From: Mustelus asterias | Lineage: Eukaryota | Direction: 5' to 3' | Assembly: GCF_964213995.1 (NCBI RefSeq) | Contig: NC_135816.1 | Location: 61,504,001-61,568,000 of the forward strand | Length of the DNA: 64,000 nt | In this document: piece by piece, positions 1 through 64,000 of the stretch | How the letters are laid out: every line of letters begins with the position of its first letter | Numbering within the stretch: position 1 is the stretch's first letter | The notes under the pieces: model-generated | What the model saw: only the letters and a program-made list of their open reading frames with translations | Told to the model about the DNA's origin: nothing | The model's database searches: none | Made by a program: the position numbers and the translations under genes

Positions 1-85
1 ACCTCTTGTGAGACCGAATATTTAATGTTAATAATGTCCATGAAGCCATGAGGCATCAGTCATGTGACATGGCACATTAATGAGC

Positions 86-399
86 TCATAGCAGCTTAGA
101 AATCAGTTTCTGGATTTCGGGACAGAATCCATTGTTCACCCTCAGGGGAGAGACGAGGTGGTTAGTTTCATCTCTTCGGGTATATCTCTCTCTTTCAATC
201 TCTCTCTCTGACAGTTCAGGTTGGAGAGCCAGTTCATCTACATTTCCTGTGCTTTTGTTGATTACAAGGGGTTTGTAAGGAGGTGTGAAATTCCGCAGGC
301 TGAGAGAGGAAATATTTTGTTTTTGCAACTGCTGCTGGAACTTTTCGGAAGCTGTGATCAATCTTGTGGTCGGGTGGCCTGTAGCAGTCATCTTATGGT
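86..399 (-). CDS. Candidate downstream/terminal exon (DHKMTATGHPTT...KLL*)
   Basis: TCTTTGCTAG acceptor. Non-repeat ORF with T-rich start and three N-x-S/T sequons (NIS, NFT, NKS). No homology recognised. Confidence 0.3.
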
Positions 400-716
400 C
401 TAGCAAAGACCATTTTAACAATAACAAGAATCAGTAAAATGTGAAGTATATGTTTCTTTCATGTCTAATGGATACAATAGTCCTTTACACTCTTCTTCCC
501 CATTTCACTTTCTCAGACTCTATCATATCTCTGTATTCCCTCAGTTCCGACGAGAGTCATCGAACCGAGGCTGCAGGTCACAGGTATTTGCAGCATTTCC
601 TGTCCTGATTTCAGATACCTAGTGGTATTTTGCTCCTGCCCTGGTCACCAAGTCTTGCTCAAACACCTGAGAAAATATTCTGCCAAATCCTCCCCAAAGT
701 CAAATTAGCTTATTAC

Positions 717-794
717 CTGCTGACCATCCCGTGGGGGTAAAGATGGTGTCCTTTCCTCTACTACAGCCATTTCTGCCTTCAGCCATCTTTGCAT
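717..794 (-). CDS. Candidate 78-nt internal exon (frame unresolved)
   Basis: ATTTTTCAG acceptor and CAG|GTAATA donor. Open in phase 1 (DAKMAEGRNG...) and phase 0 (MQRWLKAEM...). Confidence 0.35.
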
Positions 795-1239
795 CTGAAA
801 AATGGTACAAAGGCAGTCATGAGATAAAAGAATAAAAATCAGGGGTGAGCCATCACCTATCCAAACGCAGCCCAAAAAGAGTGATTGGAGTGGAAATAGC
901 CATACAGGTGGTTTTCAGGAGGAAATCACATGACGGTAACATTTTGAAAAGGACAAGGTACTGCATCCTGTCAAAAGCTTTGCAATGTCCAAGACAAATA
1001 ATGCACCAAAATATTTCAGGTCAGCTCAGCTGCCAAGACTGGAGACAGCCTTGAATGAAATGGGCAGGACATCTGCTCTTATTTTCTCTTCAAACAGAGG
1101 TTTAGCTCGTCATTGAATAACTGTGTTATTTCCTATGTGTACAATCTAAATTTGGGAAATAATCACCTTCCAATATTTAAGGGTGAAATTACCATTGGCA
1201 ATGTCATCGCAAGATCACAGAATAATTGCAGGCAAGAAA

Positions 1240-1676
1240 GATTGGGTTCGGGTTTGTACTCGTTGGAGTTTAGAAGGCAGAGGGGGGATCTTATAGAGAC
1301 CTATAAGATAATGAAGGGGCTGGATAGGGTAGAGGTGGAGAGATTCTTTCCACTTAGAAAGGACGCTAGAACTAGAGGGCACAGCCTCAAAATAAAGGGG
1401 GGTCAGTTTAGGACAGAGTTGAGGAGGAACTTCTTCTCTCAGAGGGTGGTGAATCTCTGGAATTCTCTGCCCACTGAAGTGGTGGAGGCTACCTCGTTGA
1501 ATATGTTTAAATCACGAATAGATGGATTCCTGATCGGTAAGGGAATTAGGGGTTATAGGGATCAGGCGGGTAAGTGGAACTGATCCACTTCAGATCAGCC
1601 ATGATCTTATTGAATGGCGGGGCAGGCTCGAGGGGCTAGATGGCCTACTCCTGCTCCTATTTCTTATGTTCTTATG
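1240..1676 (+). mobile_element. 5'-truncated CR1 LINE (ORF2 C-terminus plus 3' tail)
   Basis: LYSLEFRRQRGDLIETYKIMKG...FFSQRVVNLWNSLP motif, (TTCTTATG)2 tail, AGAAAG target-site duplication. Confidence 0.9.
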
Positions 1677-2409
1677 AGAAAGGCTACTACGACCATTTGA
1701 GCTCATCGATCCAGGAGGTTCCTCCATTGCTTTGTTCTCTTCTTTTCTGCTAAAACTATTGGAACTCAGAGTGCATTCCCAGCGTCGATCACACTTTATG
1801 TTTTTTCTTTAGTTTTATCTGGGATGTGAGCTGGAAAAATCTGCCATTATTCCTTTTCCCTAATTGCTCTTGAGAAAATGGTAAACAATCTTCTTGAACT
1901 GCTGAATTCTGTGCGGTATTGTTACAGCAACAGGGTGGAAGACAGTAGCTCCAGGATTCTGACCCAGTAACAAAGAAGGAACATCAATATGCTTTAAAGT
2001 CAGGATTGTATGTGACTTGAAGGGGAACATAGGGGTGATGGTATTTCCCTGTATCTGCTCCCCTGTGCTTCTAGATTATAGAGGTTGTGGGTTTGGAAAG
2101 TGCTGTTGTAGTTTTTGCAAATACACCTTGTACACACTCCAGACACAGCACACTGCTGGTGGTGGAGGAAGTGAATGTTTAAGGAGGTGAATGGGGTATC
2201 AGTCAAGTGAAATGCTTTGTCATGGATGGTGTTGAGCTTCTTGAGTGTTGTTGGAGCTCTGCTCTATTGAACTCCTGACTTGTACCTTGTAGATCATGGA
2301 AAATCATTGGGGTGACAGAAGATAAATAACTCGTTGCCGAATACCTAGCCTCTGACCTGCTCAGTAGCTACAGGGTTTATGTGGCTCATATGGTTCACTT
2401 TATTCTCAA

Positions 2410-2745
2410 GGGCGACACAGTGGCACAATGATTAGCACTGCTGCCTCACAGCAGTAGGGACCTGGGATCGATTCCTGCCTTGGGTAACTGTTTGTGTGGA
2501 GTTTGCATGTTTTCTCCGTGTTTGCGTGGATTTCCTCTGGGTGCTCCTCCTAAAGTCCAAAGATGTGCAGGTTAGATGGATTGGCCATGCTAAATCACCC
2601 CTTACTGTCCCAAGAATTGTAGGGGGAGATTAGTGGGGTAAATACGTGGAGTTATGGGGATAGGGCCGGGGTAAAATGAATTAGTGCAGACTCAATGGGC
2701 CAAATGGCCTCCTTCTGCACTGTAGGATTCTATGATTCTATGATT
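2410..2745 (+). mobile_element. HE1/V-SINE-type tRNA-derived SINE
   Basis: A/B-box head, conserved core GGTTTCCTC.GGGTGCTCC, (ATTCTATG)n tail. Confidence 0.85.
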
Positions 2746-3249
2746 CAATGATACACGACCCCCCAGGATGTTGGTAGTGAAATATTCAGAGATGAGAACT
2801 CCGCTGAAAGTCAAAGGGAGGTGGTTAGACTCACTTATTGAAAGTGATCATTACCTGGCACATGTGTGACTTGAACGTTGTGTGAAGAACGGCATCCTGG
2901 TATCACTGAAATGTCACTTTTACTCATTGAAACCCATGTCTCTTTAATCAAGTCTCAATTTAATTTGAAATAATATTCTGGATTTACCTTTCCATTAACC
3001 TCTAACATACCTCCTGAAGGTCACTCTCAGGTGCTTCCTTTCAAGCACATGTTTCAACAATCTTTCCTCATAGATCAAGCAGTGCAGCTCGGTCATGTGT
3101 CTCTTTGCAGTGTCCCCAGTGCCTGAATGCCTACTTATTGTAAAATACTTGTACTAAATTCCTCACTCCAGTATTTCAGCAGAAGTTTTAATTGATTCAT
3201 ACAATACCACCAACTGTGATTTATTTTAAGCATTTATTTAAACCATTAA

Positions 3250-3565
3250 GGGCGGCATAGTGGCACAGTGGTTAGCACTGCTGCCTCACAGCACTAGGGA
3301 CCCGGATTTGATTCCAGCCGTGGGTCACTGTCTGCGTGGAGTTTGCACATTCTTCCCGTGTCTGCATGGGTTTCCTCCAGAAGCTCCAGTTTCCTCCCAC
3401 AGTCTGAAAGACGTGCGGGTTAGGTTGATTGGCCATGGTAAATTGCCCCTTAGGATTAGCAGGGTAAATACGTGGGGTTACAGTGAAAGGGCCTGGGTGG
3501 GATTGTCATCACTGCAGGCTCGATGGGCCAAAAGGCCTCCTTCCTTAATGTAGAGATTCTGTGAT
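3250..3565 (+). mobile_element. HE1/V-SINE-type SINE
   Basis: GGGCGGCATAGTGGCACAGTGGTTAGCACTGCTG head, V core, CR1-like tail. Confidence 0.85.
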
Positions 3566-4591
3566 TAAATAATTCATTGGCAAACCACATGATGATTATA
3601 TGCAGAGAATAAACTTCCAGTCTAAAATGATCGTTTCACGATGCTGCGCTTTTGTGTTAACAGTTAAAATTGTCAAGCATCATGCAGCACAGAGACATGA
3701 AAAGAATTTACACCATGAGTGGTTAGGATTTGGAATGCACTGCCTGGTATGTATATCGATAGAAGCTTTCTAAAGGGAATTAGATGAATACTTGAAAGGG
3801 AAAGACATTGCAGAGTTATGGGGAAAAAACAGGAGTGTGGGACTAATTGGATCTTTTGTAAAGAGCCCACACAACCACTGCAGGCCAAATGGCCTCATTC
3901 TGTGCTGAGAAAGGAAATTCTGAGAATGTAAAATTAATTGATTGTCTGAGAGGTTCCTATGTAGGTGATACTAAGAGAATGCCAATGGAATGTCACATCC
4001 TTTCTCAGGCAGACATTTCAAAGGAAGGAGCCACGTAGAAGTGAACTGCCATCTCCTGTGGAGATAGTGGAAGCTGATTATCATCTCAGCAGGGATCATA
4101 GCCTGTAAGTTATATCCTGGTTTGTGGATTTTCACCTTCCAAGAACATACAGGAGACTGGGATTAAAAATTTGGATAGCATGGACCAGTGGCGGGTGCGT
4201 CAGAGTGTGTGACACAGAAGCAAAGAGAGACAGCAGCAGTCACCGTTGCTCTGGCAAGTAAAATAAAAGTCTTGCTCTCTCTCTGACTGCTGAAAGCAAT
4301 CCAAATCAGCGAAACAACAGCCAAAAAGGAAGCTGGACAACTCCCCTCAGTGAAATTGCAGAACCCTGGAATCACTAAACCAACTATTCAACTGTTGAAG
4401 TCATCACTGCTGGAATCTTAAATCTCAAATGGCCATAAAGTTTCTCCATCTGCTCCTCACAAATAAGCCAAAGACTGGTTCATATTATTTTTTAAACCTA
4501 TTTTTGGACTTGTTTTTCACTTTTAATCTGTGTGAATGCGTATTCATGTGTTCTTTATTTTTTCTTGCTATTTGTAACAAATAAACTCACT

Positions 4592-5732
4592 GGGCCCGAT
4601 TTTACCATTGCGTCGCGCCCGTTTTCAGACGCAAAAACGTGGTAAAGTTGGGTGAGAGGCCATTAACGCGATCCGCGCCCGCATCCGCGCAGATTGCCAC
4701 TTTACCGAAACCCGGGATTCGGGTTTATTTGCATGCATTTAAATTGAATTAATGAACTGCCCGCCCAACTTTATCAGCATTTCCCCCTTTACCACCACGT
4801 TTGCCAATCCGGAACCGTGCCGTAATAGACCTGCTAAATAAAAGTATGAATCGGGTGCTCCAGCTGCTGAAGAGCGAGTTCAGAGCTTCCAACGGTTCTC
4901 TGACTCAGATCAGTGGTGGGGGGGAGGAGGGAGGCGGGTCAGATCATTCTCTGGTTGGGGGGGAGGAGGGGAGTGAGGCCAGACCGTTGTCTGGTTGGGG
5001 GGGGGGGGGTAGGAGGCGGGTCAGATGTTCCTCTGGAGGGGGGGCGGTAGTGAGGCCAGATCATTCTCTCGGGGGGGCGGTGGAGTGAGGCTAGATCGTT
5101 GTCTGGGGGACAGGGGGTGAGTGAGGCCAGACCATTCTCTGGGGGGGGAGTGAGGCCGGATCATTATCTGGGGGGGAGGGAGGGAGGTGGGTAAGATATA
5201 TCTCGGGAGGGGAGGGGAGGCCCGATCGCTCACTGCTGGGGGGGGCGGGGGGGGGGGGGCAGATGGATTTCTGGTGGGGGGGCAGATGGATCTCTGGTGG
5301 GGGGGGGCAGATGGATCTCTGGTGGGAGGGGCTGGGGGCAGGGAGGTCCGCTGCCACTCTGCGGGCAATCGGTGGGGAGGGGGGTAGGGATGGTGATCGG
5401 TCTGGGTAGTGGGGGGGAGGTGGATAAGGAGGACAGTGATGTCTGTGGGGGCCATCGCTCCCGCTGTTTGTTCCCGGGCCACTTTCTCCGCTTTCTGCGG
5501 CTCGGGAGCGATCTGACACGGGCGCGCTTTTTCAACTTTTTTCTAACTGCACATGCGCAGTTCACAGCTCCGATCGTTTCGGGCATGCTAAGCCCCGCCC
5601 ACAGCGCGAATGGGACTGGAGATATTTTTTTCAGGCTGAGTGCGTATGGGGGCGCCTGAAAGCAGATCTCTAAGTCGGATCTGCATTACACCCAGATTCA
5701 GCACTTAGAATGAAAATGGTAAAATCGGGCCC
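4592..5732. mobile_element. Non-autonomous PIF/Harbinger element (MITE)
   Basis: Perfect 18-bp TIRs GGGCCCGATTTTACCATT / AATGGTAAAATCGGGCCC, 3-bp TSD ACT. The 5' ~250 bp is shared with the Harbinger at 39951. G-rich tandem interior. Confidence 0.9.
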
Positions 5733-6104
5733 ACTATTTCTTTAACTCCAGAAAGCCTGGTTAAATTTGTTCCTTTTTATCCCCAAGGGAAGGGATCCCT
5801 TTGAAGTAATTTTTGTTGCAACAACAGAGGGGACTGAATAAAGAAGGGGAGCCAGTTCAGCCCATTCACCCCAGGACATTACAATTTGGGGGTTTCCCAT
5901 CCAGAATTTAACAAATTGTGACTTGTGCCAGGATGGTTCCCATAGAGGGGATAAAGGGTAACAAATCTAGGGTCCTTTCCTGGGGATTATCCGTAACACC
6001 TATCCAATACTGTTCTCTGACAGCCCATCAGTAACAGGACAGGAGATCTACCAGCAACAGATAAATACAAAGTGGAAGTATATTGAGAAAAAGGAATTGC
6101 TCAC

Positions 6105-6166
6105 AGTTGAATGTGGAGTTGAACTTTGCTTAGTTGGTGAGTTAGTGTAAGTCGGAATCTCGTTAC
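6105..6166 (-). CDS. Candidate mucin-like (S/T/P-rich) exon GNEIPTYTNSPTKQSSTPHST, possibly of TIM gene A
   Basis: TTTTCAG acceptor, phase-1 start, S/T/P-rich, GTGAGC donor. Read-through would end at TAG 6048-6050 after a hydrophobic tail. Confidence 0.45.
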
Positions 6167-7536
6167 CTGAAAAGCACCAAAAATATGTTCATGTTTAAAA
6201 GAGCTTTATCCAGGAATCTCAAGGACTTGACATCCTCTCATCCACATAGCGCTGAAGGATCTCTGAACCTGAAAAAGCAGGAAGCTCATCAAGCTGTTAT
6301 CTCAATGGGATATGGGAATGGGGCCAGAAAGTGGGAATGAAATAGAGAATTAGCCATGACCTGATTAAAAGACAGACAGGCTCAAAGGGCTGGATGACCT
6401 ACTCCTGTTCCCATGTTTGATGTTGGATAATGTCTGGGTTGGATGGGATGTTTCAATTGACGGGATTATTCTTACCCATTCCACAGAGCCAAAGTGAATT
6501 CATCCTTTAACTTAGAAAATGTGTGCTCCTTTTTCACTGCAGGTGGAAAGGTGGAAGCACATCACCACAAGTGACATTATCACTGTATTAACTCATTGGC
6601 AAGGCCAGTGAGACAGCTTTCCACGGCTCTGCTTCACAAGAACAAGCATTGTCAATTGCCAGCTGCATGAAATCATTTGAACCTTCATCCCACTTCCCTT
6701 TGACACTACAGCCTATGTATAATGTTTGACTCTCATCTTAAAATCTGTGCTGTTAATTAGCAAATTGTTAGAATCATACCTTTTGGATATATTTTCTTTT
6801 AAAATATGGTAAACCAGTAAATTATTTAGACACTTTGATTTTTTTTAAAAACAGGGGTCGTAAGTTCACCTTTGGACTGAAAGGAAGCCTGCCTTTTCCA
6901 AGAAATCACTTGACTAGTATAGCACTTGAGGGTGAGGACTATTTGCTTGTTTGGTCTACAATTATTTTAATAGATGGAGAAAAAACTGGATTTAAAGACA
7001 AAGGCCATTGATTTACTGGAAATCACGTAACAGAGATGAGCTTTCAATTTTGAACTTTAAAAAAAAAATTCACTTGGAAGTGAACTGGAAATCGGAAATG
7101 CTGATCTGCTTGCATGTTCTTTGTCTTTCTTGCAGCTATATAATTGTCAGTATCCAGCTAGGAATCTTCATCTCAGTGGAACTTATCTGTCTTTGGAAAC
7201 CCAAGAGGCTGAGACAAGAAGGATTGATCTGGCTGTATTTTTCTCCTTGCATTGCACCATTGGTCAAAAACCTCCAGACCTCCAATGGGAATAGAGATTT
7301 GTCTACACATGAGGTAACTCCAGATCAACAGCATCAAAACCCTGTAAACTTTATCCATATTTTTACATGTAGTCAACTGCCATCTCTGCAGAGACCCCTA
7401 TCTGTTTATCCTTTGTTTTTTTAATTAAAAGGGATAGATAGTTACACATTCAGATAATAAATTGTGTGTTAACCAGTTCTTGCAATTTGTTTTTAAAAAG
7501 TTTTGTTTTGTAATAAATCATTCATTTGAGTTTGGT

Positions 7537-7865
7537 GCGGCATGGTGGCACAGTGATTAGCACTGCTGCTTCACAGCGCCAGAGATCTGGGTTTGATTCT
7601 GGATTTGGGCGACTGTCTAGGTGGAGTTTTCACACTCTCCCCATGTCCGCATCGGTTTCCTCTGGGTGCTCGGGTTAAATTCCACAGTCCAAGGATGTGT
7701 AGGTTAGGTGGATTGGCCATACTAAATAGCCTCTTAGTGTCCCAAACTGTAGATTAGGGGGTAAATACGTGGGGTTACAGAGGTAGACCTGGGTAAGATT
7801 TAAAAGAAGATGGGCCGAATGGCCTCCTTTTGCACTGGAGGGATTCTATGTTTTATTCTATGATT
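7537..7865 (+). mobile_element. HE1/V-SINE-type SINE
   Basis: Same head/core/tail as the other copies, more diverged. Confidence 0.8.
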
Positions 7866-9479
7866 CTAGTTTATTGAAAGAAGCCTGGTTAAAGTCTCTT
7901 TTATTCTGTGTCTAACCATAGTAAAGGAAATAATTGACCATTTTGGTGAGTGAATTAATATTTAAATTAATGGTACGACCTGAGGAGTATTCTCGATGGT
8001 AGAGCTTCTATAAATACAGTCAAAATATTTGTTTTCAGTGCATTTGTTATGCTTACCATGTTCAGTAGTGATTGGGGGAATCGTGACTGTGGAAGGAGCT
8101 GTGATAGAGAAAAAAAAAGGTGTTACTGGCAATCACTTCAGCAACAACTTACAACTATGTTGGCCTGCAGTTCTACCAATACTATTCATCTATGTCTAAA
8201 ATATACCACTGTATATAAGGTCAACAGGAAACAGCAGAGAGAGACTAATTGCCTTAATAATTAATGGTGATATCACTTCAATTACAAGAGAGGATCTAAC
8301 AAGTAGGAAGTAGGCAGCAGAGAATTTATGGGTTGAATTACGAAATGTAAAACTATTTAGGACTGTAGTAGATGTTATGTATAAGGACCTGGTTGTAGCT
8401 GTGAAGTGGTACCTTGCACAAATGCTAAGATTAAACGAGCATGTAGCAAAGGAAGAGTGGTTTTAGTGGATGATTTTACCTTCCATATGGATTGGAATAT
8501 GCAGACTAGCACATGACATGTCAAAAACAGTGTTAATTTCTTGAGTGTCAATGTTGGAATGCGGTTACAGGTTCCAGTTTGTAAGTGAGAGCAGCTGTTG
8601 CTAATTGTGGAAAGAGTAGGGCATGATATAAGTACATAAGAATCAGTTTCCACCTGTGTGGGAGAAGGAAGAGGGAGTTCTGTGCCCTCCGAGCTTTCTG
8701 ACTAATCTTATTTAAGTAAAAGACTGACTCCAAATTCATCCTTTACTCAGTCAATGAGCAGTGAATTGTATCATCCGCAATAGTTTCCTGCAACTAAACT
8801 CAACAGGTCATGTTAGATGAGGAAAGAGCCAAATATAGTTAACATCTTCACTTTGCATTAATATTTATCAAATAGCAATCATAATATGATCAAGTTTGAA
8901 GAAGTTTGGTAATACAGACCTTGATTACTGCTAAAAGAGACACGCTGTTGAAGCTTTTTGTTTTGCACTCATCAGGACAAATTCACAGGAATACCAATAG
9001 TAAAGGGAACAACCATTTATGCTGCATAGAAGAGAGTGCTGACTGGTTGGCAAGTGGACTCTAATTGGTAAAGACATTGCCATGGAGACTGCAGAAGGGA
9101 GATGTTAACAGCCAAGCCTTTGTTCAAATTCAATCCAGGCGGGTCAACTCTGATTGATCAAGGTATTGCCATGAGGAATGAGCCAGGAAAGGTTTGTATC
9201 CCCAATCTCTTGTCTAGTTGATGGAAGTTTCAGGGCAATCCTCCATACGTTAAAGGACTCAGAAGAAATCTTGACAGTTTAAAAGTGACCACCTCTGGCT
9301 GCTGCCTGATGGAAAGCTTCCCAGAAGGCTGGGTAGGCCAAGCATAGCCGGCCTCGGACTGGGATAAGGAAAGGTGTGAGCCAGCCTTGAATATGCAAGC
9401 GGCCAGTGGAAGTAGAAAGGCAGACACACCTGTGATCTAATCATTGGAACAAAGGCAGGTGGAGACCAGCAGACGAATT

Positions 9480-9820
9480 GGGCGGCACGGTAGCACAGTG
9501 GTTAGCACTGCTGCTTCACAGCTCCAGGGTCCCGCGTTCGATTCCCGGCTCGGGTCACTGTCTGTGTTGAGTTTGCACATTCTCCTCGTGTCTGCGTGGG
9601 TTTCCTCCGGGTGCTCCGGTTTCCTCCCACAGTTCAAAGATGTGCGGGTTAGGTTGATTGGCCAGGTTAAAAATTGCCCCGAAGAGTCCTGAGATGTGTA
9701 GGTTAGAGGGATTAGCGGGTAAAATATGTGGGGGTAGGGCCTGGGTGGGATTGTGGTCGGTGCAGACTCGATGGGCCGAATGGCCTCCTTCTGCACTGTA
9801 GGGTTTCTATGATTCTATGA
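9480..9820 (+). mobile_element. HE1/V-SINE-type SINE (young)
   Basis: CpG-rich intact head GGGCGGCACGGTAGCACAGTGG, B box GTTCGATTCC, tail TTTCTATGATTCTATG. Confidence 0.9.
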
Positions 9821-10249
9821 TAAGTAAACAAATCAGCGGGGGGCAATGGCCATGGAAATCGGCCCATCCCCAGAAGACAAGAAGACCCATCCCCCAATGG
9901 GATACCATTCAGGAAGCTCCGGAGGGACAGCAAAAGGACATTAAAATATCAATCAAGGCAGTTTCAGCCTTTTGTGTTTGGACTTGACTAAATTAAACTG
10001 AAACTGCCGGTGATCGAAAGCCCATTGTCTTTGAAAGCATTTATGGGGCGGAGTCAATCGGACCCTTTTGAAAAGTCAAGACTTAAAAGATAGAGGTTCA
10101 AGGCAGAAGTCAAGAGCAAGAGAAGCAGACAAGCAAGAAGGAGCCCTCTTCCAGAATCGCAAGCTGAGAAACAGACAAGCAGGACCGAGCTCTCTTCAGT
10201 TTCGACCCTGCACTAAGACATTCGAGCTGACCACAAAGGAACCCCTTTT

Positions 10250-10471
10250 CTTAGAATCTTAGAATCTTAGAATCCCTACAGCACAGAAAGAGGCCATTCG
10301 GCCCATCGAGTCTGCACCGACCACAACCCCACCCAGGACCTACTCCCATATCCCTACATATTTACCCACTAATCCCTCTACCCTACGCATCCCAGGACAC
10401 TAAGGGGCAATTTTAGCATGGCCAATCAACCTAACCCGCACATCTTTGGACTGTGGGAGGAAACCGGAGCA
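10250..10471 (-). mobile_element. 5'-truncated HE1-type SINE
   Basis: (TCTTAGAA)3 tail followed by the reverse complement of the SINE 3' half. Confidence 0.8.
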
Positions 10472-12026
10472 CAATTTTAGAATTGTGAGTACCCCAGCCA
10501 ACCTTGTGAAGTTCCCGAAGATAGGATAGGGGTTGAGGGAAAGGGGAGGGGTGGTGTATTGTAATTTTAAAGTTCCGTAATCTTGTTTGAACTGTGTAAA
10601 GTAAGATTTTACTTGCGTCCGTTAGCATTTCTCCCATAGTGATAGCATAAAACATAAGTTTTATTCATGTGTAGTGTGGCATTGGAGAGGTTGATTCTAT
10701 TGTTAAATAAATCACTGTAAGTTTGAAACTCATTTTGGAGTTCATCTTGCCTCTTGTTCTCTCATCAACACACTCTGGCAAGGTCACAGTTTCAATATCC
10801 CTTACCATAAATCCGAAGTCCAGAACCGAGGGTGATCTGAGCGATTTGAACCCGCTCACTCCAGGGAGACTGCTGGTCAGGAGATAAAGAACAGAGTCTC
10901 TCTGTTTCTCTCTCTTGGGAACCCACTCGAGTGGTGTGGGTACAGGGTGGCTATTGTCCCACCGACAAGGGAGAGAATCACTCGGGCTTTGGTGGTGGTT
11001 TTGGGATGGCTGTGTGATATAAGTATCAGGTTACCGGTCAGGTATAAACGGTGAGCCTGGTTCAGCGCTCTCCTGCGGAGTTGCCCCAGTGCGGCATTCC
11101 CCGATCTTTTGAAATTTGTAGGAGAGAGACACTCACAGCTATCGGCAGACCCCCAAATACCAGCCCGCAAGTGGAGTAAAGAGAAAGATCCCGCTGCATT
11201 GAAAAAGGTGTAAGGTGTGGACATGTTCCTTCTGTCTGTAAAGGACAGGGTCCCATTTGTAGCATCCAGCATGGGAAGTGAGCCACATTGCAAGCATGAT
11301 GGATAATCTTAAATTGCTTTTCAGTGTAATTCTTAGCACAACTGGGATTGTTCAACAAATGTTGTCCAATTGCAAGATTGCATCTAATGTTGGTTTGCCT
11401 GGTTTGAATTTGAACAAAGGTTTGGCAGTTAACTGCTCCCTGCTGCATTCTCCATGTCTGCACCTCCATCAATCAAAGTCTATTTGCCAACCAATTTGCA
11501 CTCTTTTGTCATATAATATTCTTTTTGTTCCCTTTCCTTTGCTATTCTTCTGATTCTGTCCTGGTGAGTTCAAGATGAAACGCTTCAACGAAAGCCTGTT
11601 CCTTTTTTCAGCAATAGTCAAGTTTGAAAGAGGTTTCTAAAGGGAGAAAAGTGATGCAGGACAACTGAAAGTAGCTGGTTGAGTACAATCGGGTAAGTAT
11701 TTACTATTTTTATTTCTTATAGTTTGTAAGGCTGTATTCTATAGTAAGAACAGAGAATGCAATGAACAAAGAAAGTGGCAGTTTGGGAAGTGTGGGAGTT
11801 AGGTGAAGAAGGGGAGGAAGATATGTTTTCCTTTTTTGGAAGATGGGGTTAACTGAGAAACAATACAAACTAAGTGAATGTCAGGGTTATTATAATAATG
11901 TAATATAAGTAAGCAAAGTAGGACAAGGGAAGTAAAGTTAGCGTAAGAGAGGCAAGTTGATGATATTCTTATATAAGCATAATGTTTTGTTAAAAAGGGG
12001 AGTAATTAAGGGGTTTAAAGGTTGGT

Positions 12027-13550
12027 ATGGCAGGAGAACTCACGCCTGTGATATGGTGCTCCTGTGCTTTCTTGGAAAATCTTGGAAGCTTCAGTTGTCC
12101 CTGGTGACCACATACACAGAAAGTGTGTCCAACTGAGGTTACTGGCTAACCACATTTCAGAGCTGGAGCTGAGGGTGGATTCACTGTGGAGCATCCGTGA
12201 TGCTGAGCAAGTCATGAATAGCACGTTAAGTGAGGTGGTTACACTGCAGATAAAGATTAAACGGGCAGAAAGGGCATGGGTGACCCCCTAGGCAGAGTAG
12301 AGGAAGACAGGTAGTTCAGGAGTTCCCTGTGGCCAACACCCTTTCTAACAGATATACCATCTTGGATATTGTTTGGGGAGATGACTGTGCAGCGGAAAGC
12401 AGTGGCAGCCAGCTTCATGATGCCATGGGTGGGTCTGCTGCACAAGAGTGGGGAAGGAACAAGAATGGCAGGGCTACAATGGTAGGGAATTCAATTGCAA
12501 GAACAGGCAAGTGTTTCTGCGACCGCAAAAGAGACTCCAGGATGGTATGTTCCCTCCCTAGTGCCAGGGTCAGGGATGTTACTGAAGCGGAGAGCAAACA
12601 GACAGATATTGTGGTACATATCGGTACCAACAATATGGGTAGAAAAATGGATGAAGTTCTGCGAGCAGAATTTATGGACCTGAGATGTAGATTAAAAAAA
12701 CAGGACCCAGAAGGTAGTAATCTCTGTGTTACTCCTGGTGCCACGTGCTGGTGAGTTTAGAAATAGAAGGTCAGTCTAGTTGAAAGCCTGGCTGGAGAGA
12801 TGGTAAGAAGTCTCACAACACCAGGTTAAAATCCAATGGGTTTATTTGGTAGCAAAAGCCACTTTCGGAGCGCTGCCCCTTCGTCAGGTGAGTGGGAGTT
12901 CTGTTCACAAACAGGGCATATAAAGACACAAACTCAATTTACAAAATAATGATTGGAATGCGAGTCTTTACAGGTTATCAAGTCTTAAAGGTACAGACAA
13001 TGTGAGTGGAGAGAGCATTAAGCACAGGTTAAAGAGATGTGTATTGTCTCCAGACAGGACAGTTAGTGAGATTTTGCAAGCCCAGGCAAGTTGTGGGGGT
13101 TACAGATGGTGAGATGGTGCAGGAGGGAGGGCTTTTTCTGGGACATTAGCATAGTATTTGAGACAGTGGGACCTATAGACAGATGGGTTGCACCTGAACC
13201 AAAAAGGGACCGGTGTCCTAGCAGGGAAGTTTGGTTGTGTTGGTGGGAAGGATTTAAACTAACTTGGCAGGGGCATGAGATCCTGAGAGGGGTGTTTTCA
13301 GACTGGAATATCTACGGCCAATAGGGTTCCTCAGGAATCAATATTGCGGCCCTAGCTGTTTGGGATTTATATAAACGATTAAGACTTAAGTGTACGAGGG
13401 TTGATCAGTAAGTTCAGGGGTGATACAGAAATTGGTAGGGTGGTAAATAGTGAAGAGGATAGCCTTTGATTATAGGAGGATATAGGCAGGCTGGTCAGAT
13501 GGGCTGATCAGTGGCAAATGGAATTGAATCCAGAAAAGTGTGAGATAATC
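12027..13550 (+). mobile_element. Decayed CR1 LINE: ORF1 (Zn finger/coiled coil/SGNH esterase) plus RT fragment
   Basis: ELELRVDSLWSIRDAE, LSNRY, DSRMVCSLPSARVRDV, IVVHIGTNN motifs with stops and frameshifts. Confidence 0.8.
12805..13110 (-). mobile_element. Neptune-type PLE terminal-repeat fragment inserted in CR1 ORF1
   Basis: Matches the 3' repeat of the full-length PLE. TSD GAGATGGT (12797-12804/13111-13118). Confidence 0.85.
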
Positions 13551-14410
13551 ATCCCAGGGGGTGGAGTCTGTTAGGCAGGAAACATGTAGGGAGCTTAGGT
13601 GCGGCCATAAGGCTGCTGTTTTCTTATTCATAAATCTGTTTTGTATTCACAAATTAAATCTGTGAAAATGCATCCTTATACGTGCCCTGTCCACCACTCC
13701 AGGTTAATATACCAAAGAGAGGAGGGATCTAAATACAAACTCTGGGAAAACATTGCGCATCAGCCTGAAAAACAATGGTTCACTTCCTGTTTTCTGTCCC
13801 GGAGCCAATTTTGTATCTATGCAACCATTACCCCTTTAATCTCACGGCTTCAATTTCCCTAACAATATACAAAGAACAAAGAACAATACAGCACAGGAAC
13901 AGGCCCTTCGGCCCTCCAAGCCCGCGCCGCTCCCCGGTCCAGGATTGAATCCTGAATCCAGGATCCCCGCCCAATTTTCCAGCCTATCTACATCCTAATA
14001 TCCTATCCACCGAGCTGTCCCTCACAGCTACGATGCTTTGTTCATCACAACCTATTAACTCACCCCCACCCCCCCATTTCAGACCATGTGATCTCCAGGG
14101 AGAGGTGAAAACCCAGAGTGAAAACCCCAGGGCCAATATGGGGAAAAAAAAATCTGGGAAATTCCTCTCCGACCCCCTGTGGCGATCGAAACGAGTCCAG
14201 GAGATCACACTGGCCCTGATCAGAAAATGCTTCCCAACCCTATTCATTTCCACTTCTGCTTTACGAACACCATCTGAATTCCCTGCCCCCGAGACAGGTT
14301 CCCAACTATCCGCAGTCTCGCTCTGTACTGGCACCAGCAAGATGATCATAGAATGAAGCCTTGAAACGAGAAACAAAGAACAATTAGCCCGCGCCGCTCC
14401 CTGGTCCAAA

Positions 14411-15385
14411 CTATACCACTCTTTTGTATCCCTCCATTCCCACTCCGTTCATATAGCTGTCTAGATAAGTCTTAAACGTTCCCAGTGTGTCCGCCTCCAC
14501 CACCTTGCCCGGCAACACATTCCAGGCCCCCACGACCCTCTGTGTAAAATATGTCCTTCTGATATCTGTGTTAAACCTCCCCCCCTTCACCTTGAACCTA
14601 TGACCCCTCGTGAACGTCACCACCGACCCGGGGAAAAGCTTCCCACCGTTCACCCTATCTATGCCTTTCATAATTTTATACACCTCTATTAAGTCTCCCC
14701 TCATCCTCCGTCTTTCCAAGGAGAACAACCCCAGTTTACCCAATCTCTCCTCATAACCAAGCCCCTCCATACCAGGCAACATCCTGGTAAACCTCCTCTG
14801 TACTCTCTCCAAAGCCTCCACGTCCTTCTGGTAGTGTGGCGACCAGAACTGGACGCAGTATTCCAAATGCGGCCGAACCAACGTTCTATACATCTGCAAC
14901 ATCAGACCCCAACTTTTATACTCTATGCCCCGTCCTATAAAGGCAAGCATTCCATATGCCTTCTTCACCACCTTCTCCACCTGTGACGTCACCTTCAAAG
15001 ATCTGTGGACTTGCACACCCAGGTCCCTCTGCGTCTCTGCACCCTTTATGGTTCTGCCATTTATCGTGTAGCTCCTCCCTACATTATTCCCACCAAAATG
15101 CATCACTTCGCATTTATCAGGATTGAACTCCATCTGCCATTTCTTTGCCCAAATTTCCAGCCTATCTATATCCTTCTGTAGCCTCTGACAATGTTCCTCA
15201 CTATCTGCAAGTCCTGCCAGTTTTGTGTCGTCCGCAAACTTACTGATCACCCCAGTTACTCCTTCTTCCAGATCATTTATATAAATCACAAACAGCAGAG
15301 GTCCCAATACAGAGCCCTGCGGAACACCACTAGTCACAGGCCTCCAGCCGGAAAAAGACCCTTCCACTACCACCCTCTGTCTTCT
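14411..15385 (-). CDS. CR1 ORF2 C-terminal part (RT)
   Basis: SGVPQGSVLGPLLF, KFADDTKL, LVRPHLEYCVQFWSP. Confidence 0.92.
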   Translation of the reverse strand, partial: RRQRVVVEGSFSGWRPVTSGVPQGSVLGPLLFVIYINDLEEGVTGVISKFADDTKLAGLADSEEHCQRLQKDIDRLEIWAKKWQMEFNPDKCEVMHFGGNNVGRSYTINGRTIKGAETQRDLGVQVHRSLKVTSQVEKVVKKAYGMLAFIGRGIEYKSWGLMLQMYRTLVRPHLEYCVQFWSPHYQKDVEALERVQRRFTRMLPGMEGLGYEERLGKLGLFSLERRRMRGDLIEVYKIMKGIDRVNGGKLFPGSVVTFTRGHRFKVKGGRFNTDIRRTYFTQRVVGAWNVLPGKVVEADTLGTFKTYLDSYMNGVGMEGYKRVV

Positions 15386-15450
15386 ATGACCAAGTAAGAA
15401 GTTTAACAACACCAGGTTAAAGTCCAACAGGTTTATTTGGTAGCAAAAGT

Positions 15451-15495
15451 CACACAAGCTTTCGGAGCTCCAAGCCCCTTCTTCAGGTGAGTGGG
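15451..15495 (-). ncRNA. Minimal type I hammerhead ribozyme motif in PLE 3' repeat
   Basis: CAC CUGAAGA A GGGGC-UUGGA-GCUCC GAAA GCU U GUG. Confidence 0.8.
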
Positions 15496-15698
15496 AATTC
15501 TGTTCACAAACAGAGCTTATAAAGACACAGACTCAATTTACATGAATAATGGTTGGAATGCGAATACTTACAACTAATCCAGTCTTTAAGAAACAAAACA
15601 ATGGGAGTGGAGAGAGCATCAAGACAGGCTAAAAAGATGTGTATTGTCTCCAGACAAGACAGCCAGTGAAATTCTGCAGGTCCACGCAACTGTGGGGG

Positions 15699-18371
15699 TT
15701 ACAAATAGTGTGACATGAACCCAATATCCCGGTTGAGGCCGTCCTTGTGTGTGCGGAACTTGGCTATCAGTTTCTGCTCAGCGACTCTGCGCTGTCGTGT
15801 GTCGCGAAGGCCGCCTTGGAGAACGCTTACCCGAATATCAGAGGCCGAATGCCCGTGACCGCTGAAGTGCTCCCCAACAGGAAGAGAACAGTCTTGCCTG
15901 GTGATTGTCGAGCGGTGTTCATTCATCCGTTGTCGCAGCGTCTGCATAGTTTCCCCAATGTACCATGCCTCGGGACATCCTTTCTTGCAGCGTATCAGGT
16001 AGACAACGTTGGCCGAGTTGCAAGAGTATGTACCGTGTACCTGGTAGATGGTGTTCTCACGTGAGATGATGGCATCTGTGTCGATGATCCGGCACGTCTT
16101 GCAGAGGTTGCTGTGGCAGGGTTGTGTGGTGTCTTGGTCACTGTTCTCCTGAAGGTTGGGTAGTTTGCTGCGGACAATGGTCTGTTTGAGGTTGTGCGGT
16201 TGTTTGAAGGCAAGAAGTGGGGGTGTGGGGATGGCCTTGGCGAGATGTTCGTCTTCATCAATGACATGTTGAAGGCTCCGGAGGAGATGCCGTAGCTTCT
16301 CCGCTCCGGGGAAGTACTGGACAACGAAGGGTACTCTGTCCACTGTGTCCCGTGTTTGTCTTCTGAGGAGGTCGGTGCGGTTTTTCGCTGTGGCGCGTTG
16401 GAACTGTTGATCAATGAGTCGAGTGCCATATCCTGTTCTTATGAGGGCATCTTTCAGCGTCTGGAGGTGTCTGTTGCGATCCTCCTCATCCGAGCAGATC
16501 CTGTGTATACGGAGGGCTTGTCCGTAGGGGATGGCTTCTTTAACGTGTTTAGGGTGGAAGCTGGAGAAGTGGAGCATCGTGAGGTTATCCGTGGGCTTGC
16601 GGTACAGTGAGGTGCTGAGGTGACCGTCCTTAATGGAGATGCGTGTGTCCAAGAATGCAACCGATTCCGGAGAGTAGTCTATGGTGAGCCTGATAGTGGG
16701 ATGGAACTTGTTGATGTCATCATAGAGTTGTTTCAGTGATTGTTCACCATGAGTCCAAAGGAAGAAAATGTCATCGATGTATCGAGTGTATAGCATCGGT
16801 TGAAGGTCCTGTGCGGTGAAGAAGTCTTGTTCGAACCTGTGCATGAAGATGTTGGCATATTGAGGTGCAAATTTGGTCCCCATGGCTGTTCCGTGTGTCT
16901 GGATGAAGAACTGGTTGTTGAAGGTGAAGATATTGTGGTCCAGGATGAAGCGGATGAGATGTAAAATTGCATCTGGAAACTGGCAGTTGTTGGCGCTGAG
17001 CACTGAGGCCGTTAAAGCAATGCCATCGTCATGGGGGATGCTGGTGTAGAGTGCCGAGACATCCATTGTGACGAGGAGCGCTCCTGGTTCAACTGCTCCA
17101 TGTGTGCCGAGTTTCTGTAGGAAGTCCGTCGTGTCGCGACAAAAGCTGGGGGTTCTTTGTACAATGGGTTTCAGGATGCCCTCGACATAGCCGGAGAGGT
17201 TCTCGCACAGGGTCCCATTGCCCGATACGATGGGACGGCCGGGTGTGTTTGCCTTGTGTATCTTCGGGAGGCAGTAGAGATCTCCAACGTGGGGAGTACG
17301 TGGGGTGAGAGCACGGAGGGTGTTCTGAAGGTCCGGATCAAAGGTCTTGATCAGAGTGTTGAGTTGACGGGTGTGTTCTTTGGTCGGATCTGCAGGTAAC
17401 TGTCTGTAGTGTTCCTCGTTGTTGAGTTGTCGGTACACTTCTTTGCAGTAATCCGTTCTGTTCAGTATGACGATGGCCCCTCCTTTGTCTGCTGGTTTGA
17501 TGACAATGTTGCGGTTGGTCTTGAGAGTGTGGATGGCGTTACGTTGTGCTTGGGTGATGTTCGGGGCTGTCTTGTGAGTGCGGCTGATGAATTTGGTGTT
17601 GACGCACCTCCTGACGGCTTGGGCATACATGTCAAGTCGAGGGCAGCGGCCTTCCGGAGGAGTCCAATTCGACTCTTTCCTCTTCGGATGCACTGCGGAT
17701 CTCTCTGTCGGCTGTTCCAGTTCATTGGCTGTCCCATTGTGTTCGTTGTTGGCCTCTTGGGGTTTGTGGAAGAACTCCCTCAGCCTCATTCGCCTGATGA
17801 ATTCCTCTGTGTCTGCTGCGAGACTGATGGGGTCTATTTTGGTGGTGGGGCAAAAATTAAGCCCTCGGCTGAGAACTTCGATTTCATCTGGTTGAAGTGT
17901 GTAGTCGGACAAGTTGACAATGGACTTCCCTGCAGTGGTACTGTTTTCTACTGTGGTACCGGGGGAGGCTTGGTTGATGCTGGTGGTGATGCCGAGTTTC
18001 TCAAGTTTCCTGTTCTTGGTGTGCATGTAGATGGTGTAGTTCCTTTGTCTCGTCTGCTTGGCAGAGTTTCGCAGCTGGTCTGCGTCCTGAGCGCAAGTTG
18101 AGAATATGGATTCGATCTTGGTTTCCAGGCTGCGGCATTTGCTGTATAGTTGGTGTATGAGGTGGTTGAGGAGGGTGAGAGAGGTGCGACGGCAAAGTCT
18201 CTCAGCGTAGTCTGTGTTATAGGTTGACCTGAGTGGGTTCGTGATCTGTAGTCCTTTCGGTTTCTTGTCTGCTTTCTTGCATCTTTGTAGAAACTTTGTG
18301 TCGATATGCGCGATCTTCTTGGCGATCCTCTCCACTTGGAGCCGGCAGTTTGCGGTGTCGATGGTAGTCAT
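15699..18371 (-). CDS. PLE polyprotein: telomerase-related RT, Cys-rich linker, C-terminal GIY-YIG endonuclease
   Basis: IKPADKG, LPKIHK...GRPIVS, DVSALYT, GTAMG, RYIDD, CHSNLCKTC linker, VVYLIRC...YIGET...R..EH, GLN. First ATG at 18371. Confidence 0.93.
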   Translation of the reverse strand: MTTIDTANCRLQVERIAKKIAHIDTKFLQRCKKADKKPKGLQITNPLRSTYNTDYAERLCRRTSLTLLNHLIHQLYSKCRSLETKIESIFSTCAQDADQLRNSAKQTRQRNYTIYMHTKNRKLEKLGITTSINQASPGTTVENSTTAGKSIVNLSDYTLQPDEIEVLSRGLNFCPTTKIDPISLAADTEEFIRRMRLREFFHKPQEANNEHNGTANELEQPTERSAVHPKRKESNWTPPEGRCPRLDMYAQAVRRCVNTKFISRTHKTAPNITQAQRNAIHTLKTNRNIVIKPADKGGAIVILNRTDYCKEVYRQLNNEEHYRQLPADPTKEHTRQLNTLIKTFDPDLQNTLRALTPRTPHVGDLYCLPKIHKANTPGRPIVSGNGTLCENLSGYVEGILKPIVQRTPSFCRDTTDFLQKLGTHGAVEPGALLVTMDVSALYTSIPHDDGIALTASVLSANNCQFPDAILHLIRFILDHNIFTFNNQFFIQTHGTAMGTKFAPQYANIFMHRFEQDFFTAQDLQPMLYTRYIDDIFFLWTHGEQSLKQLYDDINKFHPTIRLTIDYSPESVAFLDTRISIKDGHLSTSLYRKPTDNLTMLHFSSFHPKHVKEAIPYGQALRIHRICSDEEDRNRHLQTLKDALIRTGYGTRLIDQQFQRATAKNRTDLLRRQTRDTVDRVPFVVQYFPGAEKLRHLLRSLQHVIDEDEHLAKAIPTPPLLAFKQPHNLKQTIVRSKLPNLQENSDQDTTQPCHSNLCKTCRIIDTDAIISRENTIYQVHGTYSCNSANVVYLIRCKKGCPEAWYIGETMQTLRQRMNEHRSTITRQDCSLPVGEHFSGHGHSASDIRVSVLQGGLRDTRQRRVAEQKLIAKFRTHKDGLNRDIGFMSHYL

Positions 18372-18464
18372 GATGTGGAGATGCCGGTGTTGGACTGGGG
18401 TAAACACAGTAAGAAGTTTAACAACACCAGGTTAAAGTCCAACAGGTTTATTTGGTAGCAAAAG

Positions 18465-18510
18465 CCACACAAGCTTTCGAAGCTCTAAGCCCCTTCTTCA
18501 GGTGAGTGGG
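18465..18510 (-). ncRNA. Hammerhead ribozyme motif in PLE upstream repeat
   Basis: CAC CUGAAGA A GGGGC-UUAGA-GCUUC GAAA GCU U GUG. Confidence 0.78.
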
Positions 18511-19180
18511 AATTCTGTTCACAAACAGAGCTTATAAAGACACAGACTCAATTTACATGAATAATGGTTGGAATGCGAATACTTACAACTAATCCAGTCT
18601 TTAAGAAACAAAACAACGGGAGTGGAGAGAGCATCAAGACAGGCTAAAAAGATGTGTATTGTCTCCAGACAAGACAGCCAGTGAAATTCTGCAGGTCCAC
18701 GCAACTGTGGGGGTTACAAATAGTGTGACATGAACCCAATATCCCGGTTGAGGCCGTCCTTGTGTGTGCGGAACTTGGCTATCAGTTTCTGCTCAGCGAC
18801 TCTGCGCTGTCGTGTGTCGCGAAGGCCGCCTTGGAGAACGCTTACCCGAATATCAGACTATCAGAGGCCGAATGCCCGTGACCGCTGAAGTGCTCCCCAA
18901 CAGGAAGAGAACAGTCTTGCCTGGTGATTGTCAAGCGGTGTTCATTCATCCGTTGTCGCAGCGTCTGCATAGTTTCCCCAATGTACCATGCCTCGGGACA
19001 TCCTTTCTTGCAGCGTATCAGGTAGACAACGTTGGCCGAGTTGCAAGAGTATGTACCGTGTACCTGGTAGATGGTGTTCTCACGTGAGATGATGGCATCT
19101 GTGTCGATGATCCGGCACGTCTTGCAGAGGTTGCTGTGGCAGGGTTGTGTGGTGTCTTGGTCACTGTTCTCCTGAAGGCA

Positions 19181-21091
19181 ATGACCAAGCCAGTTCTCCA
19201 CCCATCTAGCCACCTCCCCCTTTATCCCATGAGATCCAACCTTTTTCACTAGCCTACCATGAGGGACTTTGTCAAACGCTTTACTAAAGTCCATATAGAC
19301 AACATCCACGGCCCTTCCTTCGTCAACCATTTTGGTCACTTCTTCAAAAAACACCACCAGGTTAGTGAGGCATGACCTCCCTCTCACAAAACCATGCTGA
19401 CTATCATTAATGAGTTTATTCCTTTCTAAATGCACATACATCCTATCTCTAAGAATCTTCTCCAACAACTTCCCCACCACGGACGTCAAGCTCACCGGCC
19501 TATAATTACCCGGGTTATCCTTCCTACCCTTCTTAAATAACGGGACCACATTAGCTATCCTCCAATCCTCTGGGACCTCACCTGCGTCCAGTGACGAGAC
19601 AAAGATTTGCGTCAGAGGCCCAACGATTTCACCTCTCGTCTCCCTGAGCAGCCTTGGATAGATTCCATCGGGCCCTGGGGATTTGTCAGTCTTTATATTC
19701 TCTAACAAACCTAACACTTCCTCCTTTGTAATGGAGATTTTCTCCAATGGTTCAACACTCCCCTCCGAGACACTCCCAGTCAACACATCCCTCTCCTTTG
19801 TGAATACCGACGCAAAGTATTCATTTAGGATCTCCCCTACTTCTTTGGGCTCCAAGCATAAGTCCCCACTTTTGTCCCTAAGAGGTCCGATTTTTTTTTC
19901 CCTAACAACCCTTTTGTTCCTAACGTATGAATAAAATGCCTTGGGATTCTCCTTAATCCTGTCTGCCAAGAACATTTCGTGACCCCTTTTTGCTCTTCTA
20001 ATTCCCCGTTTAAGTACTTTCCTACTTTCTTTGTACTCCTCCAGAGCTCCCTCCGTTTTTAGCTGCTTGGACCTAACATACGCCTCTCTTTTCTTTTTGA
20101 CCAGTCCCTCAATTTCCCTGGTTATCCACGGCTCTCTAATCCTACCCTTCCTATCCTTCTTTTTTACAGGCACATGCTTGTACTGTAGCCCTAACAACCG
20201 TTCCTTAAAAGACTGCCACATACCAGATGTGGATTTACCCTCAAACAGCCTCTCCCAATCAAGAGCTGCCAATTTCTGCCTGATCCCACTAAAGTTAGCC
20301 TTCCCCCAATCCAACACCTTACCCTTGGGACACCACTCATCCTTTTCCATCACTATCCTAAAGCTAACAGAATTGTGGTCACTATTTGCCACATGTTCCC
20401 CTACCGAAACTTTGAAGACCTGACCGGGCTCATTCCCCAGTACCAGGTCCAGTATAGCCCCCTCTCTAGACGGGCTGTCTACATATTGTTCCAACGAACC
20501 CTCCTGTACACATTTTACAAATTCCTCCCCATCCAGAGTCCCTGCCCTCAGCGATTTCCAGTTTATACCAGGGAAATTGAAGTCTCCCACTACAACAACC
20601 CTATTTTTCCTGCACCTATCCAGTATCTCCTGACATATCCATTCTTCCACTTCCCTTGGGCTGTTGGGGGGCCTGTAGTACACCCCCAACATAGTGACTG
20701 CGCCTTTCCTGTTTCTAAGCTCCACCCAGAGTGACGCGTTACACGACCCCTCTGAATTGTCCTCCCTCTGCACCGCTGTAATATGCTCTCCAACTAATAC
20801 CGCTACTCCCCCACCTCTTTTGGCCCCTCCTCTGTCTCGCCTAAAACACTTGTACCCTGGAATATTCAGCTGCCAGTCCTGTCCCTCTTTCAACCAAGAC
20901 TCTGTCACCGCAACCACATCCAAATTCCTCGTGCGCATTAAGGCCCCAAGTTCGTCTGTCTTACCTGCTACGCTCCTTGCATTGAAGTATAAGCACTCCA
21001 GACCTCCAGGCCCAGTGAGGTCGTCCTCCCCCAGAGTGCTCTTCTTCTTTGCCAGCCTTGTCCCAGCCCCAAGCTCGTCCCCAGCCTCCAC
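19181..21091 (-). CDS. CR1 ORF2 N-terminal part: APE endonuclease plus N-terminal RT
   Basis: YFNARS, VTESW, YRPP, GDFN, LDLV, SDH, KSPGPDG, NYRPVSLTS, QHGF, DFSKAFDKVPH. Confidence 0.92.
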
Positions 21092-21132
21092 ACTTGTAGA
21101 CCTAATATTTTGATCCCCAACCCCCTGCCATA

Positions 21133-21590
21133 CTAGTTTAAACCCCCACGAACTGCACTAGCAAAGCTCCCAGCCAGGATATTTGTGCCCTTCCAACTTA
21201 GTTGTGACCCCTCCCTCTTGTACAGGTGCCATCCTCTCCTGAAAACTTCCCATTGATCTATGAAAATGAAGCCCTCCCTCCTGGACCAGTCCTTTAGCCA
21301 GGCATTCATTTGTACCAACTCCCTATTCTTAGCCTCACTGGCACGAGGCATTGGGAGCAGCCCAGAGATGGCCACCCTAGTGACCCTACTTTTTAACCTA
21401 TTTCCCAACTCCCTGAATTGCTCTCTTAGGATCCCCCTACTCTTCCTATCTACGTCATTTCCACCAATGTGTATAATGACATCCGTTTCTTTATCTTCCC
21501 CTTTTAATATGCCTCCTATCCGCTCGGAGACATCCGTGACCCCAGCACCAGGTAGGCAGACTACCATCCTGGAGTCCCGTTCGCACCCAC
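21133..21590 (-). CDS. CR1 ORF1 C-terminal SGNH-esterase domain (5'-truncated)
   Basis: DSRMVVCLPGA...VIIHIGGND...SGLLP motifs typical of CR1/L2 ORF1 esterases. Confidence 0.85.
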
Positions 21591-22502
21591 TTATACTTAC
21601 ACATATGTTTATCTGGAATATGATCATTTGATCCTGTCTACTGTGGCGGCGGATGCAAACTATCAGTAACTCATGTTGCTGTAAGTGTTAGATTATATCG
21701 CCTCATCTAACTGTTGCAGCGACCTACGATTCACTTATATTACTGGGGTAGCAAGATAGCATTTGGAAACATTCGCCAACATAACTGCAGTAAACTATCC
21801 CACAAGGAAAGGATTTTAGTTTCCTGTCTACAAATCCTTCCCTCCCCCTTCTGCCACTCTGAGTTCCAGGCTGCAGTCTCCAGCAGTAATGCCGTTGGAT
21901 TTCTGTGCATGCATTAGATGGATATCGGTGGCCATCGTGCATGGTTGTATTGAGTTGGCAGGAAGCACAGTGGTCTGCTGTAGAGTCATTCAATGTTCTC
22001 TGCGATGTGTAATTTGATCCAATCATTGTCAGACAGGCAAGCAGGCTTCAGAACTGAACTGGCTTCTGTGACTGAACAGTATGAATGAGGAAGGTGCAAA
22101 TCATGCAAGAATGGTGACAGTGTGCACAGTTAGTGGAGCTGTAGTTAGCTTTGTGAAGATTAATCTCTGTTATGCAGACTTGTGTTTATGCATCAGCTTT
22201 CATGACCACCAGATGTCTCAGGATGCACTGCAGCCAATAAAGTACTTTTGAAGTACAGTTAACTTTCATTCACAAGTACTAGTGCGATGTTGTTTAAATA
22301 ATCCGCTTTTTAGCAATGTTGATTGAGGGTTAAATATTGGCATGGGAACAAACTGAAAAACACCACCCCCATTCCTGTGCTGTAGCATCACCATGATAGC
22401 ACCTCACCAGCAGGTAGACAGGATGCTGCTCCCGGCATGATTTTGCATACCCGTTGCACCAGAGCTGCTCACCTGGTTTGCAGGCATCAATTTCCAGACC
22501 AC

Positions 22503-23530
22503 GGGCTGAATTTTCCCAAAAAATTCCTAAGTGTCGTAACAGCGAGAACGATGGAATGATCATGTTGGCCTCTCAGGCGCGCTCCGCTCCTCAATCCTTA
22601 CTCAGTCACTGTTTTGGACAGTTGGGAGTTTCCACGTTATTACTGGGGGTGGGGGGCAGGGCCTAAACACTGCAGTGAGCCCAGCTTCAGAGAGCTTGTG
22701 TGCCATTTTTCAAGAGCACCCCGATCTCAAAGAGTGCTAGGAGACCCCCCCTCCCTCACCCCACAGACATCAAGACCCCAGCCCTTTGGCGGCATTTCCC
22801 CCAACCCCTCCCCAACACAGGTTGCCGACATTGGAGCCCCCCTGAGGGTCACCCTGCCTGACCCTCGATATGCCCTCCCCTCATCAGGACCCCCAACATG
22901 CTCCCCATCAGGAACTCCGACACGCCCCCCCCCTTTGTCAAGACCCCTGACATTCTCCCCCATCACAGTCTTTGATATGCCTCCCTCCCCCCATCAGGAG
23001 CCTGATGTGCTCCTACATCAGATGCCCAACATTTCAGGAGCCACCCCCACATCAGCGTGTCCCCCCCCCCCCCCCCCCCCCCCCCAACCCCATTGCAGCC
23101 CACACTCAGGCTCCAACCCCTCATCGCTGCCTTGGCACACTGGCGGCACCTAATTGCGACTGCTAGGCTGTCACGTGGCCACTGCCGAGTACCACACGTG
23201 TGCCGGTTGGGCACTGCCAGTGTCCCTGAACAGCTGGGGGATTCAGTGGCCTTTAAGCCCATCTGCTTGACCATCGTGTCAAGTCACCGCTAATGGACAC
23301 CAGTAGTGATTCTCACCATTATAGTGCCATACCCAAAGGCTGGTGAATTCTGTACACTGGGATTTGAAATGCGACACTAAATTTGCTAATCGAACTTATG
23401 CTCTTTCTGGGTGCAATCCGATTTGTGTCATTAGGAAAGGGCCGGGAGACTCGGACTTTTAGACCTGCACACTATTCTCCAGGACCAGTGCGATCTACTA
23501 ATGGCATGACAAGGTTGGAGAATTGCCCCC
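22503..23530. mobile_element. GC-rich non-autonomous DNA transposon (Harbinger-like MITE)
   Basis: Imperfect TIRs GGGCTGAATTTTCC / GGAGAATTGCCCC. Homologous to 32855-33698. Confidence 0.6.
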
Positions 23531-23551
23531 AATGTCTATTCACAGGGGCGG

Positions 23552-23858
23552 TGTGGTGAACTATAGTTGGTTACCACTATGAGTGCTGAGCCATGGATGG
23601 TCAGCACTATGGGGGTTTGTAGATATGTTACTGTAGTTACTGTTGGTGTTAGGGTTGGGCTGTTCTACCTGTTGATATTGTTCTGTGGTACACTCCAGTT
23701 GGCTCCGCCTACCAGGGGAAGTATAAAGGTCACTGCACTGCCTGGTGACCCTTTAGTCTGGGATTGTATTGTATATAGTATGCTCCATTCTTGTCAGTAA
23801 TAAAAGCCTTTATTTCCCGGGTACAATCTAACCTCCCGAGTGATTTAATCGCGCACCA
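23552..23858 (+). mobile_element. Gypsy-type solo LTR inserted into the head of a SINE
   Basis: TGTGGTGAA...GCGCACCA, 5-bp TSD GGCGG, TATAAA and AATAAA. Same family as the solo LTR at 48584-53696. Confidence 0.88.
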
Positions 23859-24197
23859 GGCGGCACGGTAGCACAGTAGTTAGCACTGCTGCTTTACAGC
23901 TCCAGGGACCTGGGTTCGATTCCCGGCTTGGGTCACTGTCTGTGCGGAGTTTGCACATTCTCCTTGTGTCTGCGTGGGTTTCCTCCGGGTGCTCCGGTTT
24001 CCTCCCACAGTCCAAAGATATGCGGGTTAGGTTGATTGGCCATGCTAAAAAATTGCCCCTTAGTGTCCTGGGATGCGTAGATTCGAGGGATTAGCAGGTG
24101 GGATATGGGGGTAGGGCCTGGGTGGGATAGTGGTCGGTGCAGACTCGATGGGTCGAATGGCCTCTTTCTGCACTGTAGGGTTTCTATGATTTCTATG
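23859..24197 (+). mobile_element. HE1/V-SINE-type SINE
   Basis: Intact A/B boxes, V core, TTTCTATG tail. Confidence 0.9.
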
Positions 24198-24214
24198 AAC
24201 ATCCCCTCGAGATT

Positions 24215-24556
24215 ATAAAATTATGAAAGGCATAGATAGGGTGAACGGTGGGAAACTTTTCCCCAGGTCGGTGGTGACGTTCACGAGGGGTCATAGGTTC
24301 AAGGTGAAGGGGGGAGGTTTAACACAGATATCAGACGGACATATTTTACACAGAGGGTAGTGGGGGCCTGGAATGCGCTGCCAGGCAAGGTGGTGGAGGC
24401 GGACACACTGGGAACGTTTAAGACTTATCTAGACAGCCATATGAACGGAGTGGGAATGGAGGGATACAAAAGAATGGTCTAGTTTGGACCACGGAGCGGC
24501 GCGGGCTTGGAGGGCCGAAGGGCCTGTTCCTGTGCTGTATTGTTCTTTGTTCTTTG
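24215..24556 (+). mobile_element. 5'-truncated CR1, same family as 13871-21591 but with a short 3' UTR
   Basis: Near-identical to the reverse complement of ~14390-14680 joined directly to 13871-13940. Confidence 0.88.
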
Positions 24557-24896
24557 AGATACATGTTTTGTTTTTTAAATTTGTACCATTGCTATTCCCT
24601 TATGGATTGCACGACAGATCTTTTCCTGTTTAGTCACTCCTGCCATCAACCCTAACATAGTTGATTATTTTTGTTCTTTTTACCCTCACTTCTTTCACTT
24701 GCTTAAAACCAATTGTTCTCTATTTTTTCACAATTCGAATGAAAGGACGGCAACCTGAAACCTAGGTCGAAATTTCCCAACCCTTCACATAGGCAAAATC
24801 TTTCAGTCGCGCCGATGTGAACAGACATTTAAATGGCTCTCTGGCCAAGCTGCGTGGAAACACACGGCAGAGGGGGCTGGAAAGATCCAGGCAATT

Positions 24897-25252
24897 TTTT
24901 TTATTCATTCATGGGACATGGATGTCGCTGGTTGGCCAGCATTTATTGCCCATCTCTAATTGCCCTTGTTCAGAGGGCAGTTGAGAATCAACCACATTAT
25001 TGCGGATCTGGAGTCACATGTAGGCCAGACCAGGTAAGGACGGCAGACTTCCTTCCCTCAGGACATTAGTGAACCAATTGGGTTTTACCAACGATCAACA
25101 ATGATTTCATAGTCATCATTAAATTCTTAATTCCAGATATTTTTTTATTGAATTCAAATTCCACCATCTGCCATGGTGGGATTCGAAAGAGGGTCCCCAG
25201 AAAATTGGCTGAGTTTCTGGATTAATAGTCTGGCGATAATACCACTAGGCCT
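24897..25252 (-). mobile_element. Second SINE family (tRNA-like head, A-rich tail); other copies near 44710-45030, 46125-46480 and 57712-58075
   Basis: B-box-like sequence near 25180 and close similarity to 57712-58075. Confidence 0.7.
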
Positions 25253-25418
25253 TCGCCATTCTATTTCTCCCTCCACAGAGACTGCCAGGCCTGCTGAGTA
25301 TTTCCAGCATTTTCTGTTTTTATTTTTAGACCATGGCTGGAGTTTACTGTGTTTCCCAGCAGGGCCGGGGGAGAAATCTGTTGCTTCTTCTGTCACATTA
25401 GGGCCGAACTATTTCAAA

Positions 25419-26332
25419 GATGACACTAAGATGAGTGGCAGAGCAAAGTGTGCAGAGGATGCTGAAAGTCTGCAGAGGGATATAGATAGTCTAATTGAGT
25501 GGGCGAGGGTCTGGGAGATGGAGTACAATGTTGGTAAATGTGAGGTCATCCATTTTGGTAGAAATAACAGCAAAATGGACTATTATTTAAATGGTAAAAA
25601 ATTGCAGCATGCTGCTGTGCAGAGGGACCTGGGTGTCCTTGTGCAAGAATCACAAGGAGTTGGTTTACAGGTGCAGCAGGTCATTAAGAAGGCAAATGGA
25701 ATTTTGTCCTTCATTGCTAGAGGGATGGAGTTTAAAAACAGCGAGGTTATGTTGCAGCTGTATAAGGTGCTGGTGAGGCCACACCTGGAGTACTGTGTAC
25801 AGTTTTGGTCTCCTTACTTGAGAAAGGATATACTGGCACTGGAGGGGGTGCAGAGGAGATTCACTCGGTTGATTCCTGAGTTTAGAGGGTTGGCTTATGA
25901 GGAATAGACTGAGTAGACTGGGACTATACTCATTGGAATTCCGAAGAATGAGGGGAGATCTTATAGAAGCATATGAGATTATGAAGGGAATAGATAAGAT
26001 AGAAGCAGTGAAGTTGTTTCCACTGGCAGGTGAAACTAGAACTAGGGGGCATAGCCTCAAAATAAGGGGAAGCAGATTTAGGACTGAGTTGAGGAGGAGC
26101 TTCTTCACACAAAGGGTTGTGAATCTGTGGAATTCCCTGCCCAGTGAAGCAGTTGAGGCTACCTCATTGAATGTTTTTAAGGCAAGGATAGATAAATTTT
26201 TGAACAGTAAAGGAATTAAAGGCTATGGTGAGTGGGGGGAGTAAGTGGAGCTGAGTCCACAAAAAGATCAGCCATGATTTTATTGAATGGCGGAGCAGGC
26301 TTGAGGGGCCAGATGGCCTACTCCTGCTCCTA
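25419..26332 (+). mobile_element. 5'-truncated CR1 LINE (RT C-terminus, one frameshift)
   Basis: DDTKMSG...LQRDID...RPHLEYCVQFWSP...RMRGDLIE...QRVVNLWNSLP. Confidence 0.9.
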
Positions 26333-26385
26333 GGTCAGAAAACCATGGCCTCTGTGTCTATTTATAAAGTCCACTGAAAGTTATA

Positions 26386-26534
26386 GGCCGGAAGTTTCTG
26401 GTTGTTCACACCCAGCCCCCCCTCCACCCAACCAGGGCAAGTCAGGGCGGAGAATTTAGCGCTCAGCCAAGTTTCCATGCACTGTAGCGGGACCAGAAAA
26501 TCCCACCGGCATAGACAACCAGAAATTTCCAGCC
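26386..26534. mobile_element. Short MITE
   Basis: Imperfect TIRs GGCCGGAAGTTTCTGGTTG / CAACCAGAAATTTCCAGCC. Confidence 0.55.
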
Positions 26535-27334
26535 ATGGTTTCTGTATGAAATTTGGGGCTGGGATTAAATTGTGATTAGGCTAGGGCTAGCCTTAAAAAA
26601 ATATCATTGATAACATTGTTATGGTTAGGTTTAGTGTTGGGATTGAAACCATTATTGACACATTGCTGTCGCTGGCCTCGCTGTTATCCCCTCACAGACT
26701 AGTCAGAAAGCAACCAGAAGTAATTGTTGGTTTAGGGAACTATCTTCGCAACCAATCTGAGTTCCTGATTGCTTCTACATCTTTACACTTTCCGCAGCAA
26801 AAAAAAAATCTGAAGTATTTGGTCAGAGGTCCAGGTGAATTCAGACATTCCACTTGCCAGTATACCTAATGGAGCTGGAGATTTGCCCAGTCCACAGCCC
26901 CTGCTGTTCTGCCAAAGCCCCTTAGAATGGCTGACAATTGAAATGCCTGACTTGGAATGTGTGATAAGTCAGGGAAACAAATGTCCCACTTTACTGCGGA
27001 TTGCACAACTCTCTCTCATTTACTTCTTCATTTTTAAGTTTAGCAGATAGATGCATTCAATTTGTATTTTATTTTGCATGCTTTGCAAATATTGTTTCAT
27101 TTAAAATTTAAGCATAGCTACACTATTCCAAAGATACCTCAGTCAGCCCGCCTCACTAACAGAAAGGGAGGGTAGTGTGTATTGCGGGATACAAGTGTGA
27201 ACGTTAGGAACCCGTTACTCACTTTGGTTGCTTGGTATTATAATTAATTCAGACTGACAAAAAACTAACCTGAAGAAAGAATTAAGATAAAGTTCATGTT
27301 GAAGGTATTAGTTGCAGAACTCCAAAGTAAAATG

Positions 27335-27636
27335 GGGCAGCATGGTGGCACAGTGGTTAGCACTGCTGCCTCACGACGCCAGAGACCCAGGTTCAATTCC
27401 AGCCTTGGGTCACTGTCTGAGTTGAGTTTGCATGGGTTTCCTCCGGGTGCTCCGGTTTCCTCCCGCAGTCCAAAGATGTGCAGGTTAGGTGGATTGGCCA
27501 TGCTAAATTGACCCTAGTGTCAGGGGGATTAGCAGGGTAAATGTGTGGGTTTACAGGAATAGGGCCTGGGTGGGATTGTGGTTGGTACAGACTCGATGGG
27601 CCGAATGGCCTCCTTATGTACTGTAAGGATTCTATG
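27335..27636 (+). mobile_element. HE1/V-SINE-type SINE
   Basis: Head/core/tail as the other copies. Confidence 0.85.
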
Positions 27637-28158
27637 AAAAGCCCTCCCTGCTGTTCAGAGAAATGTGGCCCCAAAACTTTCTCTTTCTGATCTCTTCTGT
27701 AAGTCTTTAAATCCTCCTCCAGTCTAGTCCCCTCGATGATGGTGACGTGGCCCTTCCCCTTCCCAACATGGAGAAGAAATCGGGATGATTCTGATTGTCT
27801 GCTTTGGACACTAAACAACCCCAGTGAAGCCATGGCCCTCTAGAAGCATGGGTCCTGGTGATAAGCACTGTCTGCACCCCTTCTCCCAGGCCCTGTTCCC
27901 AGCAAATTACTTTTCACTATTCATTTTAGCCTCGGAATTTCAGGCTTTGGATTACTAAATCCACCAGTCAGGATTGATGTGATTAATGTTCCCTCAGGAA
28001 TGTACCGCACTGTGCAATAAACAAACCACACATGGCAAAAGGATATTGGAGGGAATATTGGAGGTGGTCCTATAACTTCCATAACCAGATGTGTCACACT
28101 GGAGCCACATCAGTTTTGAAAAGCCATTACTTATCTCTCCCTGGCCTCTTACAAAGAG

Positions 28159-28590
28159 CAGTAAGAAGTCTCACAACACCAGGCTAAAGTCCAACAGGTT
28201 TATTTGGTAGCACAAGCTTTCGGAGTCTCGCTCCTTCTTCAAGTGAGTCTTGTAGGAACTTGATGTCTGTGTCGATATGCGCGATCTCCTTGGAGATCCT
28301 CTCCACTTGGAACCGGCAATTTGCGATGTCGATGGTAGCCATGATGTGGAGATGCCGGCGTTGGACTGGGGTCAGCACAGTAAGAAATCTCACAACACCA
28401 GGTTAAAGTCCAGCAGGTTTATTTGGTAGCACAAGCTTTTGGAGTCTCGCTCCATTTTCAGGTGAGATTCACCTGAAGAAGGAGTGAGACTCCGAAAGTT
28501 TGTGCTACCAAATAAACCTGTCGGACTTTAATCTGGTGTTGTGAGACTTTTTACTGTGCTGACCCCAGTCCAACGCCGGCATCTCCACAT
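28159..28590. mobile_element. Miniature rearranged PLE: two minus-strand terminal repeats with an ORF N-terminal fragment plus one inverted repeat
   Basis: 13-bp TSD CTCTTACAAAGAG (28146-28158/28591-28603). Inversion centred at ~28467. Peptide MATIDIANCRFQVERISKEIAHIDTDIKFLQ. Confidence 0.88.
28470..28504 (+). ncRNA. Hammerhead motif (stem III altered)
   Basis: CAC CUGAAGA A GGAGU-GAG-ACUCC GAAA GUU U GUG. Confidence 0.6.
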
Positions 28591-29758
28591 CTCTTACAAA
28601 GAGGACAGTGACTGACTGTTATTAGAGAACTTGCAAATATGGAACTTACATTTTCTGTTTTTATTTTGAGACCATGGCAGGAGTTTACTGTGTTTCCCAG
28701 CAGGGCCAGGGAGAGAAATTGTGGGCTCTGGTGCTTCTGCTGTTTCCAGGCCCCTTATCCCCATTCCTTCCTCTAATCTCTTCAACTTCCATCTCACATC
28801 CTTTGGGCGCCCAGATTGGGGAAAATTAGCCACAGTCGGGTTGAACTGTTTCAAAAACTGTTTCAAATAAGAACAACGTATTGCCATTTTGACCTCTGTC
28901 AGCAGGACTTTCTCACCCCACCCGCCATCAGATTGGTCCAGTCTCCTTGAAAGTGAATGAACTTTTGGTTGACCCACTGCATTCCCCTGGGTAAACCCGC
29001 AACAGTGAGGCTGGAAAATCTCTTCCTATGTATCTTCTTATAAAGCCCACTTTGAGTTTTGGTTTCAGTATGATATTTGGGGCTGGGATTAGATTGTGGT
29101 TAGGTTAGAGTTACCCTCAAAAAATATTATTGATAACATTGTTCTGTTTAAGTTTAGTGTTAGGCTTGAAACCATTATTGACACATCGCTGTCACTGGAC
29201 ACTTCCTTTTATTCCCTCACACAGACCAGTCAGAAAGCAATAGTTGATTCAGGGAACTATCTTGGCACCCAATCTCAAGTTCCTCATTGCTTCCACAACT
29301 TTACACTTTCCACAAAAGGAAAACACATCGAGGACATGAGGCTTGGACACTTTGTCAGAGGTTCAGATGGATTCAGACATTCCACTGAGACATTCAGTTA
29401 TCCGGATTCCCGAAAACTTTTCTGACAATCACGTGTTCGCCAGGAGCCACCAGTCACTTTCTGTTTCCTCCTGTTGAATTCTCTATGTTTTTCCACTGTG
29501 GTTAGGGTTTTGGGTTAGTGCTTTTTCATTACTCTGCCCCACTTTTTACAACAGTTACATCTAAATGAAAAGGGTGTTTAACCACAAAACTGGGCAATAT
29601 GTGACTTTCTGCTACAGAGAGTGAAGGTTGTTGAAGGAGGGACTCAAGCAGAGAATCAAATCTCAACTTGGAAAACAGGAGCAGGCAGAAAGAGATAGAA
29701 TAAACATGAGGCTGTGATTGGATTGGAGGAATAGAAAGTGGGGGTTGTCTCCACTGTC

Positions 29759-30392
29759 AAATGTCCCGAGGCATGGTACATTGGGGAAACCATGCAGACA
29801 CTACGACAACGGATGAATGAACACCGCTCGACAATCACCAGGCAAGACTGTTCTCTTCCTGTTGGGGAGCACTTCAGCGGTCATGGGCATTCGGCCTCTG
29901 ATATTCGGGTAAGCATTCTCCAAGGCGGCCTTCGCGACACACGACAGCGCAGAGTCGCTGAGCAGAGACTGATAGCCAGGTTCCACACACATGAGGATGG
30001 CCTCAACCGGGATCTTGGGTTCATGTCACACTATCTGTAACTCCCACAACTTGTCTGGATTTGCAAAGTCTCACTGGCTGTCCTGTCTGGAGACAGTACA
30101 CATCTCTTTAACCTGTGCTAATGCTCTCTCCACTCACATTGTCTGTACCTTTAAGACTTGATTAGCTGTAAAGACTCGCATTCCAAACATTATTCATTAT
30201 TCTGTAAATTGAGTTTGTGTCTTTATAATGCCCTGTTTGCTGTTTATGAGCAGATCTTCCACTCACCTGATGAAGGAGCAGTGCTCCGAAAGCTAGTGGC
30301 GTTTGCTACCAAATAAACCTGTTGGACTTTAACCTGGTGTTGTTAGACTCCTTACTGTGTTTACCCCAGTCCAACGCCGGCATCTCCACATC
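29759..30392 (+). mobile_element. 5'-truncated Neptune-type PLE (GIY-YIG end plus terminal repeat)
   Basis: CPEAWYIGETMQTLRQRMNEHR...GLNRDLGFMSHYL. Confidence 0.9.
30259..30299 (+). ncRNA. Hammerhead ribozyme motif with canonical CUGAUGA core
   Basis: CAC CUGAUGA A GGAGC-AGU-GCUCC GAAA GCU A GUG. Confidence 0.82.
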
Positions 30393-30993
30393 TTTAAATA
30401 CTCTCCCAGTCTGGTCCCCTCGATGATGGTGCCCTGGAGCTCAGGGCCCTTCCCCTCCCAACATTGGGATGGTCTGCTTTCCTTTTTGTTTACTTTGGAC
30501 ACTGAGCATCCCCATTGACAGGCCAGTGAACCCAGTCCCCATTAGAGGCACAGGCCTCAGTGAATAGCACCCTCTGCACCCCCTCACCCAGGCCCTCTTT
30601 CCCCAGCACATGACTTTTGACCATTCGTTTCAGCCCCTGAATATCTGCCCATGGTTCAGGTTTTGGATGCACCAGTCAGGATTCAGGTGATCAATGTTCC
30701 CTCAGGAATGTACCACATAGCAAAGCAAAATCACAGGAATATCAGAGGTGGTCCTAAACTTCCATCACCAGATGTGTCACACTAGAGCCACATCAATCCT
30801 GAAAATATATTACTTTATAGAATCATAGAATCCCTACATCTAGGAGAGGCCATTCGGCCCACCAAGTCTGCACTGACTCTCTGACAGAGTATCTTACCCA
30901 GGCCCTCTCGTCCTATCCTCGTTATCCCACGCATTTACCATGGCTGATTCATCTAACCTACACATTTGGGACTCTAAGGGGCAACTTAACATA

Positions 30994-32382
30994 ATGTGGA
31001 GATGCCGGCGTTGGACTGGGGTAAACACAGTAAGAAGTTTAACAACACCAGGTTAAAGTCCAACAGGTTTATTTGGTAGCAAAAGCCACACAAGCTTTTG
31101 CAGCTCTAAGCCCCTTCTTCAGGTGAGTGGGAATTCTGTTCACAAACAGAGCTTATAAAGACACAGACTCAATTTACATGAATAATGGTTGGAATGCGAA
31201 TACTTACAACTAATCAAGTCTTTAAGAAACAAAACAATGTGAGTGGAGAGAGCATCAAGACAGGCTAAAAAGATGTGTATTGTCTCCAGACAAGACAGCC
31301 AGTGAAACTCTGCAGGTCCACGCAACTGTGGGAGTTACAAATAGTGTGACATGAACCCAATATCCCGGTTGAGGCCGTCCTCGTGTGTGCGGAACTTGGC
31401 TATCAGTTTCTGCTCAGCGACTCTGCGTTGTCGTGTGTCGCAAAGGCCGCCTTGGAGAACGCTTACCCGAATATCAGAGGCCGAATGCCCGTGACCGCTG
31501 AAGTGCTCTCCAACAGGAAGAGAACAGTCTTGCCTGGTGATTGTCGAGCGGTGTTCATTCATCCGTTGTCGCAGCGTCTGCATAGTTTCCCCAATGTACC
31601 ATGCCTCGGGACATCCTTTCTTGCAGCGTATCAGGTAGACAACGTTGGCCGAATTGCAAGAGTATGTACCGTGTACCTGGTGGATGGTGTTCTCATCTGA
31701 TGCCATCATCTCACGTGAGAACACCATCCACCAGGTACACGGTACATACTCTTGCAATTCGGCCAACGTTGTCTACCTGATACGCTGCAAGAAAGGATGT
31801 CCCGAGGCATGGTACATTGGGGAAACTATGCAGACGCTGCGACAACGGATGAATGAACACCGCTCGACAATCACCAGGCAAGACTGTTCTCTTCCTGTTG
31901 GGGAGCACTTCAGCGGTCACGGGCATTCGGCCTCTGATATTCGGGTAAGCGTTCTCCAAGGCGGCCTTTGCGACACACGACAACGCAGAGTCGCTGAGCA
32001 GAAACTGATAGCCAAGTTCCGCACACACGAGGACGGCCTCAACCGGGATATTGGGTTCATGTCACACTATTTGTAACTCCCACAGTTGCGTGGACCTGCA
32101 GAGTTTCACTGGCTGTCTTGTCTGGAGACAATACACATCTTTTTAGCCTGCCTTGATGCTCTCTCCACTCACATTGTTTTGTTTCTTAAAGACTTGATTA
32201 GTTGTAAGTATTCGCATTCCAACCATTATTCATGTAAATTGAGTCTGTGTCTTTATAAGCTCTGTTTGTGAACAGAATTCCCACTCACCTGAAGAAGGGG
32301 CTTAGAGCTCCGAAAGCTTGTGTTGCTTTTGCTACCAAATAAACCTGTTGGACTTTAACCTGGTGTTGTTAAACTTCTTACC
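30994..32382. mobile_element. Fold-back (head-to-head) PLE insertion forming a ~1.39-kb near-perfect palindrome
   Basis: 12-bp TSD CAACTTAACATA (30982-30993/32383-32394). Arms 31030-31695 and 31716-32381 are reverse complements. Confidence 0.93.
32281..32322 (+). ncRNA. Hammerhead ribozyme motif (right palindrome arm, intact)
   Basis: CAC CUGAAGA A GGGGC-UUAGA-GCUCC GAAA GCU U GUG. Confidence 0.8.
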
Positions 32383-32616
32383 CAACTTAACATAGCCAGT
32401 CTTTGGAGTGTGGGTGGAAACTGGGGCACCCGGGGGAAACCCACGCAGACACAGGGAGAATGTACAAACTCCGCACAGTCAGTCACCTGTGGCCAGGATT
32501 GAACCGAGGTCCCTGTGAGGCAGCAGTGCTAACCACTGTGCTGCCGTGCCGCCCTCCTTATCTCTCCCTGACCCCTTACAAAGAGGAAAGTGACAGATTG
32601 ATATTAGAGAACTTAC

Positions 32617-32733
32617 AATTATGGAACTGTGGCCTTACATTATAGTAAATGTAGGAGGGTGAATTATTGCTAATCTCTGGATTGCAGTATGAGGAACCCG
32701 TATAACAAGTTGGAGATGTACAGCTGCCTATCT
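32617..32733 (-). CDS. Candidate TIM gene A exon 3 (stalk, EIGSCTSPTCYTGSSYCNPEISNNSPSYIYYN[VRPQFHN])
   Basis: Pyrimidine-rich CCCAG acceptor, open in phase 1 matching the IgV exon. Two possible donors: GTAAGG after 32639 and GTAAGT after 32617. Confidence 0.45.
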
Positions 32734-32854
32734 CTGGGATTGGCAAAGTAAGAACAGGCTTTGGGAACAAACATGCTTCAGGTGGCTGACCCGACATATG
32801 GTTTAGAAACGGAAAATACTGGAAACAACAGCAGGTGAGGCAAACAGCAATAAT

Positions 32855-33698
32855 GGGTGGAATTCTCCCAAAAAATTTCTAAGTGTCATAATGGCAAGAA
32901 CAATGGACCGTGCTGGTCTCTCAGGCCTGCTCCACACCACAATCCTCTCACATTCAGTCACTTTTCTGTGGATTTGGGAGGGGCCAAAACATGCTGTTAA
33001 GACTGTTTCAGTGCGCTCAGCTGCTGCATCGTAAGGGTGCCCTGATCTCACAGTGCAATGGGAGATCCCCTCACCCTCCCCACAGACATCAGAACCGCCC
33101 CTCATCAGCATGCTCCCCCACTCCCTCCGTGACACATAACGTGGGTGTCGGGGCATCAGGGCCCTCCTGATGGGTTTCCCTGCCTGATGCTGAACATGTC
33201 CCCCTATCATGACCCCCGACATGTCCCCCCATCTTGACTCCCAACATCCACTTCTGCATAACCCCCATAGCCCTCTGCATAGCCCCCTCCTCCCCACCCC
33301 CGTTATAGCCCCCACTCAGGCCGCAACCCCTTGGAATTGTCCCTGGCACACTGCCCAACTGGCACCACTGGGTGTCCACTGGCTAATGCCAGTGTATCAG
33401 GTGGGCACCGCCAGATAGGCACTGCCCACAACCACCTGAGACTGCAATGGCTTCCGAGCCCCTTGGCATTGCCAGGTCTCTGCTAGTGGAGTCCAGTAGT
33501 GATGCTCGCCATTATTGTGCCGCGCCCGAAGGCCAGAGACCTCCGAGCGCTGGGAGTTGAACGGGCTATGCACATTTAAATGTGCCTTTTTAGGTGTGAT
33601 CCGGTTCGCACTATTTGGATGGGGCTGGAGACTCGCCAGCTGCACACTATTCTCCAGGATTGGCACAATCTACTAATGGCAAGGTCAGAAAATCTCGA
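32855..33698. mobile_element. GC-rich Harbinger-like MITE in the intron after the TIM A IgV exon
   Basis: Starts GGGTGGAATTCTCCCAAAAAATTTCTAAGTG. Homologous at both ends to 22503-23530. Confidence 0.6.
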
Positions 33699-33740
33699 TG
33701 CACCATGTACACAGAAAAATATAACATTAAACTGACTTAC

Positions 33741-34088
33741 CCTCCAAAACCAGCAGATTGGTGTAGTCTATCTGATCATTAAAAAGGCCGGCTATCTCTA
33801 CACGGCAGCAATACCTGCCAGTGTCTTCTTCACCGAGATGGTCCACAGTGAGAGATACATCCCCTTCTTCTATTTTACCATCAAGGTGGAATTTTGTGGA
33901 GATTCTTGAAGTTACAGTTTTCCCATTTGTTACAATCAGTGTATCTGCACAGCTATATGCAGAGCACTGTCCCCTGCCCCAGCACATTGCAGTTTCACCA
34001 TTCTGTGTGACAGAGTATGTGCAGGGCAGTGTGACTGACTGTCCCAGGAATCCTCGCACTTCAGATCCTCTTACAGAGGGGACTGGAC
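33741..34088 (-). CDS. TIM-family (HAVCR1/TIMD4-like) gene A, IgV-domain exon, intact
   Basis: TTTCAG acceptor and GTAAGT donor, 348 nt, phase 1-1. Translation GQSVTLPCTY...MCWGRGQCSAYSC...GDVSLT...YCCRVEIAGLFND has the six-Cys TIM IgV pattern and an FG-loop xFND motif (WFND in mammalian TIM-1/TIM-4). Confidence 0.92.
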
Positions 34089-34297
34089 CTGAAACAATCC
34101 AGATAAAGACAGTAATAATTCAGTGTCCATTGCAGTGCCAGAGAAAGCATGCAGAGAATGAACAAACAGCATAGTACACAACTATCAGCTGGATTGTGTC
34201 AGTAACACACCAACCACACTTTATGCATTGCATTAAATGATTCTATATTAACATAATACAGTGTAAGAAAAATTATGTTTTAAGCTCAAAAACTTAC

Positions 34298-34340
34298 ATA
34301 AAAGAACAATTAGGGCAGCCAGATGAGTCACAAACATCAT
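34298..34340 (-). CDS. TIM-family gene A, exon 1 (signal peptide MMFVTHLAALIVLL-C)
   Basis: ATG at 34340, 14 mostly hydrophobic codons plus 1 nt, then a GTAAGT donor. Splices in phase 1 to the IgV exon to give MMFVTHLAALIVLLCPVPSVRGSEVRG. Confidence 0.8.
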
Positions 34341-34495
34341 GCTGGATGCTGCAGGCTCGAATGATCTAAGCTGGTCAGTTGAAATACTTGGTTCTAATAT
34401 TAGTTCAGTATGTGGTTAAGAGTTTCCTTCACAGATGCAGAATGATGTTTCCAGTAATATGGAGCCACAGTGAAATTAAGAAAGGCTGCTCTATA

Positions 34496-35480
34496 TGTAG
34501 TTGGGCATTAGCCCTTTTAAGAGAACAGGTCTGGTAACCCAGGGCACAAGCTCCACCCTGGGTGGAGCTTGCTAGGTCATCCTTGTGCTACTGACATGAC
34601 GTTGAATAAATAGTTCCTCTTAGTTTACACTTAGTTAGCTCGTGGTCTCTCATTAGTCCAATATTAGAGCTCATATTTAACAACTGGCAACAAAGCTGAG
34701 TCACAGCCCACTGCGTGTTTCCGCTGGGTTTGTGGAAGAAAGGAGGAAGATCAGACATCACCCAGATTCCAATAAAAAGGTACACAGCAGGCATCGGGCT
34801 TCAGGCGGTAGTCGTGAGGGGTCTAGGGCATCAGTCGACGGCCAGAATAGGAGAGGGATTCTCAACTGGGCGCACCAAGATCATCGGTCACGAGGGGACT
34901 CGGGTTGCATTCGACACGAGTTGTAGGAGACCACCATTGGTGAGGGAATGGCTGGCGCAAAGAGTGTGAAACAAGTAGACTCGGGCTGCAAGCGGCTACT
35001 GAACACGAATGGCGGGGAAACCACCCGGCAGCGGGAACAGAAAATGGCGGGCCAATTCAGAGCGATGGGACCATTTAATGAAGAAACAGAGAGCTGGGCG
35101 CTGTGTACTGAGTATTTTCATTTATACTTAAAAGCTAACAAGGTGGACAAAAACCTCATGGCAGCGGTCATTCTCAGCACGATAGGGAGTAAGACGTTCA
35201 TGACGCAAAGAAGTCTTATACAGCCGGGAAAGTCCACGGAGAAACCCTTAGTGGAGTTGTGCGAGGGGCTAGCGAATCATTTCACTCAAAAACCACTCAT
35301 GATAGCGGAACATTTTCGATTTTACAAAAGAGCACAGCTGGAAGGAGAGTTCATTGTTCAATTTGTGGCTGTGTTAAAAAGAAAGTGTGAATTTGGCAGT
35401 TTCCTGCAAGATGTCTTACGGAACCGTTTATTTTGTGGCCTCCGAAATGAAGCAATCCAACAAAAACTTCGAACAATAAA
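34496..35480 (+). mobile_element. Truncated Gypsy (Mag-like) element: 5' LTR ~34496-34682, PBS-like TGG, decayed gag
   Basis: TGT...AACA LTR with AATAAA, then ACTGGCAAC. gag GPFNEETESW...PKPL-like MIAEHFRFYKRAQ...CEFG...LRNRLFCGL. Confidence 0.75.
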
Positions 35481-36887
35481 AGTCTTCAGGCATGATTTTA
35501 CGACTTTGTCATTCGGTGAGGTGAGGTGAGGTGATAAGATAGGGTGGGAGGTGAAAAAAGAGAAGCGCGCCCGGTTTCTAACCCCCCTCTGCCACCCTGA
35601 CAAGATATTATCACAGGTGACAATGGAAAGATGACAAATATTAAGGAATGATTTTGCTCTGCTTTTCACCAGTGATATGGAACAGATCGACATGACATTG
35701 AAAATGCAATAATATTTTTAAAAGATGTATAAACTAAATAAAAGGAAAGAGGAAAAAGAGACCACAAACTAAACGGCCCCGTAATACATCTTGCAGGAAA
35801 CTGCCAAATTCACACTGTCTTTTTAGCACAAACACAAATTGAGCAATGGACCCTCCTTCCAGATGTGCTCTTCTGTAAAATCAAAAATGTTCCGCTGTCA
35901 TGAGTGGTTTTTGAGTGAAAAGATTCCCCAGCCCCTCGCACAACTCCGCTAAGGGTTTCTCCGTGGACTTTTCAGGCTGTATAAGACTTCTTCATGTCAT
36001 GAATGTCTGTTCTGGTCTGAACAGAGTTCATTCATGTATTACGAATGAGTATATGGACGAGATAGCAGAAGCATTACAACTCATATTTAATCATTTGTTA
36101 GAAAAGGTGTAGTGAAGGAGGATTGGCAGATAACTAATGCAATTCCTTTATTTAAGAAGGAGGGGTGGGTGGGAAAGTGACCAGGGAACTATAGACAAAT
36201 CAGCTTAACACCATTGAAAGGAAAAATAATGCAATCCTTATAAAAGGTGAGTATAAAAGAAAATCTAGAAATGAGAAATATAGTAATGAATTGTTAGCAT
36301 GGATTTCAAAGGGGAAAATTTAGTCTGACCAAACCTACAGAATTTTTTGAGGAGGGAAGAGAGAGGGTAGACAATGTAGTTTATGTAATTTATCTGGATT
36401 TTCAAAAGACCTTCAATAACACGTCCAATTATAGATTTAACAGATAGAATCAGATAATGTGGAGTCAGATGACAAGATATAGAACCAATTGCTAGCTAGC
36501 TTCTAAACAGAAACCAGAGAATGGAAAATCGGGTTATTATTCAGAGTTGCAGAAGATGAAAGTGATATTCCTCAAGGATCAGAGCTGGAACCCTGGTTCA
36601 CAATATACATTAACAATTAGGATTCAGGAATCAAAAACATTCCTAATCTTTCGAATAGTCCATACTAAGGACTGCAACAAATTACAGGAGGACATTCATA
36701 AACTTGTAGAATAGGCAGGTGAAGTTCAACACAGTTAAATGTGAAGAATACATTTTGGTAGAAGGAATAGGGAGATCACTTATTACTTGGTAGCTGCAAG
36801 TCCAGATGGGTCAGAGGAACAAAGGAATCTCGGAGAACAAATACATCAATCATTGAAAATTCCACCACAAGCGAGCAAGGTCACAAG

Positions 36888-37180
36888 GGGGCGGCACGGG
36901 GCACAGTGGTTAGCACTGCTGCCTCACAGCGCTAGGGACCCAGGTTCGATTCCTGGCTTGGGTCACTGTCTGTGCAGAGTCTGCACGTTCTCCCCGTGTC
37001 TGCATGGGTTTCCTCTGGGTGCTCCAGTTTCTTCCCACAGTCCAAAAGAAGTGCTGGGTTAGGTGCATTGACCATTCTAAGTTCTCCCTCGGTGTCCCCG
37101 AATAGGTGCCGGAGTGTAGCGACTAGGGGATTTTCACAGTGACTGCATCACAGTGTTAATGTGACACTAATAAATGAATA
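36888..37180 (+). mobile_element. V-SINE-type SINE with an alternative (non-HE1) 3' tail
   Basis: Same head and core, then GCGACTAGGGGATTTTCACAGT...AATAAA instead of the CR1-like tail. Confidence 0.75.
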
Positions 37181-37291
37181 AAATTAAGAAAAAAAAGAAA
37201 GCAAGTAATGCCCTTAATTTTATTTCTGGAGAGACGGAATTGAAAAGTAGGGAAATTATGCTAATCCTGTATTGAAGCTTATTTGGACCAT

Positions 37292-38273
37292 TGTTGGGAA
37301 TTTGGGAAGTTAACGAGGTTAACGGCTGCTTGAGATGAAAACAAAACAACAGACAAGTAACAAGATTAGCAGGTGTCTAGAGAAATTGAGGAGTGAATTG
37401 CCATATCAGAAACATTGTTTACCAGAGAAAGTGGGGTTATACAATGATAACTTCTAAAAGCAAGGAATTTGAGAGATGTAGACTGCCAAATCCACAGGGC
37501 CAAATCCACAGAGGTTGAACAGTATAACTGCTAGCACCCTCATTGGAGAAGCAGGTTAGTTTTCCATCCAAAAGTCAGAAAGGTCATCTCCATCTAATCT
37601 TCAGAGAGACCAGTTCCATCTACAATCAGAGCCATAGAGGCCTGTTCCTTCTAACATTTAGAACCATGGCAGATTGCAGATTTTCTCCTCTAAAATACAT
37701 AGTTTTGTACCTTCATTGAATCAGGAAAATATGTTTTCCCAGACTTGGTCATCTAAGTTGTATGATAAGTATTAGCTGGATTTGACTTATAAAGTTACAA
37801 AATTGGATGTTGTTTTGGGGAAAGGGGTGTCTCAGTGAATTCAGGGTACATGGATATATTTTGGGAACAAAGGGTAATTACAGATAAAAAGGTGTATTTT
37901 GTTATTAATGTACTTAAGCATCACAGTATATCTTACTTGGACCACTGTGGGCTATAGTGGGGTTAGACACCTAGACACCTGTTAATCTTGTTACGACAAA
38001 TTGCATCTCATTATTCCTCTAGACACCTGATAATCTTGTTATGTGTCTGTTAGTTTGTTTTCAGTGTTTTTTATCATGTGTTTTTCTTTACTTTTACTTT
38101 AATAAATACAGTTTATTAATTGTTTACACAACGACTGGAGTGGTTCCTCACTGGGTTGTACATTGTTCCTCACATTATTCCAAACAAATATACACTACCA
38201 AGAACCAGTGTTTCAAGTTATCCTTCGGGGTTTTGAGACATTCTCACAGGTAACATCAGTGTGGTTCTTAACA
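37292..38273 (+). mobile_element. Solo LTR (~980 bp) inserted in CR1
   Basis: TGTT...AACA termini, imperfect 4-bp TSD CCAT/CCAC, AATAAA at 38101. CR1 sequence resumes after it. Confidence 0.6.
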
Positions 38274-40691
38274 CCACACTCAAGAGTATTGCTTGCAGTT
38301 ATGGTCACCATAATATAAAAAATGATACAGAGGCACTAGAGAGATTGCAGAGAAAATTTACCAAGGATGACAACAGAAATGCATGACTATCCATAGCAGG
38401 AAGGGGTGGCATTCTGTATCTCTTTTCTCTTGATAAAAGAAGGCTGAGGGATGACCTAGTAGAAGTCTTTAAAATTATGAAAGGTTTTGATAGTGTGGAT
38501 ACGGAGAGAATGCTTCCTCTTGTGGGGAAGAGCATCATTAGAGGTCATCAACATAAAATAGTTACCAAGAAATCCAATAATGAATTCAGAAGAAACTTCT
38601 TCACATGTAGATGGTAATAATATGGAACTCACTCGCACAGTGAGCGGATGAAGTGAATAGTATAGATGCATTTAACAGGAAGTTAGACAAGCATTTGTGG
38701 GAGAAGGGAATAGACAGTTACGATGGTACAGGTAGATGAGAAATGATGGGAGACAAAGTGGAGAAGAAGCACTGCATGGTCGGTTGAATGGCTTGTTTCT
38801 GAACTTTATATCCTACCTAAGTCTATGTGGTCTGTCAGTGGAACAAAGTACCAGCATTACTGCTCCAGGACCATTCAACTCCACCCACCCCTCACCCTTG
38901 ATTGTAAGAGGAATGTTGTGTCATTTAAATAATACCTTCTGAATGATAAAATGTTTTTCTCCTTTTTGTCATATTCATCCAAGAACTTTTAGAAAATGAG
39001 ACAGATTTTTCTTTTCCTGACCCTTGAAAAACTGGACTGTCTGATTACAGCGAATAAAGGTAATTTGGGCCAATTTTATTATTCCTTTATTAGGATGAGG
39101 ACATCTCCAGCAAGGCCAACATTTATTGCCCATCTCTAATTGCCCTTGAGAAGATGGTGGTGAGTCACCTTCTTGAATCGCTGCAGTCCACCTGATGTAG
39201 ATACACCTACAGTGCTGTTCAGAAGGAAGATCCAGGATTTTCATCCCACCACACTGAGGGAATGATGATAGAGGATGGGATCTTGAGCCTGCGCTCTCTG
39301 TCCGCGAGATCGCCAGCGAGGGTTCAAGATCCGGAGAATTGTGAATCTCAGCAATGAGATCACGATCGCGATGATTAGGATCATCATCCTAATAAAGGAA
39401 TAATAAATTCGGCCCACATTACCTTTATTCATTGTAATCAGACAATCCAGTTTTTCAAGGATCAGGAAGAGAAAACTCTGCCTCATTCTCTCTGTATCCA
39501 CACTATTGAAACCTTTCATAATTTTAAAGACTTCTACTAGGTCATCCCTCAGCCTTCTTTTATCAAGAGAAAAGAGATACAGAGTGCCACTCCTTTCTGC
39601 TATGGATAGTTATGCATTTCTGTTGTCATCCTTGGATGCAGTGCCAACCTGCGCCAGGAGGCCGTGCCAGGCAGGCCCCAGGGGGAGCCTCACATGTGGG
39701 CTCATCTATTTATGGTAGGGGGCAGAGTAGACACAGAGAGGTTCTAGAGGTGATCAGGTGTGTGGGGTGGGAGGGGGGAAGAGGGCAATGGCAGGGATGA
39801 TTGGGATATGGCAGGAGGGGTTGCCAGGGATGATCAGGTTGGGGGGAGGGGGAGGCCATAGATATCTCCATGGTGGAAGGGGACAGGTTAATTTTGTGTG
39901 ACAGTGATCGGGGTGCCCTTAATCTATGTGGAGTTGGTTCCCGACTCTAAGGGCCCGATTTTACCATAATGGGCACGAAAATATGGTAAAGTCGGGCATG
40001 AGGCCATTAACGTGATGCGCACCCACGTCCACGCAGATGCCCACTTTACCGAGGCCCGGGAATGGCCGCGATCCGATTCGCACCCGAAACGGGCACAACG
40101 GCGATTTAAATGCATTTGCATGCATTTCAATTGAATTAATGAACTGCCCGCCCAACTTTATCAGCATTTCCCCCTTTACCACCGCGTTTGCCAATCCGGA
40201 ATCGGGCCGAAATAGACATGCTGAATAAAAGTCTTATTTGGATGCTTCATCAGTGAGGGTTGGCGAGGAGGTAGGTGCATGGCGTCCGACGGCTCTCTGC
40301 TACTCACGGGTGTCCTGTTGTTGCAGCCATTTTCTATCTCGGGTTGGTGGCGGCTCTGCGAGTGTGTGGGGGGTGGGGGGCTGTTGCTCTGCACGGTCTC
40401 CGATGTCTGACTTGCAGCACGGACCCGGGTCTCAGCACTGACCTCGGGTCTTGTAGTGCTGCTGGGTCCTAGCACCGCAGCTCACTTCAGGCTGAAGGAT
40501 GTGCACAAAGCTCTTGCAGATAGCTCTGCTGCGGCCTCTCAACTTTGCCGTGATTGTGGGGAGCCTGTGGCTGGGGGGATTGGGGGGCTGTAATTGTTGA
40601 TATGCTAGGGGCAAGCAGCGTTGCATGACTTCCATATTTGTTCATCTCCACCTCCCCCACCCCCCGCCCCACCCCTTTCCAGAGTGACAAG

Positions 40692-41734
40692 ATGGCTTTT
40701 GCAAAGCAACCAATTGATCTTGCTGTTCTTTTGGTTGCTGCTAGAGCTGAGGAGGAGGAGCTGGAGGAGGAATTGCGGGCCCAGGAGGCCCAGGCCTTAC
40801 CACTTGTGGGACCGGAGGGAGATGACCACCAGAGACAGAGGTGGCCGCCATTCACCCAGAGCGGGAGCATAGGAGAAGGAGGGAGCAGAGACCCCGGCAG
40901 TTCCGAGCACGAGTGTCCTTCGAGGAGATGTCGGACACCGTGTGCCTCCGACGTCTCCGACTCCGAAAGGATGTCGTGCGACACCTGTGCGACCTGTTGC
41001 AGACCTGGCGCCTCGGGACTTTGGGAGTCACCCACTCTCAGTGGCTGTCAGATTGACGGCCGCTCTGAACTTCTATGCGATTGGCTCCTTCCAGAGTCTG
41101 AGCGGAGATGTCTGTGGCACCTTCCATTCTTCAGTCCACACCTGTGTCAAGCAGGTCACTGATGTCCTGTATGCCCGGGCTGGGCAGTACATCAAATTCA
41201 ACCTGGACCAGGGCCATCAGGAAGCCCGGGCTGCAGGGTTCGCTGCAATTACGGGGATGCCGAATGTGCAGGGGGCCATCAACTGCACCCACGTCGCCCT
41301 CAGGGCCTCCCTACAGAATCCATGATGATTTGTTAAAAGGAAGGGGCTCCACTCTCTGAATGTACAAATCGTGTGTGACCACCCGCGTGACAGTAGAGAG
41401 GTGCATTGGGCTCCTCAAGCTGTGATTCTGGTGCCTGGACCAATCTGGAGGGGCCCTCCAGTACAGCCCCCTGATCTCCTCCCGCATAGTGGTGGTGTGC
41501 TGTGCCCTGCACAATCTGGCTCTGCAGCAAGGTGACCTCTTGGAGGAGGAAGAGGACATGGAGGATGACCAACCGGCTGTTACTGAGGAGGTTGACCAGC
41601 AGGAGGAGGAGGAAGGGGAGGAGGAGGAAGAGGACGCCTTGTTACACCAGCCAGGCGGTGGAGGGCTGACATCTCAGCTGAGGCATGCGAGGGCAGCAAG
41701 GGAGGCTCTGATAACCAGGCGGTTCAGTCGCTAG
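40692..41734 (+). pseudogene. HARBI1-like Harbinger DDE transposase, disrupted
   Basis: LTAALNFYAIGSFQ, GMPNVQGAINCTHV, RKG.HSLNVQIVCD, ERCIGLLK..F.CL, VCCALHN. Frameshifts, stops and an internal deletion. Confidence 0.9.
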
Positions 41735-42354
41735 GGGATGGTGATTGTGGGTTCCATTTCCCCCGCCCCTCAAAAATGCCTTCCATTTATCCTGCACATT
41801 GCCACACCAGAGTGGTGGGCCTGGGTACTCTGTGTTAGTGAGTTTTTTGGCAGGCAGGAGGGTGATGACGACTCGTTAAGCACCATTCTGATGACGCCCT
41901 GGTGCAAACTAGTCTGACTCCTACCTGAGCTCCACATGCACGCTGGCACCTGGGCCCATGCCTGTCTAGTGGATAAGGGATCCGAAACCCCCATACAGGG
42001 CCCTGGAGCGGGTGGGGTGGGAGATGGGAGGTCATTGCTGGTGGGGTCTGGAGAGACCAATGGCTTCCTTTTCTCAGTGACACCGCATTGAGGGGCCGCC
42101 CCAACTGATATCACCATGAGGCATCCATCGGGTGATCGTCAATGGGGCAGGAATCAAATTCGAGACAACTTGTTCGCAGGTGGTTGTTGAGAAAAAACAT
42201 TTATTTACAATAAAGGCGTTCAGATAAGCTGTTGTAACATAAAAACTTGTGAAAAGAAAACGTTAAGCTGCTTAAATATCTTTCTAACTAATGCAGCCCT
42301 TCACCTGTGCCATCTCAGTGCAACTACAACTTCCTAACCTTACGTGGCCTACCA

Positions 42355-44156
42355 CTACCTCTCAGTGACTCCCCAGATATACATTGGAGGTGGAGGGGGC
42401 CAGCTGCCTACCTCGCCCCGTGGCCTGTGATGCGCGTGGGCTCTGGAGGCCCTGAACCTTGAGGGCCCTGGCCTGCTTCCAGGTGTCTGGGATGTTTCCA
42501 TGACACCCCCCTCATCCCGCTGCCCCTGAGATGCCCCGGTGTCAGGAAGTGGGGAGTCAGAGGGTGTTGCCATAGCCACAGTCTCCTGGCTGGAAGGCCC
42601 TGGCGTGGGCTCAAGCCCTTCCTCCTCCCTTGGGGTTCCTTTTGGTCCCTGGGTCACTCCATGGGACACTAGTGCTTCTGCAGTGAGGTCCAGAAGCTCC
42701 GGTGTCACCTGGCACTGCCAGTCCTGGAGGACCACCTGCGTCCTACCTTGAGTCGTGGGCCATCTCTCAATAGCCGCAGTAAGTGCCCTCTGGGACTGGC
42801 CCACACTCTGCAAGCCCTCAGCCATGGCCCTCTGAGACTGGGCCACCTTCTCAAGGGTTGCTGCCATTGCCCGCTTTGTCTCAGTGCTGTCCCGTTGGTC
42901 TCCTGCAAGCTCACAAGCCTCTCAGCCATGGGCCGCAGAATCTCGAGAAGCCAGCTCAGTCCCTCCGCTGTGGCCTGCTGTGATTCGGCCATTTCTTGGA
43001 GCCTGCCACCCATGGTGATGATCCCCTGCCCCAGTCTTTCCACTGCAGATGCCACCCATGCAGTATTGGCCTAGGAACCACGCAAGACAGGCAATAGCTG
43101 GTCCACCTGAAAGCTTTGGGACTCCTCCCAGCAGCCTCACAGTTGGTCCAGTGTGGCTGTCAGCCCCTCCTGCATTCCCTGACTCTGTTGCTGCATCTCT
43201 AGCAGCTGAGGGAGAAGTAATCTCAGAGGACCAGCATGTAGCCTGGGGCCAGCTGAATCCTCGCCTCCGGCAGGCTCCCGCATGCCAGAGGCCTCAGATG
43301 TTCCCTCCTCCACTCGATGTACATCAGCAGATGTGTCGTGCTCACCAGATTGTGACCCAGAAACCTCAACACTAACTGGACCCACCGATGTGTCAGTTTC
43401 TGCGATGGTGAGTTGTGAGATACAAGCTGACGGATAAACAGTGCCACCCTCGGAGGTCGCTTCACCCATATCCTCTGAGGACTTGTCCGCGCTATCGTTC
43501 TCAGGATGGATGGGAGCTGTAGCCAGGGCCTGCAGTCCAGAAGCCCCTGGGGCATCCAGATCTGTCCCTGCTACACAGGACACAAGGTTAAGTGCAAGGG
43601 AGGGAGAGGAATCCGGGATGCCAAACACATGATTCACATGTCTCCATTGAACATAGAACAAAGAAACCAGAAAATTACATCACATGAGCAGGCCCTTCGG
43701 CCCTCTAATCCTGTAGCAACCAGGCTGCCCATCTGATTTGTTTGCCCCTCCCCTTCCAGGGGCCACATGCCTCTATTCCCTGCCCATTCAGATAGCTGTA
43801 GAGATGCCCCTTAAATGTCCCCATTGTTTCTGCATCCAAGACCTCCCCCGGCAGTGAGTTCCAGGCACCCACTACCCTCTCTATGCAAATAAACATGCCT
43901 CGTACATCTCCTTTACACCTTGCCCCTTGCACCCGAAACTCGTGCCCCCCAGAAGTTGCCTCAAAGTGAGTGTAGGAATGACAGGTGCTCACGTCTAGAC
44001 GGCAGCTCGACCATGCTGTTGCTGACAGCCCGCGTTTCCCCTTCTCTAGGGAGCTCCAGTGCCCGTTCATCGAAGGGGGTGAGGACCCGGAGGTCTAGCT
44101 CACCAGCCCCCCCCCATCCTCGCCCTCTCACGGGTGTTGTGCTCGGTCTTCTTCTG
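42355..44156 (-). pseudogene. Harbinger accessory Myb/SANT-like (NAIF1-related) gene, 3' exons
   Basis: CTCCACAG acceptor then KKTEHNTRERARMGG...LRVLTPFDERALE. Downstream exon is low-complexity/coiled-coil. Convergent with the transposase. Confidence 0.65.
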
Positions 44157-44272
44157 TGGAGAGAGAAGGAGCCATGAAATAAATGGTGGCGTCCTGCAGA
44201 GAATCAGGTGGTGACCCTTAGAGGGCAAACACAGTGGGGCTCATTGTGGGGAAAGGAAGGAGGTGTTTGGGG

Positions 44273-44472
44273 NNNNNNNNNNNNNNNNNNNNNNNNNNNN
44301 NNNNNNNNNNNNNNNNNNNNNNNNNNNNNNNNNNNNNNNNNNNNNNNNNNNNNNNNNNNNNNNNNNNNNNNNNNNNNNNNNNNNNNNNNNNNNNNNNNNN
44401 NNNNNNNNNNNNNNNNNNNNNNNNNNNNNNNNNNNNNNNNNNNNNNNNNNNNNNNNNNNNNNNNNNNNNNNN
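44273..44472. other. Assembly gap (200 N)
   Basis: Run of N. Confidence 1.
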
Positions 44473-47400
44473 AAACAAAGGAAGTGCTTCTGCCATAGTT
44501 GGCTCATGTTGCTGCATATCAACCTGAGGATCAAAAACAAGAATATTGAACACTTCCTCCACTGGCTTGCATTCACAATCTGACACAGCAGAGTAAATGT
44601 GTAAATTTCATACTTACAAAAGCAAAGAATCAGCAGTCCTCAGATCTGAATGTTGATTTTAGTCAATTCAGCCATCACTTTCTTTACAGCAAAGGACGCT
44701 GATTAGAAAGGCAGCATAGTATTTATGTTACTGGATTTGTAATCCAGAGGCTTTGGTTAATGATCTGGAGACCTGAGTTCCAGTCTCGCCGCAGCAACTG
44801 GGTGGTTTAAATTATTCTGGATTAAAAAGCAATGTTGACCATGTAACTACTGGATTATTATTACCCTTGCCTGCTCTGGCCTATATTTGACTCTAGACCC
44901 ACAATGTGGTCAGTCCTTACCTATCTCCTGGAATGCCTAGCAAGTCATTCAATTGTGTTCAAGGAGACGTTTTATCTCCAAAGGTAAAACGGACAATAAA
45001 TGCTGGTCCTGTCATCCTTAATGAATGAAAAAACATGGGTTGAGCCTGTCAGTTTCAGGGTGAGAGGAGATGGAATCAGGTTCCAGGTGTAGTATCTTTG
45101 TCAGAACACAGATCAAACAGGGGGTCCAGGAAACTTTTCTCCTTGTCAGGACTACATGGTGTGCTTCCAGAATTTTAGAAATGTTCATTTTTCAGAACTC
45201 TTGCAACTATAGATTTCTGTCAATGTTTCACAATTGCTTGCCTTTTTCACTCTCGAGCTATCATCACATGCTAAGTTTCAGCTTCCACGAGGGCGCTCTG
45301 GGACGAGATTCCAGGTTTGGCAAACTGCTTAGATCCTCAAATTGGAAAGGATTCTAGCTAGCTGACAGGAATAACGCTGGGATCTGGGCAGAGGCCTGAG
45401 AAACCCTAACCCCAAAGTGGGAACAAGGCCAGTTACAGGCAGAACACCATCATGAGTCTGCATTCTAAAATTCTATTCAGATCCTTGGCATTTCTCTCCA
45501 CGTTTGTATTTACCCATCTGTTTAACTTTTCATTTAATCACTTCTAATTTGTCTAATTGGCATTAAAGATGCTAATGCTCTAACTGAGCATTAAAAATCC
45601 TCCAATAATGAAACACGTGTTTTGTTCCAAAATAGGAGTTACCCAATGAAACTTGCCACTGTGGCTAAAATGCTTTTTGATTTGATTTAATTTCTAATTG
45701 TCACGGGTATTGGTATTCAGTGAAAAGTATCGCTTCTTACACGCTATACAGACAAAGCATACTGTTCATAATGTACATAACAGAGAAGGAAAGGAAAGGG
45801 TGCAGAATGTAGTATTACCGCCATAGCTAGGGTTCAGAGAAAGATCAACTTAATATAAGGTAGGTCCATTCAAAAGTTTGATGGCAGCAGGAGAGAAGCT
45901 GTTCTTGAGTTGGCTGGTATGTGATCTCAGACTTTTGTATCTTTTTCCCGATGGAAAAAAGGTGGAAGAGTGGGGTTCTTGATTATGCTGGCTGCTTTTC
46001 CAAAGCATTGGGAAATGTAGACGGAATCAATGGATGGGAGGCTGGTTTGCTGATGGACTGGGCTATTGAGTGGTTCAGCGATATGGGTACAAATTGGTAA
46101 AAGACAAGTCCAGCACTGCAGGGGTGAGGGAGACAGTGGTATAGTGGTGGTGTCCCCGGACTAATCATCCAAAGGACCAGGCCAATCCTTTGAGGACTGG
46201 GTTCAAATTCCACCATGGCAGTTGAGAGAAGTTTAAACTCAAGTAATAAACTCAATAAATTAAATAGAAAATCTGGAATTGAAAGCTAGTCTCAGGAATG
46301 AGAGCTATTAAACTATCAATTGTAATAAAAAGCCAGCTGATTCACTAGGAAAGGAAATCTGTCATCCATCAGCCTACATTTGAATCCAGACCCACACAAT
46401 TTGGTGGACTCTTAATTGTTTCCAAGGGATGAGGAGAATTGTTAGTCTTACCAGTGATGCCCACAACACATGAACGAATAAACAAAAAGTCAGGAATCAC
46501 TTCTTTACACAAAGACAGATCAGCAACTGGAATGGCATTGGGGAAATGTGTTTGTATGAAAGGATGAACTAGTACATTGAAATGTCTTATCTTACCTGCA
46601 GCGGTGAAGTAATGTGCCTTTATTTCAGACTCAAAGGAGGCGATCTTGAGCCCATGTTCGCCATCCATGGGAATAGCAGGGGGTTGGCTCAAGATTTGGC
46701 AAAACCCAGAAGTTGAGGATCTCGCCAGCAAGATCATGACTTCTGATTTTGGCCACCCCTCACCGGTGACATAATCAGGTTCATGCCCATAACAGGTATG
46801 AATCTGATTTAAATACATTTTAATGTATTTACATGTCATTAACTGCCCTCCCAGCCATATATTGACCCCTGCGGTATATTCAAACCACGCTGACATGACA
46901 TCACCCAGACGTGAACCTGTCTTGGGAATCCCCCCAGGGCATAGAGGCGAACATAGCCCCTGGGGAGAGGAACAAGACCAGGCAGTGGCCTGGCATTGCC
47001 CCTGGCAATGCCCCCTGGCACTGCCCCTAGGCACTGGTTGGCAATGCCCAGTTGGCACCATGGCAACCTAGCAGTGCCAACCTGTGCTGGGGACAGTGCC
47101 AGGGCAGAACCTCGTGGGAGCCTCATGGGGGAGGAAGGGATTTATTTATTTGTGGTGGTGGGAGGGGGGAGAGCAGACTTGGGAACGAGGGATGCTGATG
47201 ATGGCTGTTTGTAGGGGGGGGGGGGTTGGGTATGGGTGGATGCTTGTGTTGACTGTGTGGGTGAGAGTTTGGGGGTAAGGGGTCCGATATTTGTGGGGAA
47301 GGGGGGTGCCTGACTGGCTGTATGGGTAGGGGGAAGGGATCCGATGTTTGGAAGGGAAGGACAGAGTGTCGGCATTGACGGTTGGAGATAGGTGGGGGGT

Positions 47401-48989
47401 GGAAATGCCTGCTTCAAAGTGGGGGGAGGCGGGGGAGGGGGGGGGAAGATTCATCCATCGTGTTGAAAAATAAATAATATCTGTGCAGAAGAAATTTTTG
47501 GCTGTGTTTGTTTCCAATTCTGTGCACATACTGTTCTAGTGTTTACTCCCTTACATCATTGCAAGTGACAGTGTAAGCAGTGGCCTAATCTGTACAGGCT
47601 TACATGTATATTTGTAACTGTGGAAGAACATTTTGTAAAAGGGAAAAAGAAACATTGGAGCCCTAGTCACTGCTATCTTTTCTTGGAGACACTAAAAAAA
47701 AAGACTTTGAAAAAAATTAATTTTAGAAACACTGAAACATTTGTGTGGATTTTGAGTAACGTTAGTCAGAGATTTAGAACTGGTGTGAAGCAACAAAAAA
47801 ATAGCTTTGGCTTTAACTGGTGCTGCACTTTAATTTATGGGACTGTCAGCAGAAAGCAATCTGGTACACTTTAGGTTTAATGTGATGTATAAGATGGTAG
47901 AATGACTCTGCCACGGGAAATAATGCCTTAGGACAGTATCAGAGCGCAATGGAGTCGAGTCATTGCATTTCTGGGCATCCTCTGACCAATGCACATCTTA
48001 TCAAAATAAAAATCTTATCAAAATATTTTGAGGATCAGGGAAGATTACTCGATGGCGAAACTTACATTTCCATCGACACAGGAGCACAGTGATTGCAATG
48101 AAGCAGATTAAAACTGAAAACACGAAAGGTCAACAGAATTGAAGAAATCAAGTTGCTAACTAGCACCCCTGATACCTGAAATAGAATCAGAGAACAAGGA
48201 ACTTCCTTTGCAAAATGAAAACCAATGTAAATTTAAGAATGTTATCTAAAAAATGGAACAAAGTGATATCCATTAAACATTACTTGGGCATGTGATCACC
48301 AAGATCCAGAGTTTTGTATCAATCATCAGAGCAAGTTAAAGATATTTGGGTCTATACCAAGTACCTCTCATGATACAATCATCTAAAATTAAGGATGCTG
48401 TACCACCCCTGCTTTATTTCTATGTAAATCAGATTTCTCTGATCACAATCTGATCTGTTTCCAAAACATTACAACCAGATTTTCAATAAATCCACCTCTG
48501 AAAGATTAGGGCAGAACTTACACCCTGACTATATCCCAGTTTTCTGGGTCGGGGGTTATTAAATATACAAAGAGTGTTCACAGTGTGGTGAACCATAGAT
48601 GGTTACCCCTATGGGTACTGAATGATGCGCGTCAATAAGCACATGGAATCAAGGCTTCGGTATTGAAGGCTTTAATAAAGTAACAAGGGAACTACTAACA
48701 CGAATACACCAGTTCAGACTGAAGGGGTCCTGCCGGAGCAGGGGGTCTTATACCCTGCCACCGGAGGCGGGACCCCACTGGAATGTGCCACGATAACTCT
48801 CATAACAGGTAAACACCCTAACCCAACAACATAGTACAACCCCCACAGTAATAACACCCTAGCCCAACAGTAACATGGTAACAAACCCCAGTGGTGAACC
48901 AACGATGGTTCACCACATTCACCCCTCCTTTAAGAACAAAAGGTGGCGGGGTGGACGAAAAACAGACAATAACAGAAAAGTCACAGGAT

Positions 48990-51900
48990 TCACAAGTCCA
49001 GACGGTCTGGAGGACCGCACCGACGCTGCGATCTCCTCAACACCGGTTGCGAAACCGGAGCAGGTGCCGATCTCTTCAACACCGGTTGCGAAAACGGAGC
49101 AGGTGCTTGTGGTGGCGCTCTTAAAGTAACGTCTGGCTGTCCCCTCAAGGACTCCCGGGCCGGCCGGCCCTGGTGAGGCGATGGTGCAGGGGATCCTGGA
49201 ACGTTTGGTGGTAGTGGTGGTGGTGATGATGATGGTGGCGCCGATCTCCGAGTCTCAGGCAAGCTGTACATGGGAGTAAAAGTGTTATGCACTGGTCCCG
49301 GTGCTGACCGCGCCACGTCTGGGGAAGTAATGAGGAGTAGTGGATTTGTGACTGGGGGAATAGGAGCGACAGGGGTTGCTACGTCCCCTGCGGGCGCCAG
49401 GTCTCTAATGGAGACAGTGTCCTCTCGCCCGTCAGGATATGCCACATAGGCATACTGAGGGTTGGCGTGGAGGAGTTGGACCGGTTCGACCAAGGGGTCG
49501 GACTTGCGAGCCCTCACATGGCGCCGCAGAAGGACGGGTCCTGGGTACGTCAACCAGGCTGGCAATGAGGTCCCCGAGGACGACTTCCGAGGGAATGAGA
49601 ACATCCTCTCGTGGGGAGTAGCATTGGTTGCCGTACACAGGAGGGAGCGGATAGCATGGAGCGCATTTGGAAGGACCTCCTGCCAACGGGAGACTGGAAG
49701 GCCCCTGGATTTCAGTGCCAGTAGGACAGCCTTCCAGACTGTAGCATTCTCCCTTTCCACCTGTCCGTTACCCCTAGGGTTGTAGCTCGTGGTTCTACTA
49801 GAGGCAATCCCGAATGAGAGCAGGAATTGCCTCAAGTCGTTGTTCATGAACGACGAGCCCCTGTCGCTATGAATATAGCAGGGGTACCCGAACAGGGTAA
49901 AAAGTTCACTGAAAACCTTGATGACGGTGGCAGTTGACGTGTCCGCACAGGGGAAAACAAACAGAAACCGGGAATACTCGTCTATTATATTGAGAAAATA
50001 GACATTCCGGTCCGTTGAGGGAAGGGGGCCCTTAAAATCCACACTCAGCCTCTCAAAAGGGCGAGTGGCCTTGACCAATTGTGCCCGGTCTGGTCGATAA
50101 AAGTGTGGTTTGCATTCTGCGCAAATCCGACAGCTTCTAGTTACTGACCTGACATCCTCCACCGAGTAGGGCAGGTTGCGGGCTTTGGTGAAGTGGTAGA
50201 GTCTGGTGACTCCAGGATGACACAGATCATTGTGGAGAGCCTTCAAGCGGTCCTCCTGCATGATGGCGCATGTTCCGCGCGAGAGGGCATCCGAGGGCTC
50301 ATTGAGCTTCCCTGGACGATACATAATATCGTAATTATAGGTGGAGAGCTCAATTCTCCACCGCAAGATCTTATCGTTCTTGATCTTGCCCCTCTGCGTG
50401 TTACTGAACATAAACGCCACGGATCGTTGATCCGTGATCAGGGTGAACCGCTTACCTGCCAGGTAATGGCGCCAGTGTCTGACTGCCTCCACAATGGCCT
50501 GAGCCTCCTTTTCCACCGCTGAGTGCCGAATTTCTGGGCCTTGAAGGGTGCGGGAAAAAAACGCGACGGGCCTGCCTGCCTGGTTTAGTGTGGCGGCTAG
50601 GGCGAAGTCAGATGCATCACTCTCCACCTGGAAAGGGATGGATTCATCCACCGCGTGCATCGTGGCTTTCGAGATGTCGCTCTTCAAAACCTTGAAGGTC
50701 AATTGGGCCTCCGGCGTAAGTGGGAAGGTCGTGGACTTAATGAGCGGACGAGCTTTGTCCGCGTAGTTGGGGACCCACTGTGCATAATATGAAAAGAACC
50801 CGAGGCATCTCCTCAGTGCCTTCGTGCTAGCGGGCAAGGGAAGTTCAGTGAGTGGGCGCATACGGTCTGGATCAGGGCCAATGACCCCGTTTTCCACCAT
50901 GTATCCGAGGATGGCTAACCTACGCGTACGGAATACGCACTTCTCCCTGTTATAGGTCAGATTCAGGCGAGATGCAGTGCGCAGAAAGTGTTGGAGATTC
51001 GTGTCGTGGTCCTGCTGGTCATGGCCACAGATGGTGACGTTATCCAGGTACGGGAAGGTAGCCCGCAACCCGTTCTGGTCCACCATTCGGTCCATAGCAC
51101 GCTGGAAGACCGAGACCCCATTGGTGACACCAAATGGAACCCTGAGGAATTGGTATAGACGACCATCCGCCTCAAAAGCCGTATATTGTCGGTCCTCTGG
51201 GCGGATGGGGAGTTGATGGTAGGCGGACTTAAGGTCTATGGTAGAAAACACTCGGTACTGCGCAATCTGATTGACCATATCAGAAATGCGCGGGAGAGGA
51301 TACGCATCCAGCTGCGTGTATCTATTAATGGTCTGACTATAGTCGATGACCATCCGAGGTTTGTTCCCGCTTTTGACTACCACGACCTGCGCTCTCCACG
51401 GACTAGCACTGGCCTGTATGATCCCTTCCTTGAGGAGCCGCTGAACCTCAGATCTAATAAAGATCCGGTCCTCAGTGCTGTAACGCCTACTTTTAGTAGC
51501 GATGGGCTTGCAGCCAGGTACCAGATTTTTAAAAAGGGATGGTGTCGTGATCTTCAGGGTGGATAAATTGCACGCGGGGCGCTTTGGGCAATTTGGAGGC
51601 TGCGGCTGATTCCCTACTGCCAGTGAAGGGAGTGGCCCACCGTACTGTAGGATCACACTCTTCATGTGGACCATAAAGTTTAGTCCGAGGAGAATTGGCG
51701 CGCAAAGGTGAGGTAGCACAAGGAGCCTGAATTGCTCGTAAACTGTGCCCTGTACCTCAAGAGTTACCATACATCGTCCTTGGATCGATACAGACCGGGA
51801 CTGTGATGCCATGGAAATTGTCTGTTTGGCAGGGAGAACCCGGAGTCCACACCTTTTAGCAGTTTCAGGGTGTATGAAACTTTCGGTGCTCCCACTGTCA

Positions 51901-52170
51901 AACAGACAATTCACAGTTCTGCCACTAACCTTTACCTCCATCATAGAATGTTCCAGTCTGTAATGCCTGGTCTGATCCAGAGAGATCGACGCCACCGTTG
52001 GCCCCTGGGCGTCACTGCATGCTGCCGATGTGGATGCTGAGGACCCCTGCTGGTCGCTGCTGCATGCTGCCGATGTGGATGCTGAGGACCCCTGCTGGTC
52101 GCTCCTAGTCGTCGTGGACCATGATGGCCGCCCCCATGAATCGCACGTGGGCGAGGGCGCCAACGCAGCG
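48990..52170 (-). CDS. Gypsy Pol (protease, RT, RNase H, integrase)
   Basis: LFDSGS, YLDN, ESDAS, HPG...C..C, VDFKGP, HSDRG, GNGQVER. Confidence 0.93.
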
Positions 52171-53068
52171 ACTCCTGGTGGTCTTCCTCCTCCTCTGTCT
52201 GCCACGATGGCGCCGTCCTGAGATCGCACGTGGTCGGACCTCGTGGGTACTGCGACGCCAAAAGAGATGGTCTCCGTTCTGGAGGGTTACAAGCTGCACT
52301 GTCGTTTTTAGGTTTGGACCTGCAGACTTTGCCGTAGTGGCCTTTTTTACCGCACTGGCTGCAGATTGCCGTTCTTGCCGGACACTGTTGCCGTGGATGC
52401 TTGGCCCCACCGCAAAAATAGCATCGCTGGCCACCTGGAGCTGCCGCCGTCGTCGAATCGATCTGGGAGCGCGGGTTCGCGGGGCGAGGAGGGAGCAGAG
52501 CTTGCTCCAACCACGTTGACTGCACGTGGTCCTCGGGGTACAGCGCCAAGCTCTTCGACGCCGCCTCCAACCTCACGGCCATCCCCATTGCCTGGGTCAA
52601 GTTGAGTTTCCCCTTTTCTAGCAATTTAAGCCTGATGTACGAGGACCCTACCCCTGCTACGAACGCGTCTCGGGCGAGGTCGTACATATACTGCTCGGCG
52701 GAGACGTCCTTACAGTCGCAACCCCTGGCAAGCTGCAGGAGCTCATTGGCATAATCCTCTATGGTTTCGCCCGACTGCCGACGTCGTGTAGCGAGGAGGT
52801 AACGAGCATGTATCTCGTTGGGTGGCATAATGTACCTATTCTTTAGGAGCTCGACGGCACCCTGGTAAGTGGGAGCTGCACGAATGGCTAGGTAAATCGT
52901 GTCGCTTACCCTCGCGTGGAGGACCTGGAGTCTATCACTGTCCATAGTGATAGCTACCGAGGCTGCCAGGTAGTCCTCAAAGCACTTCCACCAATGGTCG
53001 AATGTGTTAGCTGCACCGACCGCACGTGGGTCCAGTGTCAGACGATCCGGTTTTAGGATCTGTTCCAT
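51941..53068 (-). CDS. Gypsy Gag with two CCHC zinc knuckles
   Basis: CYFCGGAKHPRQQC and CSQCGKKGHYGKVC. Confidence 0.9.
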   Translation of the reverse strand: MEQILKPDRLTLDPRAVGAANTFDHWWKCFEDYLAASVAITMDSDRLQVLHARVSDTIYLAIRAAPTYQGAVELLKNRYIMPPNEIHARYLLATRRRQSGETIEDYANELLQLARGCDCKDVSAEQYMYDLARDAFVAGVGSSYIRLKLLEKGKLNLTQAMGMAVRLEAASKSLALYPEDHVQSTWLEQALLPPRPANPRSQIDSTTAAAPGGQRCYFCGGAKHPRQQCPARTAICSQCGKKGHYGKVCRSKPKNDSAACNPPERRPSLLASQYPRGPTTCDLRTAPSWQTEEEEDHQESLRWRPRPRAIHGGGHHGPRRLGATSRGPQHPHRQHAAATSRGPQHPHRQHAVTPRGQRWRRSLWIRPGITDWNIL

Positions 53069-53720
53069 ACTCTCTGTTTTTTCCTTCTTGTTGCACAGTT
53101 GTGAGTTTTCTGTTTACTTTATTAAATTGATGCGCGTCAATAAGCACATGGAATCAAGGCTTCGGTATTGAAGGCTTTAATAAAGTAACAAGGGAACTAC
53201 TAACACAAATACACCAGTTCAGACTGAAGGGGTCCTGCCAGAGCAGGGGGTCTTATACCCTGCCACCGGAGACGGGACCCCACTGGAATGTGCCACGATA
53301 ACTCTCATAACAGGTAAACACCCTAACCCAACAACATAGTACAACCCCCACAGTAATAACACCCTAGCCCAACAGTAACATGGTAACAAACCCCAGTGGT
53401 GAACCAACGATGGTTCACCACACTGAACCATGGATGGTTATCACTATGGGTACTTGTACATATGTTACTCTGCTTGCTGTTGGGGTTAGGGTTGGGGTGT
53501 TCTACCTGTTGGTATTGTTCTGTGGTACACTCCAGTTGGCTCCGCCTTCCTATAGGGGTATAAAGGTCACTGCACTTCCTAGTGACCCTTTAGTCTAGGA
53601 TTGTATGGTTAAGCAGTATGCTCTATTCTTGTTGCTAATACAAGCCTTTATTTCCCGAGTACGATCGAGCATCTCGAGTGAATTAATCGCGCATCACACA
53701 GTCACATCCATAGCAGCAGC

Positions 53721-53975
53721 AGCGGCATGGTGGCACAGTGGTTAGCACTGCTGTCTCACAGCGCCAGGGACCCAGGTTCAATTCCGTCCTTGAGTGACTC
53801 TGTGGAGATTGCGCATTGTCCCCCTGTCTGCATGGGTTTCCTCTGGGTGCTCTGGTTTCCCATAGTCCAAAGATGTACGGGTTAGGTGGATTGGCTATGC
53901 TAAATTGCCGCTTAGTGTACAAAGATATGTAATTAGGTGGATTTGCTATGGTAAATATGCAGGGTTACGGGGCGG
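53721..53975 (+). mobile_element. 3'-truncated HE1/V-SINE-type SINE
   Basis: Head and V core present. Confidence 0.75.
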
Positions 53976-55893
53976 AGGGGATGATGAAACATGTCATTGA
54001 TAGCACTATCAAGTTGCACTTACTCAGCAATAACCTGCTCAGTGATGGCCAGTTTGGGGGTTCCGCTAGGGACACTCAGCTCCTGACCTCATTATAGCCT
54101 TGGTCTAAACATGGACAAAAGAGCTGAACTCAAGAGGTAAGGTGAGAGTGACTGCCATCTTCTCCATCCAGAAAGGAAATTGGGCCATTCCAAAATTAGC
54201 CTAGTAAAGATCAGCAGCAAATGACAAGGATGTGGAGCAGTTGATAGACTCCACCGCTTGCCTTCATATATCTAACCACAGGTATGGAATGTGAAGGTAG
54301 CAGCATTCCTCGTCAAAAATAAACATATGGTAGGAATCTGACAACATCACCCCATGTTCCCAGTTTTCTTATTCCACCACTCTGCAACAGCTCCCTTACT
54401 TTCACTTTCAACCCTCATCCCTGCTCGAGCCATCTCCTCCCAATGATAAAATGCACACTTCTGAATTTTCAAATCCAAGGGTCTTGGGCTCAGCTTTCTT
54501 ATCATGTGACTGCTCTGGTCACAGGTCTGGCACAACCACCAAAGAAAATCACCACGTTCTCTCCAAAACTAAATTATCTTATTACTCCCAGAGTAGCGAG
54601 GGGTATGGTGAATGGAATGCAAGGGTAATATAGAGTCCTGTCCTATCCCACAGTCACCACCTCTGAACATCTGAAAAATGGATAAAAAGGGCGGACACCC
54701 ATGAATCAAAAGAATAAGAATCATGGATGAGCTATCAAATACAAAACAAACAGCTTACTTAGCAAATACAGAAAATGCTGGAAAATCTCAGCAGGTCTAA
54801 CAGCATCTGTGGATCGAGAACAGAACTAACATTTCAAGTCTAGATGATTGCGTCAGAGCTGAAGAGAAATGGAAATAGGGTAAAATTTATACTTGTGTGG
54901 GGGAGGGGTTGTTGGGGTGGAGCAGTAGGGGCCAAATAGAAGGTCAGTGATAGGTGGAGGCTCGGGAGGGATTGACAAAGATGTCTTGGGCAAGAATACA
55001 AAAGAAATGTAAATGGCTAAGAAGAGTGCTGATAGTGGCACATTAAGAGATCAGAATCTGTTAATGGCAGAATAAAGATAAGCAGTGTGACAAAGGACAA
55101 CCTGGAGCAGGTAACAGACGACCCTAGTGGGGTGGGCTGGGGGAGGGAGCTTCTTATTTCTGAATCTCACAATATTTTGCAGCCACGTTACCATTTACAC
55201 TTGCAGTGAACACGGACACAAAATCGCAGCAATTGGATCCCCATAGGGACCGATAACTTTTAAACAGTGATTAATTTCACTGCAGCTGACAGGTGTCACC
55301 AAAGAAGAAGATTTCACATTTTAAACTTCCATTGTAACAAACTAAAATGAACATCGATCAAACACTACCTAACAGATAATTAATATATCAAACTAAAGAA
55401 AATACATTTTTGCATTAACTAACTAATGCAATTGATATGTGACTTCCTACCCCTTTTTGCTGTGTGCTGAACTTCTGACAGCTATGTAAAATTACAGGAA
55501 GTTTCATACTCATTCCTAGCACTCCAACAGGCTCACTTCTCCCAGTCACAACGTAGCCTTCGAATATTGTTCCATTCAACCCGAGTTTTCCAGATTCAAT
55601 TTACACAGCAAGACCCACATTGGTAACTCCCTTTTCCATAAAGGGAGGTGCGTCTGTTCTGATCCCTTCCGTTTGAGTAGAAAACAAACTCTCACAAGCA
55701 TCCTGCTTGGCTGTTCAGCATTCGCCCTGCCAAGTCCCTTCAGGATCTTACGTGTTCCAATGAGATAATCCCTCAATCTTCTAAACTCCAATGGATACAG
55801 GCCCAACCTGCCCAACTTTATCTCATAAGGTAACCCCCTCGCAGGTATCAGTCAAGTGCAATCTTCTCTGAACTGCTGCCAACTCATATTTCC

Positions 55894-56056
55894 TTCCACA
55901 GGTTAGATTGATTGGCCGTGCTAAATTGCCCCTTAATGTCAGGGGGACTGGCAGGGTAAATACGTGGGGTTACTGGGAGAGGGCCTGGGTGGGATTGTTG
56001 TCGGTGCAGGCTCAATGGGCCGAATGGCCTCATTCTGCACTATAGGGATTCTATGA
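55894..56056 (+). mobile_element. HE1-type SINE 3' half
   Basis: GGTTAGATTGATTGGCC...GGGATTCTATG. Confidence 0.75.
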
Positions 56057-56137
56057 TATCTCTGATTTATCACAGATATCAACAACAAATCAGTATTTAT
56101 ATGAGAGAAATATAAGTAATGGATAATATTGACTTAC

Positions 56138-56878
56138 CCTTCAAAACCAGCAGATTGAAATTCACTTTCTGATCATTAAAAAAGCCGGCAATCGCTACTC
56201 GGCAGCAATACCAGCCACTGTCTCCTTTACCGAGATTATCCACAGTGAGAGATACATCCCCTTCCTCTATTTTACCATCAAGGTGGTATTTTGTGGAGTG
56301 TAAGCTACAGTTTTCCCATTCGTTCTAATCACTGTCCATGAACAGCTGAATACAGAGCACCTTCCCCTGCCCCAGCACATTGCAGTTTCACCATTCTGAG
56401 TGACAGAGTATGTGCAGGGCAGTGTGACTGACTGTCCCAGGAATCCTCGCACTTCAGATCCCCTTACAGAGGGGACTGGACCTGAAACAATCCAGATAAA
56501 GACAGTAATAATTCAGTGTCCATTGCAGTGACAGAGAAAGTGGATGGAGTATGGTCAGACAGGCGCGGAAAACTGCAAATACCAGCTCGTGTGTAAGACA
56601 GGAGCAAGAGTAGGACATTCAGTCATGGAGCTTGCTCCAACCATTCAGTTAGATCAAGGCTGGTTAGCTAGATCAAACCCTCATTATTTAGCAACTCCAC
56701 CCCTTACTATTCTGGTAGATTAGTGTTGTATCCCTTATAAAGTCAGTATGTATTTTTAAATAACTTATATTAACTTGATACAATGCAAAAAAAATCTAAA
56801 ATTCAGCAACTTACCTAAAGTAAGAATTAATATAGTGAAATGAGGCACCAGCTCAGTTACTAACAAGCTGCTGAACAT
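56138..56878 (-). pseudogene. TIM-family gene B: leader exon 56815-56878 (MFSSLLVTELVPHFTILILTLG) plus IgV exon 56138-56481 with a 4-nt deletion frameshift near 56300
   Basis: Same splice sites as gene A. Exon is 344 nt versus 348 nt. After the frameshift the homologous frame reads STKYHLDGKIEEGDVSLTVDNLGKGDSGWYCCRVAIAGFFND. Could be an assembly error. Confidence 0.8.
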
Positions 56879-57069
56879 TGCAGATTAGAATGATCTGAGT
56901 GAATGATATAAATCGTCTGGCTGGAGTTGAACATCTGGTTAGTTCTGTACTGATGTGCTTGATAAGAGTTTGAGGCGCCGGTACTCAGGCTGTGCTTCTA
57001 GCTGAGTGTAAGGCACTTTCCCCTGCCTTAGCACATTCTAGTTTCACCTTTCTCTCTGACATGGTATCT

Positions 57070-57350
57070 GCAGTGTATCCCAGGGATCCTCACACCTCAG
57101 ATCCTCTTACAGAGGGGACTGGACCCGAAACAATCCAGATAAAGACAGTAATAATTCAGTGCAGTGGCAGAGAAAGTGTACAGAGAATGAACAAACAGGC
57201 AAAGAGCACAATTATCAGCCAGATTGTATCAATTACTCGCTGGCACGTATGATACAATGCAAGAAAATTATTGTTTTTCCAGAAACTTACCTAAAAAACA
57301 ATAATTGTACAGTCAAATAAGCCACAACACAAGCAATTGCTCTGGACACC
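57070..57350 (-). pseudogene. TIM-family fragment C (degenerate leader plus first ~50 nt of IgV exon)
   Basis: Copy of the A/B intron-exon junction with acceptor CAG>CGG, in-frame CGA>TGA stop and truncation. Leader-like exon with GTAAG donor but no ATG. Confidence 0.75.
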
Positions 57351-58331
57351 AGTTGCAGACTGGAACAATCTAAGTTACATCCGTTATAGAATCTGGCCAG
57401 TTGAACTTTAGATTCTAATATTAGTTCCGAGAGGGATAAGATTTTCCTTCACGTATTCACAATTTGTTCTTCCCCAGTAATGTACAACCCTGTGAAATGA
57501 GACAAGTCATTATCAATCATATATTTTCCACACTGGCTTTACCACCAATATATCCAGCTGCCACAGTGTTGGTTTACATTCCAAGTTCTTTGCCTTAAAA
57601 ACATTTAACATTCTATTAAGTCCTTTCAGTTTGTGTTTGTCTTTAAGGAAAAATATTAAACTAGGTTTGCACTACTGAGCCAATGTTTGGTATCTTTCAA
57701 TTTTGAATGAGTTTTTTAAATTCATTCGTGGGACATGGGCATCACTGGCTATCCAGCATTTATTTCCCATCCCTAGTTGCCCTTGGAGGGCAGATGAGAG
57801 TCAACCACATTTCTGTGGCTCTGGAGTCACATGTAGACTAGACCAGGTAACAACGGCAGATTTCCTTCTAAAAGGACATTAGTGAACCAGATGGGTTTTT
57901 CCAACAATCGACAATAGTATCATGGTCATCAGTAGATTCTTAAATCCAGGGTCTTTAAATTTAATTCAAATTCCACCATTTACCATGGTGGGATTTGAAC
58001 CCGGGTCCCCAAAACATTAGCTGAGTTTCTGGATTAATAGTCTAATGATAATACTACTAGGCCATTGCCTCCCCCTTCTATGCTCTGACAATATCGTCAC
58101 ATCAACAGCAACATATGACACATGCCTTTCAATAAGTATGAGGAGTAGGAGGCTCAACAAGCTGAAGTGGGAGGCTTAATGGAGTTTGAAAAGTTGGAGG
58201 AAAGTTGTTAGGTCCAGGATGGCAATGGGATGGTTTGAGTGGTTACAGTCTCCAGATGTTCTTTGCACATATTGAATTACTTTGTCTCATTTGTCAGAAA
58301 CTTCTGAATTACAAGCTAATGTGCATCTTCT

Positions 58332-58672
58332 GGGCAGCACGGTGACACAGTGGTTAGCACTGCTGCCTCATAGCTCCAGGGACCTGAGTTCGATTCCTGA
58401 CTTGGGTCACTGTCTGTGTGGAGTTTGCACATTCTCCCTGTGTCTGCGGGGGTTTCCTCCGGGTGCTCCGGTTTCCTCCCACAGTCCAAAGATGTGCAGG
58501 TTAGGTTGATTGGCCATGCTAAATTGCCCCTTAGTGTCCTGGGGTGTGTATGTTGGAGGGAATAGCAGGGTAAATATGTGGGATTTTGGGGATAGGGCCT
58601 GGGTGGGATTGTTGTTGGTGCAGACTTGATGGGCCAAATGGCCTTCTTCTGCACTGTAGGGTTTCTATGATT
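58332..58672 (+). mobile_element. HE1/V-SINE-type SINE
   Basis: Head/core/tail intact. Confidence 0.88.
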
Positions 58673-59997
58673 CCTAAAATGAATGATCTTGGATCCCTTA
58701 CGGAAAGAAGAATCTGATTCACTGTTTAGCAACTCCAGAGATTCCAATCCCTAAGAGGGTACCTTAATTATTCAACAACAACTCAGACACAAGAACCTGG
58801 GAGGATGTAGATGGGGAGAGTATATATCTTAGCATGAAATCCACAGCACCAGTAAACAGGAAGACTTGGGGTGGAATCGTCATAGAATCACAGAATAGCA
58901 CAGCGCAGAAGGAAGCCATTCAGCCCACTGTTCTAGCTCCTTTTCTAATACTTTTGTGAAATCTGTGGTTTGAATTTCTTTCTAGGACTTGAACACAAAA
59001 ATTTAAGTTGACACTCCTGTGAAGTATATTGAAACTTTTGTATGAATCTGCGTTCCTTCATGCTCCCCACATTTTTTCAAAAACTTTGGCCATCTATAGA
59101 GGCGGGATGTTGGAGCAAACAATTTTGCCGCCATTTCCTTTTTGATCACGGCCTCTGTTCAGACCTGTTTCAGGCAACAAAAATCCAGCCCGTATTCTCT
59201 GATTCTTCTAAATTCCAATGTGTATAGGTCCAGCCTGCTCCACCTTTCCTCATTAGGCATGGCTTCTATTAAAAGCTTTTCAATTAATGTCATGTGAATT
59301 AGTTAATTAGTAACAATTACCAACAGGTAGTGATGGTTTGATGCTCAACCTCTTGAATTCAGACCTCCTCCTGCAGGTACAGTGCCCCAAGAGGGTGACC
59401 ATAGATCTCCATTGGATTGGTACATGATTATGCTTGGCAAAGTACTGCAGTGTTATGTCATTCCCTTCAGCAGTAAAGCTGACCAGTGTTAAGAAATAGA
59501 TATAGTGTCAAGTAATTTACATTTAATTTTGTGGATACTAGGAATAAAATATAACTTTCAGTAGGACTTTTTGTTTTCATATTTGTGTTAGGAAAGGGTT
59601 ATAAACTTCAGTTTATTTTCAATTTAAACTTTGTCTGCATTGTATTGAGGCTTTATGACAATAAATTAAAAACTGGGCTGTTGCCTAGCAATCAAGGACC
59701 TACACAGGAAAACAGAAACAGTTTGAATTCAGTTAGAAGAAGGTAACCCAGAAGCAAGGAGCTTTTCACAGAAACTGCTGGAATAGGGACATGAAGTGAG
59801 AAAACCCAAAACTAAAGAACAGAAAAGCCTAAGAAATCAGGGAACAGGACAGAAGAGAGTTCCAGGAAGACAGTAAAAGGATTAATAATCACACAAGTTT
59901 AAAGATCAAAAAGCTGCAAGCTGCTCAACTGAGAAAACACAGTAAGAATTTTAACAACACCAGGTTAAAGTCCAACAGGTTTAATTGGTAGCAAATG

Positions 59998-60034
59998 CCA
60001 CTAGCTTTCAGAGCGCTGCTCCTTCGTCAGATGG
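59998..60034 (-). ncRNA. Hammerhead ribozyme motif
   Basis: CCAU CUGACGA A GGAGC-AGC-GCUCU GAAA GCU A GUGG. Confidence 0.75.
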
Positions 60035-61210
60035 AGTGGAAATGTGCTCTCAAACAGGGCACAGAGACACAAAATCAAGTTACAGAATACTGATTAGAAT
60101 GCAAATCGCTACAGCCAACCAGGTCTTAAAGATACAGACAATGCGAGTGGAGGGAGCATTAAGCACAGGTTAAAGAGATGTGTATTGTCTCCAGCCAGGA
60201 CAGCCAGTGAGATTCTGCAAGTCCAGGAGGCAAGCTGTGGGGGTTACTGATAATGTGACATAAATCCAACATCCCGGTTTAGGCCGTCCTCATGCGTGCG
60301 GAACTTGGCTATCAGTTTCTGCTCAGCGACTCTGCGCTGTCGTGTGTCATGAAGGCTGCCTTGGAGAACGCTTACCTGAAGATCAGAGGCTGAATGCCCG
60401 TGACTGCTGAAGTGCTCCCCCACAGGAAGAGAACAGTCTTGCCTGATGATTGTCGAGCGGTGTTCATTCATCCGTTGTCGTAGCGTCTGCATGGTTTCCC
60501 AATGTACCATGCCACAGGACATCCTTTCCTGCAGCGTATCAGGTAGACAATGTTGGCCAAGTTGCAAGAGTAGGTACCGTGTACCTGGTAGATGGTGTTC
60601 TCACGTGAGATGATGGCATCCATGTCGATGATCCGGCATGTCTTGCAGAGGTTGCTGTGGCAGGGTTGTGTGGTGTCGTGGTCACTGTTCTCCTGAAGGC
60701 TGGGTAGTTTGCTGCGGACAATGGTCTGTTTGAGGTTGTGCGGTCGTTTGAAGGCAAGAAGTGGGGGTGTGGGGATGGCCTTGGCGAGATGTTCGTCTTC
60801 ATCAATGACATGTTGAAGGCTCCGGAGGAGATGCCGTAGCTTCTCCGCTCCGGGGAAGTACTGGATGACGAAGGGTACTCTGTCCACCGTGTCCCGTGTT
60901 TGTCTTCTGAGGAGGTCGGTGCGGTTTTTCGCTGTGGCGCGTCGGAACTGTCGATCGATGAGTCGAGCGCCATATCCTGTTCTTATGAGGGCATCTTTCA
61001 GCGTCTGGAGGTGTCTGTTGCAATCCTCCTCATCCGAGCAGATCCTGTCTGGAGACAATACACATCTCTTTAACCTGTGCTTAATGCTCCCTCCAGTCAC
61101 ATTGTCTGTATCTTTAAGACCTGGTTGGTTGTAGAGATTCGCATTCTAATCAGTATTCTGTAACTTGATTTTGTGTCTCTGTATGCCCTGTTTGAGAGCA
61201 GATATCCACT

Positions 61211-61247
61211 CCATCTGACGAAGGAGCAGCACTCCGAAAGCTAATGG
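61211..61247 (+). ncRNA. Hammerhead ribozyme motif with compensatory stem I
   Basis: CCAU CUGACGA A GGAG-CAGCA-CUCC GAAA GCU A AUGG. Confidence 0.8.
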
Positions 61248-63699
61248 CATTTGCTACCAAATAAACCTGTTGGACTTTAACCTGGTGTTGTTAAAACTCT
61301 TACTGTGTTTACCCCAGTCCAATGCCGGCATCTCCACATCATAACTGAGAAAACCACAGGTTCTAATTAGAGCAGACCCAGATAAGCATCAAGGACCATA
61401 AAACAACACACAAGATCTCCACTGAATTATGCACAGATGCAGCTTTTAATGCCTGTTCTAACAAGAGATAATGGGACAGGGTAGTTGATGAACCTCTGGT
61501 TAGAAAGATAACTTCATAATTATGTAGAATGAAATACATGCTTGGTGATATCATAATTCAGTAGAAACACTCAAGTTGTAATTCAACAACTATACCCTTA
61601 TAGTAGGCATGATATAAACCTGATCAATAGTTATGAGTGGATATAGATATAACTTCTGTGCAAATGTACATCTTTGATTGCTATGTGCTAATTTCATGTA
61701 ACTGCATCTTTACTATAAATGTCTGTTTAATTCCTGGACCAAGGCTTTTTCTGGTTAATCATGAGCTGGAACACTGGGACTAGCCCATGCTATAGTTCAT
61801 AATAAAGGCATTGTCTGAAACTCCAAGAGTCTTCATCTGGTTTTCACAAGAGTGAAAGAGTGAAGTACAGCCGAAAAGCTGTATTTTTCTCCCTACCAAC
61901 ACTGAAGTCAAGGAATGAGGAACAGGAATCTAGAAAACAGGTCCTGTTCAGTGAAGTTAAGAGGAAGGCGCCAAGTTAAAAAAGGCAAAGCTGCAGAAAG
62001 CATTCGGAACGTGAAGTGAGTTTATGAGAAGCCAGAGATCCAAGGTGACCAGAAGGTTGGTGATTGCTTACTATGGGCCTGTAAAACAATGGTATTCTGT
62101 TGGTACAGCTGCATATATGAGCTATTGCATGAAATGCAAAGCTTGAATGCACGTGGCAATCCAGGGCAGAGGAACACTTGAAAGAGAGGTTGAAACCCTG
62201 GAGGTTGATCCTTCATAAAGACATCTGGAAAGAAAATTTCATTTCGGAGAAGATTCCAAGCTGTGTTCTTCGAGAGCAGAGATTAGAAACCCTAATGCAA
62301 AAGATAGAGTTCCAGTGTAACCAATTGCCTTACAGCCTAACAAGCCTCTGGGGGAAATTGATGAGAAATCTGTAGAAGTTGTTTTGGGTGGCATTTGTCA
62401 TTTGGTTTCAGAGTGTGGGGTGTCTGACCACAGTTTGTCTATTTGTTTACATGGACTGTGTACTTGTTGAGGACATTAGAGTATAAGATAGATTTTGTAA
62501 CTTGTGTTATCATCACCAATCTGTATATATATGTGTAAAGGTACAGTTGAGGTGAAAGAGTAGTTTATAATAGTATAATCTTTCTTGATCAATGTTTTAT
62601 TCTTTGTTAAAAGTTCATCAGCTGACTCCTGTGACTCTGTTCAGTAGCCACCTTCTACATATCAAAATAAAGTTAGGATCTATGAAGCAAGGTTCCACCC
62701 TGGGACATGACTTGTCCAGTAGTTAGATCAGAACAGCAGGAACTCTCCTGCTTTTGCGACCTGCCATCAAGCATATCGGGAGGATTTACAGGCTGATAAT
62801 CAACTGACAACTTTAGACTGGGAACTTTTCCCTCCATCTTGACTCACCCCTTTGTTTTATCTTATTCAGTTATCCTGGCTTGCCCCAACACAATCCCACC
62901 TTTTCCTATTCACACATTCTGCTATCCTACCTTCGCCACTATTAACACTCCTCCGTCCCTAATGGCACCATTTGTCTCTTTGTCTCTTGTCCATGACAGC
63001 TTTGTCAATATCTCCTTGGCTCCAGCCTCTCACTGACTTTCCATTCTGCCACCCACCCCCCAACTACCCCCCCCCCCACCACCCCACCCCACCCCCCAAC
63101 TACCCCCCCCCACCCCCACCCCACCCCACCCCACCCCCCCCACCACTCCCAGGTATGTAATTCATCACATTTCTATCCCTTTTCAGTTCTGTACATGAGT
63201 CACATGGACTTGAAACACTAACTGTTTTTCTGTCTCCACAGGTGCTGCCAGGCCTGCCAATTTTATCCAGAATGTTCTGTTTATATTTCACATTTCCAGC
63301 TTTCACAGTATTTTGCTTTCATTATCCTGATAATCAACCTGTTTGGTCACATTGTGAATGTACCTTCCTGGAATGAGACTTGAACTCAGAGCTTCTGGCC
63401 CAGAGGCAGGAACACTGCCACTGCATCACAAGACCTTCTTTGTACACTCTCAGAGAGGGAAAGGATAACTTTGCCAGTAGCTGTGAAGGTGACGATGGCC
63501 ATGATTTTGGCATTAGGGTCCTTCCAGGCTGTAGCAGGTGTCCTCACAGAACCACTGTCACTCCCTGGGCCTAGAGATCTGTTGGAGGATGGGTTGCTGG
63601 ACTGCTGCAAGACACTGCAAAAGCTTTTGAGCACCGGGATCTGTAGTCAGAACACAAGAACACTACTGAGCCAGTGTTTGGCATCTTGGGAATCAGAAA

Positions 63700-64000
63700 C
63701 CATTTGATAAGATCATGGCTGATCTGCACTTTCCTGTCTGCTCCCCATAATTGTTGGCTCCCTTGTTCAAAGGTCTATCTAACTTAGTCTTGAATAAATT
63801 CAACGACCCAGCCTCCACTGCTCTGCGAAGAGATTCGCACAATCAAACAATTTGAGGAGAAAAAGATTCTCCTCTCAGCCTCAAGTGAGAGACCACTAAT
63901 TATTAAACTAGTGTCCACTAGTTCTAGCCTCCCCCATAAGGAGAAACAATCTCCCAGCATCCATCCTGTAAAACCCTTCAAAATCTTATATGTTTGTATA
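63700..64000 (-). mobile_element. Old CR1 3' fragment
   Basis: Reverse complement reads TYKILKG...FPLMG..RTSGH.L.I. Confidence 0.7.

Follow-up and report, generated by a model that had tools for sequence, protein, structure and literature searches.

The window analysed here, a 64,000-nt stretch of the Mustelus asterias genome, contains an uninterrupted open reading frame (ORF) of a Penelope-like element (PLE) in a partial tandem (Table 1). The element is young and present in very high copy number, and its protein combines a C-terminal endonuclease with a Neptune-type zinc linker. This agrees with the initial annotation, which had called it Neptune-type, and the closest named relatives are shark proteins. 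As in other endonuclease-bearing (EN+) PLEs, a single ORF codes for a reverse transcriptase (RT) followed by a C-terminal GIY-YIG domain with two cysteines between its motifs. The endonuclease motif (VVY...C-x3-C...YIG) was found by alignment; on the window ORF itself the Pfam GIY-YIG profile had no match and RVT_1 did. The CX2-5CxxC linker before the endonuclease reads CHSNLCKTC, a type common to Neptune and Nematis. These protein traits, together with the partial tandem, the inverted truncated copy and the optional tail that mark EN+ PLE structure, are shared with the Neptune and Nematis elements described by Craig et al. (2021; PMC8557442). ORFs are open in 29 of 36 sampled full elements. 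One raw-read RNA run placed 0 reads on the window; three contig sets cover it, a kind of data from which neither RNA ends nor expression can be read.

Hammerhead motifs in the window

All eleven motif sites of the initial annotation were found at the places and on the strands claimed, and an independent probe from the downstream part of the repeat matches exactly the same eleven places. Core, GC and both stems are all intact at five of them. A strict descriptor has six matches in the window and none in 50 first-order Markov resamples; thus the motifs are not expected by chance. In the window element one predicted ribozyme per repeat flanks the ORF (34 of the 36 full elements span both); the ribozyme sits wholly in UTR sequence, some 100 nt ahead of the ATG.

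Judged from its sequence, the motif is almost certainly the minimal hammerhead ribozyme (min-HHR) of PLEs. Its CUGANGA...GAAA core with U16.1 and H17 matches the consensus CUGANGAH-G..C-GAAAN-palindrome-NUH given by Cervera and De la Pena (2014; PMC4209133), and the earlier identification as a minimal type I hammerhead with palindromic AGCU in PLE pseudo-LTRs was right. Several details changed. The cut lies 9-18 nt from AATAAA rather than about 15 nt, stem II is not GGRG/CUCC throughout (GGGG/CUUC in the copy 5' of the intact ORF), and the eleven copies, described as every terminal repeat of one element, are several separate insertions of at least four subfamilies. An Rfam scan returned no hammerhead family at E<=10, probably because helix III is missing. 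The scan's mir-3179 match at 28424-28510 is a fold-back stub of the element.

Table 1. The intact-ORF Penelope-like element and all predicted min-HHR motifs of the window.
Feature	Positions	Strand	Remarks
Uninterrupted 890-codon PLE ORF	15699..18371	-	RVT_1 1e-9; RT, C-x4-CxxC linker, C-terminal GIY-YIG-type endonuclease
3' repeat of partial tandem	15393..16155	-	Endonuclease end, 3' UTR, ribozyme; ends without tail
5' repeat	18408..19178	-	5'-truncated second copy, 98.3% identity to 3' repeat
Optional "tail" between two 3'-end positions	18369..18407	-	Second end at ATG
Intact min-HHR, 3' repeat	15452..15490	-	Predicted cut after 15456
Intact min-HHR, 5' repeat	18467..18505	-	Predicted cut after 18471
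TATAAG to CCACTC, 29 nt apart	18507..18536	-	Putative promoter and RNA start; boundary cluster
Target-site duplication TTGGTCAT, 3' side	15386..15393	-	Within LINE
Target-site duplication TTGGTCAT, 5' side	19181..19188	-	
Intact min-HHR	30263..30299	+	CUA; stem I UCAC/GUGG
Intact min-HHR	32285..32323	+	Arm of inverted pair 30990-32381
Decayed min-HHR	31088..31126	-	G12A, stem II mismatch; other arm of 30990-32381
Intact min-HHR	61211..61247	+	Subfamily with stem I CCAU/AUGG
min-HHR with C11.1U	59998..60034	-	Inverted partner of 61211 copy
min-HHR, AGUU in place of AGCU	28469..28505	+	Arm of fold-back stub 28343-28591
Decayed min-HHR	28429..28465	-	Core and G12 changed; other arm of 28343-28591
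Decayed min-HHR	28210..28246	-	C3U
Decayed min-HHR	12855..12891	-	4 nt deleted directly before cut

The motif across the genome and in known systems

A sample of 120 unselected 10-kb stretches yielded 112 repeat ends, of which only 44 keep a full core, the others being 5'-truncated or decayed. The extra nucleotide between A9 and G10.1 is A in all 44 full cores; GC is present in 43, as is the palindromic 15.1-16.1 in the form AGCU, without loop 3; and 37 combine G10.1-C11.1, a helix II of at least 4 bp and a short helix I. Position 17 is U in 24, A in 15, C in 5 and never G, and all four bases occur at position 7. Once inserted, copies lose the C11.1-G12 CpG in both directions (15 T and 9 A of 82), and it is nonetheless kept in every subfamily. 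Variation at positions 7 and 17 may itself partly be CpG decay.

The proposal that the stems covary was overstated. Paired changes occur (stem I pairs 1 and 4, stem II pair 3), and 93% and 88% of cells are paired in the helices, in a pair count that left out 9 of 82 rows as truncated, gapped or mis-parsed. The covariation score of 0.256 exceeds the shuffled 0.200 (0/500); it rests on about three lineage events, and two event-level measures did no better than shuffles (63/500 and 61/500).

The extra nucleotide after A9, G10.1-C11.1, the loopless palindrome, one ribozyme per repeat and many dispersed truncated copies are all shared with the min-HHRs of PMC4209133, which reports them in Neptune PLEs of fishes and whose alignment already has a nearby AAUAAA. 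The extra A and the CUU/CUA triplets, first thought atypical, are respectively a listed conserved feature and common variants (U or A at position 17) in that paper. Its turtle (Chrysemys) row has nearly the same form, GCAU-CUGAAGAA-stem II-GAAA-GCU-U-AUGC followed by CCAAAUAAA, and the portion of its supplement searched holds no shark row. Extrapolation gives about 3x10^5 element ends in the genome and about 1.1x10^5 descriptor-passing ribozyme copies, against about 4,000 in coelacanth and about 9,000 in Xenopus by differing methods (PMC4209133).

Non-LTR retrozymes, found in a chondrichthyan, likewise have type I hammerheads and proposed circular RNA templates (PMC7761336; bioRxiv 10.64898/2026.07.22.740005). 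They are non-coding tandem repeats, whereas the shark family is an autonomous element with its stubs: its copies are element ends and inverted stubs, not non-coding head-to-tail repeats of 150-1000 nt. Of nine Xenopus retrozyme dimers, eight showed no cleavage. Naiad PLEs do well without any hammerhead (PMC8557442), and the in vivo role of PLE hammerheads has been called a "mystery" (PMC7761336) and still unclear (PMC8557442). A literature search covering openly accessible papers and preprint main texts, judged by titles and counts, listed no paper on hammerheads in shark PLEs, on copy boundaries at the cut or on alleles common to both repeats.

Copy ends and boundaries at the predicted cut

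Measured from the cut, copy ends fall at two downstream sites, 62-66 nt and 98-103 nt away; measured from the probe, 78 of 112 copies have their ends in two peaks, at 12-16 and 48-53 nt. All 52 upstream-ascertained copies run through the cut and none ends there, and 34 of the 36 full elements reach upstream across the 5' ribozyme. These results tell against the initial proposal that the flanking copies excise a linear unit-length RNA reverse-transcribed from its new 3' end, a role also put forward in PMC4209133 and in keeping with the two intact ribozymes of the window element. Because copies end 62-103 nt beyond the cut, with 52/52 passing through it, a linear cut-to-cut RNA would not be copyable from its 3' end, and this route is very improbable. 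Re-ligation or a precise template jump would be needed before a unit-length RNA could serve; so amended, the proposal becomes the explanation we prefer. AATAAA probably does not act as a poly(A) signal, since copies continue far beyond it and base pairing is predicted between it and an upstream GUUUG.

At 5' ends, a first test gave no cluster at the cut, but inverted partners obscured its signal; with these corrected for, 5 of 112 copies lay at 0 or +1, a sample too small, and we therefore counted boundaries genome-wide. In the GTGTGG subfamily 1,527 of 48,373 copies have their 5' boundary at the cut, compared with 415 at +1, 402 at +2, 159 at +4, 340 at -1 (narrower filter) and 379 at -4 (pooled). 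The ATGG subfamily has 347 at the cut (narrower filter) versus 249 and 190, a peak of only 2-3-fold in which some matches are palindromic junctions counted twice; in that subfamily, 3 of 20 partners reach across the cut and one of the 20 turned out to be an intact copy. The first 20 cut-site places examined were all true boundaries, and small deletions inside intact copies were ruled out as their source (0/20). Of 16 partner arms none extends past the cut by >4 nt, whereas 8 of 9 do so for the +4 control (Fisher p=8e-6). That they too stop at or before the cut indicates that the RNA itself ended there.

A separate boundary cluster lies about 36 nt upstream of the cut, where the TATA-like box points; the box may act as a promoter, with the RNA starting about 6 nt before the core. 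Boundaries of the upstream cluster carry 9 G, 5 T and 0 A at the position of a cap-derived G, partly templated by partner arms; at the cut such a G is not evident (10/20).

It is unlikely that the hammerhead is kept merely by descent and rarely or never cuts, with read-through of uncut tandem arrays as the only template and the peak as a second transcription start or an RT stop at the folded motif. An RT pause would not predict an RNA end where the partner arms stop, the TATA-like box points to the other cluster rather than to a second start, and the NUH rule and the CpG are preserved across subfamilies, even though a pyrimidine-purine transcription start would suit the U|G at the cut and the 52 read-through copies and three near-two-unit tandems accord with rare cutting. 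So does weak predicted folding: the hammerhead fold was computed at about 5.4 kcal/mol above the ensemble, and the predicted active dimer, at -16.1, is far from the cofold minimum of -26.2. A switch favouring the hammerhead fold at the RNA start was ruled out (14/26). Lunse et al. (2017) reportedly described dimer cleavage, as cited in later papers.

The Anolis Poseidon element PAc bears on the same question. Its hammerhead needs the element's protein for cleavage; in vitro the hammerhead is dispensable, mutants showing normal insertion, and the main substrate is RNA left uncut (Frangieh et al., 2024; PMC11167929). Like PAc, the shark family has two copy ends about 37 nt apart, 3' of the hammerhead, delimiting the tail, and RT would start internally on mostly uncut templates. 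Unlike PAc, its ribozyme lies entirely in the UTR and its protein has the zinc linker; its genomic boundaries peak at the cut, whereas no PAc RNA-seq reads start or end there (PMC11167929).

Matching repeats and their template

Each of the 20 cut-site copies inspected is a short stub, and short fold-back stubs starting at the cut make up about 3-6% of the youngest subfamily. None of 40 copies containing the ORF start begins exactly at the cut, the nearest starting 3 nt upstream. These observations, with a putative RNA start directly before the core, would suit a ribozyme acting as a brake or translation switch, removing the capped first ~36 nt and leaving cut RNAs as dead stubs with no template role. 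Such a brake alone leaves the matching repeats unexplained and is improbable.

The 5' repeats range from 50 to 2,953 nt, and no indels occur at the cut in 36 3' and 34 5' repeats. In the window element two private alleles, absent from the other copies compared, are common to both repeats. Across 16 elements 14 private alleles occur in both repeats of one element, against 0.3 in permutations, and a second set of 20 elements has 1 against 0.03. Both repeats of an element were thus copied from one source stretch; 8 discordant alleles in other elements imply some mixing of sources. One stretch must be copied twice at some step, which also counts against a hammerhead that hardly ever cuts; the shared alleles are also compatible with young tandem arrays and with a jump on one and the same RNA.

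The explanation we prefer, at a probability of about 0.6, is that the min-HHR of this young element cuts a minority of its RNAs and that whole elements come from ribozyme-intact RNA, likely a re-joined circle. From the sequence evidence, cleavage in vivo is probable; a re-ligated circle as template is a nearly even prospect. Cleavage after GCUH would probably require both help from protein and pairing with a second copy through AGCU. Most RNAs would stay uncut, and whole elements would derive from a template with an intact ribozyme. Reverse transcription would start internally near the ATG and run back through the ribozyme: on cut RNA it would fall off at the 5' end and give a short fold-back stub, and on a circle it would cross the joint, then the ORF, then the joint a second time, producing a partial tandem with matching repeats. 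Cleavage, dimer and ligation are steps that we infer.

The motif class was already known; what the present analysis adds is that a few percent of copies in the genome start exactly at the predicted cut and that private alleles are common to both repeats. In a young family with exact copies in the tens of thousands, the boundaries of copies can serve as a record of RNA ends. The peak at the cut and the private alleles common to both repeats bear on whether the hammerheads of PLEs are active and whether PLEs themselves roll. Tentatively, more than 1,000 insertions of one subfamily would come from ribozyme-cut RNA and elements would be copied repeatedly around a circle, which would make this PLE a rolling-circle, viroid-like replicator.

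Hammerhead sites and the element that carries them

All eleven sites at which the initial annotation had placed a minimal hammerhead ribozyme in terminal repeats of Penelope-like elements (PLEs) were found in the window, and a probe for the stretch 3′ of the motif recovers exactly the same 11. Five are fully intact, two carry a single wobble-type change and four are broken. A strict descriptor gave six matches in the window versus none in 50 Markov resamples; an Rfam scan of the window returned no matching hammerhead model. AATAAA does lie nearby, at a measured 9–18 nt from the predicted cleavage position after GCUH (the cut) rather than at about 15 nt.

The window element has a ribozyme-bearing repeat on each side of its ORF, whose nearest named relatives are shark proteins (81–94% identity). 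The criteria of PMC8557442 place the element among the Neptune- or Nematis-type PLEs, which is compatible with the proposed Neptune affinity. The element is a partial tandem within a LINE, flanked by the 8-bp duplication TTGGTCAT. We take the host LINE to be CR1-type. Independent PLE insertions lie at or adjoining its GGCTTGGTCATAGAA-like site (window 15386–15393 / 19181–19188, and L227, L209, L259 and L270 among copies sampled genome-wide), which suggests a target hot spot.

Sampling of 120 unselected 10-kb stretches from the 23 largest contigs yielded 112 repeat ends, extrapolating to ~3.4 × 10^5 genome-wide (bootstrap 2.6–4.3 × 10^5); the core is complete in 44 of the 112, and the strict descriptor matches 37. 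A single PLE 32-mer occurs 48,373 times in the genome. Of the 40 copies that best match the ORF start, 36 possess both repeats, and the ORF is open in 29 of these. In the youngest subfamily (represented by L185, L190, L191 and 17 others; unit 3,095–3,097 nt) stem II reads GGGGCU/AGCCUC and the 3′ UTR is longer by ~76 nt; its repeats are often 100% identical, and its activity is therefore very recent.

Features annotated in the window
Feature	Position	Strand	Remarks
PLE ORF	18371-15699	minus	890 codons; RT domain, C-x4-CxxC linker, C-terminal VVY-C-x3-C-YIG endonuclease
Host LINE, split by the PLE	14411-15385 and 19189-21157	minus	AP-endonuclease and RT, long open frames
LTR retrotransposon	48623-53427	minus	repeats 98% identical; open gag-like and protease-RT-RNase H-integrase frames; pol leaves no space downstream for an envelope frame
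SINE, tRNA-like head	2411, 3251, 7536, 9481, 23859, 27335, 36889, 53722, 58333		at least 9 copies; families D1, D2, D5
Inverted repeats	35192-36008 and 38361-39635		251 and 152 nt; unrelated to PLE ends
Run of N	44273-44472		200 bases

Conservation and folding of the motif

The identification as a hammerhead is correct, and the motif class is already known: PMC4209133 (Cervera and De la Pena) reports such motifs from fish Neptune elements. The extra A and the CUU/CUA triplets, previously considered atypical, are in fact typical, since that paper gives the consensus CUGANGAH-G..C-GAAAN-palindrome-NUH, an extra nucleotide after A9 among the conserved features, and a turtle row reading GAAA-GCU-U, then CCAAAUAAA. 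In the 44 full cores the extra base is always A (44/44), GC is present in 43/44, and G is never seen at position 17, which holds U, A or C. All four bases occur at position 7. The hammerhead numbering used here is that of the cited papers. At the C11.1–G12 CpG, old copies show decay in both directions and every subfamily keeps the CpG, which may reflect selection acting on the source lineages.

Of 82 parsed copies, 73 (63 of them distinct) entered the pair count, and 91% of their cells pair. The covariation claimed for the stems stands as a score, which beats 500/500 shuffles, but neither event-level measure does so, and the real events number about three: C-G to U-A at stem I pair 1; U-A/U-G/C-G at stem I pair 4, unpaired in the youngest subfamily; and A-U to G-U to G-C at stem II pair 3. 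Duplex folding suggests an interrupted helix I extension covering AAUAAA in most subfamilies. The hammerhead is not the predicted ground state in context, in agreement with low activity of such motifs in vitro and with the protein-assisted anole ribozyme of PMC11167929.

Boundaries of copies relative to the cut

We counted 5′ boundaries as whole-genome exact matches to copies preceded by two unexpected bases. In the GTGTGG subfamily (the main set), 1,527 fall at the cut, versus 415, 402 and 159 at +1, +2 and +4, 340 at −1 (narrower filter) and 379 at −4 (pooled). Corrected for filter width, the cut has 2,715 versus 283–907 elsewhere, equal to 3–6% of the subfamily. The corrected ATGG subfamily gives 925 versus 443 and 338, a peak inflated by palindromic junctions; 3/20 partners cross the cut. 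Each of the first 20 cut-site places in the main set is a true boundary, in most cases that of a fold-back stub. Their partner arms (the inverted other copy) extend >4 nt across the cut in 0/16 cases, versus 8/9 among the first 20 places taken for the +4 control. That both cDNAs of one insertion stop at the cut base speaks for an RNA with its 5′ end here; a second transcription start or a strong stop at this position may instead lie behind the peak.

A second cluster lies 4–9 nt before the core and 29 nt after TATAAG; it takes in 18 of the 26 boundaries that fall in the 45 nt preceding the core. Judged by the promoter consensus, this cluster likely marks the transcription start. The compound fold-back stub at 28159–28591 has both arms beginning 4–5 nt before the core; one extends 87 nt into the ORF, then joins a second copy that begins at the putative start.

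At the other end, 78 of 112 copies stop in two peaks, 62–66 and 98–103 nt past the cut (youngest subfamily's spacing), in agreement with the two internal RT starts plus tail of the element in PMC11167929. A set of 52 copies was located by upstream sequence, and none of them ends at the cut; 34 of 36 full elements continue upstream across the 5′ ribozyme, with the cut free of indels. The linear unit-length RNA proposed earlier is therefore not copied from its cut end, and most templates had an intact ribozyme.

Double copying of one source stretch

Repeats differ less within an element than between elements, by 0.66% versus 1.72% in the older group and 0.17% versus 0.37% in the younger. Private alleles occur in both repeats of one element 14 times, versus 0.3 with repeats permuted (16 elements), and once versus 0.03 in a second set (20 elements). 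Thus one source stretch was copied twice, with 5′ repeats spanning 50–2,953 nt. The simplest account would be a ligated circle as template, as proposed in PMC4209133; the shared alleles are equally compatible with young tandem arrays or with a jump made precisely within one RNA. Eight discordant shared alleles indicate some mixing of sources. Three sampled elements (L188, L195, L217) carry differing common ribozyme-loop haplotypes in their 5′ and 3′ repeats, with upstream private alleles shared in L188 and L217, which suggests that templates were switched, or sequence converted, close to the ribozyme.

Cleavage and circles are putative readings of two genomic footprints, the cut boundaries and the shared alleles; what these footprints add is a direct way to test the role of the ribozyme.

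Follow-up and report, generated by a model that had tools for sequence, protein, structure and literature searches.

Self-priming, in which an LTR retrotransposon primes reverse transcription with its own RNA instead of a tRNA, has been described for the Tf1/sushi group of chromoviruses (PMC4600332 and 10.1101/2022.12.06.519325, in the excerpts available). [quoted passage not shown] Self-priming has also been predicted for the plant elements Tcn1 (Gypsy) and TAR/Houba/Osr-1 (Copia), according to the available part of PMC6317226. In the literature cited here, as far as its accessible text goes, self-priming in animal Gypsy elements has so far been tied to Tf1/sushi chromoviruses.

We analyzed a window of 64,000 nucleotides, the whole stretch under study, from the shark Mustelus asterias (contig NC_135816.1, positions 61,504,001 to 61,568,000). 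It contains a Gypsy element in which the PBS is complementary to part of the element's own LTR. In the reading that we consider probable, the RNA of the element itself primes reverse transcription, most plausibly after a cut at AAA|GCC.

A young Gypsy element in a shark genome

The element lies on the minus strand and is a young Gypsy element. Its 5' LTR (53128..53422) and 3' LTR (48623..48917) are both 295 bp long, begin and end with TG...CA, and are identical at 292 of 295 positions (3 mismatches). A polypurine tract (48918..48931) precedes the 3' LTR, and the target-site duplication (TSD) TTCAG is present on both flanks (53423..53427 and 48622-48618). The gag frame (51941..53068, ATG at 53068) encodes two zinc knuckles from 52423, and the pol frame (48990..52286) encodes protease, reverse transcriptase (RT), RNase H and integrase. 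The TG...CA LTRs, the TSD, the polypurine tract and the PR-RT-RH-IN order are features of Ty3/Gypsy membership, and the best PDB match of the RT is Ty3 RT (E 1.8e-50). The Pol of 1098 aa, whose C-terminus is a proline-rich tail, gave no Chromo match with an E threshold of 0.01. The closest named relatives of Gag and Pol are from sharks and rays, followed by cnidarians, a tunicate, a nematode and an insect. A first look at the host genome gave 2401 candidate LTR/gag junctions for the family, hereafter family A, which is therefore large.

The window copy is probably broken, since gag and pol are out of frame with each other here (51941-52286, minus strand), whereas many other copies have a single frame of 1330-1390 aa. 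The catalytic motif of its RT (51050-51039, minus strand) is YLDN instead of YxDD; most loci likewise have YxDN, and among 120 Pol homologs YxDN occurs in 95 and YxDD in 23. Near-identical copies abound in the family, so the YxDN motif seems compatible with recent activity.

The element is inserted, in the opposite orientation, into a solo LTR of sister family B, whose right piece (53423..53696) and left piece (48584-48622, near the 5' end of that LTR) lie on the plus strand and which has its own TSD, CACAG. At another locus (L235), a family-A LTR is inserted in the U3 of a family-C LTR, and an insertion preference for related LTRs is possible from these uncounted cases. Elsewhere in the window, an abundant SINE-like repeat family fills the sequence, and two ORFs presumably resemble, by their motifs, a Harbinger-type transposase (40873-41734, plus strand) and a Penelope-type endonuclease region (60244-61145, minus strand).

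Pairing between the PBS and the LTR

The sequence-only reading had described a PBS complementary to the LTR over its poly(A) signal, and its coordinates are all right. The PBS (53114..53126, minus strand) is the exact 13-nt reverse complement of an LTR segment at 53176..53188. It follows the 5' LTR after a single A and lacks TGG. The paired segment, the predicted self-primer, closes with the ATTAAA hexamer (53181-53176), and the predicted cut site AAA|GCC falls between 53176 and 53175. The 49-nt loop (53127..53175) comprises the rest of R, U5 and the spacer A, and contains two predicted small hairpins. Upstream on the same strand are a TATA-like box, TATAAG (53252..53257), and an initiator-like TCAGT (53223..53227), the predicted transcription start, both found as claimed. 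The TATA-like box is 69 nt upstream of the segment and the initiator-like motif is 39 nt upstream of it, so the distance of about 35 nt proposed between this pair and the segment is correct when counted from the end of the initiator-like motif.

Assuming independent letters, the number of 13-mer matches of this kind expected by chance in this LTR is 1.6e-5, and none of 300 dinucleotide shuffles of the LTR reached 13. The helix is part of the predicted minimum free energy fold (z -2.55; 2 of 200 shuffles equally stable). Taken whole, the leader of 160 nt between TCAGT and the gag ATG has an ordinary stability (z -0.68, 42 of 200 shuffles), and the global fold energy is no evidence.

Both R copies, in the 5' and the 3' LTR, contain the paired segment. 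The earlier claim that, in cis, the helix is confined to the 5' LTR holds for the short local hairpin, whereas the 3' R copy of the same RNA could reach the PBS over a long range. In one alternative, the 3' R copy, of the same RNA or of a co-packaged one, would act as the primer, its end made by a cut at AAA|GCC or by tail trimming, and the 5' hairpin would mainly hide the poly(A) signal. Such a function has a parallel in the HIV-1 hairpin over AAUAAA, which represses 5' polyadenylation (available part of PMC2645353), and the hexamer stands at the 3' end of the segment in many related groups, as detailed below. However, the local hairpin, with a predicted mean pair probability of 0.85-0.99, would occupy the PBS. 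Taken together with the insert LTRs described below, which would most simply derive from strong-stop DNA that ended at the 5' GCC, we regard priming by the 3' R copy as improbable.

A TGG start with a match to a tRNA 3' end was found neither in the window PBS nor, as to TGG, in any PBS among the clade loci inspected. The method detects such a site when it is present: locus L165, which had appeared to be a clade member with a TGG PBS, was rejected as such, being a clade element nested in another, unrelated Gypsy element (L165:4260-11862), and that surrounding element has a normal TGG PBS. When the PBS was compared with 35 distinct tRNA-like host sequences, which cover only 10 anticodon classes, the best shared stretches were 5-7 nt. 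The tRNA genes of the host include tandem arrays with a spacing of about 1.8 kb (C16:97.26-98.64 Mb, L249-L278); tRNA-Thr prevails among the sequences sampled.

Covariation within family A

The sequence-only reading had proposed covariation within the family as a check on the helix, and the pairing indeed covaries. Among 80 distinct family-A junctions, 77 keep the pairing at the one variable site of the helix, through T:A (42, the T-state copies having been chosen by likeness to the window), G:C (7) and C:G (28); the others are C:A (2) and G:A (1). In these three unpaired copies the variant is in both LTRs and the PBS has A. In the 30 nearest copies, window included, both arms are identical. 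The G:C state was first found in copies reached through Gag. The third LTR allele, C, was first seen on the LTR side only, in contigs of four public runs compared with the LTR region, which give alleles and not RNA starts or ends. A G in the PBS was predicted from this allele and then found in 28 of 30 loci read, of 174 LTR-side matches. As the covarying copies share ancestry, the three helix states amount to about two mutational events, not 35.

Sister families and the wider clade

The complementarity is present in related copies not only across family A but also in the sister shark families B, C and D, which have their own, different PBS/LTR pairs of 13-15 bp. In family B, the 5' LTRs pair over 13-15 bp ending AATAAAA (4 of 30 loci reached gag). 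Families C and D are older, and an exact run of at least 12 is kept in only 29 of 60 loci; family D includes discordant LTR/PBS pairs in both directions (L123, L137, L140).

Relatives with an RT core 41-70% identical were found in metagenomes. Of 80 metagenome loci taken, 30 without a gag start were dropped; 39 of the remaining 50 have a pairing of at least 11 bp, against 9 of 1843 random positions. Three of the 11 loci with less than 11 bp have under 120 nt of upstream sequence. For 17 chosen families, the match of the PBS to the own LTR is 12-19 nt, whereas the match to the LTRs of other families averages 5.0 over 272 comparisons, the largest, 12, being among close sisters. The helix of L175 has 13 bp, and that of L156 contains one mismatch. 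A search of IMG/VR gave no relative.

We sorted the metagenome loci and shark families into 30 rough groups, in which C and D were merged, as were L173 and L166, which the RT tree separates. The paired segment ends at AA|RCC in 25 of the 30. In 19 groups the helix contains the hexamer AATAAA or ATTAAA, placed at the segment's 3' end; the other 11 have no canonical hexamer there, two of them having one in the loop. In the RT tree (33 rows, half of the inner branches unresolved, family B left out for too little RT sequence), the groups with the hexamer are widely spread and those lacking it occur in several places. The conserved part looks more like TAAA|RCC than like the hexamer itself. Of the 30 groups, 18 were scored with a hairpin that begins at the predicted cut, compared with a rate of 0.19 for shuffles, and none was scored in the family-A representative; a U5-end hairpin is predicted in several families.

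These comparisons also bear on whether a host RNA, such as a tRNA fragment or other small RNA, could prime, with the LTR match serving only to mask the poly(A) signal. Priming by half-tRNAs without TGG is known in Copia lineages (available part of PMC6317226), and the host tRNA set was compared in part; but the best stretches shared with it are short, the PBS follows the LTR at single sites, some thirty different PBS sequences occur, and the pairing is kept in the 11 groups that have no canonical hexamer in the helix. A host RNA primer is therefore very improbable.

The same counts concern the second task assigned to the helix, masking of the 5' poly(A) signal. Masking is possible, yet not universal, given the 11 of 30 groups whose helix lacks AATAAA/ATTAAA. 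Proximity to the cap may by itself suppress a 5' poly(A) site. Both considerations weigh against masking as a needed function, and masking as a selected second job appears rather doubtful.

Fold-back LTRs integrated in the host genome

New here is a class of fold-back LTRs integrated in the host genome, which appear to record where the self-primer RNA is cut. Five junction searches yielded 21 fold-back loci, whereas reversed control patterns gave no matches. The loci were sorted into types by reading. Three (L231, L241, L246) are whole palindromes consisting of an LTR, the PBS and an inverted R and U3, with two U3 ends and a 5-bp TSD. Their arms are identical at 185 of 194 positions in L241 and 182 of 186 in L246, and in L231 and L246 a private end change is common to both arms. 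A further locus has two ends and a deletion, with no clear TSD; nine have one U3 end intact and the other arm cut; in one, neither end is whole; and one, which has a TSD, reaches a U5 end again 38 nt further on. In two loci (L247, L350), the 5' LTR continues into gag, and a longer complement of the own R takes the place of the sequence that would follow the PBS (20 of 21 nt and 24 nt, respectively). The last four are LTRs with a 24-nt inverted insert.

For the palindromes, an assembly artefact was rejected because they end on integrase termini, have TSDs and have diverged arms. Fold-back during host replication was likewise rejected for these three, as the inverted arm ends with the LTR instead of continuing into host DNA.

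A free-gap search (8-40 nt) found six LTRs of sister family C, all six carrying an inverted insert of identical length, 24 nt, at AAAA|GCC; four of them are the insert loci of the 21-locus set. The insert equals the spacer plus the last 23 nt of U5 and matches the U5 variant of its own copy with 0-2 mismatches. All six are solo LTRs, and the TSD is readable in five.

Both the palindromic LTRs and the insert LTRs fit, in their sequence, the snap-back of reverse-transcription intermediates. In Tf1, about half of the cDNA retains a single-stranded PBS at its 3' end (excerpt of PMC11042837), which is the precursor that snap-back needs. On the simplest reading of the insert LTRs, minus-strand strong-stop DNA would have ended at GCC, folded back on the weak hairpin of the loop and been extended by copying its own 5' portion as well as the primer. 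The junction of the insert would then place the likely cut within about 2 nt, the doubt being due to the letters shared at the junction. However, a fold-back needs only a DNA end in the PBS, and pausing after the second strand transfer could also yield one. Since the insert junction lies at the end of the weak loop hairpin, structure rather than the template end could fix its position. The fold-back integrants do not prove the source of the primer. An arm ending at the initiator-like motif was found in none of the 21 loci, so these loci do not map the start site. They do make reverse-transcription intermediates readable from genome sequence alone, and they add a retrotransposon-made source of inverted repeats of 200-250 bp.

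Proposed priming mechanism

The proposal of the sequence-only reading that the element is self-primed instead of tRNA-primed is well supported by covariation within the family, by covariation across families and by the genomic fold-back products. From these sequence comparisons we consider self-priming highly probable and a cut at AAA|GCC likely. In the mechanism that we propose, the R segment would fold onto the PBS and be cut at its 3' end, with the element's RNase H as the presumed agent on the model of Tf1, leaving a 3' end one base from U5. Minus-strand strong-stop DNA would be only about 50 nt long and end at GCC. New LTRs would derive their primer segment from the 3' R. Plus-strand DNA copied across the primer would end in a PBS complementary to the own R, and this end may sometimes snap back to give the palindromic integrants.

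Where the RNA begins determines whether the primer is internal. In representatives of four shark families, the paired segment is preceded by a TATA-like box (position -69 to -74) and by a T(C/T)AGT about 30 nt after the TATA start, so that the two motifs keep a steady spacing of about 70 and 40 nt upstream of the segment. This steadiness suggests that the primer is probably internal. In sharks the RNA would likely start at TCAGT, and the primer would then carry a leader of about 37 nt, unlike that of Tf1. We somewhat favor such an internal primer, on promoter-like motifs conserved in the four shark families only.

Alternatively, a plain Tf1-type arrangement may apply, in which the priming-competent RNA begins with the paired segment or slightly ahead of it, the 5' end of that RNA is the primer and a single cut suffices. 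That mechanism has been shown in Tf1 (PMC7175516 and 10.1101/2022.12.06.519325, in the excerpts available), alternative starts are used by Tf2 (available part of PMC5341516), and a short primer gives a clean PBS copy with no 3' tail. In addition, most non-shark groups have no visible TATA; outside the shark groups, a TATA-like box turned up in L192 alone. Against it, besides the steady upstream spacing in sharks, no TATA-like hexamer is listed near -30 from the segment, and in family D and L155 G-U pairs lengthen the predicted helix on its 5' side, an extension that over 29 groups is not above shuffles. We therefore give the Tf1-type start a minor though appreciable chance.

A search for polyadenylated retrocopies of families C and D gave no matches. 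Three groups show, by eye, splice-acceptor-like TTTCAG/CTGCAG motifs some 12-13 nt ahead of the paired segment (L206, L208, L181, L207), and L207 has a possible 40-nt intron. If the RNA were spliced or trans-spliced, its 5' end would be set differently.

A second, very abundant animal clade of self-primed elements, one without a chromodomain, would imply either an independent origin of self-priming or an old trait retained outside chromoviruses. Such a clade would bear on the proposal that hairpin priming came before tRNA priming (PMC3601003, as far as its available text goes), and it would escape control by tRNA fragments. A more far-reaching synthesis can only be offered tentatively and, taken as a whole, is unlikely: a large non-chromoviral animal Gypsy clade with its own origin of self-priming, an internal primer cut at AA|RCC and a mostly YxDN RT, in which one helix would both make the primer and hide the 5' poly(A) signal, and whose snap-back errors would be inserted by integrase as palindromic LTRs, a readable record of priming in host genomes.

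Comparison with known systems

The two Gag zinc knuckles have the form C..C...H....CPA....C..C....H in 79 of 120 homologs, and the integrase tail of the shark element contains RRS.R; we take both to resemble the Mag lineage of animal Gypsy elements, as a likeness of motifs only. The RT motif of the clade was not found in the five supplementary files searched of PMC6238403, and the terms for the trait do not occur in PMC2774666. Titles and abstract openings searched contained no description of the PBS of the clade, its YxDN motif or fold-back LTR integrants, though Repbase, Dfam, GyDB, the primary Levin papers, Butler 2001 or the supplements of the preprint 10.1101/2022.12.06.519325 may carry a note of the trait.

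Tcn1 and TAR resemble the shark element in that self-priming is predicted from PBS/LTR complementarity, and the trait thus occurs in more than one superfamily. They differ in being plant lineages, Tcn1 a chromovirus and TAR a Copia element, and the available text of PMC6317226, the source for all these points, mentions no overlap with a poly(A) hexamer.

The HIV-1 polyA hairpin is similar in that a helix over AAUAAA near the RNA 5' end represses 5' polyadenylation (PMC2645353, in the part available). It lies, however, wholly in R, occurs at both ends and belongs to a tRNA-primed virus, whereas in the shark element one arm is the PBS and the local helix is specific to the 5' end.

The closest described systems are Tf1 and Tf2 of S. 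pombe, Tj1 of S. japonicus and the Tf1/sushi group, which share with the shark element the Ty3/Gypsy domain order and the lack of a tRNA PBS. In the Tf1/sushi group, as here, the PBS comes right after the 5' LTR and is complementary to an LTR segment, and in Tf1 PBS DNA can remain at the cDNA 3' end (excerpt of PMC11042837), a likeness to the snap-back precursor proposed here. Tf1/sushi elements have a chromodomain and, in the excerpts of 10.1101/2022.12.06.519325 and PMC7175516, a three-duplex 'pretzel' and, in Tf1, a primer of 11 nt formed by the extreme 5' end of the RNA. A counterpart of the pretzel duplex 3' of the PBS did not exceed shuffles in 30 groups (post-PBS sequence against loop, stem 5.6 versus 5.5 in shuffles). 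A Chromo search of the host genome gave 17 matches, with no Gypsy Pol at the five loci inspected. Lacking both the chromodomain and the pretzel, the shark element is not assigned to the Tf1/sushi group, though it would work alike. In contrast to that group, the shark clade combines the absence of a chromodomain match with an 11-19 bp helix that usually has a poly(A) hexamer and AA|RCC at its end, a hairpin located at the cut, a probably internal primer, two Gag zinc knuckles and a mostly YxDN RT.
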